The position numbers and the translations under genes were made by a program. Shown in pieces: positions 1-48,642 of a stretch of DNA of 48,642 nucleotides. How positions within the stretch are numbered: the stretch's first letter is position 1; the number at the start of each line of letters is the position of its first letter. The stretch is taken from assembly GCA_018985235.1 (NCBI GenBank), contig JADGIG010000016.1:1-48642 (forward strand), in the 5' to 3' direction. Source of the stretch: Sanchytrium tribonematis (taxonomy: Eukaryota). Under the pieces are notes generated by a model. The model was given only the letters and a program-made list of their open reading frames with translations, was not told the DNA's origin and searched no databases.

Positions 1-188
1 CAGCCATTGTTGATAAAGATGAAGGTAAAACGACCGCCCTCGGTACTTCCAAGCAAAACTACATTGATCCTAGAATAACAGTTGCTTGGTGCAAAACACA
101 TGATGTTCCAATCGAGAAGATGTTGAATAAAACGCTCAGAGAAAAATTTAAATGGGCCCTTACTGTAGATAAAGACTGGGAGTTTTAA
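1..188 (+). CDS. TOP1: DNA topoisomerase I, C-terminal end (partial)
   Basis: Frame from nt 3 reads [53 protein letters not shown]...WEF*, containing the type IB catalytic Tyr motif (SKxNY). Not in the ORF track. Confidence 0.97.
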
Positions 189-201
189 GTATGTGATTTA
201 C

Positions 202-789
202 TTAAAATTTAAAATGCCCGCTATTTTTGAATTCATTATAGACATTGAATAAAATGTATAGACCTTCAATTTTCGATCTTATAGATGCATCAAATGGTAT
301 TCCTATCAAAGATAGACTCAGTTCGGTAAATTGTTGCGTATCTAAGTCGTGCTCGAGGCCGACTTTACCATGGCATAAAATATCATTTATAGAAGTGCTC
401 CAAACCTCCATTAAGTCCTCCTCTTGTGGGACACTTTGACTAAATACAACCGCAGAATTACTTAATAGGTGCTTTGAGTCCTCCACATATTGAGCCAACT
501 CTCTTTGATTTGTGGCATAGTGGCTCTCTACGAGATTCTTCTTAAGTTTATTCTTTAGCTGAAATTTCAGAACTGTTTCATTTATTGGACGAGTGGTTGG
601 TTCCTTTCGAGTAATTTTCTGTGGGGGCTCAACCTTGATGTCCATCATTTCTCCAATCGAAGGAATGTAGTCAGGTATATATGTTCTTAACTTCAGTTCC
701 GCTTGAATATTTGTAGGGACAAACTGATTGAGAAAAAAATCCAGTCTTTCCATACACGTAGGAATAGATAGTTTCAGATTATATTTCAA
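202..789 (-). CDS. IFT46: Intraflagellar transport protein 46 (divergent; start uncertain, first ATG at 753)
   Basis: LKLRTYIPDYIPSIGE resembles IFT46 LKPFIPDFIPAVGD; C-terminus KIEGLYILFNVYNEFKNSGHF resembles IxSLHxLFxLYxEFKNSQHF. Confidence 0.85.
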   Translation of the reverse strand: MKYNLKLSIPTCMERLDFFLNQFVPTNIQAELKLRTYIPDYIPSIGEMMDIKVEPPQKITRKEPTTRPINETVLKFQLKNKLKKNLVESHYATNQRELAQYVEDSKHLLSNSAVVFSQSVPQEEDLMEVWSTSINDILCHGKVGLEHDLDTQQFTELSLSLIGIPFDASIRSKIEGLYILFNVYNEFKNSGHFKF

Positions 790-933
790 TTTTAAATTAG
801 ATTATCTACGGCTGCCATAGCCGATTTCGCATTTGTCCGTTCAAAGTAATCTTGTTTGATTTCAAACTAATTTTAATTTTGCACATTGAGTTTTTAGCGC
901 CAAAAATAAACCTGAAATCATACCTGAAACCTA

Positions 934-1347
934 ATGTCGGCTTCATCTTCTATACAGTTATCTAGCTTCGGCCATATCAGAGACTTTTCGCAAAACATTT
1001 TCCAGTATATACACGATGATGATATTTTGGTTTTTATTTCTAGCGTCAGGAAGATTCAAAAGTGTAGAATAAGAGTCAAAGAAGAACTTCTCATCGAAAT
1101 CTTGGGAGACAAAAGCATATATCATGATTCTAGTAACTACGTTTACCTGGAGTGTGATATTTCCAATTCAAGAAATGGATACAAACTTTCTTTTCATTCA
1201 GTGTCAATTTATTTTCAAATCATGCTTTTTTTACATACCTCTGCCGAATGTTTTTTTGCAATCCTAAAATTACTATACACCATTGGCTATATTGGCTTAG
1301 ATGTTATGAAGGGGTTTGCAGGCTTTAAATTAGTATATGTTAAGTAA
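934..1347 (+). CDS. Hypothetical protein (137 aa)
   Basis: ATG-initiated ORF filling the gap between neighbouring genes; no family recognised. Confidence 0.6.
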   Translation: MSASSSIQLSSFGHIRDFSQNIFQYIHDDDILVFISSVRKIQKCRIRVKEELLIEILGDKSIYHDSSNYVYLECDISNSRNGYKLSFHSVSIYFQIMLFLHTSAECFFAILKLLYTIGYIGLDVMKGFAGFKLVYVK

Positions 1348-1353
1348 AATTTA

Positions 1354-1626
1354 TTATTTCAATTGCTGAATTCTTTTTGCCATGTCAAGTCTCTCTGAGT
1401 ATTGCATTACCTCCGAATATATCTCGTCATCTTTATGATCGAAAAATCGAAATTCTTTCCCGTCATTAAATTTGCAAATAATTGAGGGAGGACCTTCTAA
1501 AATTGTGACTTTGCAATCAGGGTTATCTCTTTTAAATTTCTTGCCAATTCTTCCGGCAAAAGTCAAAACATTTGGATTTTTACTCGCTTTTGAATATTTG
1601 ATTAACAATTCCGACAAATGCTTCAT
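1354..1626 (-). CDS. Mitochondrial large-subunit ribosomal protein mL53 (yeast Mrpl44-like)
   Basis: 90 aa basic protein with NPDCKV...[12 protein letters not shown] pattern typical of mL53. Confidence 0.7.
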
Positions 1627-1658
1627 ACGGAACAGGAGGAAACAAGCTGTTGCGTCGG

Positions 1659-3693
1659 ATGTTAAAAGAAAGACTGGAAAAGTGGGAGCGATATTCCAAC
1701 CGATTTAGAGACTCAGTTTCTGAAAGAAAGGCAGATAGTATCAAGGTCACCTTACCTGACGGCAAGATCTTGGACGGCTTGTCTTGGAAGACAACTCCTT
1801 ATGAAATCGCCAAAGGAATCTCCAATAGTTTGGCTAATAAGGTGGTTGTGGCGAAATTAGACAAGAGTGAATTATGGGATCTTCATAGACCATTGGAAAG
1901 AAATTGCGCTTTGGAATTACTTGATTTTAGTACTTCTGAAGGAAAGCAAGTCTTTTGGCATAGCTCTGCGCATGTATTAGGTGAAAGTATGGAGCAAAAA
2001 ATGAAAGCACTTCTTGGGTTTGGGCCACCTCTAGAGGATGGGGGCTTTTTTTATGAAGCAACCTTATTTAACCAAGAAACAACTCAATATGATCGTGTAA
2101 TTTCTCCACAGGATTTTAAAGAACTAGAAGCTCAAATGTCAGAAATTTGCAAGGAAAAGCAACCTTTTGAGCGCTTGGTTCTTACTAAAGCGGAGCTCTT
2201 GGACCTTTTCTACTACAACAAGTACAAGGTTGAATTGATAGAGTCGAAAATACCAGAGGAAGGAAGTACCGTATATAGATGTGGTGATTTGATCGATTTA
2301 TGCAAAGGGCCGCATATACCAGACACTGGGTATATTAAAGCACTAATGTTGACCAAAAATTCAGCTGCATACTGGCTTGGTAAGAAAGAAAATGATACTC
2401 TTCAAAGAATTTATGGTATATCTTTTCCCAGTGCTAAGGAGCTGAAATTGCATAAAAAATTTCTGGAAGAAGCTGCCAAGAGGGATCATCGTAAATTGGG
2501 TAAAGAAATGGAGCTTGTCATGTTCAATGAGTATTCACCGGGTTCTGCATTTTTCTTACCGCATGGAACGCGAGTTTACAACAAACTGGTTGACTTTATT
2601 AAGCTGCAATATCGTGAACGAGGATTTGAAGAGGTCGTTACTCCAAATGTTTACAACACAAAACTTTGGGAAACATCTGGTCACTGGCAGAATTACCAAG
2701 AAAATATGTTCTCTTTTGATGTAGAGAAGGAAAAATTTGCTCTGAAGCCAATGAATTGTCCAGGTCATTGTTTAATGTTCAAATATAGAGATCGAAGCTA
2801 CAGAGAGTTGCCGCTTCGACTTGCAGACTTCGGCGTATTGCACCGAAACGAATATAGTGGTGCCTTATCGGGCTTGACTAGAGTCAGAAGATTTCAACAA
2901 GATGATGCGCATATTTTTTGCACAGTTGCACAGATTAAGCAAGAAATGATAGGCTGCTTAGAGTTTTTGCAAAAGGTGTATGGTATATTTGGTTTCACTT
3001 TCGAGTTAAAACTTTCGACCAGGCCCGAAAAGTATCTTGGAGAGATTGAAACTTGGAATGAGGCGGAAAATCTATTGAAGACAGCTTTAGATGAGTTTGG
3101 AAAAACATGGACATTGAATGAAGGGGATGGTGCATTTTACGGGCCTAAAATTGATATTACAGTCCGAGACGCCCTCCAAAGAGCTCACCAATGCGCAACA
3201 ATACAATTAGACTTTCAACTGCCTCAAAGGTTTGGTTTGGAATACCGTAGCGAGAATGGAATGGATCGTCCGGTGATGATTCATCGAGCCATACTTGGTA
3301 GCGTTGAGAGAATGTTTGCAATTTTATTAGAGCACTTTGGTGGCAAATGGTAGATTTAATTAATTCAGGCCTCTTTGGTTGTCTCCACGGCAAATTTTAT
3401 TTATTCCGGTTGCTAAAAAGTACAACGAATATGCAGAAGAGCTAAGTAAGCGACTCATTAAAGCCGGGTATTTTTCTGAAGTTGATAGCTCCGACTTGAC
3501 ATTGAATAAGAAAATAAGAAATGGACAGCTATTACAGTATAATTTTATCTTAGTTGTAGGTGAGGAGGAAGTTGAAAAGCAAGCGGTAAACGTTAGATCT
3601 CGCGATGATGAGTCGAAAAAGTCTAGAGGAGAAACGGTCTCTTTCGATAACTTCGTAGAGTCTTTGACCCATGCAATGAAAAACTATGAATAA
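1659..3693 (+). CDS. THS1: Threonyl-tRNA synthetase, cytosolic type; exons 1659-3349 and 3369-3693
   Basis: TGS domain, [31 protein letters not shown] and [11 protein letters not shown] motifs; splicing restores [12 protein letters not shown] and joins the anticodon-binding domain. Confidence 0.97.
3350..3368 (+). other. 19-nt spliceosomal intron (ThrRS)
   Basis: GTAGATTTAATTAATTCAG; contains an in-frame TAG; removal restores [11 protein letters not shown]. Confidence 0.93.
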
Positions 3694-3759
3694 AAAAGTA
3701 ATTTTAAAATTTAATTGATTGGTGCGACTTTTATTTGAATCAAGCGGGGACATTTTGGA

Positions 3760-4554
3760 ATGCAATTGTTACTACATGGTCTTCAGCTTCCGATTTCTCC
3801 AGTCCATAAGAATCATCCTGGCTATTACAAATCTTACATATTTACTGGAGATCCATGCACAACAACAGTACCAATCCAACCAAGTGTTTTGGTATTTGAT
3901 ACTTTCAATTGCACCGAATCAAATCTATTTGAACATATTTCCAGCTTAAATATTGTCGGCACAATCAGTAATATAACAGAGGTACCAGAACATTTAAATT
4001 TTTACTTTATGAGCTCTGATGATATACAGCAAGTTTTGGAGGTTGTAAATCAATATTCTGAAATGTCTAGATATCCTATTATCGCAATAACTGAGCCAAA
4101 CCATCTGTGGCAATTGATACTAATTATCCTGCTCATATTGCTGGGTATAAGCTGTATTTTAAGTGGGATTCTACACTGGTATCTCTATACTCCTGAAGAG
4201 CCGCAAGTCAGAATGCTTACAGATTTTCAATTTAACAGCTTTCACAGGATTGACAAAACTACTTATGCCCTCAGCCATGACGATAAAAGCGTGGAAGAAA
4301 ATTTATGCCCAATTTGTTTAGATTATTTAAATATTGAAATTATGACTCAGTTGCCTTGCTACCACTACTATCACTCAGAGTGTATTCAATATTGGTTGAC
4401 AAAGAAATCTTCTTTATGTCCTGTTTGTAAACATGACTGCTTGGACGATGTGAGCGAAGATAAAGGTTTTTTTAGACGCATTTATGAAAAGTGGATGGCA
4501 TGGAGGTTACCCACCGAAGATGAGGATGAAATTGAGCCTTTGCTAAATGCTTAA
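3760..4554 (+). CDS. Transmembrane RING-H2 E3 ubiquitin ligase (RNF13/RMR-like)
   Basis: Hydrophobic TM (LWQLILIILLILLGISCILSGIL) followed by CPICLD...LPCYHYYHSECIQYWL...CPVCK. Confidence 0.85.
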   Translation: MQLLLHGLQLPISPVHKNHPGYYKSYIFTGDPCTTTVPIQPSVLVFDTFNCTESNLFEHISSLNIVGTISNITEVPEHLNFYFMSSDDIQQVLEVVNQYSEMSRYPIIAITEPNHLWQLILIILLILLGISCILSGILHWYLYTPEEPQVRMLTDFQFNSFHRIDKTTYALSHDDKSVEENLCPICLDYLNIEIMTQLPCYHYYHSECIQYWLTKKSSLCPVCKHDCLDDVSEDKGFFRRIYEKWMAWRLPTEDEDEIEPLLNA

Positions 4555-4971
4555 AATACTACAATAAAATTATTTACTCAACATTTTTACAATTCTGACA
4601 TACTTTTTGACCTATGAAGCATACATTTTGGGGTAACCTCGTCGTGGACCGGATTAGGTGCTCTCGTTATAGGACTTCCGACTACTGTGTGATCGACAGA
4701 GTTCAGTCTATTAATTAGTATGGGTTTCGGGGAAATTACTTTTTCGGAAGAAAGCATTACTTCAATTTGCAACAAGGGGCAAGTAGAAGACATCCTAAAA
4801 CGCTCAAAATCGCCATGATATCAATCCTACTGACATCCCAGAACATCGTACTAAAATTCAAAGATTGAAAAAAATTGCATATCTTTCGCTAATCCAATTG
4901 ATAAATTGAGGTTTCCTAGATGTACTATACTTTCTGCTTCATATATCACTTATTTATTCAAATATTGAAGT

Positions 4972-5922
4972 CTAATTGCAGTCTGAAGTTTGAATTTTAA
5001 TATGGCTGGGAATTTTTTTTGTAAGCTTCAATTCTACGTCAAGAACACTCAAGTACGTCAGCGTCGTATGACACTTGGTTAGAAAATTAATAATTTTTTG
5101 ATCTAATCTCGTACCATCTGCGCTTAAGCTTTCGATCCCGGAGTTCGAAAGAAAATAATATAAATCGTGGCTATAAATCTCGCAATCATTAGCATTTAAT
5201 TCTCTTATAGGAATTTTGTAATAGACTATACAATTAAATAAAAGACTGCTGATGCTCATCCCTTCTACTTCAAGTGTTTTGAGATTGTCACATTTTGGTA
5301 AGACTTTTAATAAATGAGTTTCTGTTATTGGGGTGTAAGAAACGTTAAGGTATCTACAGTCGGAGATATCCGGTAAATTATCAATATTAGTACCCTCTAT
5401 ACTAAGCTCCCTCAAACCTGGTAAATGTAACTCGGATATCGGAGTATAGTCTATATACAAATGTTTTAAGTTTTTGGTTTGTGGTAAATTTGTAATTCCC
5501 GTACTGGAAATGTCAAGGTGATAAACTCGCTCACAATTTCCGATATATGCATCTTCCGAAAATGAAAGATTTAAATATTTAAGCTTTGGTAAATTTATCT
5601 GAACCTTTGAGCAAGAAATCAAACTCAGCTTTCGAAGTCTTAATAGTTTTGCCAAATCCAAAGTCACTCTGCAATTAGAAATCCATAGTTCCTCCAATAC
5701 TTGATCAAGTTGAATATGTTTATAGTGGTACGCGTCAATGGACAACTTGTAAATCCTAAATTCGTTTCGTGGAGCTAGGGATTTTTTTTGGTCCTGAACT
5801 TTCCATTTTATATTCCTAAGTATTGAATTATAGTTCTTGCTAACAAGACGAAAAGAAAGAACATCTGAGACATCCAAATACTGAAATATTTCATAAAAGA
5901 GATCAACTGATAAGTGATTCAT
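4972..5922 (-). CDS. F-box / leucine-rich-repeat protein
   Basis: N-terminal F-box (LSVDLFYEIFQYLDVSDVLSFRLVSK) and repeated LxxLxIxxTxI LRR units. Confidence 0.85.
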   Translation of the reverse strand: MNHLSVDLFYEIFQYLDVSDVLSFRLVSKNYNSILRNIKWKVQDQKKSLAPRNEFRIYKLSIDAYHYKHIQLDQVLEELWISNCRVTLDLAKLLRLRKLSLISCSKVQINLPKLKYLNLSFSEDAYIGNCERVYHLDISSTGITNLPQTKNLKHLYIDYTPISELHLPGLRELSIEGTNIDNLPDISDCRYLNVSYTPITETHLLKVLPKCDNLKTLEVEGMSISSLLFNCIVYYKIPIRELNANDCEIYSHDLYYFLSNSGIESLSADGTRLDQKIINFLTKCHTTLTYLSVLDVELKLTKKIPSHIKIQTSDCN

Positions 5923-6068
5923 GTTTTAGAAATCTTGGCACTTCAGACGTTCTCGAGTTGAAAAATTGAAATACATGATCAAAAAAATGTTGACCTCTTT
6001 ACTAAGGCAAAATTCATACCTTGATTGGCAGGGAATTTCATATATTCAAAAAATTACCCAGTTTACTT

Positions 6069-8468
6069 ATGTCTGCATCACAACTTAATGGTGACGATCT
6101 GGCGAAAATTTTTGGCAATGGAAACAATACTGTCCAGGATATTTTTGAGGTAAGAAATGTCACTATCGCAACTAATGTTTGCAGATATATATTCACCAAG
6201 GAGTGGAGTTGCGATAAGGGAAATTATTGTGGCCAGGCTCAATCAAGTTTCAATTGCACTGGAGGTTTTTGGTGTCCATCTAATTCTTTGGAACCTATTG
6301 CATGTTGTCCTGGATTTTATTGCAATTCTCCTAGCGAAATAGCCCTATGTCCTGAAAATTATTATTGTCCCATTGGTAGTTCCGCTCCAATAAAATGCTA
6401 CACTTTTGATTCGTGTCCAGCCGGATCACAAAAACCTCAACGATACACAATATATTTGGGCATAGCGATTATGATTGTTGTACTGAGCCTTCTTTTTTAT
6501 TTATTAAAGAAAAGGCACATGTTTTCAATATTCGAGAAGAGAAGGGATCTTTTAATATTGGAGCAAATGAAATTGAGGCTTAAACAAGATGCCGTAGATA
6601 GTCTTGACGTTACATTTGAAAATCTTTCACTGAAGATTGATGGTAAAAATATAATCAAAAGAATGTCGGGAAAATTGCGGCATGGAAAGCTTTGTGCCAT
6701 CCTTGGGCTATCTGGTAGCGGTAAAAGCTCCTTTTTTTCTCTCCTTTTGAAAAAGTTCAAAGCTAATAACAGTAGATTTACTATACTTGGCGAGGTTACT
6801 ATTAATGGTTTGGATATTAATAATTTCAGGAACAAGATATCCTATGTTCCTCAAGAAGACATAATGCTTGAAGAACTAACAGTAGATAACGTTCTTCGCC
6901 ATTCGGCATTTATGAGGCTCAAGAACCCCAGAGAAGACAAGGAAATTAAGGTGCTTGAAACAATTAAATTACTGGGGTTAAGTCAGGTGATGAACAACAA
7001 AACCAATGAGCTAAGCGGAGGACAAAAGAAAAGATGTAATCTTGGTCTAGAATTGTGCTCAGATCCTAATATTTTGCTGCTGGATGAACCTACCTCTGGT
7101 TTAGATAGTAGTACCTCGAATGACGTGTGCATGATCATGAAAAAGTTGGCTAAAGAACGCAACATGACTGTTGCCAGTATTATACATTGTCCAAGTGTTA
7201 AGTCATGGAAGGAATTCGACGATGTAATTGTTTTATCAAAAGGTCATTTGGTTTTTCAGGGACCAGCCGATTTAATCGTAGAATATTTTTCAAAAATGGG
7301 TTATACTCACAATGGTGAACACCCTCCAGAGTATGTCTTGGACATATTAAGTGGCAATATAGGTAATAAAAAATACCCTTGGATGCGAGATATACACTTA
7401 CCGGAACTATGGACACTATTCAACTCAAGAGAAATTGCAGAAGCAAAAATTTTGGCTCTGAAAGCTTTAAGCAAAGAAGATCAAATGACACAAAAACTAT
7501 CTTCTATTCCAAAGTTTTTCTCAAGGGTCTCGGGACATATATATCTTTTATATGAAACATTCATTGAATTATTTACAGTCATTAATTCGGTGAAAACGTC
7601 AGAAGTTAACGCGACGTCTCAATTTATTTTATTGACCAAAAGATCAATGAAGCAATTACAAAGAAATCCAAAAAAATTTACTCTTGATTCAATAGTATTT
7701 GTAATTTCAGGATTTATTAGCTCTGCTGCTACTTCCTCATTTTCAAATTACATTGGCAGATACCCTCCGAATGTTTGCCTTAGAGCTCCAGTTAATCTTA
7801 AGCCAATGTGCAATAAGCCAATTGATTTTTTGCCAAATGCTTTAGCCTTAATGTCTTTAGCTGTGTTTTTCTCTGGAATAATGGCAGCAATTCCTACATT
7901 TGGCGATGAATTAAAGGTTTACATTCGAGAATGTCATTCAGGTACCAGTCCAAAGGCATACTACCTTTCAAAATTGTTGGTTGACTTTTTCAGAATGCTG
8001 TTCGCCTCCATTTTATTTACGTCTACATTTATTCTGTATTGGGATGGAAGCAATTCATTTAAAACCATTGGCGTTGTGGTATTTCTATTGTATTTTGTTG
8101 GATTTGCCATGGGTTATTTCATATCGGTCTTACTGCCTAGAGAATCTGCAGGCATTTATGGTGCCGGGTTTGCCCTTATATTTGGATATTTATTTTCAGG
8201 AGTACAACCATCTTTATCAGAAATAGGCCAAAATCCATTTTATCAGCCTTTTCAAATTTTTTGGAGTACCAGTGCTTCTAGATATGCCATCGAGGCGATC
8301 TACATTTCTAATGTGAGTGGCCTACCTTGGGAAGAGTTAAAAGCTGATCTTCTCCCAAACGGTTATGCTAAAAGTCATTTTAACATCAATATAGTTCTAG
8401 TTTTTTCAATTGGTGTCATGTGGCATCTCATGACTCTTTTTCTGTTAATACGATTGAAAAATAAATAA
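6069..8468 (+). CDS. ABCG (White-family) half transporter with N-terminal Cys-rich extracellular region
   Basis: CPxxxYCP repeats, TM, Walker A GLSGSGKS, LSGGQKKR signature, LLLDEPTSGLD, C-terminal TMD; first in-frame ATG at 6069. Confidence 0.92.
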   Translation: MSASQLNGDDLAKIFGNGNNTVQDIFEVRNVTIATNVCRYIFTKEWSCDKGNYCGQAQSSFNCTGGFWCPSNSLEPIACCPGFYCNSPSEIALCPENYYCPIGSSAPIKCYTFDSCPAGSQKPQRYTIYLGIAIMIVVLSLLFYLLKKRHMFSIFEKRRDLLILEQMKLRLKQDAVDSLDVTFENLSLKIDGKNIIKRMSGKLRHGKLCAILGLSGSGKSSFFSLLLKKFKANNSRFTILGEVTINGLDINNFRNKISYVPQEDIMLEELTVDNVLRHSAFMRLKNPREDKEIKVLETIKLLGLSQVMNNKTNELSGGQKKRCNLGLELCSDPNILLLDEPTSGLDSSTSNDVCMIMKKLAKERNMTVASIIHCPSVKSWKEFDDVIVLSKGHLVFQGPADLIVEYFSKMGYTHNGEHPPEYVLDILSGNIGNKKYPWMRDIHLPELWTLFNSREIAEAKILALKALSKEDQMTQKLSSIPKFFSRVSGHIYLLYETFIELFTVINSVKTSEVNATSQFILLTKRSMKQLQRNPKKFTLDSIVFVISGFISSAATSSFSNYIGRYPPNVCLRAPVNLKPMCNKPIDFLPNALALMSLAVFFSGIMAAIPTFGDELKVYIRECHSGTSPKAYYLSKLLVDFFRMLFASILFTSTFILYWDGSNSFKTIGVVVFLLYFVGFAMGYFISVLLPRESAGIYGAGFALIFGYLFSGVQPSLSEIGQNPFYQPFQIFWSTSASRYAIEAIYISNVSGLPWEELKADLLPNGYAKSHFNINIVLVFSIGVMWHLMTLFLLIRLKNK

Positions 8469-8496
8469 ATTTTCAAGACACAGGGAGACCTTTTAT

Positions 8497-9986
8497 ATGG
8501 ACTCGGACGAAGATTTTTACTTTTCGGATCCAGATAGTCAATTTGCAAATGACGAAGGATTTGCAAATTCACCTCCAATGGATCAAGAAAAGGAGCATAA
8601 AACTTTAGATACTTACTTACCATATTCCTCTATAAGCTATCAAATTTGCAAATCAATTCAGCCACTATTACAACAATCCACTTCGACAGTCTCCCAGGTA
8701 TTAAATATATCAGAGGATTATGCAGCGATGCTCCTCCTCCAAAAAAAATTTAAAACGGAAGATTTAATTCAAGAAGCAGTTGGGGGTGAAATGCTTAAAG
8801 CATTAACAATCACAAATAAAAGGTCCTCAAGAAACAACTCCAAAATATGCAACATCTGTTATATAAATGATGTCGTTATAACTTTGTCATGTTCACACTA
8901 TGCTTGTGTAGATTGCATCAAGCATTTCATTAAATCTGGTTTGAATGAAAATACAATAGAGAAATTGACTTGCCTGGAAATGAATTGTGATTACTTCATG
9001 ACTCGCTCATTTATCAAAGAAGTAGACGAATTACTAATTCCCAAGTACGACCAACAATATTCGAACAAATTTATTGACGCATCATTGCAATTAAAATACT
9101 GTGTTAAATGTAATGCAATAATACAAATTAATACATCCCTTAATCTATACACCCAGTCCTCGATTATTCCAATTGTGACATGTGACAATTGTTCCACTCA
9201 ATTTTGTTTTAGCTGTTCGAAAGGCAATCATTTACCCATACCTTGTAGCCAATTAAAAAGGTGGCAAAAGAAGTGCATGGATGATAGTGAGACGGCTAAC
9301 TGGATTCATGCCAACACCAAAGAATGTTCCAAATGTAATAGTACGATCGAAAAGAATGGTGGCTGTAATCACATGGTTTGCAAACGATGCACTTATGAGT
9401 TTTGCTGGGTTTGTATGGGTCCTTGGTCGGAACACGGAACGCAGTGGTACAACTGTTCGAGATTTGAGGAAAATTCGTCTTTAGAGGCTAGAGACAATCA
9501 AGCAAAGTCAAGAGCTGCATTGGAACGCTATCTATTTTACTTTAATAGATACGCGAATCATGAACAATCGTTGAAATTAGACAAGGAACTTTATTTAAAG
9601 ACCGAACTCAAAATGGAAGAGATGCAAAAGCAATCAAATTTATCTTGGATTGATGTCCAATACATGAAGACAGCTGTGGATATACTCGGGAAATCAAGAA
9701 CCATTTTAAAGTACAATTATTTTAATTTAGATTTACATATGCGATGGCCTATTATCTCGCCAAATCGAATCAAACATATATATTTGAGGACAATCAAAGA
9801 GACCTAGAGATTGCTACGGAAAATTTGTCGGGTCTACTGGAGCAGCCAATTACGCAAGAAAAATGTCATGAATTGAGGCAGCAAGTGTTAGACAAAGCAA
9901 GTTATGTGAACGCCCGAGTAGATATTCTTCTAAAAGATACAGTTCAGGGGCTTTCCGAAAGTAGATGGGAGTTTAGGGTAGATTAA
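8497..9986 (+). CDS. Ariadne-family RBR E3 ubiquitin ligase; exons 8497-9710 and 9731-9986
   Basis: RING1-IBR-RING2 (NTKECSKCNSTIEKNGGCNHMVC) plus Ariadne domain; splicing gives LKFTYAMAYYL. Confidence 0.95.
9711..9730 (+). other. 20-nt spliceosomal intron (Ariadne)
   Basis: GTACAATTATTTTAATTTAG; removal corrects the frameshift between ORFs 8497-9807 and 9744-9986. Confidence 0.92.
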
Positions 9987-9991
9987 TAAAT

Positions 9992-11042
9992 TTACTGCAG
10001 TCGATTTATTATTGCGCTTGTAAACTCTGTTGTAGTGGACTTACCGCCTAAATCACCAGTTAGTATTTTCTTATCAGCAATAGTATTCATAACAGCTTGC
10101 TCGACATTGTCGGCATAACTATCTAATTTCATGTGTCTCAACATCATAACTGCAGACAGCAATAAGGCTGTTGGATTCGCTTTGTTTTTAGACGCAATAT
10201 CCGGAGCTGTGCCTAAATAAACGTAGTATACCATGCACACTTTCAAAAATTGAAGCAGAGGTGCCAATATTTCCAGAAGGAGTCAGACCTAGACCTCCAA
10301 TTAATCCGGCGCATAAGTCAGATACAATATCACCATAAAGATTCGGCATTACCATAACTCGATCGGAAAAGTATTCAGGATTTGAGACAATTTGAAGTGC
10401 AGCTCTATCAATTAGCATACTTTCTAGTTGAATAGAAGGATATTTTTTGGAGATTTCCTCGCAAGATTCTAAAAACAAACCATCGCACAATTTCATAATA
10501 TTGGCTTTATGTACTACACAAACTTTGGGGCGTCCCATTTTCTTTGCGTACTCAAAGGCGTAAATTGCAACATTTTCGCTTGCTTGTCTTGTAATTAGTT
10601 TGATACTTTGAACCACACCTGGCACCACCTCATGTTCAATACCAGAGTATTCTCCTTCTGTATTTTCTCGAATCAAAACAGAATTGACATTTTTAAACTT
10701 TGTGGGATAGCCAGGAATAGAAACACACGGACGTACATTGGCGTAAAGGTCAAATGTTTTTCTAAGCAGTAAATTTAAACTCATATGTCCTTTTCCAACT
10801 GGAGTCTCTAATGGTCCTTTTAATGCAACCTTATTTTCATTGATTGATTTAACAGCTACTGGTGGAATTTCAGGTTTTCCAGTACTGGCATTAAATTGAG
10901 GTTCAATCTTCACTCTTTCCCATTCAATGGGAATTTGAGCAGCCTTAAAAATTTCAACTACGCTTGTGGATATTTCCGGACCAATACCATGTCCAGGAAT
11001 CAAGGTAACTTTGTGCATTCTACGTGAGATTTGCTTCAACAT
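9992..11042 (-). CDS. IDH2: NAD-dependent isocitrate dehydrogenase, catalytic subunit; exons 11042-10232 and 10212-9992
   Basis: [16 protein letters not shown] with the catalytic Asp pair; splicing restores FESVHGTAPDIA. Confidence 0.93.
10213..10231 (-). other. 19-nt spliceosomal intron (IDH)
   Basis: GTATACTACGTTTATTTAG on the minus strand; restores VHG-TAPD. Confidence 0.93.
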
Positions 11043-11076
11043 GTTTCTGCAATGCCCCGCTAAACAAGCTCATTTA

Positions 11077-11631
11077 TTATTTTTTATTAATATTGATGGT
11101 TTTATCATCCTTGTCTTCTTCCTCATTCTGATTTTGGCGAAGCTTTTCATGTAAAGATTTCCATTGCAAGTATTGATCAACATTTTGAATTTTTTCACCA
11201 TAAAAATCTGTCATCAAGGGCGATTGTTTTGTACTAAAGGATATGGAATTGTCAGGTGATGGATTAGAACGATACTTGGAAATGCTTGCATAAAAATCCT
11301 TATCCATTTCTGTTAAAAAAATTCCTTCGTCCTTTTTGATTCTCAACCACAGGGCTTCACCCAGAGAAGGCATTACCAAAGCAGTCGCAAAAGAGGACAT
11401 AAGCACTCCTGCTGACATAACAATCATAGGATCCAATCCCAGTATAAGTTCACTGGGTTTAAACACTAAATTACCAACATATTGTGCACTTGTGAAAAAT
11501 CCTATTGGTAAACCTAATCCAGTAAATAGTCTTCTTCTTAATTTTCGTTGTTCTTTAAGCAGAAAATACCGGCTCCAAACCTCATTCTGAGCAGGTTCTT
11601 TACATCTGTAAATTTTTGTCAGAAACGACAT
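11077..11631 (-). CDS. PAM17: Mitochondrial presequence translocase-associated motor subunit Pam17
   Basis: WSRYFLLK...RRR, ILGLDP, two TMs, MDKDFY..I.KYR, DFYGEKI..V..Y.QW; start taken at ATG 11631. Confidence 0.85.
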   Translation of the reverse strand: MSFLTKIYRCKEPAQNEVWSRYFLLKEQRKLRRRLFTGLGLPIGFFTSAQYVGNLVFKPSELILGLDPMIVMSAGVLMSSFATALVMPSLGEALWLRIKKDEGIFLTEMDKDFYASISKYRSNPSPDNSISFSTKQSPLMTDFYGEKIQNVDQYLQWKSLHEKLRQNQNEEEDKDDKTININKK

Positions 11632-11651
11632 CACAAGGAGATTGTACAAAA

Positions 11652-13619
11652 ATGATATTACTAATCGATCATTTCGATTCCTACACATATAACATTATTG
11701 GACTTTGTCATTTGCTCAATGTTGAGACCAAAGTGACTCAATGCGTAAAAATTTCGCAGCATAATTTGGACTTCAAAATTTTTGACGGTGTGATAATATC
11801 TCCTGGGTATGGCCATCCAAATAGCTGTCAATGCAGGTTCATCTTGGAATTAGGCATTCCTATTCTGGGTATTTGTTTGGGATTTCAACTAATATGCATG
11901 CATTTTGGCTTGGAAATTGTCACATTCCAGGATTGCAAGCATGGCACCATAGCACCAATTTCGTTAAATGATCATGGTGAAAAAAGTCGCATTTACAAAG
12001 ATATACCCAAAAAATTTAATTCTGTTGTATACAATTCCTTACATGCTGTCGGATATTCAGATAATATGCGCCCACTTGCTTTCAGTAATGATATTTTGAT
12101 GGCAGTAGAAGTCAAAAGGAAAGAAATATTTGGGGTTCAATATCATCCTGAGTCTATACTGTCAGAGTTTGGGATTCAATTATTTAAGAACTTCTTTAGT
12201 ATCTGTCGAATTCATGTAAAAGAAAGTTTAACAAAACTAAAAACTATCCAGAATTTTGAACTGAAAAGCTTAGGTCTATATAAAATTCGACACAATAACA
12301 AAATTGAAGACTTGGCTTTTTCTCTATTCGAGTCCGATTACTCAAACGACTTGGGTTTGTTTATTAGTCCATGGGACCAAAAGTCATACTTTCTGGCAAA
12401 ATTATCTAATTGCATTTTGTTCAGTTACAATTATGGTAATTTGACCATAAAGTTTGAAAGAAAATTGTTCAACTCGCACTCTAGCATTCTTAATTTGATG
12501 TGTAGAGGTACTTCCGCAAAACAAATTGATGAAGAAGTTACAATTAAGGTTCAAAATATTGATTTGTTTAGATTTATATCAAATTTGACTGAAGTAATGC
12601 CTATATACTCTAAATTGATCTTGCTGATAGATTACGAGATCAAAGAATTTTGCTTAGAAAATTACACTTCAAATGAACATGGGAATTGTACATTATTTTT
12701 AGCAATGGAATATCAAATTGTTGATAATCAGCATATGTATAGCACTCAGAATTTCCAACAAATGCCTCAAATCATTGATTTTTCCTGCAACAACAATCAT
12801 GGGATCACTTTTGAAAGCATGTCAAAAGCAGAGTATATCAAAAAAGTTGAACTGTGTCAAAATTTTATAAGACAAGGTGAATCTTACGAATTGAACTTCA
12901 CAGTTCCATGTACTTCAAAATTTAACAAGTCGGACAACACTGAACTTTTTAGAGTTTTCAAATGTATGTATTTGAGAAACCCAGCTCCTTATTCTGTCTT
13001 TTTTAATTTGGAAACCACCTGTGTCTTCTGTTTATCACCCGAAAAATTTATTGATATTGTGGAAGACACCGTGACAATGAAACCCATCAAAGGTACTATG
13101 GCAAGGTCCGGAAATAATGACGCGCAAGAAATTTCAAATTTAAAGAATTCTAGCAAGGATGTTTCGGAGAATTTAATGATTGTTGACCTAATTCGGAATG
13201 ACCTAACCAAAATTTGTATTCCCAACTCGGTTTATTGCCCGAAGTTGATGGAAATTGAATCATTTAGTAGCGTTCATCAAATGGTTTCCACAGTTTGTGG
13301 CATTCAGCAAACTACAATCGGAGAAATATTGAAGCATGTGTTTCCACCTGGGTCTATGACAGGATCACCTAAAAAACGAACCGTTGAAATCCTTGACAAA
13401 CTCGAATCTAGTAGAGGCTTGTATTCCGGTACGATTGGAATTATGCAACCAGAAAATTGCAGTTTTAATGTGGTCATTCGCACAGCGATCTTGGATAAAA
13501 AGAAGAGTACTCTAACAGTCGGAGCAGGGGGAGCTATAACCATACAGTCTGATCCGGAAATGGAGTATTTAGAAATGCTTTTAAAAGCCAAGTCAGTTTT
13601 TGATACAATTTGTAACTAG
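11652..13619 (+). CDS. ABZ1: Aminodeoxychorismate (PABA) synthase, fused PabA-PabB
   Basis: LLIDHFDSYTYN, GICLGFQ and QYHPES glutaminase triad; PIKGT, ENLMIVDLIRND and PPGSMTGSPK chorismate-binding motifs. Confidence 0.93.
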   Translation: MILLIDHFDSYTYNIIGLCHLLNVETKVTQCVKISQHNLDFKIFDGVIISPGYGHPNSCQCRFILELGIPILGICLGFQLICMHFGLEIVTFQDCKHGTIAPISLNDHGEKSRIYKDIPKKFNSVVYNSLHAVGYSDNMRPLAFSNDILMAVEVKRKEIFGVQYHPESILSEFGIQLFKNFFSICRIHVKESLTKLKTIQNFELKSLGLYKIRHNNKIEDLAFSLFESDYSNDLGLFISPWDQKSYFLAKLSNCILFSYNYGNLTIKFERKLFNSHSSILNLMCRGTSAKQIDEEVTIKVQNIDLFRFISNLTEVMPIYSKLILLIDYEIKEFCLENYTSNEHGNCTLFLAMEYQIVDNQHMYSTQNFQQMPQIIDFSCNNNHGITFESMSKAEYIKKVELCQNFIRQGESYELNFTVPCTSKFNKSDNTELFRVFKCMYLRNPAPYSVFFNLETTCVFCLSPEKFIDIVEDTVTMKPIKGTMARSGNNDAQEISNLKNSSKDVSENLMIVDLIRNDLTKICIPNSVYCPKLMEIESFSSVHQMVSTVCGIQQTTIGEILKHVFPPGSMTGSPKKRTVEILDKLESSRGLYSGTIGIMQPENCSFNVVIRTAILDKKKSTLTVGAGGAITIQSDPEMEYLEMLLKAKSVFDTICN

Positions 13620-13634
13620 ACTTCGTTTTGAAAC

Positions 13635-14270
13635 ATGGAGACTTTTATCAATCACCCAAACTGCAAAAATGTGGATGTCCTTTATCAATTTTTAAAGCAA
13701 TATTTAAATGCCGATTCAAAAGATGAATTTGACTACTATGGCAATTCCGGAAAAATAGTGAGGTGGAAAAATGATGTGTTGCTTCTAATTGGGCAACCTG
13801 TCAAAACAATCAATGTCAGCTCATCTACTTTATCAGCTATTACTGAAAAAGCCAATTCTTTGGAAAAATCAAGCCTGGACAATTTATTGAGGAGTAATCG
13901 TGATATTTTTGAAAATATTACGAAATCAATCAATTTGGAATCAATTGTTCTATCGAGGAATGGAGACGAGACTCTCAAAGACTTTCCTAAATCCTCTTTA
14001 GGGTTTAATGATTCTGATCCGCTATTTATCAATAAGCACCCTCTTGAGGATGGAGGCATGATTATGGGCCCGAATCATTCAATTTTTCAAAGTGATAGAG
14101 CTAGAGAAATACCTGAAGGTTATTTGTCCCCTTTATCAGTTCCTCCAGGTGCAAAATTTGATCCAATTTTCCCGAATGACAGTTCGTTAGGCCGAAATTT
14201 TAAAAGATCTGGAGAACCTAACTCCGATCACTTCAAACCGCCAAATAACCTCGGTAATTTCGACATTTGA
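13635..14270 (+). CDS. Proteasome regulator PI31 (PSMF1/Fub1-like)
   Basis: GGMIMGPNHSIF, VPPGAKFDPIFP and GEPNSDHFKPP C-terminal motifs. Confidence 0.85.
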   Translation: METFINHPNCKNVDVLYQFLKQYLNADSKDEFDYYGNSGKIVRWKNDVLLLIGQPVKTINVSSSTLSAITEKANSLEKSSLDNLLRSNRDIFENITKSINLESIVLSRNGDETLKDFPKSSLGFNDSDPLFINKHPLEDGGMIMGPNHSIFQSDRAREIPEGYLSPLSVPPGAKFDPIFPNDSSLGRNFKRSGEPNSDHFKPPNNLGNFDI

Positions 14271-14294
14271 GTTTTTTTATTTATGATTAATAAA

Positions 14295-14882
14295 CTAGTA
14301 TAACAATCCTTTGGTAGAAGGCATATCATTATGAATGATTGTGACTGCAGCCCTTAAGGCAAGCCCAAAAGCTTTAAAAGTTGATTCTGCCATATGGTGA
14401 TGGTTGCTTCCTTTTAGTTGGTCAACATGAATTGTGATTTGAGCAGCATTTGCAAAACTGTTGAAAAAATGAGGAATCATTTCTGTACTTAAATCACCCA
14501 CTTTTTCATTAGTCATAAGCAAAGAAACATGACTGGAGGCTCTTCCGCTAAGATCCAGAACTACCCGACTCAAGCTTTCGTCTAACGGACAGGTTGCGCT
14601 TCCGAAACGTTGAATGCCTTTCCCATCTCCTAAGGCATCCTTAAATACCTTACCAAGACTAATGGCGACGTCTTCTACAGTATGGTGATCATCTATTTGA
14701 ATATCGCCACGGCACAATACAAAAAAGAAGAATCTACCGTGTTTTCGGGTTTGATCGAGCATGTGATCAAAAAAATGCACACCAGTTGATATTTGAGATT
14801 CTTTGCTACTGTCATCCAAATCTAGTGCCACTTCAATACTAGTTTCTTTCGTATCTCTTTTAAGAGTTGCATTTCGTGTCAT
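14295..14882 (-). CDS. HIS3: Imidazoleglycerol-phosphate dehydratase
   Basis: R.TKET.I, FFDHML, IDDHHTVED, NHHHMAES and PSTKG motifs. Confidence 0.97.
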   Translation of the reverse strand: MTRNATLKRDTKETSIEVALDLDDSSKESQISTGVHFFDHMLDQTRKHGRFFFFVLCRGDIQIDDHHTVEDVAISLGKVFKDALGDGKGIQRFGSATCPLDESLSRVVLDLSGRASSHVSLLMTNEKVGDLSTEMIPHFFNSFANAAQITIHVDQLKGSNHHHMAESTFKAFGLALRAAVTIIHNDMPSTKGLLY

Positions 14883-14968
14883 TTTTAGGGAGTAATAATG
14901 AGACAATTTTTAATTGGCGCACAACACGTGTAATTTTGTTGATTTCTGAGAAGTTTCAAATTATATAA

Positions 14969-15433
<465 letters not shown>

Positions 15434-15467
15434 ACAAAACTTGATTCTTTATTACTTTATTGGGTAT

Positions 15468-16395
15468 CTATATGTGAGACTCATAAATTGTGATTATTCC
15501 AAAAAATATAAACACTAAGCCTCCAACTATTGAAACTAAATTAGTTTTGATTACTAGTTTTAGCTGATATTCTTTGCGCTACAGCATTTCCAAAGGCAAT
15601 AGCAAGTATTGTACAGAGAGCGTGTCCCAAAATAGAGCCTAACACAACAGGGAATAACCCACCACTTGCGCCAAGGGCAATAGTTGATAGCTGGCTTCGG
15701 TCGCCCCACTCTGCTAGAAAAATCATGGTAAATGATTGTATCAATATTGGCGGAATACCACATATTATCAAAAATTTTGATCTTCCAGAAGGATGTAGTT
15801 TACTCTCACCAGAATCCAAGTTATCTTCGTCGAGTTCTTCTTTTGCTTCCTCGTATTCTGCTTTGATCTTATCTGAGCCCCTCTCGTTAATCATCAAGAT
15901 ACCAAATATTATCAATACGACACCGGCTATTATTGCAACAATCTGAGTATGAATTAAGTTGGGAACTAAATGACCCAAAAAGGCAGAAATCAATGTCATT
16001 AATGTCATAGCCAACATATTCGCTGTAACTATAATCCACTTCGGATGCCTCATACCCAAAATTGCACACAAAAAGAAAGTCTTGTCTCCAATCTCACTCA
16101 AAAAAACACTTCCTAGCGATATCCATACGAATTTCATATTATAAAAATTGGGAAGAGATTGTATTTCTTCTGCTGCTTCCTCCAAGATTTCATTATTTTC
16201 TTTTAGAGAATCTTGCTTATTTGCAATATCAAAATTTTTGATTATAATTGCGAGGAGTTTCTTTTGCTCTTGATCCAACTTTATATAAAATTCTTCTAAG
16301 TCTTTCCTTGTCCAGCTGGGTATACCAATTTTCTTACTCTCGGTGCCTGATAAACTTGTAAGAAGTATAAAATGGAAAAAAATATTCAGTTTCAT
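15468..16395 (-). CDS. GDT1: GDT1/TMEM165 (UPF0016) Ca2+/Mn2+ transporter; exons 16395-15555 and 15535-15468
   Basis: Two E-x-G-D-(K/R) motifs (SEIGDKT, AEWGDRSQ); splicing adds the missing last TM ISIVGGLVFIFFGII. Confidence 0.93.
15536..15554 (-). other. 19-nt spliceosomal intron (GDT1)
   Basis: GTAATCAAAACTAATTTAG on the minus strand. Confidence 0.9.
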
Positions 16396-16469
16396 ACATC
16401 TCCAAAAGGCTTGAAAAGCTATATAGATTGGTTTATTACGAAGAAAGAATATTTAATTGTTCAATTATA

Positions 16470-17723
16470 CTACCAGTGTCGAAAATACGCTTGTCCCACT
16501 GTTTCGATACGTCGAATTTTTTGCACAATTTTAGATTTAATTTGTTGTGATGTTTGCTTAATCATTTCTTTGAAACTATGATTTGATTTGCGTTCATCAT
16601 CTGATTCTACAAAATCACTCCAAACCATTATATTAGGTTTTTTTATCAAGTCATTTGGAGATTGATGGTCATTTCTTAAACATGCAAAGAGATTCCACAA
16701 CTGACCTCTCAAAAGTGCCATTTGCTCATCGAAAATATCATCATCAAACTCTGAGTCAATGGAGAATAAATGATGGAGACTGTCTTTGGTGTCCCTCCAC
16801 CATACATCTTTTTCCAGAATTGATAAGACATGAGATTTTATATCAGGCAAAAAAGGTATATTGGCAATCGGTAGATACGCCCAGCCATAAGGGTAACTGC
16901 GAATGAAATCAGGATGTTTATAAGGAAATGCGAGTCCGTTATCGATTGCTGCTAAAAAAACGCTATTTGATTCCAATTTGAGTAGCCAATTATCGAACCC
17001 TCTATCGGTATTTCTTATAACATAGTCCAGTATGACCATTTTTTGAAACTGAATTAAAAAGGATTCTAGCATCTCTTTTGACCAGATATCATTAATGGGT
17101 AAAGGTTCATCAGAATCACTTTCATCAGGCTCAAGGATGGTCATTTCGAGCCTGTTGGTTATAACCGAAAGGTCTGGAAGGGGATACTGTCTTAAAAAAA
17201 TATTGGCGCTTTGAAATCCTTCAACAAAGTATTGCATAGACCCAACTTTAGGCTCAAGATGATAGTCCCACTCATTATTATTAGTTCTGGAAGGGTCAGG
17301 GAGAATTTTGTAATGAAATGAAGGTGATGCGAATTGCATCACTAATGTGGTAGGAACTATATTTAATCCCAAACGCGAATCTAATAAACTAGCTCCCGCT
17401 TCACTCAAGTATCCAATATTAAGTATCAAACCTTCTCTGCCAAAGCAACACCATAAAAATGTTCTGTGTAGGAACTTAAGCCATTTTGGATTGTTGGTGC
17501 TATAAGGCTCCTCATCTTTTGGCTTGAATATCCCCAACATTTTGTGTTCCACGTTTCTGCAAAAGTAACTACCACTTGACCCTTGACTGACTAATATAGG
17601 ATATATTCCATTTCTTATGGCATGATTGGTCTCTTCTTGATATTGTAATAAAATTTCCTGATTTCCATACATGTTTCGAAAAATAAACTTTTTATTAAAT
17701 TCAGTCCTCACCGAGACTGTCAT
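16470..17723 (-). CDS. LSB6: Type II phosphatidylinositol 4-kinase (alternative start 17672)
   Basis: QGSSGSYF, FKPKDEEPY, GYLSEAGA, LDYVIRNTDRG and AAIDNGLAFP motifs. Confidence 0.95.
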   Translation of the reverse strand: MTVSVRTEFNKKFIFRNMYGNQEILLQYQEETNHAIRNGIYPILVSQGSSGSYFCRNVEHKMLGIFKPKDEEPYSTNNPKWLKFLHRTFLWCCFGREGLILNIGYLSEAGASLLDSRLGLNIVPTTLVMQFASPSFHYKILPDPSRTNNNEWDYHLEPKVGSMQYFVEGFQSANIFLRQYPLPDLSVITNRLEMTILEPDESDSDEPLPINDIWSKEMLESFLIQFQKMVILDYVIRNTDRGFDNWLLKLESNSVFLAAIDNGLAFPYKHPDFIRSYPYGWAYLPIANIPFLPDIKSHVLSILEKDVWWRDTKDSLHHLFSIDSEFDDDIFDEQMALLRGQLWNLFACLRNDHQSPNDLIKKPNIMVWSDFVESDDERKSNHSFKEMIKQTSQQIKSKIVQKIRRIETVGQAYFRHW

Positions 17724-18111
17724 CGTCTTCTGGCAAAATAGTTTTAATAAACTCTTGGAGTTCCAAAATACGGTGTCGCACTGCTTCCAACATTTCTACG
17801 CTGGGCTCCGAAGGTGGTGAGTGTATGTTGATAATTTCACCATTTTCCAGTTGAATAGTTGGTTGTAAAATGTGGTCTGGTATATCTACGCATTTGACCT
17901 TAGATAATTCTTTTTCCAGTGCAAGTCTACGATATTTTGCTCGACGGTTATTAAACCAAATCCTAATTTTGTCACGATGAACATCATATTTTTCACTTAG
18001 CTGAGAGATTAAATCACTTTCCGGTGTACCATTTGTTGATTGAAAAACTTTTTCTAACTGACGAATGACCTCATCCGGTAATTTATTTCGCTTCTTACGG
18101 GAATCCAACAT
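17701..18111 (-). CDS. Homeodomain transcription factor
   Basis: RKKRNKL...QLEKVF...IRIWFNNRRAKYRR helix-3 signature. Confidence 0.92.
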   Translation of the reverse strand: MLDSRKKRNKLPDEVIRQLEKVFQSTNGTPESDLISQLSEKYDVHRDKIRIWFNNRRAKYRRLALEKELSKVKCVDIPDHILQPTIQLENGEIINIHSPPSEPSVEMLEAVRHRILELQEFIKTILPEDDDSLGED

Positions 18112-18251
18112 AAGTTACACGGGGTAACTCTTTTGTGAAAATTGATTGAAGATTAAGCTTTAAGTGAATATAATATTCATCTTAATCGGTGTATTAATAT
18201 CCAAATCAATTAATTCAATTTTTATCGAATAAAAAATTTTAATGGGGGTAG

Positions 18252-19166
18252 ATGCTACATATGGGTAAAAAAATTTTAGCACAACAAATTGCGGAACCTT
18301 ACATGAAAGAAATGTCAACAGCCATCAACCTTATGAAAATCAAGCCGAGATTAGTAGGTATATTGTCAAATAAAGATCCCTCCGCTGCAACTTATGCGAA
18401 ATGGACTAGAAATGCTTGTGAAAAAGTTGGAATTCAATTTAAATTATTGGAAGTCGAGAAGGAGCATATTGAAGAATCTATTCTGGATCTTAATAACGAC
18501 ATTACTGTTAACGGCATAATGATTTATTATCCAGTGTTCAATTCGGGACAGGACCAATATCTTCAATCAACAATTCTACCCATTAAAGATGTAGAAGGAT
18601 TATGCCAAACATTTCGATACAACATGTATAATAATATAAGATTTATGGACAATGAATGCACACAGAAATGTTTACTACCTTGCACACCATTAGCGGTTAT
18701 CAAAATTCTAGAATATCTTAACATTTACAATTCTATTTTAGATACTGGAAATCGCTTACATGGTAAAAAGATAACAGTGATAAATAGAAGCGAGATTGTT
18801 GGACGCCCTTTAGCCGCTTTGTTGGCCAATGATGGTGCAGATGTGTATAGTGTTGATGTGGAAAATATCAAGGAATTCAGCAGAGGAAGTGGTCTCAAAA
18901 ATAAGATCCACTCCACTAAAACTTGTAGTTTGAGTCTCGAAAATTGCTTAGCAGTAAGTGACGTCGTTATTACTGGTGTTCCAACCAAATCTTACAAAAT
19001 TAGTACAGAAAAATTGAAAGATGGAGTTGTTGCTATTAATTTTAGTACTTTCCAAAATTTTGATCAAGACATATTGGACAAATGTAGCATATATATTCCT
19101 TCAGTTGGTAAAGTCACAGTATCAATGCTTCAACGCAATTTAATTCGACTGGCTTCTTATCAATAA
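18252..19166 (+). CDS. MTD1: NAD-dependent methylenetetrahydrofolate dehydrogenase (monofunctional)
   Basis: KDVEGL, LPCTPLAVIKILEYL, GNRLHGK and INRSEIVGRPLAALLANDGA, typical of the Mtd1 type. Confidence 0.93.
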   Translation: MLHMGKKILAQQIAEPYMKEMSTAINLMKIKPRLVGILSNKDPSAATYAKWTRNACEKVGIQFKLLEVEKEHIEESILDLNNDITVNGIMIYYPVFNSGQDQYLQSTILPIKDVEGLCQTFRYNMYNNIRFMDNECTQKCLLPCTPLAVIKILEYLNIYNSILDTGNRLHGKKITVINRSEIVGRPLAALLANDGADVYSVDVENIKEFSRGSGLKNKIHSTKTCSLSLENCLAVSDVVITGVPTKSYKISTEKLKDGVVAINFSTFQNFDQDILDKCSIYIPSVGKVTVSMLQRNLIRLASYQ

Positions 19167-19205
19167 ACTCAAATTTTTTAAAAATCAAACCTAAAACAAA
19201 GTAGA

Positions 19206-20553
19206 ATGAAAACAAATTATTCACTAATCGAGGAGATAGGAAATGGGTCATATGGAACAGTCTACAAGGCCGTTAATAATACAACCGGCGCACTCGTTGC
19301 TTTAAAGCAGGTTAGTATGGAGGATGGAACAATAATGAAAGAAATTGAATTTATGAAATCATGCAACAATGAGTATATCATCGGGTTGGATGATTATTAC
19401 ATTGAGGAAGAAACTTTGTATATTGCCATGGAATTCTGCCCTGCTGGTAGTATTGCTGATGTAATGAAGTATACTGAGTTAACTTTGAACGAGAAACAGA
19501 TTCAGTCTGTTGTAAGAGATGCCTTGTATGGTCTCGATTATCTTCATCAAAGATTAGCTATTCATAGGGACATTAAGGCTGGAAATTTGCTTTTAACAAA
19601 ACAAGGAAGAGTAAAACTGGGCGATTTTGGAGTCTCCGCAAGTTTAAGTGACGCAGTAAGAAAGAGAAACACAGTTATTGGGACGCCATATTGGATGGCT
19701 CCAGAAATAATTCAAGAAATAGGATACAATACATCGGCGGATATTTGGAGTTTAGGCATAACAATTATTGAGATGGCAGATTCTAAACCACCTTTTCATC
19801 ACATTCATCCCATGCGTGCCATTTTCATGATACCAAATAAACCACCGCCTACAGTCCAAGATCCTCCTAAATGGAGTTCGAAATTTAATGATTTTGTCAA
19901 ATGTTGCCTGGAAAAAATTCCGGATGAAAGACCAACGGCTAGACAATTGATAAATCACGATTTTGTAAAAAATGCGCCTGAATCTAATATCCTTTTAGAG
20001 CTAGTGCAGTTGTCACTTGAAATTAAATCTCGACGTAAATTTGAAAAAACTTCAAAAAGTTCCGAAAATATCGAAAAAGAACTAGATCAAGTCCCGCAAG
20101 GAACTATAAGAGGTGGAAACAATTCTGGGACAACAGTAATTCGTTCAGATGATAGCTCAAAATATGGTACTACAGTATATAATACCACAAGGATCGTAGA
20201 TGGCCATGACTCCGGAACAATGGTTCTAAAATTAGATGAAGACGACAAATCGGCAACCATACGCCCAAATAGGTACAATATTATTGCATCAAATTCTAAG
20301 ACAATTAGGCCATCGCAAACGAAAATAGACGTACTTTCAACTTACTAAGACTACCTTAATCCCTACAACTCAAAAAATGATTCCTGATTTGCTTGAAAGT
20401 ATAGAGAAAATGGAAAAAATTGAAATGGAGGAATACCTTCGAGTTGCTGATCGCAATCTAGAAAGAGAGCTGGATCAAATTAAGGATAAATATGCAAAGA
20501 AAAAGGAGCCTTTAATTTCGTCGATCCAAGCAAAGGAGAAAAAATTGGGTTAA
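19206..20553 (+). CDS. STE20-family Hippo/MST1-2-like kinase with C-terminal SARAH domain; exons 19206-20330 and 20350-20553
   Basis: HRDIKAGNLL, KRNTVIGTPYWMAPE and IHPMRAIFMIP; exon 2 encodes EEYLRVADRNLERELDQIKDKYAKKKEPLISSIQAK (SARAH-like). Confidence 0.88.
20331..20349 (+). other. 19-nt spliceosomal intron (MST kinase)
   Basis: GTACTTTCAACTTACTAAG; contains the apparent stop; removal opens a 68-codon SARAH exon. Confidence 0.85.
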
Positions 20554-20650
20554 AGAAAATTCTTTAAACTTTGGCGCGTTGCGAATGAGTAGATCTAGAT
20601 TAATATATTATCTTGTAAATAAATTAAAATGTTTGAAATGTTTTTGTAAC

Positions 20651-22745
20651 ATGGGAGCGCCAAGTTCGCAATGGATTTTGTTGATCCTGACGATGATTTG
20701 GATTTGCGCATTTTCTTCCCGATTATTTTCAGTAGTGCGATTTGAAAGCATTATTCACGAGTTTGATCCTTGGTTCAACTATAGAAGCACAATCAAGCTT
20801 GTACAAGATGGGTTTTATAATTTTCTTAATTGGTTTGATGAGCGAAGTTGGTATCCACTCGGAAGAGTTGTTGGAGGCACAGTGTATCCAGGAATCATGT
20901 TCACCTCTGGTATTTTGCACTATTTGCTGAATTTTATTCTGCATGTTCCAATAGATATTCGTGAAATTTGCGTTTTTCTTGCACCACTTTTTTCTGGTCT
21001 AACTTCTTTGGCGGTTTTTTTACTGACTAAAGAACTCAAAGATACAACAGCAGGCCTTTTAGCAGCAGTCTTTATTGGTATTGCTCCAGGATATATATCT
21101 AGAAGTGTAGCTGGCTCCTATGATAATGAAGCAATTGCTATATTTTTATTGATGTGGACTTTTTATCTTTGGATCAAAAGCATCAAAACTGGAAGCCCAT
21201 TTTTGGCTATGTGCACTAGCTTGTCATATTTTTACATGGTATCTGCCTGGGGCGGGTATGTTTTTATAACTAATATGATCCCGCTGCACGTTTTCATACT
21301 TTTAATCATGGGAAGATTTAGCACCAAACTATATAAAGTTTTCTGCACGTATTACGTTATAGGTTTGATTGCAAGTATGCAAATTCCGTTTGTTGGATTC
21401 ATTCCAGTTATTTCTAATGAACATATGGCACCCCTAGGTGTTTTCGGTTTGATACAACTTCTAGGATTTATAGAATTTTTAAAAAATCATTTAGGAGAGC
21501 GCACTTATAAACATGTATCTCGATTTATTGTTGTTGGTGTATTTTGCGCAGGTGTCTCTGGTTTAATTTTGCTGACATTGAGTGGCAAAATCGCGCCTTG
21601 GACCGGCCGATTTTATTCGCTTTTTGATACTGAATATGCAAAAAAGCATATCCCCATTATAGCTTCTGTATCAGAACACCAGCCGCCGGCATGGGGATCT
21701 TTTTTCTTTGACTTGCATTTTCTCATAGCTCTTTTTCCAGCGGGTCTCTTTTGGATGTTTCGAAATCCAATTAAAAACGAGCATGTTTTTATAATTGTTT
21801 ATTCGATATTTGGTACCTACTTCTCTGCAATAATGATTCGGCTAATGTTAACTCTTACCCCAATTGTTTGTGTTTGTGCAGCAATAGCTCTCAGTGCTTT
21901 GCTTCAAAAGGTAAGAAAACTTCCTACACAATATGCAGATGTAAAATTTATTGCTTATCCAGCAATATTTGTTTTATTATGTCACTTTGTTTTACATTGT
22001 ACTTGGGTCACATCAAATGCATATAGTTCTCCATCAGTTGTACTGGCTTCATATAATCAGAAAGGAGAGCAAGTTATAATTGGTAATCGACACTTATTTA
22101 GATGATTTCAGAGAAGCCTATTATTGGCTTAACCAAAATACTCACGAAGATGATAAAATTGCTGCATGGTGGGATTATGGGTATCAAATCACTGGATTTT
22201 CAAATCGAACTGTTCTTGTAGACAACAACACTTGGAATAATTCCCATATCGCGACCGTTGGCAGAGCCATGGCCAGTTCAGAATCAGATTCATACCCAAT
22301 TTTACATAAGCACGATGTTGAATACTTATTGGTAATTTTTGGGGGATTGATCGGATATTCAGGTGACGATATTAATAAGTTTTTGTGGATGATACGAATT
22401 GGCGAAGGAGTATACCCAGAGCATATTCACGAAAGAGATTTTTTTACTCGCCGTGGTGAATATAGAATAGACGATGATGCCACAAAAACTATGAAAAAGT
22501 CTATAATGTTCAAAATGTCTTACTACAGATATAACGATATTATGGGTGGAAAAGGAATGGACTATGTAAGAAGAACGCCTACCGTCAGTAAGCCCATTAG
22601 ATTGTCTACTATTGAAGAAGCTTTTACCAGTGAAAATTGGATAGTTCGAATTTACAAAGTCAAAAAGCCCGACTTTTTAGGCAGAAAATTACAAGAGGCG
22701 CAAGCTTTTGACGTCGGACGAAGAAGAACAAATACGAAGAAATAA
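20651..22745 (+). CDS. STT3: Oligosaccharyltransferase catalytic subunit STT3; exons 20651-22082 and 22102-22745
   Basis: [27 protein letters not shown] and DINKFLWM motifs; splicing restores [12 protein letters not shown]. Confidence 0.97.
22083..22101 (+). other. 19-nt spliceosomal intron (STT3)
   Basis: GTAATCGACACTTATTTAG. Confidence 0.93.
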
Positions 22746-22768
22746 ACTAAGTCCCTTGAAACTTTTTC

Positions 22769-23165
22769 ATGAATTCACAACCTCCACAAAATAGAAAACA
22801 TCAATGGTGCCTGGACACGCTTCAAACTTGTAGGGATATTTGTCATCCAACTACAGATATTTCGTGTAACGACGGTACATTAAATTATACCTGTCCTTGT
22901 GATATCAGTAAGCAGCCAAAATCTATTGAGATATATTCTTGCGGTTATGCTGTTGATGTATGCAAATACAAATGTCCAACGTATGCCATATTTATTTAGC
23001 AATGATACAGTGTGTTCAAACTACTGCGAAAGCCAAAGATGTTTACCACAAATTACTATAGTTCAAAAGCCAAATAATAACTCCGCTATACAGTTTGACG
23101 CAGGAGTTGCGGAGATGTCAGTATCTGTTATTTTTTATGTTTTGATGATAATTTTATTAAAATAA
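22769..23165 (+). CDS. Small Cys-rich protein with C-terminal hydrophobic anchor; exons 22769-22980 and 23000-23165
   Basis: Spliced 125 aa protein with 12 Cys (WC..TC.DIC...C..GTLNYTCPC...C...C...C...C...C...C) and tail SVSVIFYVLMIILLK. Confidence 0.75.
22981..22999 (+). other. 19-nt spliceosomal intron (Cys-rich protein)
   Basis: GTATGCCATATTTATTTAG; joins two overlapping short ORFs and continues the Cys spacing. Confidence 0.85.
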
Positions 23166-23170
23166 TGCTA

Positions 23171-24433
23171 CTACTTTAATAAAGTCAATGGATTTTCAAG
23201 ATACGATTTCAAAGTTTTCATGAAAGTAGCACCAACTGCACCATCAACTATTCTGTGATCAAAAGACGCAGTTAATGTCAAAATTCTAGTGGGCACAATT
23301 TTTTCATTGCCGCCTTCCATAACGATGGCGACTTCATTTTTTATACCGGCTACTGCCAATATTCCGGATTGTGGTGGATTGATTATCGCGTTGAACTGAT
23401 CAATTCCGTACATGCCAAGATTAGATACACAAAACGACCCTCCTTGATAGTCTTCCGGTTTTAATTGACTATTTTTAGCTTTTTCGGCAAGTGTCTTCGA
23501 TAATTCATTCAACGCGGTGAGACCAAGTTTGTCAGCATTTCTTATAATAGGGGTTATTAGTCCCTTCTCAGTTGCCACCGCCATTGATAAATCCACAGAA
23601 TTGTATTTTCGAATATAGTCTCCCATCCAAGAGCAATTGACTTCTGAATGATCCCTTAGGGTCAAAGCTGTAGCTTTGTTCACAAAATCATTTATCGAAG
23701 CTGAAATAGACTGCTCCTTTAAAGATCGGCGAAGAACTACTAGCTTGTCAACATTCACCTTACTGGTCAAATAATAATGAGGAATATTGGCCTTGCTGTC
23801 AGTTAGACGTGAGGCTATAGTTTTTCTCATTTGTGAAACGGATTCTTCAGTAAAATTAGGTTTTGAAATAGAGGAGCTACCTTTAAATTTTATATAGTCA
23901 TTTAAAACAACTCTGCCGTTGGGTCCACTCCCTTTGATATTTTCAATTTTGATTTTTTCTAGACTGGCCAATTTTTTAACCAAAGGTGATGCTTTACTAT
24001 TAGTGACCTGTTTTGTTTCTTTAATTGTTTTCGTAGAAGCCTCCTTCTTCAAGGATGGCTCTGGGGATACCTGAGTTGGTTGCTTCTCTCCTTTTGAAGA
24101 GCTATTATTATCCTTGGGGGCTTCAAAATCCTTGAATTTTTCAACATCTTCCAAGCTTTCACACAAAACAGCTATGGCTGTACCAACTTTTATGTCCTTG
24201 GATCCATCTTCAAAGAAAGTCTTGGCCAAAAAACCATCGTCCTGAAATTCGAATTCCATGTTGGCTTTATCTGTTTCAATTTCAGCTAAGATATCACCAG
24301 GCGACAATTGATCGCCTATCTTTTTTCTCCATTCTGAGATGTTTCCTTGAGTCATAGTCGGAGATAAAGCGGGCATGTTGATTATTTGATGGATAGGTTT
24401 TTGCATAAGTCGAAAACGAAACATAGACAACAT
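23171..24433 (-). CDS. LAT1: Pyruvate dehydrogenase E2, dihydrolipoamide acetyltransferase
   Basis: MPALSPTMTQGNI, lipoyl EIETDKA, E3-binding domain, catalytic DHRIVDGA. Confidence 0.96.
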   Translation of the reverse strand: MLSMFRFRLMQKPIHQIINMPALSPTMTQGNISEWRKKIGDQLSPGDILAEIETDKANMEFEFQDDGFLAKTFFEDGSKDIKVGTAIAVLCESLEDVEKFKDFEAPKDNNSSSKGEKQPTQVSPEPSLKKEASTKTIKETKQVTNSKASPLVKKLASLEKIKIENIKGSGPNGRVVLNDYIKFKGSSSISKPNFTEESVSQMRKTIASRLTDSKANIPHYYLTSKVNVDKLVVLRRSLKEQSISASINDFVNKATALTLRDHSEVNCSWMGDYIRKYNSVDLSMAVATEKGLITPIIRNADKLGLTALNELSKTLAEKAKNSQLKPEDYQGGSFCVSNLGMYGIDQFNAIINPPQSGILAVAGIKNEVAIVMEGGNEKIVPTRILTLTASFDHRIVDGAVGATFMKTLKSYLENPLTLLK

Positions 24434-24439
24434 CTTACT

Positions 24440-25042
24440 TCAAGGAGAAACTTTTATTTTTTTTACTACATAGACAAAGTAATGAAAATCTTTTCCCAAA
24501 GTGTAAATTTTCTGGACTTCCAGATCGCAAAGCTTAAAGATAGGTTTTCTGAAGTGGGGTTGTCCAAAAGTTGCATAAATATAAACTCCATCTGAAGATA
24601 GAATTCGAAAAATTTCCCTTAAAGCTTTACATGCATCCTCAAAGTCTTCCACTTTAGGATCCCATACATTCGCGTCGCAGAGCAAAGCGTCCAGTGTGCC
24701 TTTATCGATGATGGCATCAATAGAGTCTGATCGAATTGGGATTGATGTTATGTCAATTATTGACCACTCATAACACGAAAACATTGATTTCATCTTACTA
24801 ATAACAACTACAGAATAGTCAATATTGATTGTCAGCTCCTTCTGTAGATCTACACCCAACTGTGAGTTGCCACATCCAATATGAAGAAAAGTACAAAATT
24901 GAGTACTATCTTGTAAAATATTCGATATACATTCCAATATGTCATTGTATCTAGATTCAAACCATTCAAAGGAGGTTTCGTTTTGATATCGAGCTTCCCA
25001 ATAATTTTTCGACTTGAACTTTGAATTTGAATTTGACAGCAT
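24440..25042 (-). CDS. Class I SAM-dependent methyltransferase (EEF1AKMT4/ECE2-type)
   Basis: YWEARY...FEWF, LHIGCGNS, IIDKGTLDAL and TFGQPHFR. Confidence 0.88.
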   Translation of the reverse strand: MLSNSNSKFKSKNYWEARYQNETSFEWFESRYNDILECISNILQDSTQFCTFLHIGCGNSQLGVDLQKELTINIDYSVVVISKMKSMFSCYEWSIIDITSIPIRSDSIDAIIDKGTLDALLCDANVWDPKVEDFEDACKALREIFRILSSDGVYIYATFGQPHFRKPIFKLCDLEVQKIYTLGKDFHYFVYVVKKIKVSP

Positions 25043-25076
25043 CTTTTTGTAGGAGACTTTGACACGAATCTAACAC

Positions 25077-26288
25077 ATGCATAGATATTCAAAAAGATTT
25101 AATTCAATAGTTCAACATACCATTAATCATGCTAATAAAGATTCGGAATTTATTCAAAGTTTACATAAATTTTGCCAAACTCATATCAAGCCATATGCTA
25201 AATCAATTGATTCATCAAATTCATTTAAAAAGGATTTGATGTTGAAGTTGGGAGAGCTGGGAATTTTAGGTGTAACTGCTAAAGAAGAATACGGTGGATT
25301 AGGATTAGGATATTTTGACCATGTTTTAGCGATGCAGGCTGTTAGCAGAGCAAGCGCTTCTATTGGGTTAAGTTATGGTGCGCACTCTAATCTATGTGTT
25401 AACCAAATAGTTCGCCATGGTTCAGATGAACAATTGGCAAGATATTTACCAAAATTGATTAGCGGAGAGCATGTAGGTTTTCTTGCAATGAGTGAACCAA
25501 ACAGTGGAAGTGACGTCGTCAGTATGAGGACAAGAGCGGATTTGGTTGGAGACACATACATTTTGAATGGAACAAAATTTTGGATAACAAATGGCGATGT
25601 AGCAGATGTTGGTATTGTATATGCGAAAACTGGAAAAAAGATAACTGCCTTTATTGTTGAGAAGGGAATGAAAGGATTTACAACCCACCAAAAATTAGAC
25701 AAATTAGGTATGAGAGGGTCAAATACCTGTGAACTCGTCTTTGATAATGTAGAGATTCCAAAAGAAAATATTCTTGGTGAGCTTGATAAGGGTGTCTATG
25801 TTCTTATGAGTGGTCTTGACAGTGAAAGACTAGTCCTGGCTGCAGGACCTATAGGCATTATGGATAATTGTATGGAAATTGTTTTGCCGTATGTTCATCA
25901 AAGGAAGCAGTTTAATAGACCTATTGGAACTTTTCAATTGATGCAAGGTAAAATTGCAGACATGTATACCACTTGGAGTGCAAGCAAAGCCTACCTTTAT
26001 TCGGTTTCCAGGCAAATTGACCAACGTAAAGAAAAAAGTCGTTCTAGCAAGTTGACTAAAGATAGTGAAATGAACAAAGATTGTGCCGGAGTCATTCTAT
26101 ACTGCGCAGAAAATGCAACTCAGATGGCACTCCAGAGTATTCAGTGTCTTGGTGGTAATGGCTACATTAATGAATATGATACAGGCAGATTATTAAGAGA
26201 TGCCAAACTATACGAAATTGGAGCAGGAACAAGCGAGGTTAGAAGAATGATTATCGGACGCGAGCTTAATGACGAGTGGGCGCAGTGA
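25077..26288 (+). CDS. IVD: Isovaleryl-CoA dehydrogenase, mitochondrial
   Basis: [38 protein letters not shown] and [18 protein letters not shown]. Confidence 0.95.
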
Positions 26289-26316
26289 ATAAATTGGTTC
26301 ATTTGTATATTTCTCC

Positions 26317-29300
26317 ATGTTTAAAAATCATTGGAAAATTAGAAAAGAAAAGTACGAGGGATTAAAAGCAGAAGAGATTTTACCAGAATATTTCTCCGAA
26401 CCCAATGCACTATGCTTGGGTCTTTTGTATAGTAAGATAGATAATAATTACATACAATCAAATTCAAGAGTAATTATTCCTTGTCTAATGAGACAGTTGC
26501 TAAAAAAAACTGAGACAGAAAGCTTCTTGATATCTGCAATTGTATTTTACCCTGCCTCATTTTGGGAAGAACTCAAAAAAATATCCGCGGAAAATAATAT
26601 CAAACTGATTATCAAAAATCTTAATGTTGCTATAGATATCGCTAAAACAAATATAGTTGTGTACAAATCTCTTAAAGGAGACCAACTTCAACAGATATCT
26701 GAGCTTTTTGCACATGCAAATCAACAAATACGCCAACTCACATCAGATTTTTTTATTTTTGTTGGCCAATACCACAAAATTTCAAAATACATCCAAAAAT
26801 GCTCCGATAGTTTGAAATTAAGCCTCGTTGAAAAAATTAAATCGTTTAAGCCAAACGATGAAGAATCAATTGATAATCACGTAATTCAAAACGAATCTGA
26901 TCGGATGGAAATTGATGTCAAACCTTTGAATCTTGAAGCAGACGAGAGAGATTATTTTTTAAATAGTCTTACAGAGCATCTGAATGTGACAGAGACAAAA
27001 AAAGTGGCTCTTAACATACCATTAGACGAATTGCAAAATACAAAGTGGAAAATTAAATTTGAAGCACTCAACTCAATTATCGACATTATAAAGCCGCTAA
27101 ACCATGAAGAATATTTTGAGATATTTCTTAAAACTAAATTACTAAAATCTCTTAATGTAATTAGCCATCCTTCATTACCTAACAGACTTGACGACAATTT
27201 ACTTGAGCTCATGATACCCCTTTTGAGGGACAAGAATGTAAATGTCTGCGCTGCTGCTGCTCAAATTTCTCTTTTCGCATTAAAATTTAATAGGTCTGAA
27301 GCTTTTGCTTTTTCAATAATGTCTTTGGCAATTGACCGACTGAAAGACAAAAAGCAGGTTTATCAAGATTTGCTGCAAACTTGCTGTTGTTTGTGCTCCA
27401 TGAACTCAGATCTCGTGATAGAAATGTTGTCTGCCGCAATCAGTCACAAAATCCCGCTTATCAAAATTTCTGTTCTCGCAAGTCTGCTAAACGTTTTTAA
27501 GTTACTTCCGTTGCTTTCTTACAAAGCATGGGTTGAAGTTATTTCGAAGAATATAGATGATCGAGATGGCAAGGTGAGGGACTTTACCTTTGAGCTTCTT
27601 GGCTTAATCAAATACATTGGGTTAAAAAATAATAAGGAAATTGCATTTGATTTCGATAAATTTAAATTAGATAAAATTAATTCTTACTTTGAACTATACG
27701 ACAAGCAGATGAAAAAAGTTCAGTTTTTAAACGTAGTTTTATTGTTTAATCCGGCCAACCCTGGGGATAATTTTAAAGCAAATAACGCTCAAGAGCGAAA
27801 GACAAACCAACTACCAAAGAAAGTGACTATCAAATCAAGTTTAAAGAAAAAAAGAAAATTAGAGGAAAGAACTCCACAAAAAAAGGCCGCCTTATCCCAT
27901 TTACTAGAAGAAAAAATAATTCCTTTACAATATACCGACGAAGATAGTACATGGTTAGTCTCAAAGTATTTGAGTGAGGAGGATATTAAGGGTTTAAAGT
28001 CACCAGATTGGAAAACACGCCTGGAAATAGTCAAGGGTCTAGACTTCGCCTGCAGTTTTGAAGAGAGAGCCCGAATTTTTCAATTCAGTCCAGGCTTTGG
28101 TGAAAAAAATTTCCAGGTTTGTCACGCGATTTTAGAGAAACTTATTAATATAAAAGAGCCAATTAGTGGTAGCCATGTCAGCTTGATTGCGACTTTTTTG
28201 ATAGATAGAATGACAGATTTAAAACTTTCTGCAATCGTTAAACTAGTGTTGAAATCCTTGATCGAAAATTCCACTGTCGATACTGTGATTAAAAGTATTC
28301 TTAGTTATGCGATAAATACTAAAAGCCCAAAGTTTCACATTGAATTTGCTAACTGGATGTACGAGTCGACTATGGAATTTGGATCATTTACGGTTCCTGC
28401 TTCTTTAGAATTGTATGCCAAAATGTGTCTCAAACATTCAAACCAAAAACTTCGTACTGAAATCTTAAAAGTAATCGGCACCCTCAATATGAAAGGAATT
28501 TTTGTGGAATTGAGCGATTCACAAATGAAGGTCGTTGGCGAATACAATGCAAATGCCCCTGGTATTAAGCGCCATAAATCTGTCAAGCCTAATAATAATT
28601 TGAGCGATTATTCAGAAAAAATCTCTGCCCTAATTCCTTCGCTGAGAGAAAAGCAATGGAAATTGCGTAAGGAAGCTCTGCTACAATTAAAAACTTATTT
28701 TGAAAGCAATACTATGGACAATATTGCATTCGTATATCCGGCTCTTCGAGAGCGACTGTTAGATAGTAACAAGAATCTTATTGTAGTAACTTTGAATGTA
28801 ATATCGAAAAATCGCTGCCCCTCAATTTTGAAATGCAAAGAATTGATCCACCAAATATGTATTTGTTTTGGCGATACCAAAGTTCAAATTAGAGATGCAG
28901 CCATGAACTGTTTACAAGACATCTCAAAAATTGTTCCTTTATTGGACATCATATCACTACTTGGCACTTTTTTGGTCAATGATAACCTTAATATTACTAA
29001 AGAGATTTTACGTTTTATCACTGTCAGCATAACACCAGATTTTAATATCGATTTAATCGCTGAAAGCATTGTTAATTGCCTCAATTCAAAGCACATTGAG
29101 GTTAAAAAATACTCTCAAACACTCTTAGCCAATATAAGTGTGGCTGTACTCAAAAAACTACTCCCAAATGAACAATTTTTGTCAGTACAACTTTATTTAA
29201 ACTTGAATGAAAAAACAGAAGAAGGGGCTATAATTTCAATCTCAAGTTGCGCTTTACCTAAGGCTGATAGAATGTTAAAAAATTGGGATTTTAATAAGCT

Positions 29301-31138
29301 CTGTGAAAAATCACTCAATTCTTACGCAAAGGAGCTGTTTACGAGCCAGTCATTACAGTCACAAAAACTAATTAGAGCATTTTATAATTGCAATGATTTT
29401 ATACCCATTTTAGACATATTGTTCAAATACATGATTCTAATTAACAGATTAGATCTTATTGCTGAACTGTTGCACATTCTTAAAGACTTAAACTATAGAA
29501 TATGTGACGATGAGTTAAATTTGATATTCGATTATTTGCTCGGGACAAACGAATTTCGACTTTTGTACAATTTGTATCCTTATTCTAAAATGTTTTTGAG
29601 ACTTGTGCACCAAAATAGTGAAAAGTCTCTATCAGAAATCAAATACATTCTCAGCCGAAATGATTGCAAAGATTTGATAAATGACAACATGGATTTGATA
29701 AATACCATTAATAATGGAGAACTTCTAAATATGATACAATCACATATCAAATCTAAACCTGACAAGAACATAGCCGAAACATTAGATGTGGCTGATTTCT
29801 CCAACGAAGCGCTGGAAAGTGTTGATTCAAGATATAAAATTGAGAATTTCAGTGACAAATTTAGTCACAAGTACCCTACAATAAGAAAACAGCCTTCTTT
29901 TTTTGCTACGGAACAGATCATATCTCAGCTAAATCTGTGTGATCCAACAAAATCCTACTACGCTCTCAAAGAATTTGAAAAATGTTTGCTCAGTGATTCT
30001 ATCTCTACAGCTCAATATTTAGACTCTTTGATAAAAGTTATGGTAGATAATTTTAATAAGCATTTAAATTTAAGTTTACCGGCAAATACTAGGCTGATTA
30101 AGGAGTTGTGTGCTGTATTTTTATCTTTATCAACTGACAGTAATTTGATAAGCGCTTTAAGCGACTCCTCATTAGAAGAATTCTTTCGCTGCTTGCTGTT
30201 TAATCTCAAGTCTGTTAAAGACTCTAAAATTCAAAGTTTTATTAATTCTGTTATTGTCAAATCGTTGTACAACTTAAATAGAAATCGCGCATTTCAGTAA
30301 TTTAAATTAACATAGATTGCTTTTTAAGCTGTTGACAGACACTTGTAATTTGACAAATGTGGAAGAATTTGACCAAAAATGCACTCTAATTTCAAAATGT
30401 ATGTTGAAGCTGACAAAAGATGTACAAATTAAACATGCTGATCGCACCAATTACTTAGATTTAAAAACTTTGCTGTATGTAATGCATGAGTTTTTTGGGT
30501 TTCTACAATCTGTAGGAATGGATCAAAAAAACAATGATAATTCTGAAGTCCCTTTGCGTTCAGTGAAAACGGTGCTTGTTTATTTATGTAAAACCATTGG
30601 TGATGAATTTCAAATCTTTCTCGATAGATGTTTGGACGAATTGAATGATGACATCTTTCAATTTTTCAAATCCTACACGGATAAGGGTGAAAACCAAGGA
30701 AATGATAGTAATTCCTCGAGTGGCCAGAACAACCATAAGATTGATCTTGAAAGTATTTTTTTTGAAATTATTAACCAAGGAACGGTTTCTACTATACTCG
30801 AAAAGGTAGTTGGCCTGAAAGGCCAATATTCCATATCAGATAAGCGACTTAAAGATATTTTAGATAATATTGAAATCGATCCTACAACCAAAAATTTTCT
30901 TTTCAAGCATTTGAATTTATACGAAAATGAACTTCAAATCCCGGAATTTGCAATGTTGGATTCTCATACCAATGTTTTCAACAGACCACTTAATTCAAGG
31001 TTAAAACTTCTTCAAAACAAACTGAATAATCTGCGAGATTCAACGAATGCGCTCGATGCAGAAATTGACGAGGAGCCCGCATCTATCAGCTCTATCCAAA
31101 ATCTAGCAGATCGTTTAAAAAAAATCCAAAGCCAATAA
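26317..31138 (+). CDS. XMAP215/Dis1/Stu2-family microtubule polymerase (multiple TOG domains, divergent); exons 26317-30296 and 30316-31138
   Basis: Repeated TOG starts (HWKIRKE, KWKIKFEAL, DWKTRLE, QWKLRKEAL), DKNVNV and DSNKNL, C-terminal KCMLKLTK and PLRSVKTVL. Confidence 0.85.
30297..30315 (+). other. 19-nt spliceosomal intron (XMAP215)
   Basis: GTAATTTAAATTAACATAG; joins ORF 26317-30300 in frame to ORF 30317-31138. Confidence 0.88.
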
Positions 31139-31150
31139 ATTTCAGCCACA

Positions 31151-32430
31151 ATGGCACCATTTTTATATCTAATCGTTATTGCTTCAAACGTCTCGTCTGT
31201 TTATTATGATTACAGCGCGACAGCAATTATAGATGACATCATCGCGTCTCAGACTTCAAATTCAAGTTTAAATCCAGAGAGTTTAAAATACTCTACAGCA
31301 TCTACGTCTACCATTTCAAAAGTTTTTGTCGATTTATCGCCTCCTACCATCCCGGATAATCCCTCGTTAATGGACCAGCTAGAAGCTAACCAAACTTGTT
31401 CTCTGACAAGGGTAGACCTGAACAGATGCTTAACAGATAAAATTAGCTTGTTTATAAATACGAGGTTTGAATGGTATTTTATGTTGGTGTTGAATATTTG
31501 TTTATTGATTTTGGGAATGGTCTTGTTTGCTAAAATCAAATTGAAGGAACTTGTAATGAAGAAATCAAAAAAAAGAACGGCAGGAGCCTGGGCAAAAGTT
31601 AGCTTCATTTTTATTTTGCCAATTAGTCTTTTCAATTTGTTGATCTTATTAACTCCCAAATTTCCCGCTGCGTGTGCATATTTGCCTTCTATAATGGGAT
31701 TTGCTCTTATATGTTTATCAGCATTGCACCTGATGTCTTTGATAAGAATTATCGTGCGACTAGTAGTTATCAGACCTCAGCTTGTAAGTACTAGTATGAA
31801 AGCGACGCCAGGAAATCCAGATGAAGATTACGTTGAGCGAGCCCCCGAAAAATCTAAAGGGGCATTGTTAATAGATATATTGTGTCAGGTTGGTGTCATT
31901 GCAGCAATTCTGGTAGATTTTGCGATTTCAGGTTCACTTTTGGCAACCAATCCAATGACTATTGGGCAACTTCGATCTAGCAATGGAATTTCAGACTTAT
32001 TGACTTGTAGACCAGCTTATCAAGACGAATTTGTCAAGTCATTCTTCATCCCAAAGATATTAGTATTCACCGCTATCGTGGCGATTTCGGTATTTTTAAC
32101 AAATAATCCGCAATATTTTGCCAGCGCAAAACTCGACGACGTACCAGAGGGTAAAGAAGACACTGCTTTAGCTCTGAAGTCAATGTAGAATATTATTCAT
32201 ATAGTGCTTTTTATATATTGTTTGTTCTTCTTGCAGTGATGTCTTCTTTAGCAATTCATTTTTTGTACCAATACGACGATACTCATCCAATCTACTCCAT
32301 GTTGCTAAAGGAAAATTTACAGTTGGAACTGTTTTGCTCATTCATAACAATGCTTATCATGACTTTAATCTACATTCATAACTTAGAATACAAGAATAGA
32401 ATTAAAGAAGTGAAATTATTTACCTACTAA
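31151..32430 (+). CDS. Seven-transmembrane protein, class C (7tm_3/GABA-B-like) GPCR-like; exons 31151-32184 and 32205-32430
   Basis: Signal-like N-terminus; five TMs in exon 1 and two more after splicing; Cys at the top of TM3 (CAYLPSIMGFAL...IRI) and a Cys in the putative ECL2 (LTCRP). Confidence 0.55.
32185..32204 (+). other. 20-nt spliceosomal intron (7TM protein)
   Basis: GTAGAATATTATTCATATAG; removes the stop and joins in frame to ORF 32218-32430. Confidence 0.85.
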
Positions 32431-32504
32431 TCTCCGGCAAATAAATACCTTGAGCTTACTTCATTAAATTTTCTGGACTTGAGCTTAAAGGTAATTGCTA
32501 GGTG

Positions 32505-32590
32505 CAACACGACGTTCCATACGTTCTCACGAATCAAACCAATCACGAGGACCCCGTGCCTCACGTTCTACTATATAAGAAACACGACCC
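32505..32590 (+). promoter_or_regulatory. Putative promoter of the gelsolin gene (CCAAT, TATA, CACG cluster)
   Basis: CCAAT at 32539, TATATAA at 32572, six CACG/CGTG cores in about 80 nt. Confidence 0.5.
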
Positions 32591-32599
32591 AGAAGTGCC

Positions 32600-33712
32600 A
32601 TGCGTGAGCAACAAACTAAAGTTCAATTAAACTCAACTACTCAAGTTGGAGGAGATTTGTCCAAAAAATTAAAGGAAGCAGCAAGTACCGGAGAACCTGC
32701 TTGGAAAATTGTTGACCAGAACAACATCGGAATGTACATCTGGCGAATTGAGAAATTCCAACCTAAGGCAGTACCAAAGGAACAGCACGGAAAATTTTAT
32801 GATGGGGATTCTTATTTAGTTCTAAATGCTTACAAAACTACAGGATCAAATACCTTGAAGTATGACTTGCACTTTTGGTTGGGTACAGAAACATCTCAAG
32901 ATGAGGCTGGAACTGCAGCATATAAGACAGTTGAATTAGACGACTTCCTTGGAGGAGCACCTGTTCAATATAGAGAAGTTCAAGGAAGTGAATCATCCTT
33001 GTTTTTAAGTTACTTTCCGGTATTTCTAGTTCAACATGGTGGTGTAGACTCTGGATTTACCAAGGTCAAACCTGTTGACTACAAGCCAAGATTATTACAT
33101 GTTAAAGGTAGCAGAAAGAAGTTGGTGGTTCGACAAGTAGAATTACACACCGACTCCATGAACTCTGGAGACGTGTTCATCTTGGATGCTGGACTCGAAA
33201 TTTATCAATGGAACGGTGAAAAGGCAGCTGCATGGGAAAAGAACAAGGCTAACGAATTAGTCAGATCCATTCAGCAAGAGAGATTAGGAAAACCGAAGAC
33301 CTTTGTTTTTGATGAAGCAGATAAAAATATTTCTGACTTTTACACCAAGCTTGGTAGCAATGGTAAAATCAAGTCCGCAGAAGAAGGTGGAGATGACAAT
33401 TCCGTTGCAGTACTTCCAAAGAAAATTTATCGCTTGTCTGATGCATCTGGAAGTATGCAATTTAGTGATGAGACTTTGTCAACCGGTAAATTGGCACGAA
33501 GTCAATTAGACCAGAACGATGTTTTTGTTATCGACAATGGAACTGAAGTTTTTGTTTGGATTGGAAAAGCTACAACAGCAGAAGAGAGAGCCCAAGGATT
33601 ACAATATGCTGAGAAATACTTGAAGGAATTTAACAGACCAATGACTACACCAATTTGTAAGGTCAACGCTGGTAACGAATCTGAATTCTTTTGGAAATCT
33701 TTTGACGCTTAA
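32600..33712 (+). CDS. Severin/fragmin-type three-domain gelsolin-family actin-severing protein
   Basis: IWRIEKF, HGKFYDGDSY, TSQDEAGTAAYKTVELDD, SMNSGDVFILD and DVFVID...VFVWIG. Confidence 0.95.
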   Translation: MREQQTKVQLNSTTQVGGDLSKKLKEAASTGEPAWKIVDQNNIGMYIWRIEKFQPKAVPKEQHGKFYDGDSYLVLNAYKTTGSNTLKYDLHFWLGTETSQDEAGTAAYKTVELDDFLGGAPVQYREVQGSESSLFLSYFPVFLVQHGGVDSGFTKVKPVDYKPRLLHVKGSRKKLVVRQVELHTDSMNSGDVFILDAGLEIYQWNGEKAAAWEKNKANELVRSIQQERLGKPKTFVFDEADKNISDFYTKLGSNGKIKSAEEGGDDNSVAVLPKKIYRLSDASGSMQFSDETLSTGKLARSQLDQNDVFVIDNGTEVFVWIGKATTAEERAQGLQYAEKYLKEFNRPMTTPICKVNAGNESEFFWKSFDA

Positions 33713-33762
33713 TTTTTGTTAATTAATAAAAATTTTGAAATATTTTTCCAAGTTTTGGGCTG

Positions 33763-34983
33763 ATGCTCCGTTTGATATCTCGTTCTTTCCAAACTAGATT
33801 TCACTATAAAATAATACCTTTCAAGCTAGCTGACATTGGAGAAGGTATCAAAGAATGTGAAGTACTTCAGTGGTATATAAAAGAAGGTGATCATATTGGT
33901 GAGTTTGATAAATTATGCGAGGTACAATCTGACAAGGCTGCTGTCGAAATCACAAGTCGATATACCGGAATAATTAAAAAATTGCATAAAAACATTGGTG
34001 AAATAGTACAAGTGGGGGGAACTCTTGTGGACATAGATATCAAAGGAGATGATAAGGAATCCATTAAGAATACTTCAAATTTGAAAGCAGAGCCAAATTT
34101 ACCCGCAGACTTATCGAAAGAAGCTAAAATTGAACCTCAAAGAAATTTCAAAATCATTGCAACACCAAGTATCCGTAGAATTGCAAGAGAAAAAAAGATA
34201 GATTTGCACAATGTTAAAGGGTCCGGCAAGAATGGCAGGATAATGAAGGAAGATATTGTCGAAGTTTCTTCCGCTGAATCCGAAGAACCTGCATTAGACC
34301 AAGAAAGCCTGATTCAGAATTCAATTGAAAGAGCTATGTTTAAGTCCATGTCGTCTAGTGTTTCAATTCCAAGATTTGGCTACACAGATTTGTTTTTAAC
34401 CGCCAATTTAGATATGATGAAAGATAAAATTAATTCCGAAATTAAAGCTCAGAATATAAAGTTGTCGTACATGCCATTTTTGATCAAAGCGTTTTCTACG
34501 GCTTGTTTGCACTTCCCTGCTGCAAACGCATCTTTGAAGGGCGAACAAATTTATAAGAATGCATTTGTTAATATCGGTATAGCCATGGACACACCAAAGG
34601 GATTGATGGTGCCTTGTATCAAGCACGTACAAAAGAAAAGTATTTTAGAAATTAATGGCGAATTGCAAGTGCTTATCCAAAAAGCCAAGACTAACAAATT
34701 ATCAATCGATGATATCAGAGATGCAACGTTCACTATTTCTAACATTGGTACCATTGGGGGGATTTATGTCCATCCTGTGGTTCCTCCTGGAACTACTACT
34801 ATTGTTGGTTTAGGCAAGACGCAGTATATTCAGGATCCAGATTCGCTTGTTCCAAAAATTGTCAAATGCTTGCCAATCAGTTTATCTGCTGACCATAGAA
34901 TTGTTGATGGTGCCACATCCGCGAGATTTGTTCAAAAGACCAAAGAATTGCTAAATGGTTCACTATTGATTTATTTAAAATAA
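33763..34983 (+). CDS. DBT: Branched-chain alpha-keto acid dehydrogenase E2 (dihydrolipoamide acyltransferase)
   Basis: FKLADIGEGIKECEV, CEVQSDKAAVEITSRY, ATPSIRRIA and SADHRIVDGAT. Confidence 0.94.
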   Translation: MLRLISRSFQTRFHYKIIPFKLADIGEGIKECEVLQWYIKEGDHIGEFDKLCEVQSDKAAVEITSRYTGIIKKLHKNIGEIVQVGGTLVDIDIKGDDKESIKNTSNLKAEPNLPADLSKEAKIEPQRNFKIIATPSIRRIAREKKIDLHNVKGSGKNGRIMKEDIVEVSSAESEEPALDQESLIQNSIERAMFKSMSSSVSIPRFGYTDLFLTANLDMMKDKINSEIKAQNIKLSYMPFLIKAFSTACLHFPAANASLKGEQIYKNAFVNIGIAMDTPKGLMVPCIKHVQKKSILEINGELQVLIQKAKTNKLSIDDIRDATFTISNIGTIGGIYVHPVVPPGTTTIVGLGKTQYIQDPDSLVPKIVKCLPISLSADHRIVDGATSARFVQKTKELLNGSLLIYLK

Positions 34984-34989
34984 ATTTTA

Positions 34990-36481
34990 TCAGCCAATTA
35001 GTAGTTCTAGTATTGATATAAAAAATTCGTTACCGAAAGAAACTAATTCTTCCCTGGAAATGCGATAAAGTTCTGGATTATTATTGATTGCATACTTTCT
35101 GTAATATAAAAAACCAGCCATAGGTTGGCCGAAAACGCAAAACACACACCAAAATATCATATTTCCCAGAGTGTTAATACCTTTAAAACCCGGTCTATAA
35201 AATGTTCTATACCACTTGTCAAACCTTTCCGTTAATATGATTAACGGAACCTGGCCAAAAATAGCCCAAAAAGCCCACATGTTATAAATGCCGGTAGGTA
35301 CAGCGACAATCCATTCGTGAAATATAGCCGAAATCAAAAATACAAGTAGTCCTGCTTGAAACTTATTGATCTGAACTGTCTCGCCTTTTTTATTCTTAGA
35401 TTGCAACAAGGGAACAAAAACATGTCTCTTTAACCACTGGTGTACGGGTTGATTCCTATATTAATAATAAAAACCAAAGTCTCCAGTATGTTGCCAACTC
35501 ACTAGAATTCCACCATTCTCTATAAAATAGACGGTCTCCAAACTGAGTAATCTCAGCCCAAAAATACAAATAAGCGTGAAAAAATCCATAAAACATGGCT
35601 AGCCAAATTAAAGATACAGATAAGGAAAGTTTTAATATGCGTTCCAACAACTGAAAAGAAGTCATTTCTCTAGATTTTATCATTTGAATAGAATTTTCAA
35701 GAGTTGGCTGGGCATATTGCTGGGCCAAAATTAGAATAAAACTCATACTCAAGCAAAATTCAGTGAGATATCTAAAGGCTTTCAAAAAACTTCGCGATGG
35801 AGCTTTGGGGTATTCATACTGAAAGCAAAGAGTAGGAATCAGCAAAAATATGCTGTAATCTTTCAGCGTGACCTGCCTATGTTCATTTAATGTAACAAAT
35901 GCAAAACTAAAAAGCTTTAACACCAAAATGGTAGCAAATAATAATGCTCCAATTCCTATTGCAGGATTCTTACAATAACGTCCTACAATGTAGGTTTGAT
36001 CCACTAATAATGATAGGGCATTGACTGAGTGCCACCTCATGGAATTTCGAAAGAAAAACTGATTTTTCCGACCTGCTTCAATAATGAATCCTGAAAAATA
36101 ATGAAATATATGAAAGGCAATGCAGCAGACTAGAAATTGAGCGTCATATAAGCTTAAAGTAGGAAGGTGGACCAAAATTCCGTACTTGGACATATTTTCC
36201 ATTACTAACCGAAAGACCATCGCTAAAGAAAGAGATCCCAATAAATTTACGAAACCAGAATAGTCACTATTAGCAAATTTGTCTAATGGAGCGAGCCTTA
36301 TTTGAGTGTGTACCAAACCGGTGTGAGGTAAAAAGACAGGTTTTTCAACGATAGCCACAGACTTTTCAGTTAAATCAGACTGACTTCTAACAATAGTAGC
36401 ATCACTTCCTTCATCACTAGTAGAAGTAGGAATTCGTTTCCTAACATATTTTCGTTTAATTACTTTTTGTGTCTGTGTCAT
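34990..36481 (-). CDS. MBOAT diacylglycerol/sterol O-acyltransferase (DGAT1-type); exons 36481-35475 and 35455-34990
   Basis: PTLCFQ..YP, FGDRLFYREWWNS and SAIFHE; splicing restores YWRLWNQPVHQWLKRHVF. Confidence 0.92.
35456..35474 (-). other. 19-nt spliceosomal intron (DGAT1)
   Basis: GTTTTTATTATTAATATAG on the minus strand. Confidence 0.92.
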
Positions 36482-36515
36482 ATTAACTCCACCTAATAGT
36501 TAAACAGAACAATAT

Positions 36516-36737
36516 TTATTTGAGTTTACTGAATAGTTTTTTAGAAGAGCACTGGTCCACGCAATGCATCAAATGAAAGAATTCCTCGACACATTTTTCA
36601 TTGGCTCCATTCTCAACTCGTTTATTGCAAGCGATCAAATGTTCAGATTCGTGATGGCATTTCTTTTCTGTACATTGTTCTCTGATTTGTATTCTAGGAT
36701 CAACAACTTCTTCCTCGCAATGTAAACGATGCAACAT
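36516..36737 (-). CDS. QCR6: Cytochrome bc1 complex hinge subunit
   Basis: DPRIQIREQC...C.KRV...KCVEEFFHLMHCVDQC...LFSKLK. Confidence 0.93.
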   Translation of the reverse strand: MLHRLHCEEEVVDPRIQIREQCTEKKCHHESEHLIACNKRVENGANEKCVEEFFHLMHCVDQCSSKKLFSKLK

Positions 36738-36777
36738 GGAGTATCAAAAAATGTTTTTCTAAATGTTCTAGGCCGAA

Positions 36778-37254
36778 ATGTCAGAACAAAAAATCTTTAA
36801 TAAACACGATTCGATTTTGTCACTACAATGCAGTATTGAGGACAATACTCAATATCTCCAGCAAATTCAAGATAATAATATTGGACAAGTTCTTATGAAA
36901 GTGGAAGAACAACTTCAAGAAAATTTTCTACAATTAACTCAGCTTGAAAAAAATATGGAGAAGTTGCATGTTGATATGCACAATGAAATAGAAATTCATT
37001 CAAAAATAGATAAATTATATTCTGCTTTAAATGAAAGAAAAGATTCGGCTGCTTCAGCGCCAGAAAAAATCGATCGATCAGAAGAGAATGACCAATATAT
37101 GCTCAATAGAATTTCTAACAGGGTCGACACTCTTAGCAGACATTTCAATCATCTTAACAATTCTGTAAACTCAATAATGAAAAAGCAAGAGTGCTTCGAC
37201 GAAAAAATGAATAAGCTTATCAAAAAATTGGATACAGTATTAGGAAATAAATAA
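36778..37254 (+). CDS. Hypothetical coiled-coil protein (158 aa)
   Basis: ATG ORF with heptad-rich Q/E/L/K composition. Confidence 0.7.
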   Translation: MSEQKIFNKHDSILSLQCSIEDNTQYLQQIQDNNIGQVLMKVEEQLQENFLQLTQLEKNMEKLHVDMHNEIEIHSKIDKLYSALNERKDSAASAPEKIDRSEENDQYMLNRISNRVDTLSRHFNHLNNSVNSIMKKQECFDEKMNKLIKKLDTVLGNK

Positions 37255-37494
37255 TTATTTATTTCGCAATTCTTTCATGACATCAACAAGAGATATCTCC
37301 TCTTTTTTCAATTCGTTCTGAAGTTCTACACTCAACTGTTGTGCTTTTTCATTCGACATTAGCTTGTAAACTTCAACAGTAGAGGTAGGACGTCCATTGC
37401 TTAACTTTTGCAATTCTCCAATGATACGTTGAAGATTGGAGTTTTTGTCCATGGCGCTTTTAAGTTTAGAAAGAGAATTGAGTCTGCGGAACAT
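37255..37494 (-). CDS. Hypothetical small protein with mitochondrial-presequence-like N-terminus (79 aa)
   Basis: MFRRLNSLSKLKS start; exactly fills the gap between neighbours. Confidence 0.65.
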   Translation of the reverse strand: MFRRLNSLSKLKSAMDKNSNLQRIIGELQKLSNGRPTSTVEVYKLMSNEKAQQLSVELQNELKKEEISLVDVMKELRNK

Positions 37495-37509
37495 GGGGAA
37501 AATTTGGGT

Positions 37510-39145
37510 TTATTCACTAAAATTGTATCTCCAAAGTCTAGCCCGACAATCTCCGCTAGCAGTTGCAAACACTTTTTCAGTTGGAGACACAGCGACACAA
37601 ATAACTGAATTTTTGTGACCTAAATGAAAACAAAAAACCTTGAAGAATAAATTCTGATTCACCAGTATGAGGATTCCAATATTGCACAGTTCTATCTTTG
37701 CTAGCACTCAGTATTCTGTGTCCATCGTTGGTAAAAGAGACACTTAAAACAAAATCTTTATGACCAGTTAAGGTTTTGAGACATTCTGCTTTTCGAGTAG
37801 GGTAATCTCCCAGCCTCCAATACTTAAGTGTCTTATCTAAGGATCCACTTGCTAAATATTGACCATCAGGTGATATAGCTATGCTATAGACGCTGTCTGT
37901 GTGACCGACTAGAGTATCAAGCAGTTCACCGGTAGCAACATCCCAAATTCTTACAGTTCTATCTAAAGAACCCGCAGCAACGATCTTTTGGGAAGGGTGC
38001 CAGCAAACACCGGTCACACCACTATCTTTAGCATTCATGTCAGGGTTCTCAAACGTCTTTATACATTCACCAGAACTTAGCAGCCATATCTTGCAGGTTT
38101 TATCCCCACTACCTGATAATATATATTGCCCATCAGGTGAGAACTCTAAGCTATAAATATCTGACTTGTGACCTTCTAATCGCATTGCCACCTCTGAGTT
38201 TTGAATATTCCATATGCGAACTACCCTATCTTCAGCTCCAGTTGCCAAATAAACCGAATCAGGTGAAAACGACAATGCTCGTACATATAGAGCAGTTTGG
38301 CTCATGGTGTCACTAAGTTGAGTCAGCTCTCTCCCAGTATTAGTATTAAACACTTGTGCTGTAGGATTGCAGCCAGTAGCAAACAGTTGTCCATCTCTAC
38401 TAAATCGAACGCAGCAAACTACTGTTGAATGACCAAATGCATTCACGTGTTGTAAAGTGAGTTTCTTCTGCAGTCTTGGATGTTGAGCTGCTTCCCAGTC
38501 ATCTCCCGAAATTTTGAATTTCGGTGGGATACTGCTAATGTCACATGCATTATAGAAATGGAGACAGACAGCCGGACTGATCGTGTCATTTTGAGGGTGT
38601 TGTTGATGGTGCTGTTGCTGCTGTTGTTGCTGTTGCTGTTGCTGGTGTTGTAATTGCAACTGTTGCTGATGTTGCTGTTGCTGATGCTGTTGGTGCTGCA
38701 CTTGCTGATGATGATGTAAATGTGACTGTTGGCTTGGTATTCCAATTTTTTTGTAGCTGGATGGTGCCAAATTACTAGTGTTAAGAGCTCCACCAGCTTG
38801 CTGCAAAGAAGCACTTGTCAATTGTTGAAGACCAGCGGTGGCATGTAATGGAAGTTGAGTCGAAATCTGTGGTAATTGCTGCGGCAAAGTAACTTGAGGC
38901 TGCATTTGCGTTTGAGAAAGAGACTGTAAACCGCCTTTTTTCTTTAACTCCTCCTCATAAAATTGCTTCATTCGTAAATGCTGTTTTTCTAATTCAAGTA
39001 TTGTTGCATGGTAATGTTGCAAGTCTTGCAAATGCATTTGCAATTTTCCGTTTACATCTGCATCTCCACTATTTCGAATAAGCATATCACATTCTTGTCT
39101 CATAGCATCAAGTAAATCATAAACTCGCCTGTGGGATGGATGCAT
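37510..39145 (-). CDS. TUP1: General transcriptional corepressor Tup1; exons 39145-37639 and 37619-37510
   Basis: Tup_N ([12 protein letters not shown]...MKQFYEEE), polyQ linker, WD40 repeats ([22 protein letters not shown]); splicing restores [12 protein letters not shown]...[12 protein letters not shown]. Confidence 0.95.
37620..37638 (-). other. 19-nt spliceosomal intron (TUP1)
   Basis: GTTTTTTGTTTTCATTTAG on the minus strand. Confidence 0.93.
38598..38731 (-). repeat. Imperfect CAG/CAA/CAY trinucleotide tract encoding a Gln/His-rich linker of Tup1
   Basis: Plus strand shows runs of tgc/tgt/tgg triplets; protein [45 protein letters not shown]. Confidence 0.9.
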
Positions 39146-39306
39146 GGTTCAAGGGGAATTTCGTATGGATTTACAAAATCCATTGAATTACTTCTTAAGT
39201 ACATTCGAAATGAAGAAAGAAAACGATTCAGTTCTCATATAGAACGCAAAAAAGTTACACAAGTGTAAGGGAGGCAGGAGAAACAGGGTGAGAATTTGCC
39301 AATTTA

Positions 39307-39453
39307 ATGGATTGTAACGTGATTGCGATAGGTGCTACTATTACCGCCATTCTTTTTATAATTGTGATGCTAATGAAAAACTTAATGGAAAGATATAATA
39401 TTAAAAGAATGAACCAATTTGCGAGGATAAAAAATAAAACTGTCTTAGTTTGA
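39307..39453 (+). CDS. Putative 48-aa single-pass membrane microprotein
   Basis: MDCNVIAIGATITAILFIIVMLMKNLMERYNIKRMNQFARIKNKTVLV*; below the ORF-track length cutoff. Confidence 0.4.
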   Translation: MDCNVIAIGATITAILFIIVMLMKNLMERYNIKRMNQFARIKNKTVLV

Positions 39454-39491
39454 AAAATGATTAGAATCAATAAGAAATTTACTGGGCAGCT

Positions 39492-41319
39492 TTACAACTG
39501 AGAAGAATCGAATCCCAACGAATGAAGAAAAATATTAACATTCGCAACAGCCCTTGAGCTGGCAACTTTGTTAAAATCCTTTGCAGGAGTATAAGTATAT
39601 CTCAAACTCTGACCAACAGTAAAAGATGCATCTTTCTCCGCAGACGCATTCCACATTACTCTATCGCGAACTTCCGAAACAATTTCTGTCTGTATTTCGG
39701 CATCAGCACTAATGACCATAGCGGCAAGGAATTGCCATATGAAGCTATCATTTGTTAATTTCAAAACATAATCTTCACAAGAAAGCGAATTGGTAAAATG
39801 GGATAATATTTTTGGATCAGGAAAATACACATACTGAGGTGGGAACGCAATAGCAACATACAATTTAATTTGCTGGTACATTTCATTAAACAATAAGTCA
39901 AACTTTTGATTGTTCTTCTCTGAGGTTTTTAAGACCTCAGCACGGCTTAAAATTGCGGTTAAGATTAAAATTCCAGAACTGGTTCGAACTACCGCTGACA
40001 AAGTTAGTCCATTTAGCAAAATTTCTAAACACTCAGTTAAATCTTCCCATTCCATATCCATAATAGTATTTTGAATGACATTAAAAGCAGTAGACTGCCA
40101 AATATCAAAATTTTGAAGATATTCTAACACAGTATTGAAATGTGATTCCAAATAATTCGGCAAATTCTCGATTTTGCTAGCTAGCCCTGAGAGATATTCA
40201 TTTATCGCATGTAGGGAATTTTGGACTTGATCCCACGTAACAATCAAAGCTGAGAATTGCAAGGACTTCAGCAAAGATTTTATGATCAAGATACAGTGCG
40301 AGTCAGAGAGATATCTAAATGTCCTGGGCATGACTTTCATCATCTTTCTAAAATTTAATAGTTGCGAAAATTGAACCGAACTAAATAAGAAGCATATACC
40401 TGTTCAATATACATTCGATTGTATCAGACAATTTTTCGGAGTAAAAAAACACATTCTTTTCAATATCATTTGATGTAAGCTGTGTTTTTGAATGAGAGAC
40501 GTCATGATTTTGCAATCTTTTAGCTTTTCTCTTCCAAGTTTCCAACTCAATGACAGATTCGTAAATATCCTCAATATACTTGAGCGGCAACTTACCGTCT
40601 AAGACGCCTTTATTCTCATAAGCGTCAATATTGACAATTGGAATGTCAATGGCTTGCCTTGGTTTTTTACTAGTGGCAGAGCTTACTTTACCTAATGCAC
40701 CTTCTATGACAAAGCTTATACCTATATTTGCTTTTTTCTTTTCAACAATTTTTTCCAAAGTTTGATTAAATGTTTTCTTTTTCTTTTTGGAGCCTTTGAC
40801 TAATAACTGAAGATAATCTCCACTAGATTGTCTGCTTTTATCACCCAGTTCCTTTCTAACCATAAGGTATATGTTGTTATAAAAGTCGTCATCATATTCA
40901 TCAGTTATCGCTATCTGTGACATAGCCATTTTAAGAATGAAATTCTGGTCATTAGTGTTCATAACAAATCCTTGCTTTTCGGATTGCTTAAAAGATTTAG
41001 CTTTCACCTGGATGATGTCTTTCTCAATGTCTTCAACTGTTGTGGGTGATTTCAGGTTCTTCGCAAATTCTTGTTTTACTAATAATTGATATTCGATCAT
41101 TTCCAAAGTGAGAGGTTCGTCAATGTTGTGCTCAAATTCGTCACTCACTGACTCTTCGCTAATGCTAGTTTTCAAATTCGATTTCTTTGACATTGTGACG
41201 CTGATTTCACGGAGTAAAATCATCGGACTATAATCGCTGATACTTATGGAATTTGTCAATGATTTTTTGAAAATTAGATAGGAAAAAAATTGGAAATTTT
41301 TCTCATGTTGCTGAATCAT
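39492..41319 (-). CDS. PAT1: mRNA decay factor Pat1; exons 41319-40400 and 40380-39492
   Basis: MNTNDQNFILKMAMSQI..DEYDDDFYN, EGALGKVS...KKPRQAID, LWQFLA-like IWQFLAAM, NVNIFLHSLG; splicing gives FSQLLNFRKMMKVMPRTFRYL. Confidence 0.85.
40381..40399 (-). other. 19-nt spliceosomal intron (PAT1)
   Basis: GTATATGCTTCTTATTTAG on the minus strand. Confidence 0.88.
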
Positions 41320-41326
41320 TTCGTAT

Positions 41327-44300
41327 TTATTTTGAATCTAACTTCAATAGCATTAATTTGAAAGTTTCCCCTAAAATTTCTTGATCTTCTTCTATATCAA
41401 CATTCATTTTCTCACTTATTATGAGCGGTACAGATTTAATAGACTGTTCAATAATATTCTTTTCTAAGTCAAGAACAGAGAGCAAATTTTGACAAGACTC
41501 TTGCATGATAAAATATCTTACATTATCAGTTGGAACCATATTTGCTTTTTTTCTTAACCTTTGGACACGATTAATCAATTCACGAGCAAAACCTTTTCTA
41601 TAGAGTTCATCATCTATCTCACAATCTAACAAAACAATAACTTGACCGTCCATGTTTGCGTTATATTTTGAAAGCTCCGGGGTTGATTCAAAGAATCGCT
41701 GAACAACAATCTCGCTATCATCAAGCACATGACCATGTATAGTGATTTTTTTGCTCGATAAAAAGGACTTAATTTCGCTAGTAGACAAAGTTTGAAGAGC
41801 TTTTTTGACTTTAGGCATGTCTTTCTTCAATCGTTGCCCCAAGATCTTGAAATCAGCCTGTAACTTATACTTTACAGAATACTTTTCTTCATCTGCAGTC
41901 AAAAGAATTTCCATAACATTTAATTCCTAAATTAATTTAAAATACCTCTTTGATGTAAACCGATAACAACTCAATATCATTCAAGTAGGATTGATCACCA
42001 TGAATAACGATCAGCTTTCTGAGAGGGGTCTTGAGTGTGAGGCCTTGCTTTTCCCTAATAAGCCGCACCAATTCAATGACAGACTGCATTCTTGAGATAC
42101 CTTGCTGAATGCTCTCGTCTTGATACTTCAATTCAGCATTTGGGTACAGCAAAAAATGAATAGATTGACTTTCATCATCATATTTACCTTCTCCGCAATT
42201 TTTTGAAATATCGGAATCCTTTATAAAGGGCTTCAATTGCAAAAATATGTTTTCTGCCATAAAAGGAGTGAACGGTGCCATCAATCTGGAAATCGTCAAA
42301 ATCACCTCAAACAGTGTATTTAGTGAATGAAGAGTATCTTCTTCGCCAAATTCCCCCTTTAATCTTTTTCGATTAAAACGAATATACCAATTAGTCAATT
42401 GGTCAATAAATAACAGCAGTCTCCCAACCACTGTATAGAGTCTGTAATTGGACATTTCCTCTCTAACAAATGTTATTAGACTTTGTTCTGAAGCCAAAAT
42501 CCAGCGGTCCATAAGATTTTCACTGCTTAAATAAGTGCTATCATAACTATATTCAATGTTGAACTGAGACGTTAAAAGATCGGTTTGTAGCTTGAAAAAC
42601 TTAAACGAATTATACCAAGGTAAAAACACTTTGGATAATAGTTCTTTGACACCCTCCTCCTTAAATTTTAAGGAATCCGCACGAACTACTGGAGAATTAA
42701 TGAGATAGAGTCTCAAAGCGTCAGCGCCATATAAATTTATCACTTTTGAGGGCTCCGGATAATTTTTTAGTCTTTTCGACATCTTTTTGCCATCTTCTGC
42801 GAGAACCAAACCATAAACAATCTGATTCTTAGCAGGTGGAGTATCAAATAAATGCGTACTCAAAACTAAAAGAGTGTAGAACCAACCCCTGGTTTGATCT
42901 ATTCCTTCGGCTATAAATTCAGCAGGAAACGTCGCTTCCATCTTATCTTTATTCTCAAACGGATAGTGTTTTTGAGCGTACGGCATGCTTCCACTTTCAA
43001 ACCAACAGTCGAAAACCTCGTCTATTCGTCTCAGTTTTCCTTTTCCCTGTCTGGAAGGAATCTCCAGATGATCTATGAAGTGTCGATGAATATCAGTTAT
43101 TTCAGATTTTCCAGTTAATTCCTCTAGTTCTTCTACACTTCCTACGCAAATCATTTCTTCCAAATCATCACTAACCCAAACCGGGATCGGGGTACCCCAA
43201 AATCGGTTTCGACTAACGTTCCAATCTATTGCATTTGAAAGCCAGTTCTGAAACCTTTTCTCTTGAACAAAATCCGGGACCCATTTGGATTTTCTGTTAT
43301 TACGAAGCAAGTCATCTCTAACTTTTTCTACCTTTACAAACCATGAGGGAAAAGCTTTGTAAATCAAAGGAGTTTCCGATCTCCAGCAGAAAGGATAACT
43401 ATGAGTTAATGTGCCTTGTTTGATAAGCCTATTTTCAGCTTTTATTTTTCTGCAAATCAATTTGTCAGCTTCCTTTATATAAATACCTTTGAAATCTACC
43501 ACAGCATCCATGAATTTACCTTCCTCATCTACAGGACAAGGAAGTGAGGAAATGTCTGTTCCAATTAAACCGTATTTGAGGCAAACTCTGTGGTCATCCT
43601 CACCAAATCCAGGAGCCTGATGGACAATGCCTGTACCCGAATCGTTGGTAACATACTCATCACACAAAACTCGAAATCCCTCAAGCTTGGAAAAGTAATC
43701 AAACATTGGCTTATACTTTTGATTTTCCAAATCCTTACCAGAGAAAGTCTCCAAAATAGTAAAATTTGCTTTCTTTGGATCCTTGTACAATATATCCAAT
43801 CTTTCCTTGCCCAAAATTAGAGGAATTGATGACAGAGACTCATCAAAAATTTTGATGTATTCATATCGTGGATGAACACATAAGGCCAAATTGGAAGGCA
43901 AGGTCCAAGGAGTTGTAGTCCAAGCCAAAAAAGCAGCAGAATTGTCCAGTAATGGAAAAGAAACTACAACAGCAGGATCAACTACGTCTTTGTAATTTTG
44001 ACCAGCTTCAAAATTGCTGATCGGCGTATGGCAACCTGTCGAATAAGGCATAACTCTACAACCTCTGTACACAAGATCCTTTGCCCAGAGACTCTTAAAT
44101 GCCCACCATACAGACTCCATAAAACTCATATTCATAGTTTTGTAATCATTTTCAAAATCAATCCAACGACCAACACGAGTAACTGTGATTTCCCATTCCT
44201 TTGAGTATTTCATCACAAGATCTCTACAATGCTCGTTGTATTTTCCTATACCCATATCAAGGACATCTTGTCTACCCTTAATATTTAACTTCTTATCAAT

Positions 44301-44561
44301 CTCAAACTCGACTGGGAGCCCGTGGCAATCCCATCCAAATCTCCTCTCAACATATCTGTTGTTCATGTGCCAATACCGACAAACTGTGTCTTTAATTGCA
44401 CTGCTTAGTAGATGACCATAATGAGGCAATCCTGTTGCAAACGGCGGTCCATCATAAAAGCTATAAGGAACCCTGTGCTTACTTAATTCTAGAGACTTTT
44501 CGAACGCTCCGATGTTTTGCCAGAATTGAAGAATTTTTTCTTCCTCTTGTGCAAAATTCAT
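41327..44561 (-). CDS. ILS1: Isoleucyl-tRNA synthetase, cytosolic type; exons 44561-41946 and 41926-41327
   Basis: DGPPFATGLPHYGH, GWDCHGLP, WTTTPWTLPSN and KMSKR; splicing restores YIKEELNV. Confidence 0.97.
41927..41945 (-). other. 19-nt spliceosomal intron (IleRS)
   Basis: GTATTTTAAATTAATTTAG on the minus strand. Confidence 0.93.
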
Positions 44562-44709
44562 TAGGCGTGTTTCGAAGGAGAAATTATAAAAATTTTTATT
44601 AAGAAACCGCAATTTTATATTAAAGATCTATAGAGTAAAGATATAGCCGCTGTTCCATCACATACCACGCAAAGCGTAAGTGATGTGTAAAACATCATTT
44701 CCCCTTGAA

Positions 44710-44970
44710 ATGTTTGTCAAGAGAATGGCTTCTACTTACAAAGACTACGTAAAATTAGAAACCATTCCTGTAATTGGCTGCACTGTAGTTGGAGTTGCTA
44801 TGGCAGCATTTCACGTATACAAACTATCTCAGCATCCAGAAGTTGTTTGGAGCTCATCTAAGAAGTATCCATGGCAATCTGTTAAAGAAAATGAATACAT
44901 TAAGTATATCAACACCAACGAGTCATTAATTAAGAGACATTCAAGAAAATGGTTTGGAGCTCAGGAATGA
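44710..44970 (+). CDS. NDUFA4/COXFA4 (MLRQ-family) respiratory subunit
   Basis: ETIPVIG..VVGVAMAAF..YKL..HPEVVW...YPWQ pattern; start at ATG 44710 is approximate. Confidence 0.85.
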   Translation: MFVKRMASTYKDYVKLETIPVIGCTVVGVAMAAFHVYKLSQHPEVVWSSSKKYPWQSVKENEYIKYINTNESLIKRHSRKWFGAQE

Positions 44971-45098
44971 TAAATAAAATATTTTGTGGATTCTTATTCT
45001 ACAATTTACCCAAGTTAGAATTGATCGAAAGCTTGCATGAATTTATTGTTTAGAGTCGTTGGCAGAAAAATAAAAAATCACAATCAAGGAGATATAAA

Positions 45099-45566
45099 AT
45101 GGATCAAGTGCAGCAAGATATTTGCACTGAATTCGAAGAGATTGAAAAGGTTCAACGACACTTGGGAGTTGCCATATCACAACTATCTGGAACGCTTAAG
45201 AATTTTGAATCTGTCTATACCAATATTAGTAAGATCCATTCTATAAAAAGACAATTATTTGTTGATTTGGAAATGTTAAAGGAAGAACGAGATCAGTTAC
45301 AAAAAGAGAGAATCAAACTTCGAAAAGAAAAAGAAGCATTAAGCATTATGAAAAGAAGCTTAGAAGGTGCTCAAATCGAACAAACTGCAGATTCTCTGCT
45401 CACAGTATTGAAGAAAGATCAGCAAATTTCAGCTTCTTCGTCTGAATTATCAGATTCAGAATCAACAGCTTCAAATTTAAGTTCAAACACTTACTCTCAA
45501 GTCGCTACTCAAACTGCAATTCAGTTTTTTAACAATGCATCTCAAACACTTAAAAAATTGATGTGA
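45099..45566 (+). CDS. Hypothetical coiled-coil protein (155 aa)
   Basis: Heptad-rich LKEERDQLQKERIKLRKEKEAL and Ser-rich tail. Confidence 0.7.
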   Translation: MDQVQQDICTEFEEIEKVQRHLGVAISQLSGTLKNFESVYTNISKIHSIKRQLFVDLEMLKEERDQLQKERIKLRKEKEALSIMKRSLEGAQIEQTADSLLTVLKKDQQISASSSELSDSESTASNLSSNTYSQVATQTAIQFFNNASQTLKKLM

Positions 45567-45622
45567 GGTAAAAGTAGTCAATTGTAATTGATCGATTTAT
45601 TAACTAAATAATTGAAATAAAC

Positions 45623-45862
45623 TTACTGAAAAACTATTGTCCTACCTCGTTTTCTACAACTTGCAGATTCATCTCTTGGAAGCTCAATCCATCTATGATT
45701 GAAGCAAGTTATCCAGTGTTTTTCAAGGCAATATCCCACACCATTTTCACAATAATCGCTCAAATTTATTTCTTCTTTACGTTGGGTTTTTGGAGGGTAA
45801 ATGTCCCCTGGTTGAAGGAGCACTCTAACTACTTCTGAACAAACAAATGAAAACAAAATCAT
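45623..45862 (-). CDS. Small putatively secreted Cys/Trp protein (CBM19-like spacing)
   Basis: Short hydrophobic N-terminus MILFSFVCS; CENGVGYC...WITCFNHRW...SC motif. Confidence 0.5.
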   Translation of the reverse strand: MILFSFVCSEVVRVLLQPGDIYPPKTQRKEEINLSDYCENGVGYCLEKHWITCFNHRWIELPRDESASCRKRGRTIVFQ

Positions 45863-45931
45863 GTTTTGAGTGAGATACGAGAAATAAATGAAGCGGAGTA
45901 GCCAATCATATCATTCTTTTAATTAAATTTT

Positions 45932-47548
45932 TTATTTGCACAAGGCGGATTCATAAATTTTCAGCTCAATCAAAGCATCTTCCATGTCTTCTCTCATTCT
46001 ATCTTCGAACGAATCTTTAAGAGCATTGACAATCAATGCAACTCTTTCTAGCATTTCCAATCTATCAGAGACAGAAGCAGCAGATTTCGCTTCAAACGCT
46101 AAGACATCCAAATCAAACTTTTGATGTATTTTCTCCAATTTATCCGCTACCGGAATGTCTTCGTTTGTCATCGACTCTACTAAATTGACCAGTTGATTAT
46201 ACTTTTTTAATAATATTGATCCATTTTCCTTCGTTTGTTCAAAGCTAGCAAGTTTACCTTTTAATTCGATCTTACACTTTTCAATCGCTACTAATATTTT
46301 GTCCACTGATTTTTGTTCCAAAGTAGCCACATTTAATTTGGAATCTTTAACCTTTGTTCTCAAAGAATTAATTTTAATTAGAATATCACTTTGCAATTGC
46401 GAGGAGCCATTCAAATACTTCGTCATCTCATCTTTTATCTCATCCTGTTGCCTATCAAGATCAGTTTTGCTAAAATTTCTAAAGCTTTTTGTAGTTTCAA
46501 CTATGGCATCGGCAATTTCGTCGAAACAAACAAAATATTCGTCAGGTAAGTCTTGAACATTTACCGCCTGAACTTTGGTTTTTATAACAATAAAGTCGTG
46601 CGTTGTGGGGCTTTCTCCGTCTTGTCCAAATGGTTTCCCATATATCCCTACTAATTTGGACAAGTGATCAACCGATTTTTTAAACGATTTCGTTTTAAAT
46701 AATTCTGTGTCCTGCGGTTTATATTTAAAGCATTCTTCAATATGTTTTTCCATTAAACTGTGAAGTATGTTTTTTCCTTCCTAAATTAAAATAAATTTAC
46801 AAGCATTTCACCGATTAAAGGGAAACCTTTTTCTTTGGCCAGCTGGGAGGGCGTTTGCGAAAGGCTATTAACAATCTTCGGATCTGCCCCGTGCTTTATT
46901 AGAAATCGAACAAAAGGAATTTTACCTTTTCCACTGACAGCATGTAAACTAAATTAGCAAATAATACACTGTATCTCCTTGCTCAAATTTAACATCTACA
47001 AAAGTACCGATTTTGATAACTGAGCTTCTTTTTGTTTTTGTATTGATGTCCACATTATGATCCAAATAAAGCTTTAATATATCTAATGATTTATAGCAAA
47101 CGTAATGAATAGGCAATACCCCCCAACTATTGAATTGAAATAGTAGTTGCGGTGCCCTTTCAACCACAAACTTCGCGATATGCAATCTGGGCTTACTACT
47201 GAGGCCTAGTTCATGCAAGACATTGTTTTCGTTTCTATCGACACAATCCAATCGAGCACCATATTCTAAGAGTAGTTGAAATATAGTATCATGCTCTTGC
47301 CAAATTGCGTAAAGCAAAGCCGTTCTAGATCCCTCTGTGCTTGTTGAATGATTTGGATCGGCACCCTTATCCAATAACAGCTTTACAATTCTTATATTTC
47401 CTTGTTTTGTAGCTTCCATTAATGGAAAAGTTTGATCTCCTAAAGTAATGTTAACATAACCAGGTAATTCCGATATAATTTCAGAAATCTTATTGTAGTT
47501 CTCTTCCCTGATGTATCTCATAAAATCCTCTTGACTTACCCTAGACAT
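45932..47548 (-). CDS. Ankyrin-repeat protein with C-terminal helical/coiled-coil region; exons 47548-46968, 46948-46801, 46780-45932
   Basis: Ankyrin repeats (PLMEA..GNIRIVKLLLDKGADPN); splicing restores GDTVLHAVSGKG...LIKHGADP and links to ORF 45932-46753. Confidence 0.85.
46781..46800 (-). other. 20-nt spliceosomal intron (ankyrin gene, intron 2)
   Basis: GTAAATTTATTTTAATTTAG; removal gives ...IGEML-EGKNILHSLMEKHIEE. Confidence 0.82.
46949..46967 (-). other. 19-nt spliceosomal intron (ankyrin gene, intron 1)
   Basis: GTATTATTTGCTAATTTAG; restores the ankyrin motif GDTVLH. Confidence 0.9.
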
Positions 47549-47591
47549 AAAGTAATGTTGTTTCAGATCTAAAATTTGATAATTTATTGAT

Positions 47592-47933
47592 CTACCATTT
47601 AATAAAGTTAGGCTGTTTTTTAAATGTTAAATAAGACTGATAATTAAAAAAAGAAAGTTCACAATCATCTTTCAAACGAGAGCTTAGCACAATATCGTCG
47701 CTCAAAATCATGGAAGAGTCATCATCTAGATTTATCACTAAGTTTTGAGTCTTAAATGCGTGAGGGATGAAATATATTTTTACAGTGTCGTAATTTCCGT
47801 CAAATTTTTTTGGCAAAAGTTCCATGATCTTTTTTTTTAAAAAGTTAATGTTACTAGTGCCATCGATATCCAGAACAATCGATTTAATGGTTCGATATTC
47901 AAAATTCTTAATGACGCGGACTGTAAGTTTCAT
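47592..47933 (-). CDS. AIM29: UPF0538/DUF2340 ubiquitin-like protein (Aim29/C2orf76 family)
   Basis: LTVRVIKNFEYRTIK, YDTVKIY..PHAFKTQNLVINLDDD and ELSFFN..Y..FK..P..KW. Confidence 0.9.
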   Translation of the reverse strand: MKLTVRVIKNFEYRTIKSIVLDIDGTSNINFLKKKIMELLPKKFDGNYDTVKIYFIPHAFKTQNLVINLDDDSSMILSDDIVLSSRLKDDCELSFFNYQSYLTFKKQPNFIKW

Positions 47934-47974
47934 TCTTTATCTAGCTCCTTCAAACTATTTTTGATGTGGCTTGA

Positions 47975-48642
47975 ATGTCAAATCGCTTCATTGATGGTAT
48001 AAAATTTTTAACAGACTTTAAAAATAAGAAATTTGTTTTAAGATACAGCGATATAAGTGAACGTGCAAAAAATGTCGCTTATCTACATATGCAATTACTC
48101 GTAAAAGACGCGAGTTTACTTGCGTCGCTTGTTATAGATGTTTCCGAAACAATTGTAATTCATTCCGGCGAAGCTTTTTCTAAGGGTAAGAAAGATAAAT
48201 ATATTAGCGATGGAGTACAAGAGCGAATTACTCAACTACTAGATATTGCTATCCAAATGTTGTATATTGGAGTAAATTTTGGTGCTCAAATATTAAAGAA
48301 TGCCTCCTTAAATAGCAAAAAATTCGAGGAAAAAGTAGAAGAGATTGTAAAGCTCGTGAAAGATGTTTTTATGAGTCAAAGCCAAGAAGAATTCGAAAAT
48401 AGCTGCTCAAACATACTAAATCAGTTGAACACTGTTAGAACACGATTAAAGCTTTACCCATATATTACGCTAATGATTGAAATTGACCTAGTCTTAGAAA
48501 ATTTGACTATTATGAGCAATGGCGGTAGAATGCTTCACTCTAATTGTATCAGGATATCCACGAATGCAAGAGTTATAAAGCCTCAAAGTGGTAGTAATAA
48601 TGGCTCAAAAGAACTTGCAATATCAGAGGAAATTGGCGAAGA
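47975..48642 (+). CDS. Hypothetical protein, N-terminal part (runs off window)
   Basis: Open frame from ATG 47975 (MSNRFIDGIKFLTDFKNKK...) with no stop to the window end, 222 codons; absent from the ORF track. Confidence 0.75.
   Translation, partial: MSNRFIDGIKFLTDFKNKKFVLRYSDISERAKNVAYLHMQLLVKDASLLASLVIDVSETIVIHSGEAFSKGKKDKYISDGVQERITQLLDIAIQMLYIGVNFGAQILKNASLNSKKFEEKVEEIVKLVKDVFMSQSQEEFENSCSNILNQLNTVRTRLKLYPYITLMIEIDLVLENLTIMSNGGRMLHSNCIRISTNARVIKPQSGSNNGSKELAISEEIGE

Follow-up and report, generated by a model that had tools for sequence, protein, structure and literature searches.

Short Interruptions in the Genes of the Window

The window, i.e., the whole 48,642-nt stretch of Sanchytrium tribonematis DNA analyzed here, comes from a member of the sanchytrids, a fungal group parasitic on algae. 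Of its 40 gene models, 14 are interrupted, mostly once, by short segments that begin with GT and end with AG on the gene's own strand (Table 1). A preliminary description of this DNA had listed 15 such segments, 12 of 19 nt and three of 20 nt, and all were found at their coordinates (left-most base of the plus strand). These segments had been selected by frame repair, not by any internal motif, and none of the 15 lengths is a multiple of three. Their removal gives stop-free proteins from all 14 genes and regains the conserved protein motifs quoted in that description. The density is ~0.33 per kb in a main nuclear genome, and the segments show a 3′ position bias within genes; these counts are drawn from one 48.6-kb window, and the whole genome may differ.

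Table 1. Short GT...AG segments in the window (a slash marks the junction in the protein; the last line is an extra candidate outside the original 15)
Coordinates	Strand	Gene	Length (nt)	Phase	Junction	Support
3350..3368	+	Threonyl-tRNA synthetase (ThrRS)	19	2	GKW/P	profile
9711..9730	+	Ariadne RBR ligase	20	2		structure register
10213..10231	-	NAD isocitrate dehydrogenase (IDH)	19	1	VHG/TAPD	structure register
15536..15554	-	GDT1 antiporter	19	1		motif and frame
20331..20349	+	MST/Hippo-like kinase	19	0		domain continuation
22083..22101	+	STT3	19	1	II/DDFREA	profile
22981..22999	+	Small cysteine-rich protein, hydrophobic C-terminus	19	2		motif and frame
30297..30315	+	XMAP215/Dis1 TOG protein	19	2		profile
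32185..32204	+	Membrane protein without assigned function	20	2		motif and frame
35456..35474	-	DGAT1-type MBOAT acyltransferase (DGAT)	19	2	W/NQPVH	profile
37620..37638	-	Tup1-like WD40 protein	19	1	LQG/HKNSV	domain continuation
40381..40399	-	Pat1	19	2		domain continuation
41927..41945	-	Isoleucyl-tRNA synthetase (IleRS)	19	0	KE/ELNV	profile
46781..46800	-	Ankyrin-repeat gene, second intron	20	0		motif and frame
46949..46967	-	Ankyrin-repeat gene, first intron	19	2	GDTV/LH	domain continuation
45604..45626	-	Extra candidate	19 (45604-45622) or 23 (45604-45626)

At seven sites, those with profile or structure support in Table 1, homologues back the exact register and the conserved protein is restored without gain or loss. 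When the claimed cut was compared with 67–164 alternative removals against homologue profiles, it scored highest in all five genes tested: 1148.7 vs. 1121.2 bits in ThrRS (164 removals), 1180.7 in STT3 (120) vs. 1171.5 for a 13-nt AT-AC cut and 1158.4 for the next GT-AG cut, 136.7 vs. 123.7 in the TOG protein (67), 254.2 vs. 231.1 in DGAT (114), and 962.6 vs. 952.4 in IleRS (95), where the profile was built from one homologue, L002. Homologue alignments run ungapped across the TOG join, and two distant proteins terminate at the same residue as this junction. The Ariadne pieces meet in register with human ARIH1 residues 386–387 (5udh_A), and the IDH pieces with residues 261–268 of the solved human IDH3 alpha structure.

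A known domain continues across the junction at four further sites. Exon 2 of the Tup1-like gene matches WD40 profile positions 10–38, on which its register is based, and also the final blade of yeast Tup1 (1erj_A 351–388); exon 2 of the ankyrin gene after 46949 matches Pfam Ank positions 6–32; and the Pat1 pieces match consecutive parts of Pfam PAT1. Exon 2 of the kinase matches Mst1_SARAH with an E-value of 1.1e-4 and 22.6 bits, slightly below the cut-off of 23.1. At the remaining four sites, the motif described below and the reading frame are the support. Here, GDT1 exon 1 ends at profile position 62 of 75, while exon 2 alone has no Pfam match; at 32185 the frame would also survive if 26 nt were removed, starting from a GT further upstream; and the frame downstream of 46781 has its own ATG nine codons in, so this sequence may represent a separate gene, with the 46781 segment itself scoring high for the motif.

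An alternative is that the mRNA retains the segments and that ribosomes pass them by programmed frameshifting or by read-through. The lengths not divisible by three are compatible with this, and one frameshift would find a stop-free path at 11 of the 15 sites. At the other four, including 3350, 41927, and 46781, stops close both frames, and retention would place about six extra residues inside the conserved motifs VHGTAPD, GKWP, and IIDDFREA. Furthermore, one segment is missing exactly in a relative, P0259, which lacks the DGAT intron and encodes the joined sequence directly. Frameshifting also has no role for the GT-AG ends or for the internal motif, and we regard it as extremely improbable.

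Look-alikes were searched for in several ways. Two in-frame 18-mers and no 21-mer appeared in a low-GC, strict-motif list of possible 18/21-nt introns; the one at 17008 is antisense and the one at 46894 lies inside an uninterrupted ankyrin match. Sense-strand look-alikes at 15278 (ubiquitin-S27a) and 16557 (PI4K) lie within intact frames. A scan for 5′ introns within coding sequence, downstream of an intact start codon, gave 15 candidates that would place an ATG upstream of a long frame in register with it; apart from the known 46781, none was convincing. The earlier statement that no longer intron is needed holds within the window, although 45604 is an additional, ambiguous candidate: its 19-nt form lies directly after a stop codon, its 23-nt form alters the last codon only, and its motif score (5.5–5.7) is under those of the 15 with all of them in the model.

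A Putative Branch Point Joined to the Acceptor

The preliminary description overlooked, together with the 3′ position bias, an invariant feature of the segments: T at position -8 and A at position -6 from the 3′ end in all 15. Of the other GT..AG 19/20-mers in the window, 520 in all, 8.8% have this pair; among the 127 AT-rich ones, the share is 11.8%. By shuffling the interior of each segment, its chance occurrence is ~4e-12, a value for two columns chosen after inspection of the data. All 15 conform to a branch-point consensus, Y(-9) T(-8) H A(-6) Y(-5), which is WCTRAY-like, and the 3′ end as a whole forms a compact element, Y-T-H-A-Y-W-H-A-G, in segments whose interior is 87% A+T. The 5′ end is nearly uninformative past GT(A): donor positions +3 to +7 hold ~2.4 bits vs. 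8.7 bits at -12 to -3 (uncorrected, n = 15). In leave-one-out scoring, 12 of the 15 segments rank above all 520 background segments, two are outscored by one of them, and 20331, the weakest of the set, by six.

The donor in use is the GT closest upstream of the AG in 13 segments; in the other two, a GT closer to the AG, 10 or 12 nt away, is bypassed. No acceptor has a GT 13–18 nt upstream, so that these sites bear on the lower limit of the donor-to-branch distance only outside this range. At 46949, a second GT is present at 21 nt, and the frame is kept by the 19-nt cut only.

The T-8/A-6 element is likely to be a branch point fused to the acceptor, with the A at -6 presumably used as the branch, and the 15 segments are likely U2-type spliceosomal introns. 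U12-type (minor) introns are characterized by an RTATCCTT donor and a TCCTTAAC branch; the donor columns +4 to +8 here are variable, A/T-rich, and unlike that donor.

The lengths do resemble those of fungal HAC1 introns, which are ~19–20 nt, and one may therefore think of removal by a HAC1/Ire1- or tRNA-type endonuclease, or of excision at the DNA level. HAC1/Ire1- and tRNA-type introns have stem-loop cleavage sites rather than GT-AG. The GT-AG ends and the branch-like A are found in all 15 segments, only weak structures (-0.3 to -8.4 kcal/mol, without a shuffle control) are predicted when the segments are folded with 15 nt on either side, and Rfam gave no match in the window. Such non-spliceosomal removal is very unlikely.

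Related Introns in Other Sanchytrids

ThrRS, the one gene with a counterpart in a named record, is 84% identical to that of Amoeboradix gromovi (EP00835), and other named fungi reach at most 65%; by this similarity to a named sanchytrid, the window belongs to Sanchytriomycota. The ThrRS of A. gromovi and two relatives is interrupted at the same codon as at 3350, and A. gromovi and relatives have breaks at the ThrRS and DGAT codons of the window. These shared breaks already contradict the idea that the segments are assembly or amplification artefacts or marks of decayed pseudogenes. That idea draws on the finding of the sequence in a single DNA run, possibly the window's own source; no RNA run was listed as containing it. 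Yet a contig of this run spans 29000–48642, with eight of the 15 segments, unbroken and gapless with one base difference, and the flanking exons are those of stop-free, conserved housekeeping genes; an artefactual or pseudogenic origin thus has hardly any probability left. The contig, having neither joint nor deletion, also speaks against the DNA-level excision mentioned above.

Intron lengths in the relatives, which are uncultured, were deduced from protein rather than DNA, using the read-through tails of unspliced ORFs. Three of the ten tails fix the length: P0010 indicates a 19-nt intron (9/9 residues matching in the shifted frame), P0125 a 20-nt intron (10/10), and P0259 a 19-nt intron (19/27). 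Two of these three occupy other sites than in the window; the tails of P0010 and P0125 require an A at -6, and that of P0259 allows one. Provided that the stop codon is the TAG acceptor, the intron would be 19 nt long in both P0127 and P0256 and 21 nt in P0121, with T-8/A-6 forced in each. The other four (P0126, P0246, P0257, and P0258) leave the length unfixed, P0246 being compatible with 15 nt or longer. In the ultra-short uniform systems of Stentor, Mikrocytos, and nucleomorphs, nearly all introns fall into two to four adjacent lengths below 22 nt; the 15 window segments and the three relative introns of fixed length fit this pattern. The lengths had been called fixed, and within the window they nearly are; relatives may use introns of 21 nt or longer, and "fixed" is therefore better taken as narrowly distributed.

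A search of metagenomes with IleRS as the query yielded 59 loci, 39–63% identical to it, with no close relative among them; the 63% locus, L001, is uninterrupted over query 1–754 and ends short of the junction. In a quick version of the STT3 tree (46 of 120 rows), the window and P0010 are grouped (100) on a long branch, and the pair is unplaced among fungal phyla.

The tiny-intron trait is likely common to Sanchytriomycota. A broader proposal, which we hold to be only somewhat more probable than its opposite, is that the whole phylum relies on 19–21-nt spliceosomal introns, shorter than those of all other fungi and all animals, with a Stentor-like architecture (branch A at -6) acquired independently, U1 and U2AF kept, a nearly information-free donor picked by its distance from the branch, Slu7 and Prp18 perhaps lost, and introns placed in the 3′ half of genes against the usual rule.

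How Such Introns May Be Spliced

Very probably, the segments are U2-type introns that have shrunk near the smallest size removable by the sanchytrid spliceosome, with a fused branch point and acceptor and no measuring device. The fused element would be recognized by U2 snRNP with SF1/U2AF. Its A at position -6, which is base 14 or 15 of the intron, would then attack the closest GT sufficiently far upstream, forming a lariat loop of 14–15 nt with a 5-nt tail, and the first AG past the branch would serve as the acceptor. Intron length would be the sum of the fixed branch-to-AG spacing and the shortest distance between donor and branch that steric constraints allow, while deletion bias would push longer introns toward this size. 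Narrow lengths can follow from these three factors, so that a dedicated measuring device is unnecessary.

The preliminary description had proposed instead a strongly modified, length-measuring spliceosome. Such a machinery, with changed snRNAs and lost or truncated factors actively measuring 19–20 nt, would fit the very narrow lengths, the low-information donor, and the choice of the 19-nt cut at 46949. The suggested survey of spliceosomal proteins, done on annotation of A. gromovi rather than S. tribonematis, gave no label for Slu7, Prp18, or U1-C in the portion of the sanchytrid annotation table covered; the table describes an intron-unaware proteome, about half annotated, and was searched by KEGG/KOG numbers. 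The same annotation includes Prp8, SF3B1, U2AF1, U2AF2, SF1/BBP, U1-70K, Prp17, and Prp22, which is against a rebuilt machinery, as is the relative that may use 21 nt. Slu7 is described as dispensable where the branch and acceptor are ≤9 nt apart (PMC10158995), and its loss would therefore be a consequence of the short distance. On balance, active measurement by a rebuilt spliceosome is rather unlikely, although it deserves more weight than the other alternatives.

Consequences for Annotation

As anticipated in the preliminary description, these introns cause mis-annotation: every one of the 12 read-through ORFs checked is present in EukProt, unspliced and truncated. Conclusions on domain loss and gene loss based on sanchytrid proteomes therefore need re-checking. 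If the trait is phylum-wide, about one third of the public sanchytrid proteins would be truncated or split.

Comparison with Known Short Introns

Tiny uniform introns are already known from Stentor, Mikrocytos, and nucleomorphs, and the sanchytrid adds a fungus to the few lineages whose introns have reached the smallest size that splicing allows. The preliminary description named nucleomorphs and heterotrichs and left out the mikrocytids (PMC10245619). The literature search gave no report of tiny uniform introns in sanchytrids, and 19–20 nt would be the shortest found for any fungus or animal in the literature searched.

The closest parallel is Stentor coeruleus, a heterotrich ciliate with AU-rich GU-AG introns of 15–16 nt, whose branch A is base 10 in the 15-nt and base 11 in the 16-nt introns, in both cases at position -6 with a 5-nt tail (PMC9505925). 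Both systems have two adjacent length classes, the same termini and composition, the same branch position, and introns in a minority of genes, usually one. Unlike in Stentor, the introns here are 19–20 nt with the branch A at 14 or 15, the branch consensus is clearer with an invariant T-8, and the position bias is toward 3′ rather than 5′; if genome-wide, this bias is opposite to that described for Stentor and yeast. As the two lineages are unrelated, convergence would be the explanation, and the common -6 position suggests that the spliceosome is under the same structural limit in both.

Mikrocytos mackini and Paramikrocytos are likewise parasites with very short, uniform, sequence-conserved introns, of 16–17 nt. 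According to PMC10245619, they have only 17–19 spliceosomal proteins, with U1 not found, and intronless metabolic and transporter genes, whereas A. gromovi is annotated with U1-70K, U2AF, and SF1, and IDH, DGAT, and GDT1 carry introns in the window. Chlorarachniophyte nucleomorph introns (18–21 nt) are equal in length class, with a donor mostly GT(A); those relict nuclei are intron-dense (>800 in ~300 genes), in contrast to the density here, and their introns are described without a branch-point signature, whereas a fixed motif is present here (PMC10245619, PMC2483917). Among the relatives of fungi, the nearest with short introns is Encephalitozoon cuniculi, whose branch hexamer, TAAYTT, is similar to the sanchytrid motif; its introns are longer (mean 35.8 nt and median 32 nt in the set examined) and its GTAAGT-type donor is strong, with 6.2 bits, while the donor here is weak (PMC2483917). 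Finally, myxobolid myxozoans and Dicyema are parasitic opisthokonts with sub-30-nt introns and a donor reduced to GTa; according to PMC13644364, their lowest median is 22 bp with a broader distribution, and a weak A-stretch lies at a distance from the AG that rises with intron length, rather than at the fixed -6 of the sanchytrid introns.

Segments and their gene setting

All of the 15 segments proposed in the preliminary description as GT...AG introns are found at their coordinates on the coding strand with the lengths claimed, 19 nt in 12 and 20 nt in three. They are distributed over 14 of 40 hand-made gene models (0.33 per kb of coding sequence), which cover 93.5% of the window (35.6% GC) with a median intergenic gap of 34 nt. 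Genes identified by Pfam include IFT46, threonyl-tRNA synthetase (ThrRS), IDH, STT3, isoleucyl-tRNA synthetase (IleRS), Pat1, and a PABA synthase. Over 29000–48642, a contig of the sole DNA run, possibly the window's own source, is identical to the window with one base excepted; this mismatch to the run X1 contig is located at position 30967 (T in the window against G).

Compaction is extreme across 1–48642: several gaps between gene models are just 0–7 nt, and a homeodomain ORF shares 23 nt with the start of the PI4-kinase ORF. IFT46 is a short protein consisting of the C-terminal Pfam domain alone, for which no upstream exon was found. ThrRS has no usual N-terminal extension, and that of the sanchytrid relative Amoeboradix gromovi starts equally short. 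The three largest gaps contain short ORFs only (30–75 aa, some hydrophobic) and gave no Rfam match.

Features in the window (introns by left-most base)
Feature	Position	Strand	Remark
Intron	20331		exon 2 contributes SARAH-like domain
Intron	37620		exon 2 contributes last WD40 blade
Intron	46949		exon 2 contributes ankyrin repeat
Extra candidate	45604-45626	-	full 3′ motif, end of small ORF 45623-45862
IFT46	202-753	-	
ThrRS	1659-3693	+	
Homeodomain ORF	17701-18111	-	
Largest gaps	4555-4971, 36500-36771, 39149-39491		

Sequence evidence for probable splicing

In five genes, all frame-restoring GT-AG, GC-AG, and AT-AC cuts were scored against homologues. The claimed cut ranks first of 120 in STT3 (profile of 118 proteins), of 164 in ThrRS (60 of 114 homologues used), of 95 in IleRS (1 of 59 loci passed the filter), of 114 in DGAT (3 homologues), and of 67 in an XMAP215/Dis1-type TOG protein (11 homologues). 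Furthermore, once rejoined, the pieces of IDH follow the register of human IDH3 alpha and those of Ariadne that of human ARIH1, while the basis for sites 15536, 22981, 32185, and 46781 is motif and frame only. A single frameshift is blocked by stops in four of the 15 introns. Judged from the sequence, the segments are real and very likely to be spliceosomal introns.

Alignment at the 3′ end reveals a signal missed in the preliminary description: counting back from the intron end, all 15 introns have T as base −8 and A as base −6, bases −9 and −5 are pyrimidines, and base −4 is T or A. Thirteen introns start with GTA and two with GTT, positions beyond these three bases are variable, and the interiors are 12.7% GC. 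T−8 and A−6 occur together in 8.8% of the 520 other GT..AG 19/20-mers in the window, and in leave-one-out motif scoring 12 of the 15 introns outrank all 520. The element reads as a branch point resembling the WCTRAY consensus (PMC2483917) fused to the acceptor, and its A would serve in branching. The extra candidate at 45604 can be read in two ways, as 19 nt right behind the stop codon or as 23 nt from GTAAGT, altering the last codon only.

Thirteen of the 15 introns lie halfway along the coding region or further downstream (mean relative position 0.71), a 3′ bias with binomial p 0.007 and KS p 0.01 for 15 introns, two of them in one gene, from one window. A scan for 5′ introns in the window yielded no convincing candidate. 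Eight introns are in phase 2, four in phase 1, and three in phase 0.

Splice-site choice and spliceosome

The first AG at least 8 bases from the donor serves as acceptor in 15/15 introns. Thirteen use the closest GT upstream of that AG; in the other two, a closer GT, at 10 or 12 nt, is passed over. Probably, recognition starts from the fused branch point and acceptor, and the branch would attack the first GT that lies farther away than a steric minimum allows to be reached, producing a 14–15-nt lariat loop with a 5-nt tail. The strongly modified, length-measuring spliceosome proposed earlier is not demonstrated: the A. gromovi annotation includes Prp8, SF3B1, U2AF1, U2AF2, SF1/BBP, and U1-70K, as well as Prp17, Prp22, and an NMD factor. 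Labels for Slu7, Prp18, and U1-C are not among the A. gromovi entries listed, which is weak evidence for absence; Slu7 is described as dispensable when the branch-acceptor distance is 9 nt or less (PMC10158995).

Probable introns in relatives and mis-annotation

Sanchytrids are algal parasites with genomes of 10–11 Mb and about 35% GC (PMC8371127). The closest named protein to the window ThrRS is that of A. gromovi (84% identity; other named fungi at most 65%), which terminates at GKW exactly as the window's unspliced frame does. On this basis the window probably comes from a sanchytrid other than the one behind the A. gromovi proteome. Intron-unaware gene calls of relatives read into introns, and 10 protein tails were decoded. 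Shifted-frame matches to the next exon fix the intron length in three: 19 nt in P0010 (STT3) at a site intronless in the window, 20 nt in P0125 (ThrRS) at the identical site, and 19 nt in P0259 (DGAT) at a different site, P0259 encoding a joined W-NQPVH where the window has its intron. If the stop is a TAG acceptor, P0127, P0256, and P0121 give 19, 19, and 21 nt with T−8 and A−6 forced, while P0126, P0246, P0257, and P0258 do not pin down one length. Two distant TOG proteins terminate at the amino acid where the 30297 junction falls, suggesting that this position is ancestral. Public metagenome assemblies contain uncultured sanchytrid-like fungi on contigs of 10–45 kb. For both P0125 and P0246, the ThrRS and IDH of the relative, the longest contig on record measures 44,948 bases, which suggests the same gene neighbourhood as in the window.

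The expected mis-annotation is indeed seen: all 12 unspliced read-through ORFs checked by exact sequence, from 14 intron genes overall, are present in EukProt. ORFs of both published sanchytrid genomes were called on contigs by TransDecoder (PMC8371127). In A. gromovi, the SF1/BBP annotation is spread over two neighbouring ORFs of a single contig (PMC8371127 supplement file 4, rows 1135–1136), the pattern that an unrecognised intron within the gene would produce.

Comparison with known tiny introns

The word “intron” is confined to one reference title in the main text of PMC8371127, as available, and to a reference in PMC10459994; sanchytrids are unmentioned in the accessible text of a fungal intron survey (PMC8476143). 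A literature search, with subscription journals outside its coverage, found no report of tiny introns in sanchytrids. Among opisthokonts, the 22-bp median of myxozoans is one of the lowest figures found (PMC13644364), and Encephalitozoon cuniculi has a median of 32 nt across 13 introns (PMC2483917), its miniature introns being put at about a third of 76 nt (PMC6349667). Uniform introns of 16–17 nt are described in mikrocytids and of 18–21 nt in nucleomorphs (PMC10245619). Stentor has tiny uniform introns of 15–16 nt with a branch A at −6, the position where the branch would also lie in the window introns, although Stentor introns are described as 5′-biased (PMC9505925) and those of the window are 3′-biased. 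Tiny uniform introns are already known elsewhere; their occurrence in this fungal lineage would be a new case.

What the first reader, a model, noticed from the sequence alone, without database searches (positions are those of the whole stretch)
3350..46967. Branch point fused to the 3' splice site: invariant Y-T-N-A-Y-N-N-A-G with A at -6
Seen: in all 15 introns position -8 is T, -6 is A, and -9 and -5 are pyrimidines (e.g. TTAATTCAG, CTAATTTAG, CTTACTAAG, TTAACATAG, TTCATATAG, TTCATTTAG). The 5' site is reduced to GT(A/T) with no conserved +5 G, and there is no room for a polypyrimidine tract. Known: YTNAY is the degenerate U2 branch consensus, and a conserved A 6 nt from the 3' end is also described in Stentor's tiny introns. 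Inference: the lariat loop is only 14-15 nt, the 3' AG is chosen by fixed distance, and U1 pairing and U2AF65 may be reduced or dispensable, convergently with ciliates.
Basis: partly seen in the sequence, partly recalled or inferred. Interest (0 to 1): 0.8.

Follow-up and report, generated by a model that had tools for sequence, protein, structure and literature searches.

The report
Fungal 19-base introns, fused branch site
A third of the genes in this stretch of a sanchytrid fungus are broken by 19-20-base inserts that are likely the shortest introns yet seen in fungi, each with an A six bases from its end that likely serves as the splicing branch point, and a public protein set that ignored them holds truncated proteins.

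Summary
Observation confirmed. The window belongs to a sanchytrid fungus (100/100 clade with Amoeboradix gromovi). Fourteen of 40 genes hold 15 GT-AG introns: 12 of 19 nt, 3 of 20 nt, all ending YTNAYNNAG. In 4 of 4 genes tested, homology alone picks the same excision. Read-through tails of relatives decode to six more introns of 19-21 nt, all with A at -6. The motif fits canonical U2 pairing, so A-6 is likely the branch point; no RNA data were available. The geometry is known: Yarrowia lipolytica and Stentor also have A at -6. Loss of U2AF65 is not supported: A. gromovi lists U2AF65, U2AF35, SF1 and U1 proteins, though not Slu7, Prp18 or Prp28. What looks new: I found no report of sanchytrid introns; 19 nt is shorter than any fungal or animal typical length I found; 10 of 10 unspliced products sit in EukProt; 13 of 15 introns lie in the 3' half of genes, opposite to the rule for intron-poor genomes. 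The scan noted similar but longer introns in Rozella and Neolecta, none in sanchytrids.

The parts
3350..3368 (+). 19-nt intron in threonyl-tRNA synthetase; putative branch A at 3363
   Evidence: Best of 370 excisions by HMM; anticodon domain in exon 2; three relatives break at the same codon
9711..9730 (+). 20-nt intron in an Ariadne-type RBR ligase; putative branch A at 9725
   Evidence: Pfam Ariadne split 8-74 / 105-151; the only GT-AG frame-restoring excision nearby
10213..10231 (-). 19-nt intron in NAD-dependent isocitrate dehydrogenase; putative branch A at 10218
   Evidence: Pfam profile 277, junction codon, 279; best of 1208 excisions
15536..15554 (-). 19-nt intron in GDT1; putative branch A at 15541
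   Evidence: Exon 1 ends at position 61 of 75 of the second GDT1 repeat; exon 2 adds 21 codons
20331..20349 (+). 19-nt intron in an Mst/Hippo-like kinase; putative branch A at 20344
   Evidence: SARAH domain in exon 2; the only frame-restoring GT/GC-AG excision nearby
22083..22101 (+). 19-nt intron in STT3; putative branch A at 22096
   Evidence: Gap-free continuity with yeast and human STT3 chains; best of 926 excisions
22981..22999 (+). 19-nt intron in a DUF7707 gene; putative branch A at 22994; the only intron with +5 G
   Evidence: Exon 1 ends at profile position 70 of 102; ORF join; weaker support
30297..30315 (+). 19-nt intron in an XMAP215/Stu2-like TOG protein; putative branch A at 30310
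   Evidence: Joins 1326 and 273 codons; lowest-G+C excision; exon 2 has no Pfam match
32185..32204 (+). 20-nt intron in an unnamed membrane-protein gene; putative branch A at 32199
   Evidence: Joins 344 and 74 codons; no Pfam match on either side; weakest support
35456..35474 (-). 19-nt intron in an MBOAT (DGAT/ARE-like) acyltransferase; putative branch A at 35461
   Evidence: Exon 2 starts at MBOAT profile position 234; ORF join
37620..37638 (-). 19-nt intron in a Tup1-like WD40 gene; putative branch A at 37625
   Evidence: Exon 2 begins at position 10 of a WD40 repeat
40381..40399 (-). 19-nt intron in PAT1; putative branch A at 40386
   Evidence: PAT1 profile split 393-599 / 635-860
41927..41945 (-). 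19-nt intron in isoleucyl-tRNA synthetase; putative branch A at 41932
   Evidence: Best of 376 excisions by HMM; DUF5915 in exon 2
46781..46800 (-). 20-nt second intron of an ankyrin-repeat gene; putative branch A at 46786
   Evidence: Joins exon 2 to a 282-codon exon; lowest-G+C excision
46949..46967 (-). 19-nt first intron of the ankyrin-repeat gene; putative branch A at 46954
   Evidence: Ankyrin repeats on both sides

Best explanation
These 19-20-nt GT-AG inserts, whose removal restores conserved proteins, are likely U2-type spliceosomal introns of a sanchytrid fungus in which the A six bases from the end likely is the branch point, so branch site and 3' AG would be read as one nine-base unit. 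Shown: the sequences, the motif, exact frame restoration, and the same geometry decoded from relatives. Inferred steps: (1) SF1 and U2AF, which the sister genus retains, mark YTNAYNNAG, with U2AF35 on the AG and U2AF65 acting as a bridge or binding the U-rich bases upstream, as there is no tract downstream. (2) U2 GUAGUA pairs with -11 to -5 and bulges A-6: the pyrimidines at -9 and -5 pair with U2's two G's and the invariant T-8 with its A. (3) The donor is the GT 14-16 nt upstream of that A, chosen mainly by distance with weak help from U1; the lariat loop is 14-16 nt. (4) After branching, the AG five bases away docks by proximity; in yeast a short branch-to-AG distance makes Slu7/Prp18 non-essential, and these two are unlisted in A. 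gromovi. Lengths of 19 and 20 are not multiples of three, so a retained intron always gives a stop or a frameshift.
For: Motif in 15/15. Homology-only choice of the excision in 4 of 4 genes; Pfam/PDB continuity. Canonical U2 GUAGUA pairs best at the -6 register: 4.8 of 6 pairs, against 4.2 for the best A in 20,000 shuffles, P=0.006; -6 is the best register in 13 of 15 introns. Of 9 read-through tails in relatives, 6 decode to AG-ending introns of 19, 20, 19, 20, 19 and 21 nt, all with A at -6 and a pyrimidine at -5. The full motif at 19-20 nt is absent from sense coding sequence (0 vs 5.1 expected, 2 of 300 codon shuffles), while other lengths are at expectation (39 vs 41); shifted-A controls are not depleted. 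Prp8, Brr2, SF3B1, Prp5, Dbr1, U2AF65, U2AF35, SF1 and U1-70K are listed in the A. gromovi supplement. Yeast exon ligation without Slu7/Prp18 at a 7-nt distance. Same geometry in Y. lipolytica and Stentor.
Against: No spliced read or lariat was seen. The organism's own snRNAs were not examined; none lies in the window. Eight of 15 introns also have A at -7, which could branch instead. One relative's intron has A, not a pyrimidine, at -9, so the motif is not invariant across the group. The depletion test is noisy: two controls were also low (GC-donor at 23-26 nt, P=0.01; antisense at 23-32 nt, 30 vs 45.7, P=0.006). Four of the six decoded relative introns assume that the stop codon is the acceptor TAG. 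Missing Slu7, Prp18 and Prp28 rest on an automatic list that annotates about half of a fragmented proteome, where one identifier also missed Brr2.
Confidence: 0.8

Rival explanations
1. The introns are real, but the conserved nine bases are an extended acceptor bound by protein (like the C. elegans TTTCAG), and branching uses a variable A, such as -7, -10 or -12.
For: A occurs at -7 in 8, -10 in 9 and -12 in 8 of 15 introns; in 2 of 15 another A pairs with U2 as well as -6 does. C. elegans has a conserved 3' end. U2AF35 is retained in A. gromovi.
Against: Only -6 has A in 15/15, and the conserved neighbours are the ones that pair with U2's G, A and G. An upstream A would shrink the loop to 8-10 nt.
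Confidence: 0.1
2. Ordinary recognition with no special fusion: tiny length and A+T richness alone push the branch site against the AG, the acceptor is the first AG after the branch, and the spliceosome is unchanged.
For: No AG lies between A-6 and the acceptor in any intron, so first-AG scanning predicts all 15 ends. U2AF, SF1 and U1 proteins are listed. This shares steps 1-3 with the best explanation.
Against: In 19-21-nt introns the A could sit 4-8 nt from the end, yet it is at -6 in 15 of 15 here and 6 of 6 in relatives while its distance from the GT varies. In myxozoan tiny introns the A's move with length.
Confidence: 0.25
3. The inserts are not introns: assembly errors, frameshifted pseudogenes or recoding sites.
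For: No RNA evidence; the public proteins stop at these sites.
Against: All 15 have GT-AG ends, two lengths and one motif, in genes such as two aminoacyl-tRNA synthetases and STT3. A re-assembly (run X1, depth 120-190, possibly the same DNA) shows no indel over the 12 of 15 introns laid. Three relatives break at the same ThrRS codon.
Confidence: 0.02
4. Non-spliceosomal excision by an endonuclease and ligase, as for the short Ire1-type HAC1/XBP1 introns (lengths near 20 nt, recalled, from no call).
For: Similar length only.
Against: GT-AG ends and a U2-pairing motif in all 15; interiors hold only 8 G in 228 bases, leaving no conserved hairpins; a debranching enzyme and core spliceosome are listed.
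Confidence: 0.01

Closest known systems
Yarrowia lipolytica introns (Irimia and Roy 2008, PMC2483917; Mekouar et al. 2010, PMC2911113; passages read)
   Same: Fungus; branch motif fused to the acceptor with two bases before the AG, which puts the branch A at -6; no 3' pyrimidine tract; combined branch and 3' site recognition already proposed.
   Different: Yarrowia introns are 41-3478 nt (median 204) with a strong GTGAGT donor and CTAAC in over 92%; here 19-20 nt, donor GT(A/T), degenerate T-rich branch motif.
Stentor coeruleus 15-16-nt introns (Nuadthaisong et al. 2022, PMC9505925; passages)
   Same: Tiny, AU-rich, GUA donor, A six bases from the end; canonical U1, U2 and U6 sequences and U2AF kept.
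   Different: Ciliate; 10-11-nt loop; the paper reports no strong consensus around the A, whereas here T-8, Y-9 and Y-5 are fixed.
Mikrocytid 16-17-nt introns (Zarsky et al. 2023, PMC10245619; passages)
   Same: Parasite; two neighbouring intron lengths; conserved sequence.
   Different: Rhizarian; only 224 introns; spliceosome cut to 17-19 proteins, while the sanchytrid list looks largely complete.
Myxobolid and dicyemid short introns (PMC13644364; parts 1-2 of 3 read) and microsporidian introns of about 25 nt (PMC6349667; passages)
   Same: Parasitic opisthokonts; donor reduced to GTa and U2AF1/2 kept in myxozoans.
   Different: Shortest animal median 22 nt, with A's that move with intron length; the first-described microsporidian set is strongly 5'-biased. 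Sanchytrid introns are shorter, fixed at -6 and 3'-biased in this window.
Trichomonas vaginalis and Giardia lamblia introns (PMC2483917; passages)
   Same: Branch site at a fixed distance from the AG; no tract.
   Different: Four bases, not two, before the AG; very few introns; strong consensus.

Membership tests
U2-type spliceosomal introns | GT...AG ends | tested here: met
   15 of 15
U2-type spliceosomal introns | Removal restores a conserved reading frame exactly | tested here: met
   4 of 4 by homolog HMM; Pfam matches on both sides or one domain continuing across in most others; no exon-2 match for 15536, 22981, 30297, 32185
U2-type spliceosomal introns | Branch site able to pair with U2 GUAGUA with a bulged A | tested here: met
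   4.8 of 6 pairs at -6, P=0.006, using the canonical U2 sequence, not the organism's own
U2-type spliceosomal introns | Donor complementary to the U1 5' end | tested here: inconclusive
   4.9 vs 3.7 of 9 pairs, P=0.00025, but +5 G in 1 of 15; canonical U1 used
U2-type spliceosomal introns | Major spliceosome encoded in the lineage | tested here: met
   Listed in the A. gromovi supplement; the window's own genome is not held
U2-type spliceosomal introns | Spliced mRNA and lariat observed | not testable with these tools
   No RNA holder listed
Introns with constrained branch-AG distance (Yarrowia type) | Branch motif two bases before the AG, no 3' tract | tested here: met
   15 of 15 here and 6 of 6 decodable in relatives
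Introns with constrained branch-AG distance (Yarrowia type) | Strong 5' and branch consensus | tested here: not met
   Donor GT(A/T); branch motif degenerate and T-rich
U12-type introns | Donor RTATCCTT and branch TCCTTAAC (recalled consensus) | tested here: not met
   None of the 15 carries either
Introner elements | Families of near-identical introns | not tested
   No formal test; by eye the 15 share only the splice signals

The most novel reading that the evidence does not exclude
Sanchytrids splice the shortest introns in fungi and animals (19-21 nt, perhaps 15 nt in one relative) with a largely complete major spliceosome that has shed the parts a fused branch-AG unit and a bare GT donor make redundant (Slu7/Prp18, Prp28, U1C, Prp39), and they keep introns almost only near gene 3' ends, the reverse of other intron-poor genomes, because spliceosome recruitment leans on 3'-end processing.
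Probability: 0.2. Interest if true: 0.85.

Novelty: new variant of a known kind. Interest (0 to 1): 0.62.

Why it matters
It adds an independent origin of sub-20-nt introns, in fungi, below the lengths I found for microsporidia (about 25 nt) and myxozoans (median 22 nt), and joins two features so far seen apart: Yarrowia's fused branch-acceptor and ciliate-size introns. A 14-15-nt lariat in a fungal spliceosome can be compared residue by residue with yeast structures, which makes the minimum-intron question testable. Practically, 14 of 40 genes here are split; the sanchytrid proteomes described in PMC8371127 were predicted as plain ORFs on genomic contigs, and 10 of 10 unspliced products tested are in EukProt, so gene counts, domain losses and 'lineage-specific' proteins for this phylum need re-checking. 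The 3' bias, if genome-wide, runs against the 5' bias of intron-poor genomes.

Tried and rejected
No whole genome is held, so no genome-wide logo or snRNA search. No RNA holder listed; this says nothing on expression. The metagenome scan for a sanchytrid ThrRS motif returned one unrelated, G+C-rich, intronless locus, L001, which I dropped; the viral scan found nothing. Rfam found no RNA in the window. A first loose ORF-joining scan gave 898 candidates and was useless. Motif matches of 18 or 21 nt inside ORFs (3268, 10403, 33044, 46894, 32007) were rejected: by my reading four lie in conserved coding motifs and one is G+C-rich. Six-frame reading of 29 gaps and gene ends showed no further break. 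Three relative tails were set aside: P0003 and P0124 are too short, and P0122 fits 15 nt or 20 nt. The IleRS search of representatives showed no sanchytrid among its top 150 rows (best identity 59%) and served only for the HMM test. No A. gromovi STT3 was among the 120 listed hits. U12-type, Ire1-type and artefact readings were rejected as above. Supplements I could not see (MOESM1 and MOESM4 of PMC8371127, and the cut second sheet of MOESM3) may bear on the spliceosome inventory and on whether the authors noticed introns.
Full report
Organism. The window is 35.6% G+C and about 92% coding, with 40 genes and a median of 34 nt between coding regions. The three closest ThrRS relatives are 84-85% identical and the next hits 57-66%; one of the three is EukProt Amoeboradix gromovi. 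A tree of 25 selected ThrRS rows puts the window with A. gromovi and two unnamed ENA proteins at 100/100 on a long stem. It is therefore a sanchytrid other than A. gromovi. No whole genome was available.

The introns. ORF-joining and motif scans gave 15 introns in 14 genes, 0.33 per kb of coding sequence. Twelve are 19 nt and three 20 nt. All end YTNAYNNAG; T is also common at -4 (12) and -3 (13); donors are GTA (13) or GTT (2); interiors hold 8 G in 228 bases. My set was partly found with the motif, so I tested it without. Homolog HMMs scored every frame-restoring deletion of 1-60 nt with any ends: the 19-nt excision came first in ThrRS, IDH, STT3 and IleRS, 4 of 4 genes for which I had homologs. 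IDH runs Pfam position 277, junction codon, 279; STT3 continues without a gap against yeast and human chains. A lowest-G+C rule picks the same intron in 13 of 15. Three introns (22981, 30297, 32185) rest mainly on ORF joining. A re-assembly of run X1, possibly the same DNA and so not independent, shows no indel over 12 of the 15. No RNA was available, so splicing itself is inferred.

Relatives. Proteins called on relatives' contigs without intron models read into their introns. Of nine such tails, six decode to AG-ending introns: P0004 19 nt, P0002 20 nt, P0131 19 nt, P0123 20 nt, P0259 19 nt, P0371 21 nt. All six have A at -6 and a pyrimidine at -5; -8 is forced to T in four and compatible in two; -9 is a pyrimidine in five and A in P0002. 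For P0002 and P0259 the tail runs on into exon 2 and, decoded by hand, gives the expected next residues; for the other four I assume the stop is the acceptor TAG. P0003 and P0124 are uninformative, and P0122 fits 15 or 20 nt. So the A is anchored to the 3' end while its distance from the GT varies from 14 to 16. Relatives carry IDH introns at three other positions and an STT3 intron at one other, so positions turn over within the group.

Branch point. With canonical U2 GUAGUA, pairing peaks when -6 is bulged: 4.8 of 6 pairs, against 4.2 for the best A in shuffled interiors (P=0.006). The fixed positions are those facing U2's G, A and G, and C-to-T drift keeps G-U pairs. The full motif at 19-20 nt never occurs in sense coding sequence (0 vs 5.1; other lengths 39 vs 41), although 279 plain GT..AG stretches of that length do; the shorter TNAY core is halved at 17-22 nt (16 vs 33, 0 of 500 shuffles) but not at 13-16 or 23-32 nt. 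This suggests motif plus length is enough to trigger splicing, but two controls were also low, so it is only suggestive.

Spliceosome. I searched the eggNOG table of Galindo et al. 2021 (PMC8371127, supplement file 4, cut at 4 million characters: the A. gromovi sheet appears whole, the second species only begins). KOG and KEGG identifiers were recalled by me; rows were displayed, counts only in 80, 81 and 83. Listed: U2AF65 (E 1.3e-33), U2AF35, SF1/BBP, U1-70K, U1A/U2B'', Luc7, Prp40, Prp8, Isy1, Prp16/22, Prp17, and by count Brr2, Snu114, Prp6, Prp3, Prp31, Cdc5, Prp5, SF3B1, Cwc25, Yju2, Dbr1, Upf1. Not listed under two or more identifiers each: Slu7, Prp18, Prp28, U1C, Prp39, SF3B6; under one: Smu1, RBM17. 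Loss of U2AF65 is thus not supported. The gaps fit the anatomy: Slu7/Prp18 are non-essential at short branch-AG distance (PMC3683925, passages) and Prp28 displaces U1 (PMC10158995, passages). But the table covers about half of the proteins, small or split genes are missed, and one identifier missed Brr2. U1 complementarity is low yet above background.

Position. Thirteen of 15 introns lie in the 3' half of the coding sequence (mean 0.73, KS p=0.007), all within 1 kb of the stop (mean 456 vs 886 nt, p=0.0014). Intron-poor genomes are normally 5'-biased (PMC532390, passages). Short first exons and UTR introns are harder to see; the motif scan and gap reading found none. This is one window and needs a genome-wide test.

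Comparison and novelty. The geometry is published for Y. lipolytica and Stentor; shorter introns exist in Stentor (15-16 nt) and mikrocytids (16-17 nt). Among opisthokonts I found a shortest animal median of 22 nt and about 25 nt for microsporidia, about 30 nt for two Rozella introns; PMC8476143 (passages) gave no shorter fungal value. Searches for sanchytrid plus intron and for ultrashort fungal introns showed no report; the two sanchytrid papers use the word once each, in a reference title; the other hits were seen as listings only. The library lacks most subscription papers. Earlier scan notes cover Rozella and Neolecta, not sanchytrids; I did not check them. Ten of 10 unspliced read-through products tested are in EukProt letter for letter, and the A. 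gromovi ThrRS ends at the same codon.

Verdict. A new variant of a known kind: tiny U2-type introns with a fused branch-acceptor, apparently undescribed in this phylum. Interest 0.62.

Noticed in passing
window, all 15 introns: Strong 3' positional bias: 13 of 15 in the 3' half and all within 1 kb of the stop codon, including single introns in 4.8-kb and 3.2-kb genes.
   Followed up: partly
window 6150-6184 +: A 35-nt stretch with a canonical-looking fungal donor, CTAAT and CAG inside the ABCG transporter ORF, which stays open through it. By a rough hand estimate two or three such matches are expected by chance; if real it would be a second intron class.
   Followed up: no
P0122, P0123, P0124, P0131, P0259, P0371: Sanchytrid relatives have IDH and STT3 introns at positions where the window has none, implying recent loss or gain; the P0122 tail fits a 15-nt intron as well as a 20-nt one.
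   Followed up: partly
PMC8371127 supplement file 4, rows 1135-1136: A. gromovi SF1/BBP is split over two adjacent ORFs of one contig, as expected from an unannotated tiny intron.
   Followed up: no
whole window: Extreme compaction: median 34 nt between coding regions, eight gaps of 7 nt or less counting one of zero but not two overlaps of 23 and 37 nt that depend on start choice (seven gaps of 0-7 nt), so transcripts may overlap.
   Followed up: no
window 202-753 -; 19206-20553 +; 32600-33712 +: An IFT46-like ORF and a severin/gelsolin-like gene (both named from recall) and a Hippo/Mst-like kinase with a SARAH domain persist in this reduced fungus.
   Followed up: no
window 1-3000 and 8943-8996: Run X1 contigs differ from the window by 20 substitutions in the first 3 kb and show a two-allele bubble near 8.9 kb, but only 1 difference in 28601-48600, suggesting patchy heterozygosity or mixed haplotypes.
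   Followed up: no
15 introns: TAG is the acceptor in 13 of 15, and 8 of 15 introns are phase 2, 4 phase 1 and 3 phase 0; Yarrowia has phase 2 as its rarest class.
   Followed up: no

Follow-up and report, generated by a model that had tools for sequence, protein, structure and literature searches.

Ultra-short predicted introns lie towards gene 3′ ends in a contig of the fungus Sanchytrium tribonematis

The introns predicted in a 48,642-nt stretch of the Sanchytrium tribonematis genome (contig JADGIG010000016.1, hereafter the window) are concentrated at the 3′ ends of genes, as the initial annotation had proposed. Gene models built from the sequence place 15 GT-AG introns in 14 of the 39 whole genes, and the recomputed relative positions of all 15 match the values first given. 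The explanation favoured here, albeit with less than even confidence, is that loss was biased towards 5′ introns and that one late intron was kept per long gene for nonsense surveillance linked to the exon junction complex (EJC). The chief argument for poly(A)-primed intron loss is the 5′ bias seen in intron-poor genomes. With a fungal case whose assemblies are public, one can test whether the loss mechanism or selection on the function of the last intron determines intron position.

Sanchytrids are a fungal group of algal parasites whose proteomes come from ORFs called on genomic contigs (PMC8371127), and no report of sanchytrid introns was found in the literature. The threonyl-tRNA synthetase (ThrRS) of the window is 84% identical to P0004, named Amoeboradix gromovi, and the sanchytrid clade has a support of 100 in a quick ThrRS tree that excludes L059 and leaves the wider placement of the clade unresolved. 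The gene-dense window, with 31-42% GC per kb, agrees with the roughly 35% GC and gene density of Sanchytriomycota.

A uniform set of 19- and 20-nt introns

All 15 predicted introns carry GT-AG ends, their removal restores the reading frame, and they measure 19 nt (twelve) or 20 nt (three), a mode below 30 nt with a tight spread that places them among ultra-short introns. An A at -6 and a T at -8 are invariant (15/15), and the branch point is apparently fused to the acceptor, the A at -6 being its probable position by likeness to Stentor coeruleus, whose 15-16-nt introns have the branch A at 10 of 15 or 11 of 16, likewise -6 (PMC9505925). The set would thereby add a 19-20-nt class with Stentor-like branch geometry to Fungi, although Stentor introns are shorter and strongly 5′-biased (PMC13685798). 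A branch point anchored to the acceptor with no separate polypyrimidine tract is also found in Yarrowia, Giardia, and Trichomonas (PMC2483917), but there with strong ACTAAC-type motifs and longer introns, whereas invariance here is limited to T(-8) and A(-6); the branch motif of Encephalitozoon is TAAYTT. Introns of mikrocytids (16-17 nt), nucleomorphs, and myxobolids (22 nt median), which are reduced parasites or endosymbionts, likewise fall in a narrow range close to the minimum size, but are numerous per genome, and the accessible parts of these sources note no 3′ confinement (PMC10245619, PMC13644364).

Intron density in the window is 0.34/kb, and eight of the 15 introns are in phase 2 (P=0.02 if a 45/30/25 split is assumed, 0.09 if phases are equal). 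In-frame stops occur inside 11 of the 15, no more often than expected by chance (P=0.18 with equal phases; 0.45 permuted). The inserts are best read as predicted U2-type spliceosomal introns: the A. gromovi annotation has rows for PRP8, U2AF35, U2AF65, and CWC22, which indicate a spliceosome encoded in the lineage, and an Rfam search of the window returned no match and hence no snRNA. The twelve 19-mers average 2.65/7 internal identities, giving no sign of an intron family, and 4-nt terminal duplications occur in 0/15 introns (the GDT1 flanks being one base off in that test); with neither repeat family nor terminal duplications, these do not look like transposon-derived introns of the Introner type.

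Homology across the junction supports ten of the introns (brackets give strand, length, phase, relative CDS position, and distance to the stop codon). In the ThrRS gene (THS1, CDS 1659-3693) the intron at 3350..3368 (+, 19 nt, phase 2, 0.84, 325 nt) interrupts GK-W|P and was picked exactly by spliced alignment to three fungal/aphelid ThrRS. The STT3 intron at 22083..22101 (CDS 20651-22745; +, 19 nt, phase 1, 0.69, 644 nt) was the only one called against the unbroken A. gromovi STT3, P0228. That of DGAT1 at 35456..35474 (CDS 36481-34990; -, 19 nt, phase 2, RL-W|N, 0.68, 466 nt) has support from spliced alignments with both P0236 and P0239. Further DGAT1 'introns' (15-441 nt) proposed by the aligner were not counted, since they fall in open frame that aligns poorly and are not the same with the two references.

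Protein domains bridge the remaining seven. The Ariadne domain runs on across the intron of the Ariadne RBR ligase gene (ARI1, 8497-9986) at 9711..9730 (+, 20 nt, phase 2, 0.83, 256 nt). The Iso_dh profile is matched at 1-278 and then 277-348 around 10213..10231 (-, 19 nt, phase 1, VH-G|T, 0.79, 221 nt) in NAD-isocitrate dehydrogenase (IDH, 11042-9992), and the PAT1 profile at 393-599 and then 635-860 around 40381..40399 (-, 19 nt, phase 2, 0.51, 889 nt) in PAT1 (41319-39492). The isoleucyl-tRNA synthetase intron (ILS1, 44561-41327) at 41927..41945 (-, 19 nt, phase 0, 0.81, 600 nt), flanked by Anticodon_1 and then DUF5915, has the best motif score of the set, and the weakest (leave-one-out score 2.7) belongs to the MST/Hippo-like kinase (19206-20553), where exon 2 carries a SARAH domain (E=1e-4) beyond 20331..20349 (+, 19 nt, phase 0, 0.85, 204 nt). 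Exon 2 of the TUP1-like WD40 gene (39145-37510) completes a WD40 repeat (profile 10-38/39) after 37620..37638 (-, 19 nt, phase 1, 0.93, 110 nt), and exon 2 of the ankyrin/coiled-coil gene (47548-45932) picks up an ankyrin repeat again from profile position 6 after its first intron, 46949..46967 (-, 19 nt, phase 2, 0.37, 997 nt).

Five introns were placed solely by motif and frame joining. These are the second ankyrin intron, 46781..46800 (-, 20 nt, phase 0, 0.46, 849 nt), with a leave-one-out motif score of 11.4, and those at 30297..30315 in an XMAP215/TOG gene (26317-31138; +, 19 nt, phase 2, 0.83, 823 nt), where exon 2 has no informative match, at 32185..32204 in a 7TM multi-pass membrane protein gene (31151-32430; +, 20 nt, phase 2, 0.82, 226 nt), at 22981..22999 in a Cys-rich small protein gene (22769-23165; +, 19 nt, phase 2, 0.56, 166 nt), and at 15536..15554 in GDT1 (16395-15468; -, 19 nt, phase 1, 0.925, 68 nt). 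The last was so placed after a one-base shift of the first gene model; the GDT1 domain stops at 62/75 before it, and exon 2 has no Pfam match.

Position within genes and the search for missed introns

Thirteen of the 15 introns lie in the 3′ half of the CDS (binomial P=0.004; KS against uniform P=0.007), as do those of 13 of 14 genes taken as units (P=0.0009). In random placements of 15 introns across the 44,574 nt of the 39 whole CDSs, P=0.002 is obtained both for the intron-free first third (0/15) and for the distance to the stop, which is at most 997 nt throughout (range 68-997 nt), and the first 500 nt of the CDSs, 40% of the total, hold one intron of 15 (P=0.005). Leaving out 10 orphan-like or fast-evolving genes retains 11 introns in 29 genes, 11/11 of them in the 3′ half. 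Intron presence depends on gene length, with 1/17 genes of up to 800 nt against 13/22 longer ones (Fisher P=7e-4), 9/22 long genes being intronless. Thirteen of the 14 genes carry a single intron, a pattern that does not reach significance under either of two nulls (P=0.07 and 0.17).

The initial annotation called this pattern opposite to other intron-poor genomes. Microsporidian and budding-yeast introns likewise sit in intron-poor genomes of the fungal lineage (PMC10245619, PMC2483917, PMC8476143), and the contrast with them holds, since the window lacks their excess near the start codon. The generalisation is too broad, however: the heterotrich ciliate Fabrea salina is 3′-enriched, the sole exception among low-density species in a ciliate survey (PMC13685798), and the one window studied shows enrichment of that kind. 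Fabrea shares with it a streamlined genome, tiny introns, a conserved branch-point A, and many intronless genes (68%, against 25/39 here), but is a ciliate with introns mostly of 15 nt and an independent origin, whereas the window is fungal with introns of 19-20 nt. Its extreme enrichment has been attributed to loss of 5′ introns (PMC13685798, PMC9004412).

It seems unlikely that the distribution is an accident of 15 introns in one 48.6-kb window, the genome-wide pattern being flat or including 5′ introns in ribosomal-protein genes, in 5′ UTRs, or in a longer or differently built class missed by the scan. Several tests return P values of 0.001-0.007. The caveat of the initial annotation that 5′-proximal and stop-free 3n introns might go unseen was mostly removed by a frame-blind motif scan of both strands of the window, which ranked the 15 introns and two nested variants on top and yielded one weak 5′ candidate and no convincing 5′ or in-frame intron, with a motif trained on the same introns and lengths of 17-25 nt covered. 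In addition, no more than 100 nt separate the start from the adjacent CDS in 11/14 intron genes, no 6-7-residue insertions relative to relatives occur in the five genes compared, and the only out-of-sample break, an extra one at 0.67 in the IDH of one relative, is also 3′. On the other side, two ENA STT3 ORFs start mid-gene at 0.53 and 0.57, which may mark an upstream break. Ribosomal-protein genes are the class carrying the 5′ introns of yeasts and microsporidia, and the window holds one, RPS31, intronless here and in 2 relatives.

Several candidates were dropped: a 5′ intron at 36751-36769 (no A at -6, not among scores of at least 3), a segment at 3537-3553 (conserved ThrRS coding sequence), and a 19-mer with GC-AG ends, upstream of the 45054 ORF, that by hand reading joins no useful frame. 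A 6-8-residue ThrRS insertion near residue 136 is coding sequence common to all four of the sanchytrid-clade proteins.

Intron sites in relatives and distant eukaryotes

Two of the introns, those of ThrRS and DGAT1, are kept in relatives. ThrRS ORFs of three other sanchytrid-clade lineages end at the window site, and DGAT1 of relative P0235 ends at the same site as the window intron; by hand back-translation, the read-through peptides of P0002, P0003, and P0235 fit introns of 20, 19, and 19 nt. The STT3 intron is absent in P0228 (A. gromovi, an unbroken 689-aa ORF), P0227, and P0229. No sanchytrid contigs were found in viral contigs or genome contigs (80 loci kept, bacterial), nor among the metagenome matches listed, where the best segment identity was 70%.

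The suggested check for shrunken ancestral introns gave a divided answer. The ThrRS site 604/2 (GKW|P) is common to the window and a distant eukaryote, a protist, and L067/L078 have it in the same phase; the DGAT1 W|N site was matched only in a likely sanchytrid relative, with 0/149 non-sanchytrid matches sharing it; none of 86 short STT3 ORFs outside sanchytrids matches, so that one of three examined sites recurs outside the group. The Ariadne search gave one match, broken elsewhere. Four ancestral ThrRS introns are absent in the window, three upstream of the kept site (269/0 in 17 loci, 351/0 in 6, 461/0 in 10) and one downstream (666/1 in 18 loci). Reconstructions give the fungal ancestor about 7.6 introns/kb (PMC8476143), and to judge from sequence the present introns are likely shrunken survivors of an intron-rich ancestor, most of them ancestral.

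Recent gain, in which tiny introns would have inserted near 3′ ends after near-total loss, for example by reverse splicing and poly(A)-primed reverse transcription reaching about 1 kb, appears quite improbable. It would accommodate the STT3 intron, missing in A. gromovi and an ENA relative, the unmatched STT3 and DGAT1 sites, and the share of phase 2, and 3′-biased gain has been proposed (PMC3488318). The shared ThrRS site and phase and the lack of terminal duplications or an intron family argue against it; old 5′ introns ought to have escaped that reverse transcription, yet none remain, and the outgroup samples hold no identifiable Blastocladiomycota gene structures.

Proposed retention of one late intron in long genes

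Under the favoured explanation, upstream introns would be lost through a spliced-RNA template, and one late intron was possibly kept because the EJC it would deposit would place the upstream CDS under nonsense surveillance. The benefit would grow with the length of the upstream CDS, additional introns further upstream would be superfluous, and little would be gained in short genes. This step assumes EJC-dependent nonsense-mediated decay (NMD) in the lineage. Rows for MAGO, Y14, eIF4A3/FAL1, CWC22, UPF2, and UPF1-like proteins are present in the A. gromovi annotation, UPF3 was not found in its searchable part, and EJC genes alone do not imply EJC-dependent NMD in sanchytrids. To our knowledge, budding yeast and microsporidia, the 5′-biased cases, lack the core EJC. 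A single rule would account for three features, namely the distance of at most 1 kb to the stop, the near absence of introns by the ATG, and the length dependence. Against it count the one-per-gene pattern, not significant alone, the intronless long genes, and the loss of ThrRS 666/1.

Models in which one late intron is kept reach AIC 259-261, against 262 for the best independent gradient, 267.5 for distance to stop only, and 272 for uniform placement (187-189 against 191, 198, and 203 in conserved genes only); they were devised post hoc and differ from the independent gradient by 1-4 AIC units. A mutational gradient without selection, itself below even odds but almost as probable as the favoured explanation, would have the RNA template cover the 5′ and middle regions better than the last kb, through reverse transcription primed internally or by the RNA itself, or through repair off nascent transcripts with upstream introns already spliced, so that late introns survive by default. 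An independent (position/length)^2 model comes within that range of the best, lower 3′-end loss and internal priming have been discussed for ascomycetes and Cryptococcus (PMC532390, PMC2395259), and the A. gromovi annotation has 11 reverse-transcriptase rows. STT3 and IDH intron presence varies among relatives, so that no single intron looks essential, and Fabrea preferentially lost 5′ introns. However, the pure distance-to-stop model fits worse (267.5 against 259-262) because introns are almost missing from short genes, which do not extend beyond 1 kb from the stop, and T6 runs show no pattern, 7/14 genes having none upstream of the intron.

The initial annotation had instead suggested a last intron coupled to 3′-end formation or export. 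Selection for a terminal intron aiding cleavage, polyadenylation, or export, with intergenic gaps of only tens of bases, is very unlikely: coupling to 3′-end formation finds no support, since A(A/T)TAAA near the stop is equally common in genes with and without introns (11/14 and 20/26, P=1.0), and stop distances are spread. Nor is a last intron a general requirement, given that 25/39 genes have none, A. gromovi STT3 is unbroken, and the more 3′ ThrRS intron was lost. In its favour, all introns lie within 1 kb of the stop, the EJC genes could serve export and not NMD, and such a role has been suggested for 3′ introns of ciliates (PMC13685798).

That a single 19-nt terminal intron per long gene serves as an EJC licence for nonsense surveillance in sanchytrids is offered as speculation. 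If true, it would be the mirror image of yeast, with possibly the shortest introns in Fungi. Lynch and Kewalramani are said to have predicted, in 2003, a 3′ optimum for a lone intron, and sanchytrids would then provide a natural test of that prediction.

The introns also bear on published proteins. All 11 exon-1 ORFs checked (11/11) are represented in the protein collection by truncated entries (for STT3, starting at an upstream ATG), and proteins ending at introns affect about one third of the genes in the window. C-terminal domain losses inferred from sanchytrid proteomes need rechecking because these proteomes come from ORF calling and the public proteins stop at introns.

A class of predicted ultra-short introns

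In the gene-dense, ~35% GC window, gene models cover 39 whole genes (44,574 nt of CDS), and removal of 15 GT-AG inserts, 12 measuring 19 nt and three 20 nt, rejoins broken frames. Aligned at their 3′ ends, all carry A at −6 and T at −8, while A at +3 and T at −3 are each present in 13. Since the branch A of Stentor likewise lies at −6, as stated in a passage of PMC9505925, we infer by analogy that the −6 A may represent a branch point merged with the acceptor. A fixed branch distance is described in part of PMC2483917, and sections of PMC13644364 and PMC10245619 report ultra-short introns from ciliates, microsporidia, mikrocytids, dicyemids, and myxobolids. Phases 0, 1, and 2 are represented by three, four, and eight introns, phase 2 being the commonest, not clearly above chance; a phase-2 19-nt intron ending in TAG supplies its own in-frame stop.

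For ThrRS, STT3, and DGAT1, a purpose-written spliced aligner returned precisely the predicted boundaries, Pfam domains run across seven further junctions, and five introns are supported by motif and frame joining alone. The ThrRS ORFs of three other lineages stop at GKW, and the DGAT1 relative P0235, 81% identical over the query, stops at the same W as exon 1 of the window gene. Hand back-translation of the relatives' read-through peptides gave sequences compatible with 19–20-nt inserts carrying A at −6. Judged from their ORFs, the relatives thereby give independent support for the predicted class. Because sanchytrid annotation was made with TransDecoder on genomic contigs (PMC8371127), the exon-1 ORFs of the window stand as entire proteins in the protein collection.

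The window ThrRS has three close relatives at 84–85% identity, other listed matches being about 56–65% identical. Because it is closest to this trio, which includes Amoeboradix gromovi (P0004) and with which it forms one clade in a quick tree (support 100), the window is, by protein similarity, sanchytrid. A conserved gene neighbourhood is apparent, in that the A. gromovi ThrRS (P0004) and STT3 (P0228) lie on a same-named contig; the ThrRS/IDH and ThrRS/RPS31 pairs of other relatives (P0002, P0217; P0121, P0231) also look linked. In the open literature, with subscription journals outside the scope, no paper on sanchytrid introns or splicing was found, and the genome paper (PMC8371127; main supplementary PDF and one spreadsheet outside the scope) has the word 'intron' in its reference list only. 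No earlier report of this 19–20-nt intron class was found there.

Intron positions along genes

The relative positions listed in the initial annotation were reproduced from the gene models, and the 3′ concentration that it had described is borne out within the window: 13 of 15 introns lie in the 3′ half of the CDS (P=0.004), the first third is free of them (P=0.002), and all lie at or inside 997 nt from the stop, the distance of the farthest (P=0.002). The last 1 kb before the stop (29.5 kb of exposure) holds all 15 and the remaining 15 kb none, with a single intron in the first 500 nt from the ATG (18 kb of exposure; P=0.005). Introns occur in 1/17 genes of ≤800 nt and 13/22 longer ones (P=7e-4); taken alone, the tendency to a single intron per gene does not reach significance. 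At the rate of 14 in 39 genes, a whole sanchytrid genome would be predicted to carry some thousands of introns. That the skew is an accident of the small sample we regard as improbable.

The same annotation had cautioned that 5′ and stop-free introns are easily missed when ORFs are read, a concern mostly allayed by a frame-blind scan of every G[TC]...AG of 17–25 nt on both strands. This range takes in short introns of the known build, and longer or differently built ones may exist; GC-donor candidates were listed at scores of 6 or more, and the window sample includes one ribosomal-protein gene. The 15 introns, together with two nested variants, took the top 17 scores, these ranks being self-trained as the scoring was trained on the same introns; leave-one-out scores ranged from 2.7 to 13.2, with 14/15 at ≥4.6. 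Three extra candidates beyond these scored ≥4.5, two of which are located by the stop codon of a short ORF. The better is 45604-45626 (−), of 23 nt and score 6.0, overlapping the stop of a 79-codon ORF, with a nested 19-nt version at 45604-45622 (−) in the 3′ UTR; if real, the former increases the 3′ skew. The third was rejected, as it falls inside conserved ThrRS coding sequence.

The only 5′ candidate, 47923-47944 (+), is 22 nt long with a weak score of 3.7; it precedes the ATG at 47975 by ~30 nt and overlaps the start of a divergent DUF2340 gene. An acceptor-only scan yielded 83 matches, 15 of them known introns; 36 other sense matches sit in open frames, and the two just 5′ of an ATG both lack a GTA donor within 120 nt. 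Furthermore, 11 of the 14 intron genes begin ≤100 nt from the neighbouring CDS, and insertions of 6–7 residues relative to relatives were absent in the five genes compared. The 3′ skew of the predicted introns is thus real in the window and no artefact of ORF reading.

Age of the introns and origin of the skew

According to passages in PMC532390, PMC8476143, and PMC3488318, intron-poor genomes are usually 5′-biased; parts of PMC532390 and PMC2395259 describe lower 3′-end loss and internal priming in ascomycetes and Cryptococcus. For Fabrea salina, sections of PMC13685798 and PMC9004412 report extreme 3′ enrichment via 5′ intron loss, an enrichment of which the window pattern is a fungal counterpart.

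Comparison of sites with other eukaryotes, proposed in the initial annotation, gave a shared site for ThrRS and none for DGAT1. Among the ThrRS matches listed were 80 metagenome loci, 59 of which cover the site; introns of ≥40 nt, one or more per locus, occur in 31 of these. In two near-identical loci outside fungi and animals in a quick tree, L067 and L078, a 79-nt intron occupies the codon and phase of the window ThrRS intron (3350..3368, +), a match with a chance of a few per cent by hand estimate (taking ~20–30 distinct sites and about 1,900 possible positions). The window gene has no intron at the cross-lineage sites of reference codons 269, 351, and 461, nor at codon 666 further 3′, where 18 loci among the matches listed have one. 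The STT3 intron is missing in A. gromovi and one ENA relative, and none of 86 short ORFs has a break matching its site, most breaking six codons earlier; no match to the DGAT1 site came from 149 other hits, eight of which break immediately upstream of it and some ten a few codons downstream. Both data sets would count against ancestry and favour intron gain, which we nevertheless consider quite improbable given the codon and phase that ThrRS has in common with L067/L078.

The IDH ORF of an ENA relative breaks after residue 232 and continues in a V-initiated tail; the window gene has no intron there. This break, at 0.67 of the gene and 336 nt from the stop, is 3′ and the sole located out-of-sample position. 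Given the STT3 and IDH differences between relatives, sanchytrid intron content is, to judge from these ORFs, still changing. The STT3 ORFs P0227 and P0229 of an ENA relative begin only at relative positions 0.53 and 0.57 of the protein, which may reflect a break somewhere further upstream.

Tentatively, and as a possibility rather than a probability, we favour biased intron loss, in which introns would be lost with positional bias and one late intron retained as an aid to surveillance linked to the exon junction complex (EJC). Lynch and Kewalramani reportedly predicted a 3′-end optimum for a lone intron, and budding yeast and microsporidia are not known to have a core EJC. In post hoc likelihood fits, whose order is unchanged in 29 conserved genes, keeping one late intron reached AIC 259–261 and a uniform model 272. 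A mutational gradient without selection, for which a position-squared form came just behind (262) but a distance-to-stop-only form well behind (267.5), is almost as likely. A term search of supplement file 4 of PMC8371127, the A. gromovi annotation, listed rows for MAGO, Y14, eIF4A3/FAL1, CWC22, UPF2, and at least three UPF1-like proteins for EJC and nonsense surveillance, U2AF35, U2AF65, and PRP8 for splicing, and at least 11 reverse transcriptases; no listed row matched the term UPF3. By these annotations, a relative thus possesses a loss template as well as machinery for EJC-linked selection. Ten of the 11 reverse-transcriptase rows listed match the bacterial-type COG3344 weakly, on several different contigs, and may represent a retroelement family or contamination.

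Coupling of a last intron to 3′-end formation, raised in the initial annotation, is very improbable, poly(A)-like signals being alike in genes with and without introns. In 31/40 genes, A(A/T)TAAA occurs between −10 and +40 nt relative to the stop, often overlapping a TAA stop, and many intergenic gaps in the window are 0–50 nt.

Further features of the window

The ThrRS frame is open 5′ of its ATG (1641-1661, +) and reads NKLLRR-M, with the counterparts NKVLRR-M in P0002 and MLRR-M in P0003; CTG or TTG at 1647/1650 could be a start of a mitochondria-targeted isoform. IFT46 (intraflagellar transport; 202-818, −) has a short N-terminus; further 5′, an ATG lies at 818 and then GTAG at 809, with no AG at the usual distance, and a frameshift or odd intron is possible. 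The first ATGs of the divergent ABZ1 (11652, +) and PAM17 (11688, −) overlap by 37 nt, and therefore one true start may be further inside. Neither an ORF of ≥80 codons nor an Rfam match was found in the 417-nt gap between convergent genes at 4555-4971. In the TUP1-like gene, 38595-38725 (−) is a long Q/H-rich tract of raised GC.
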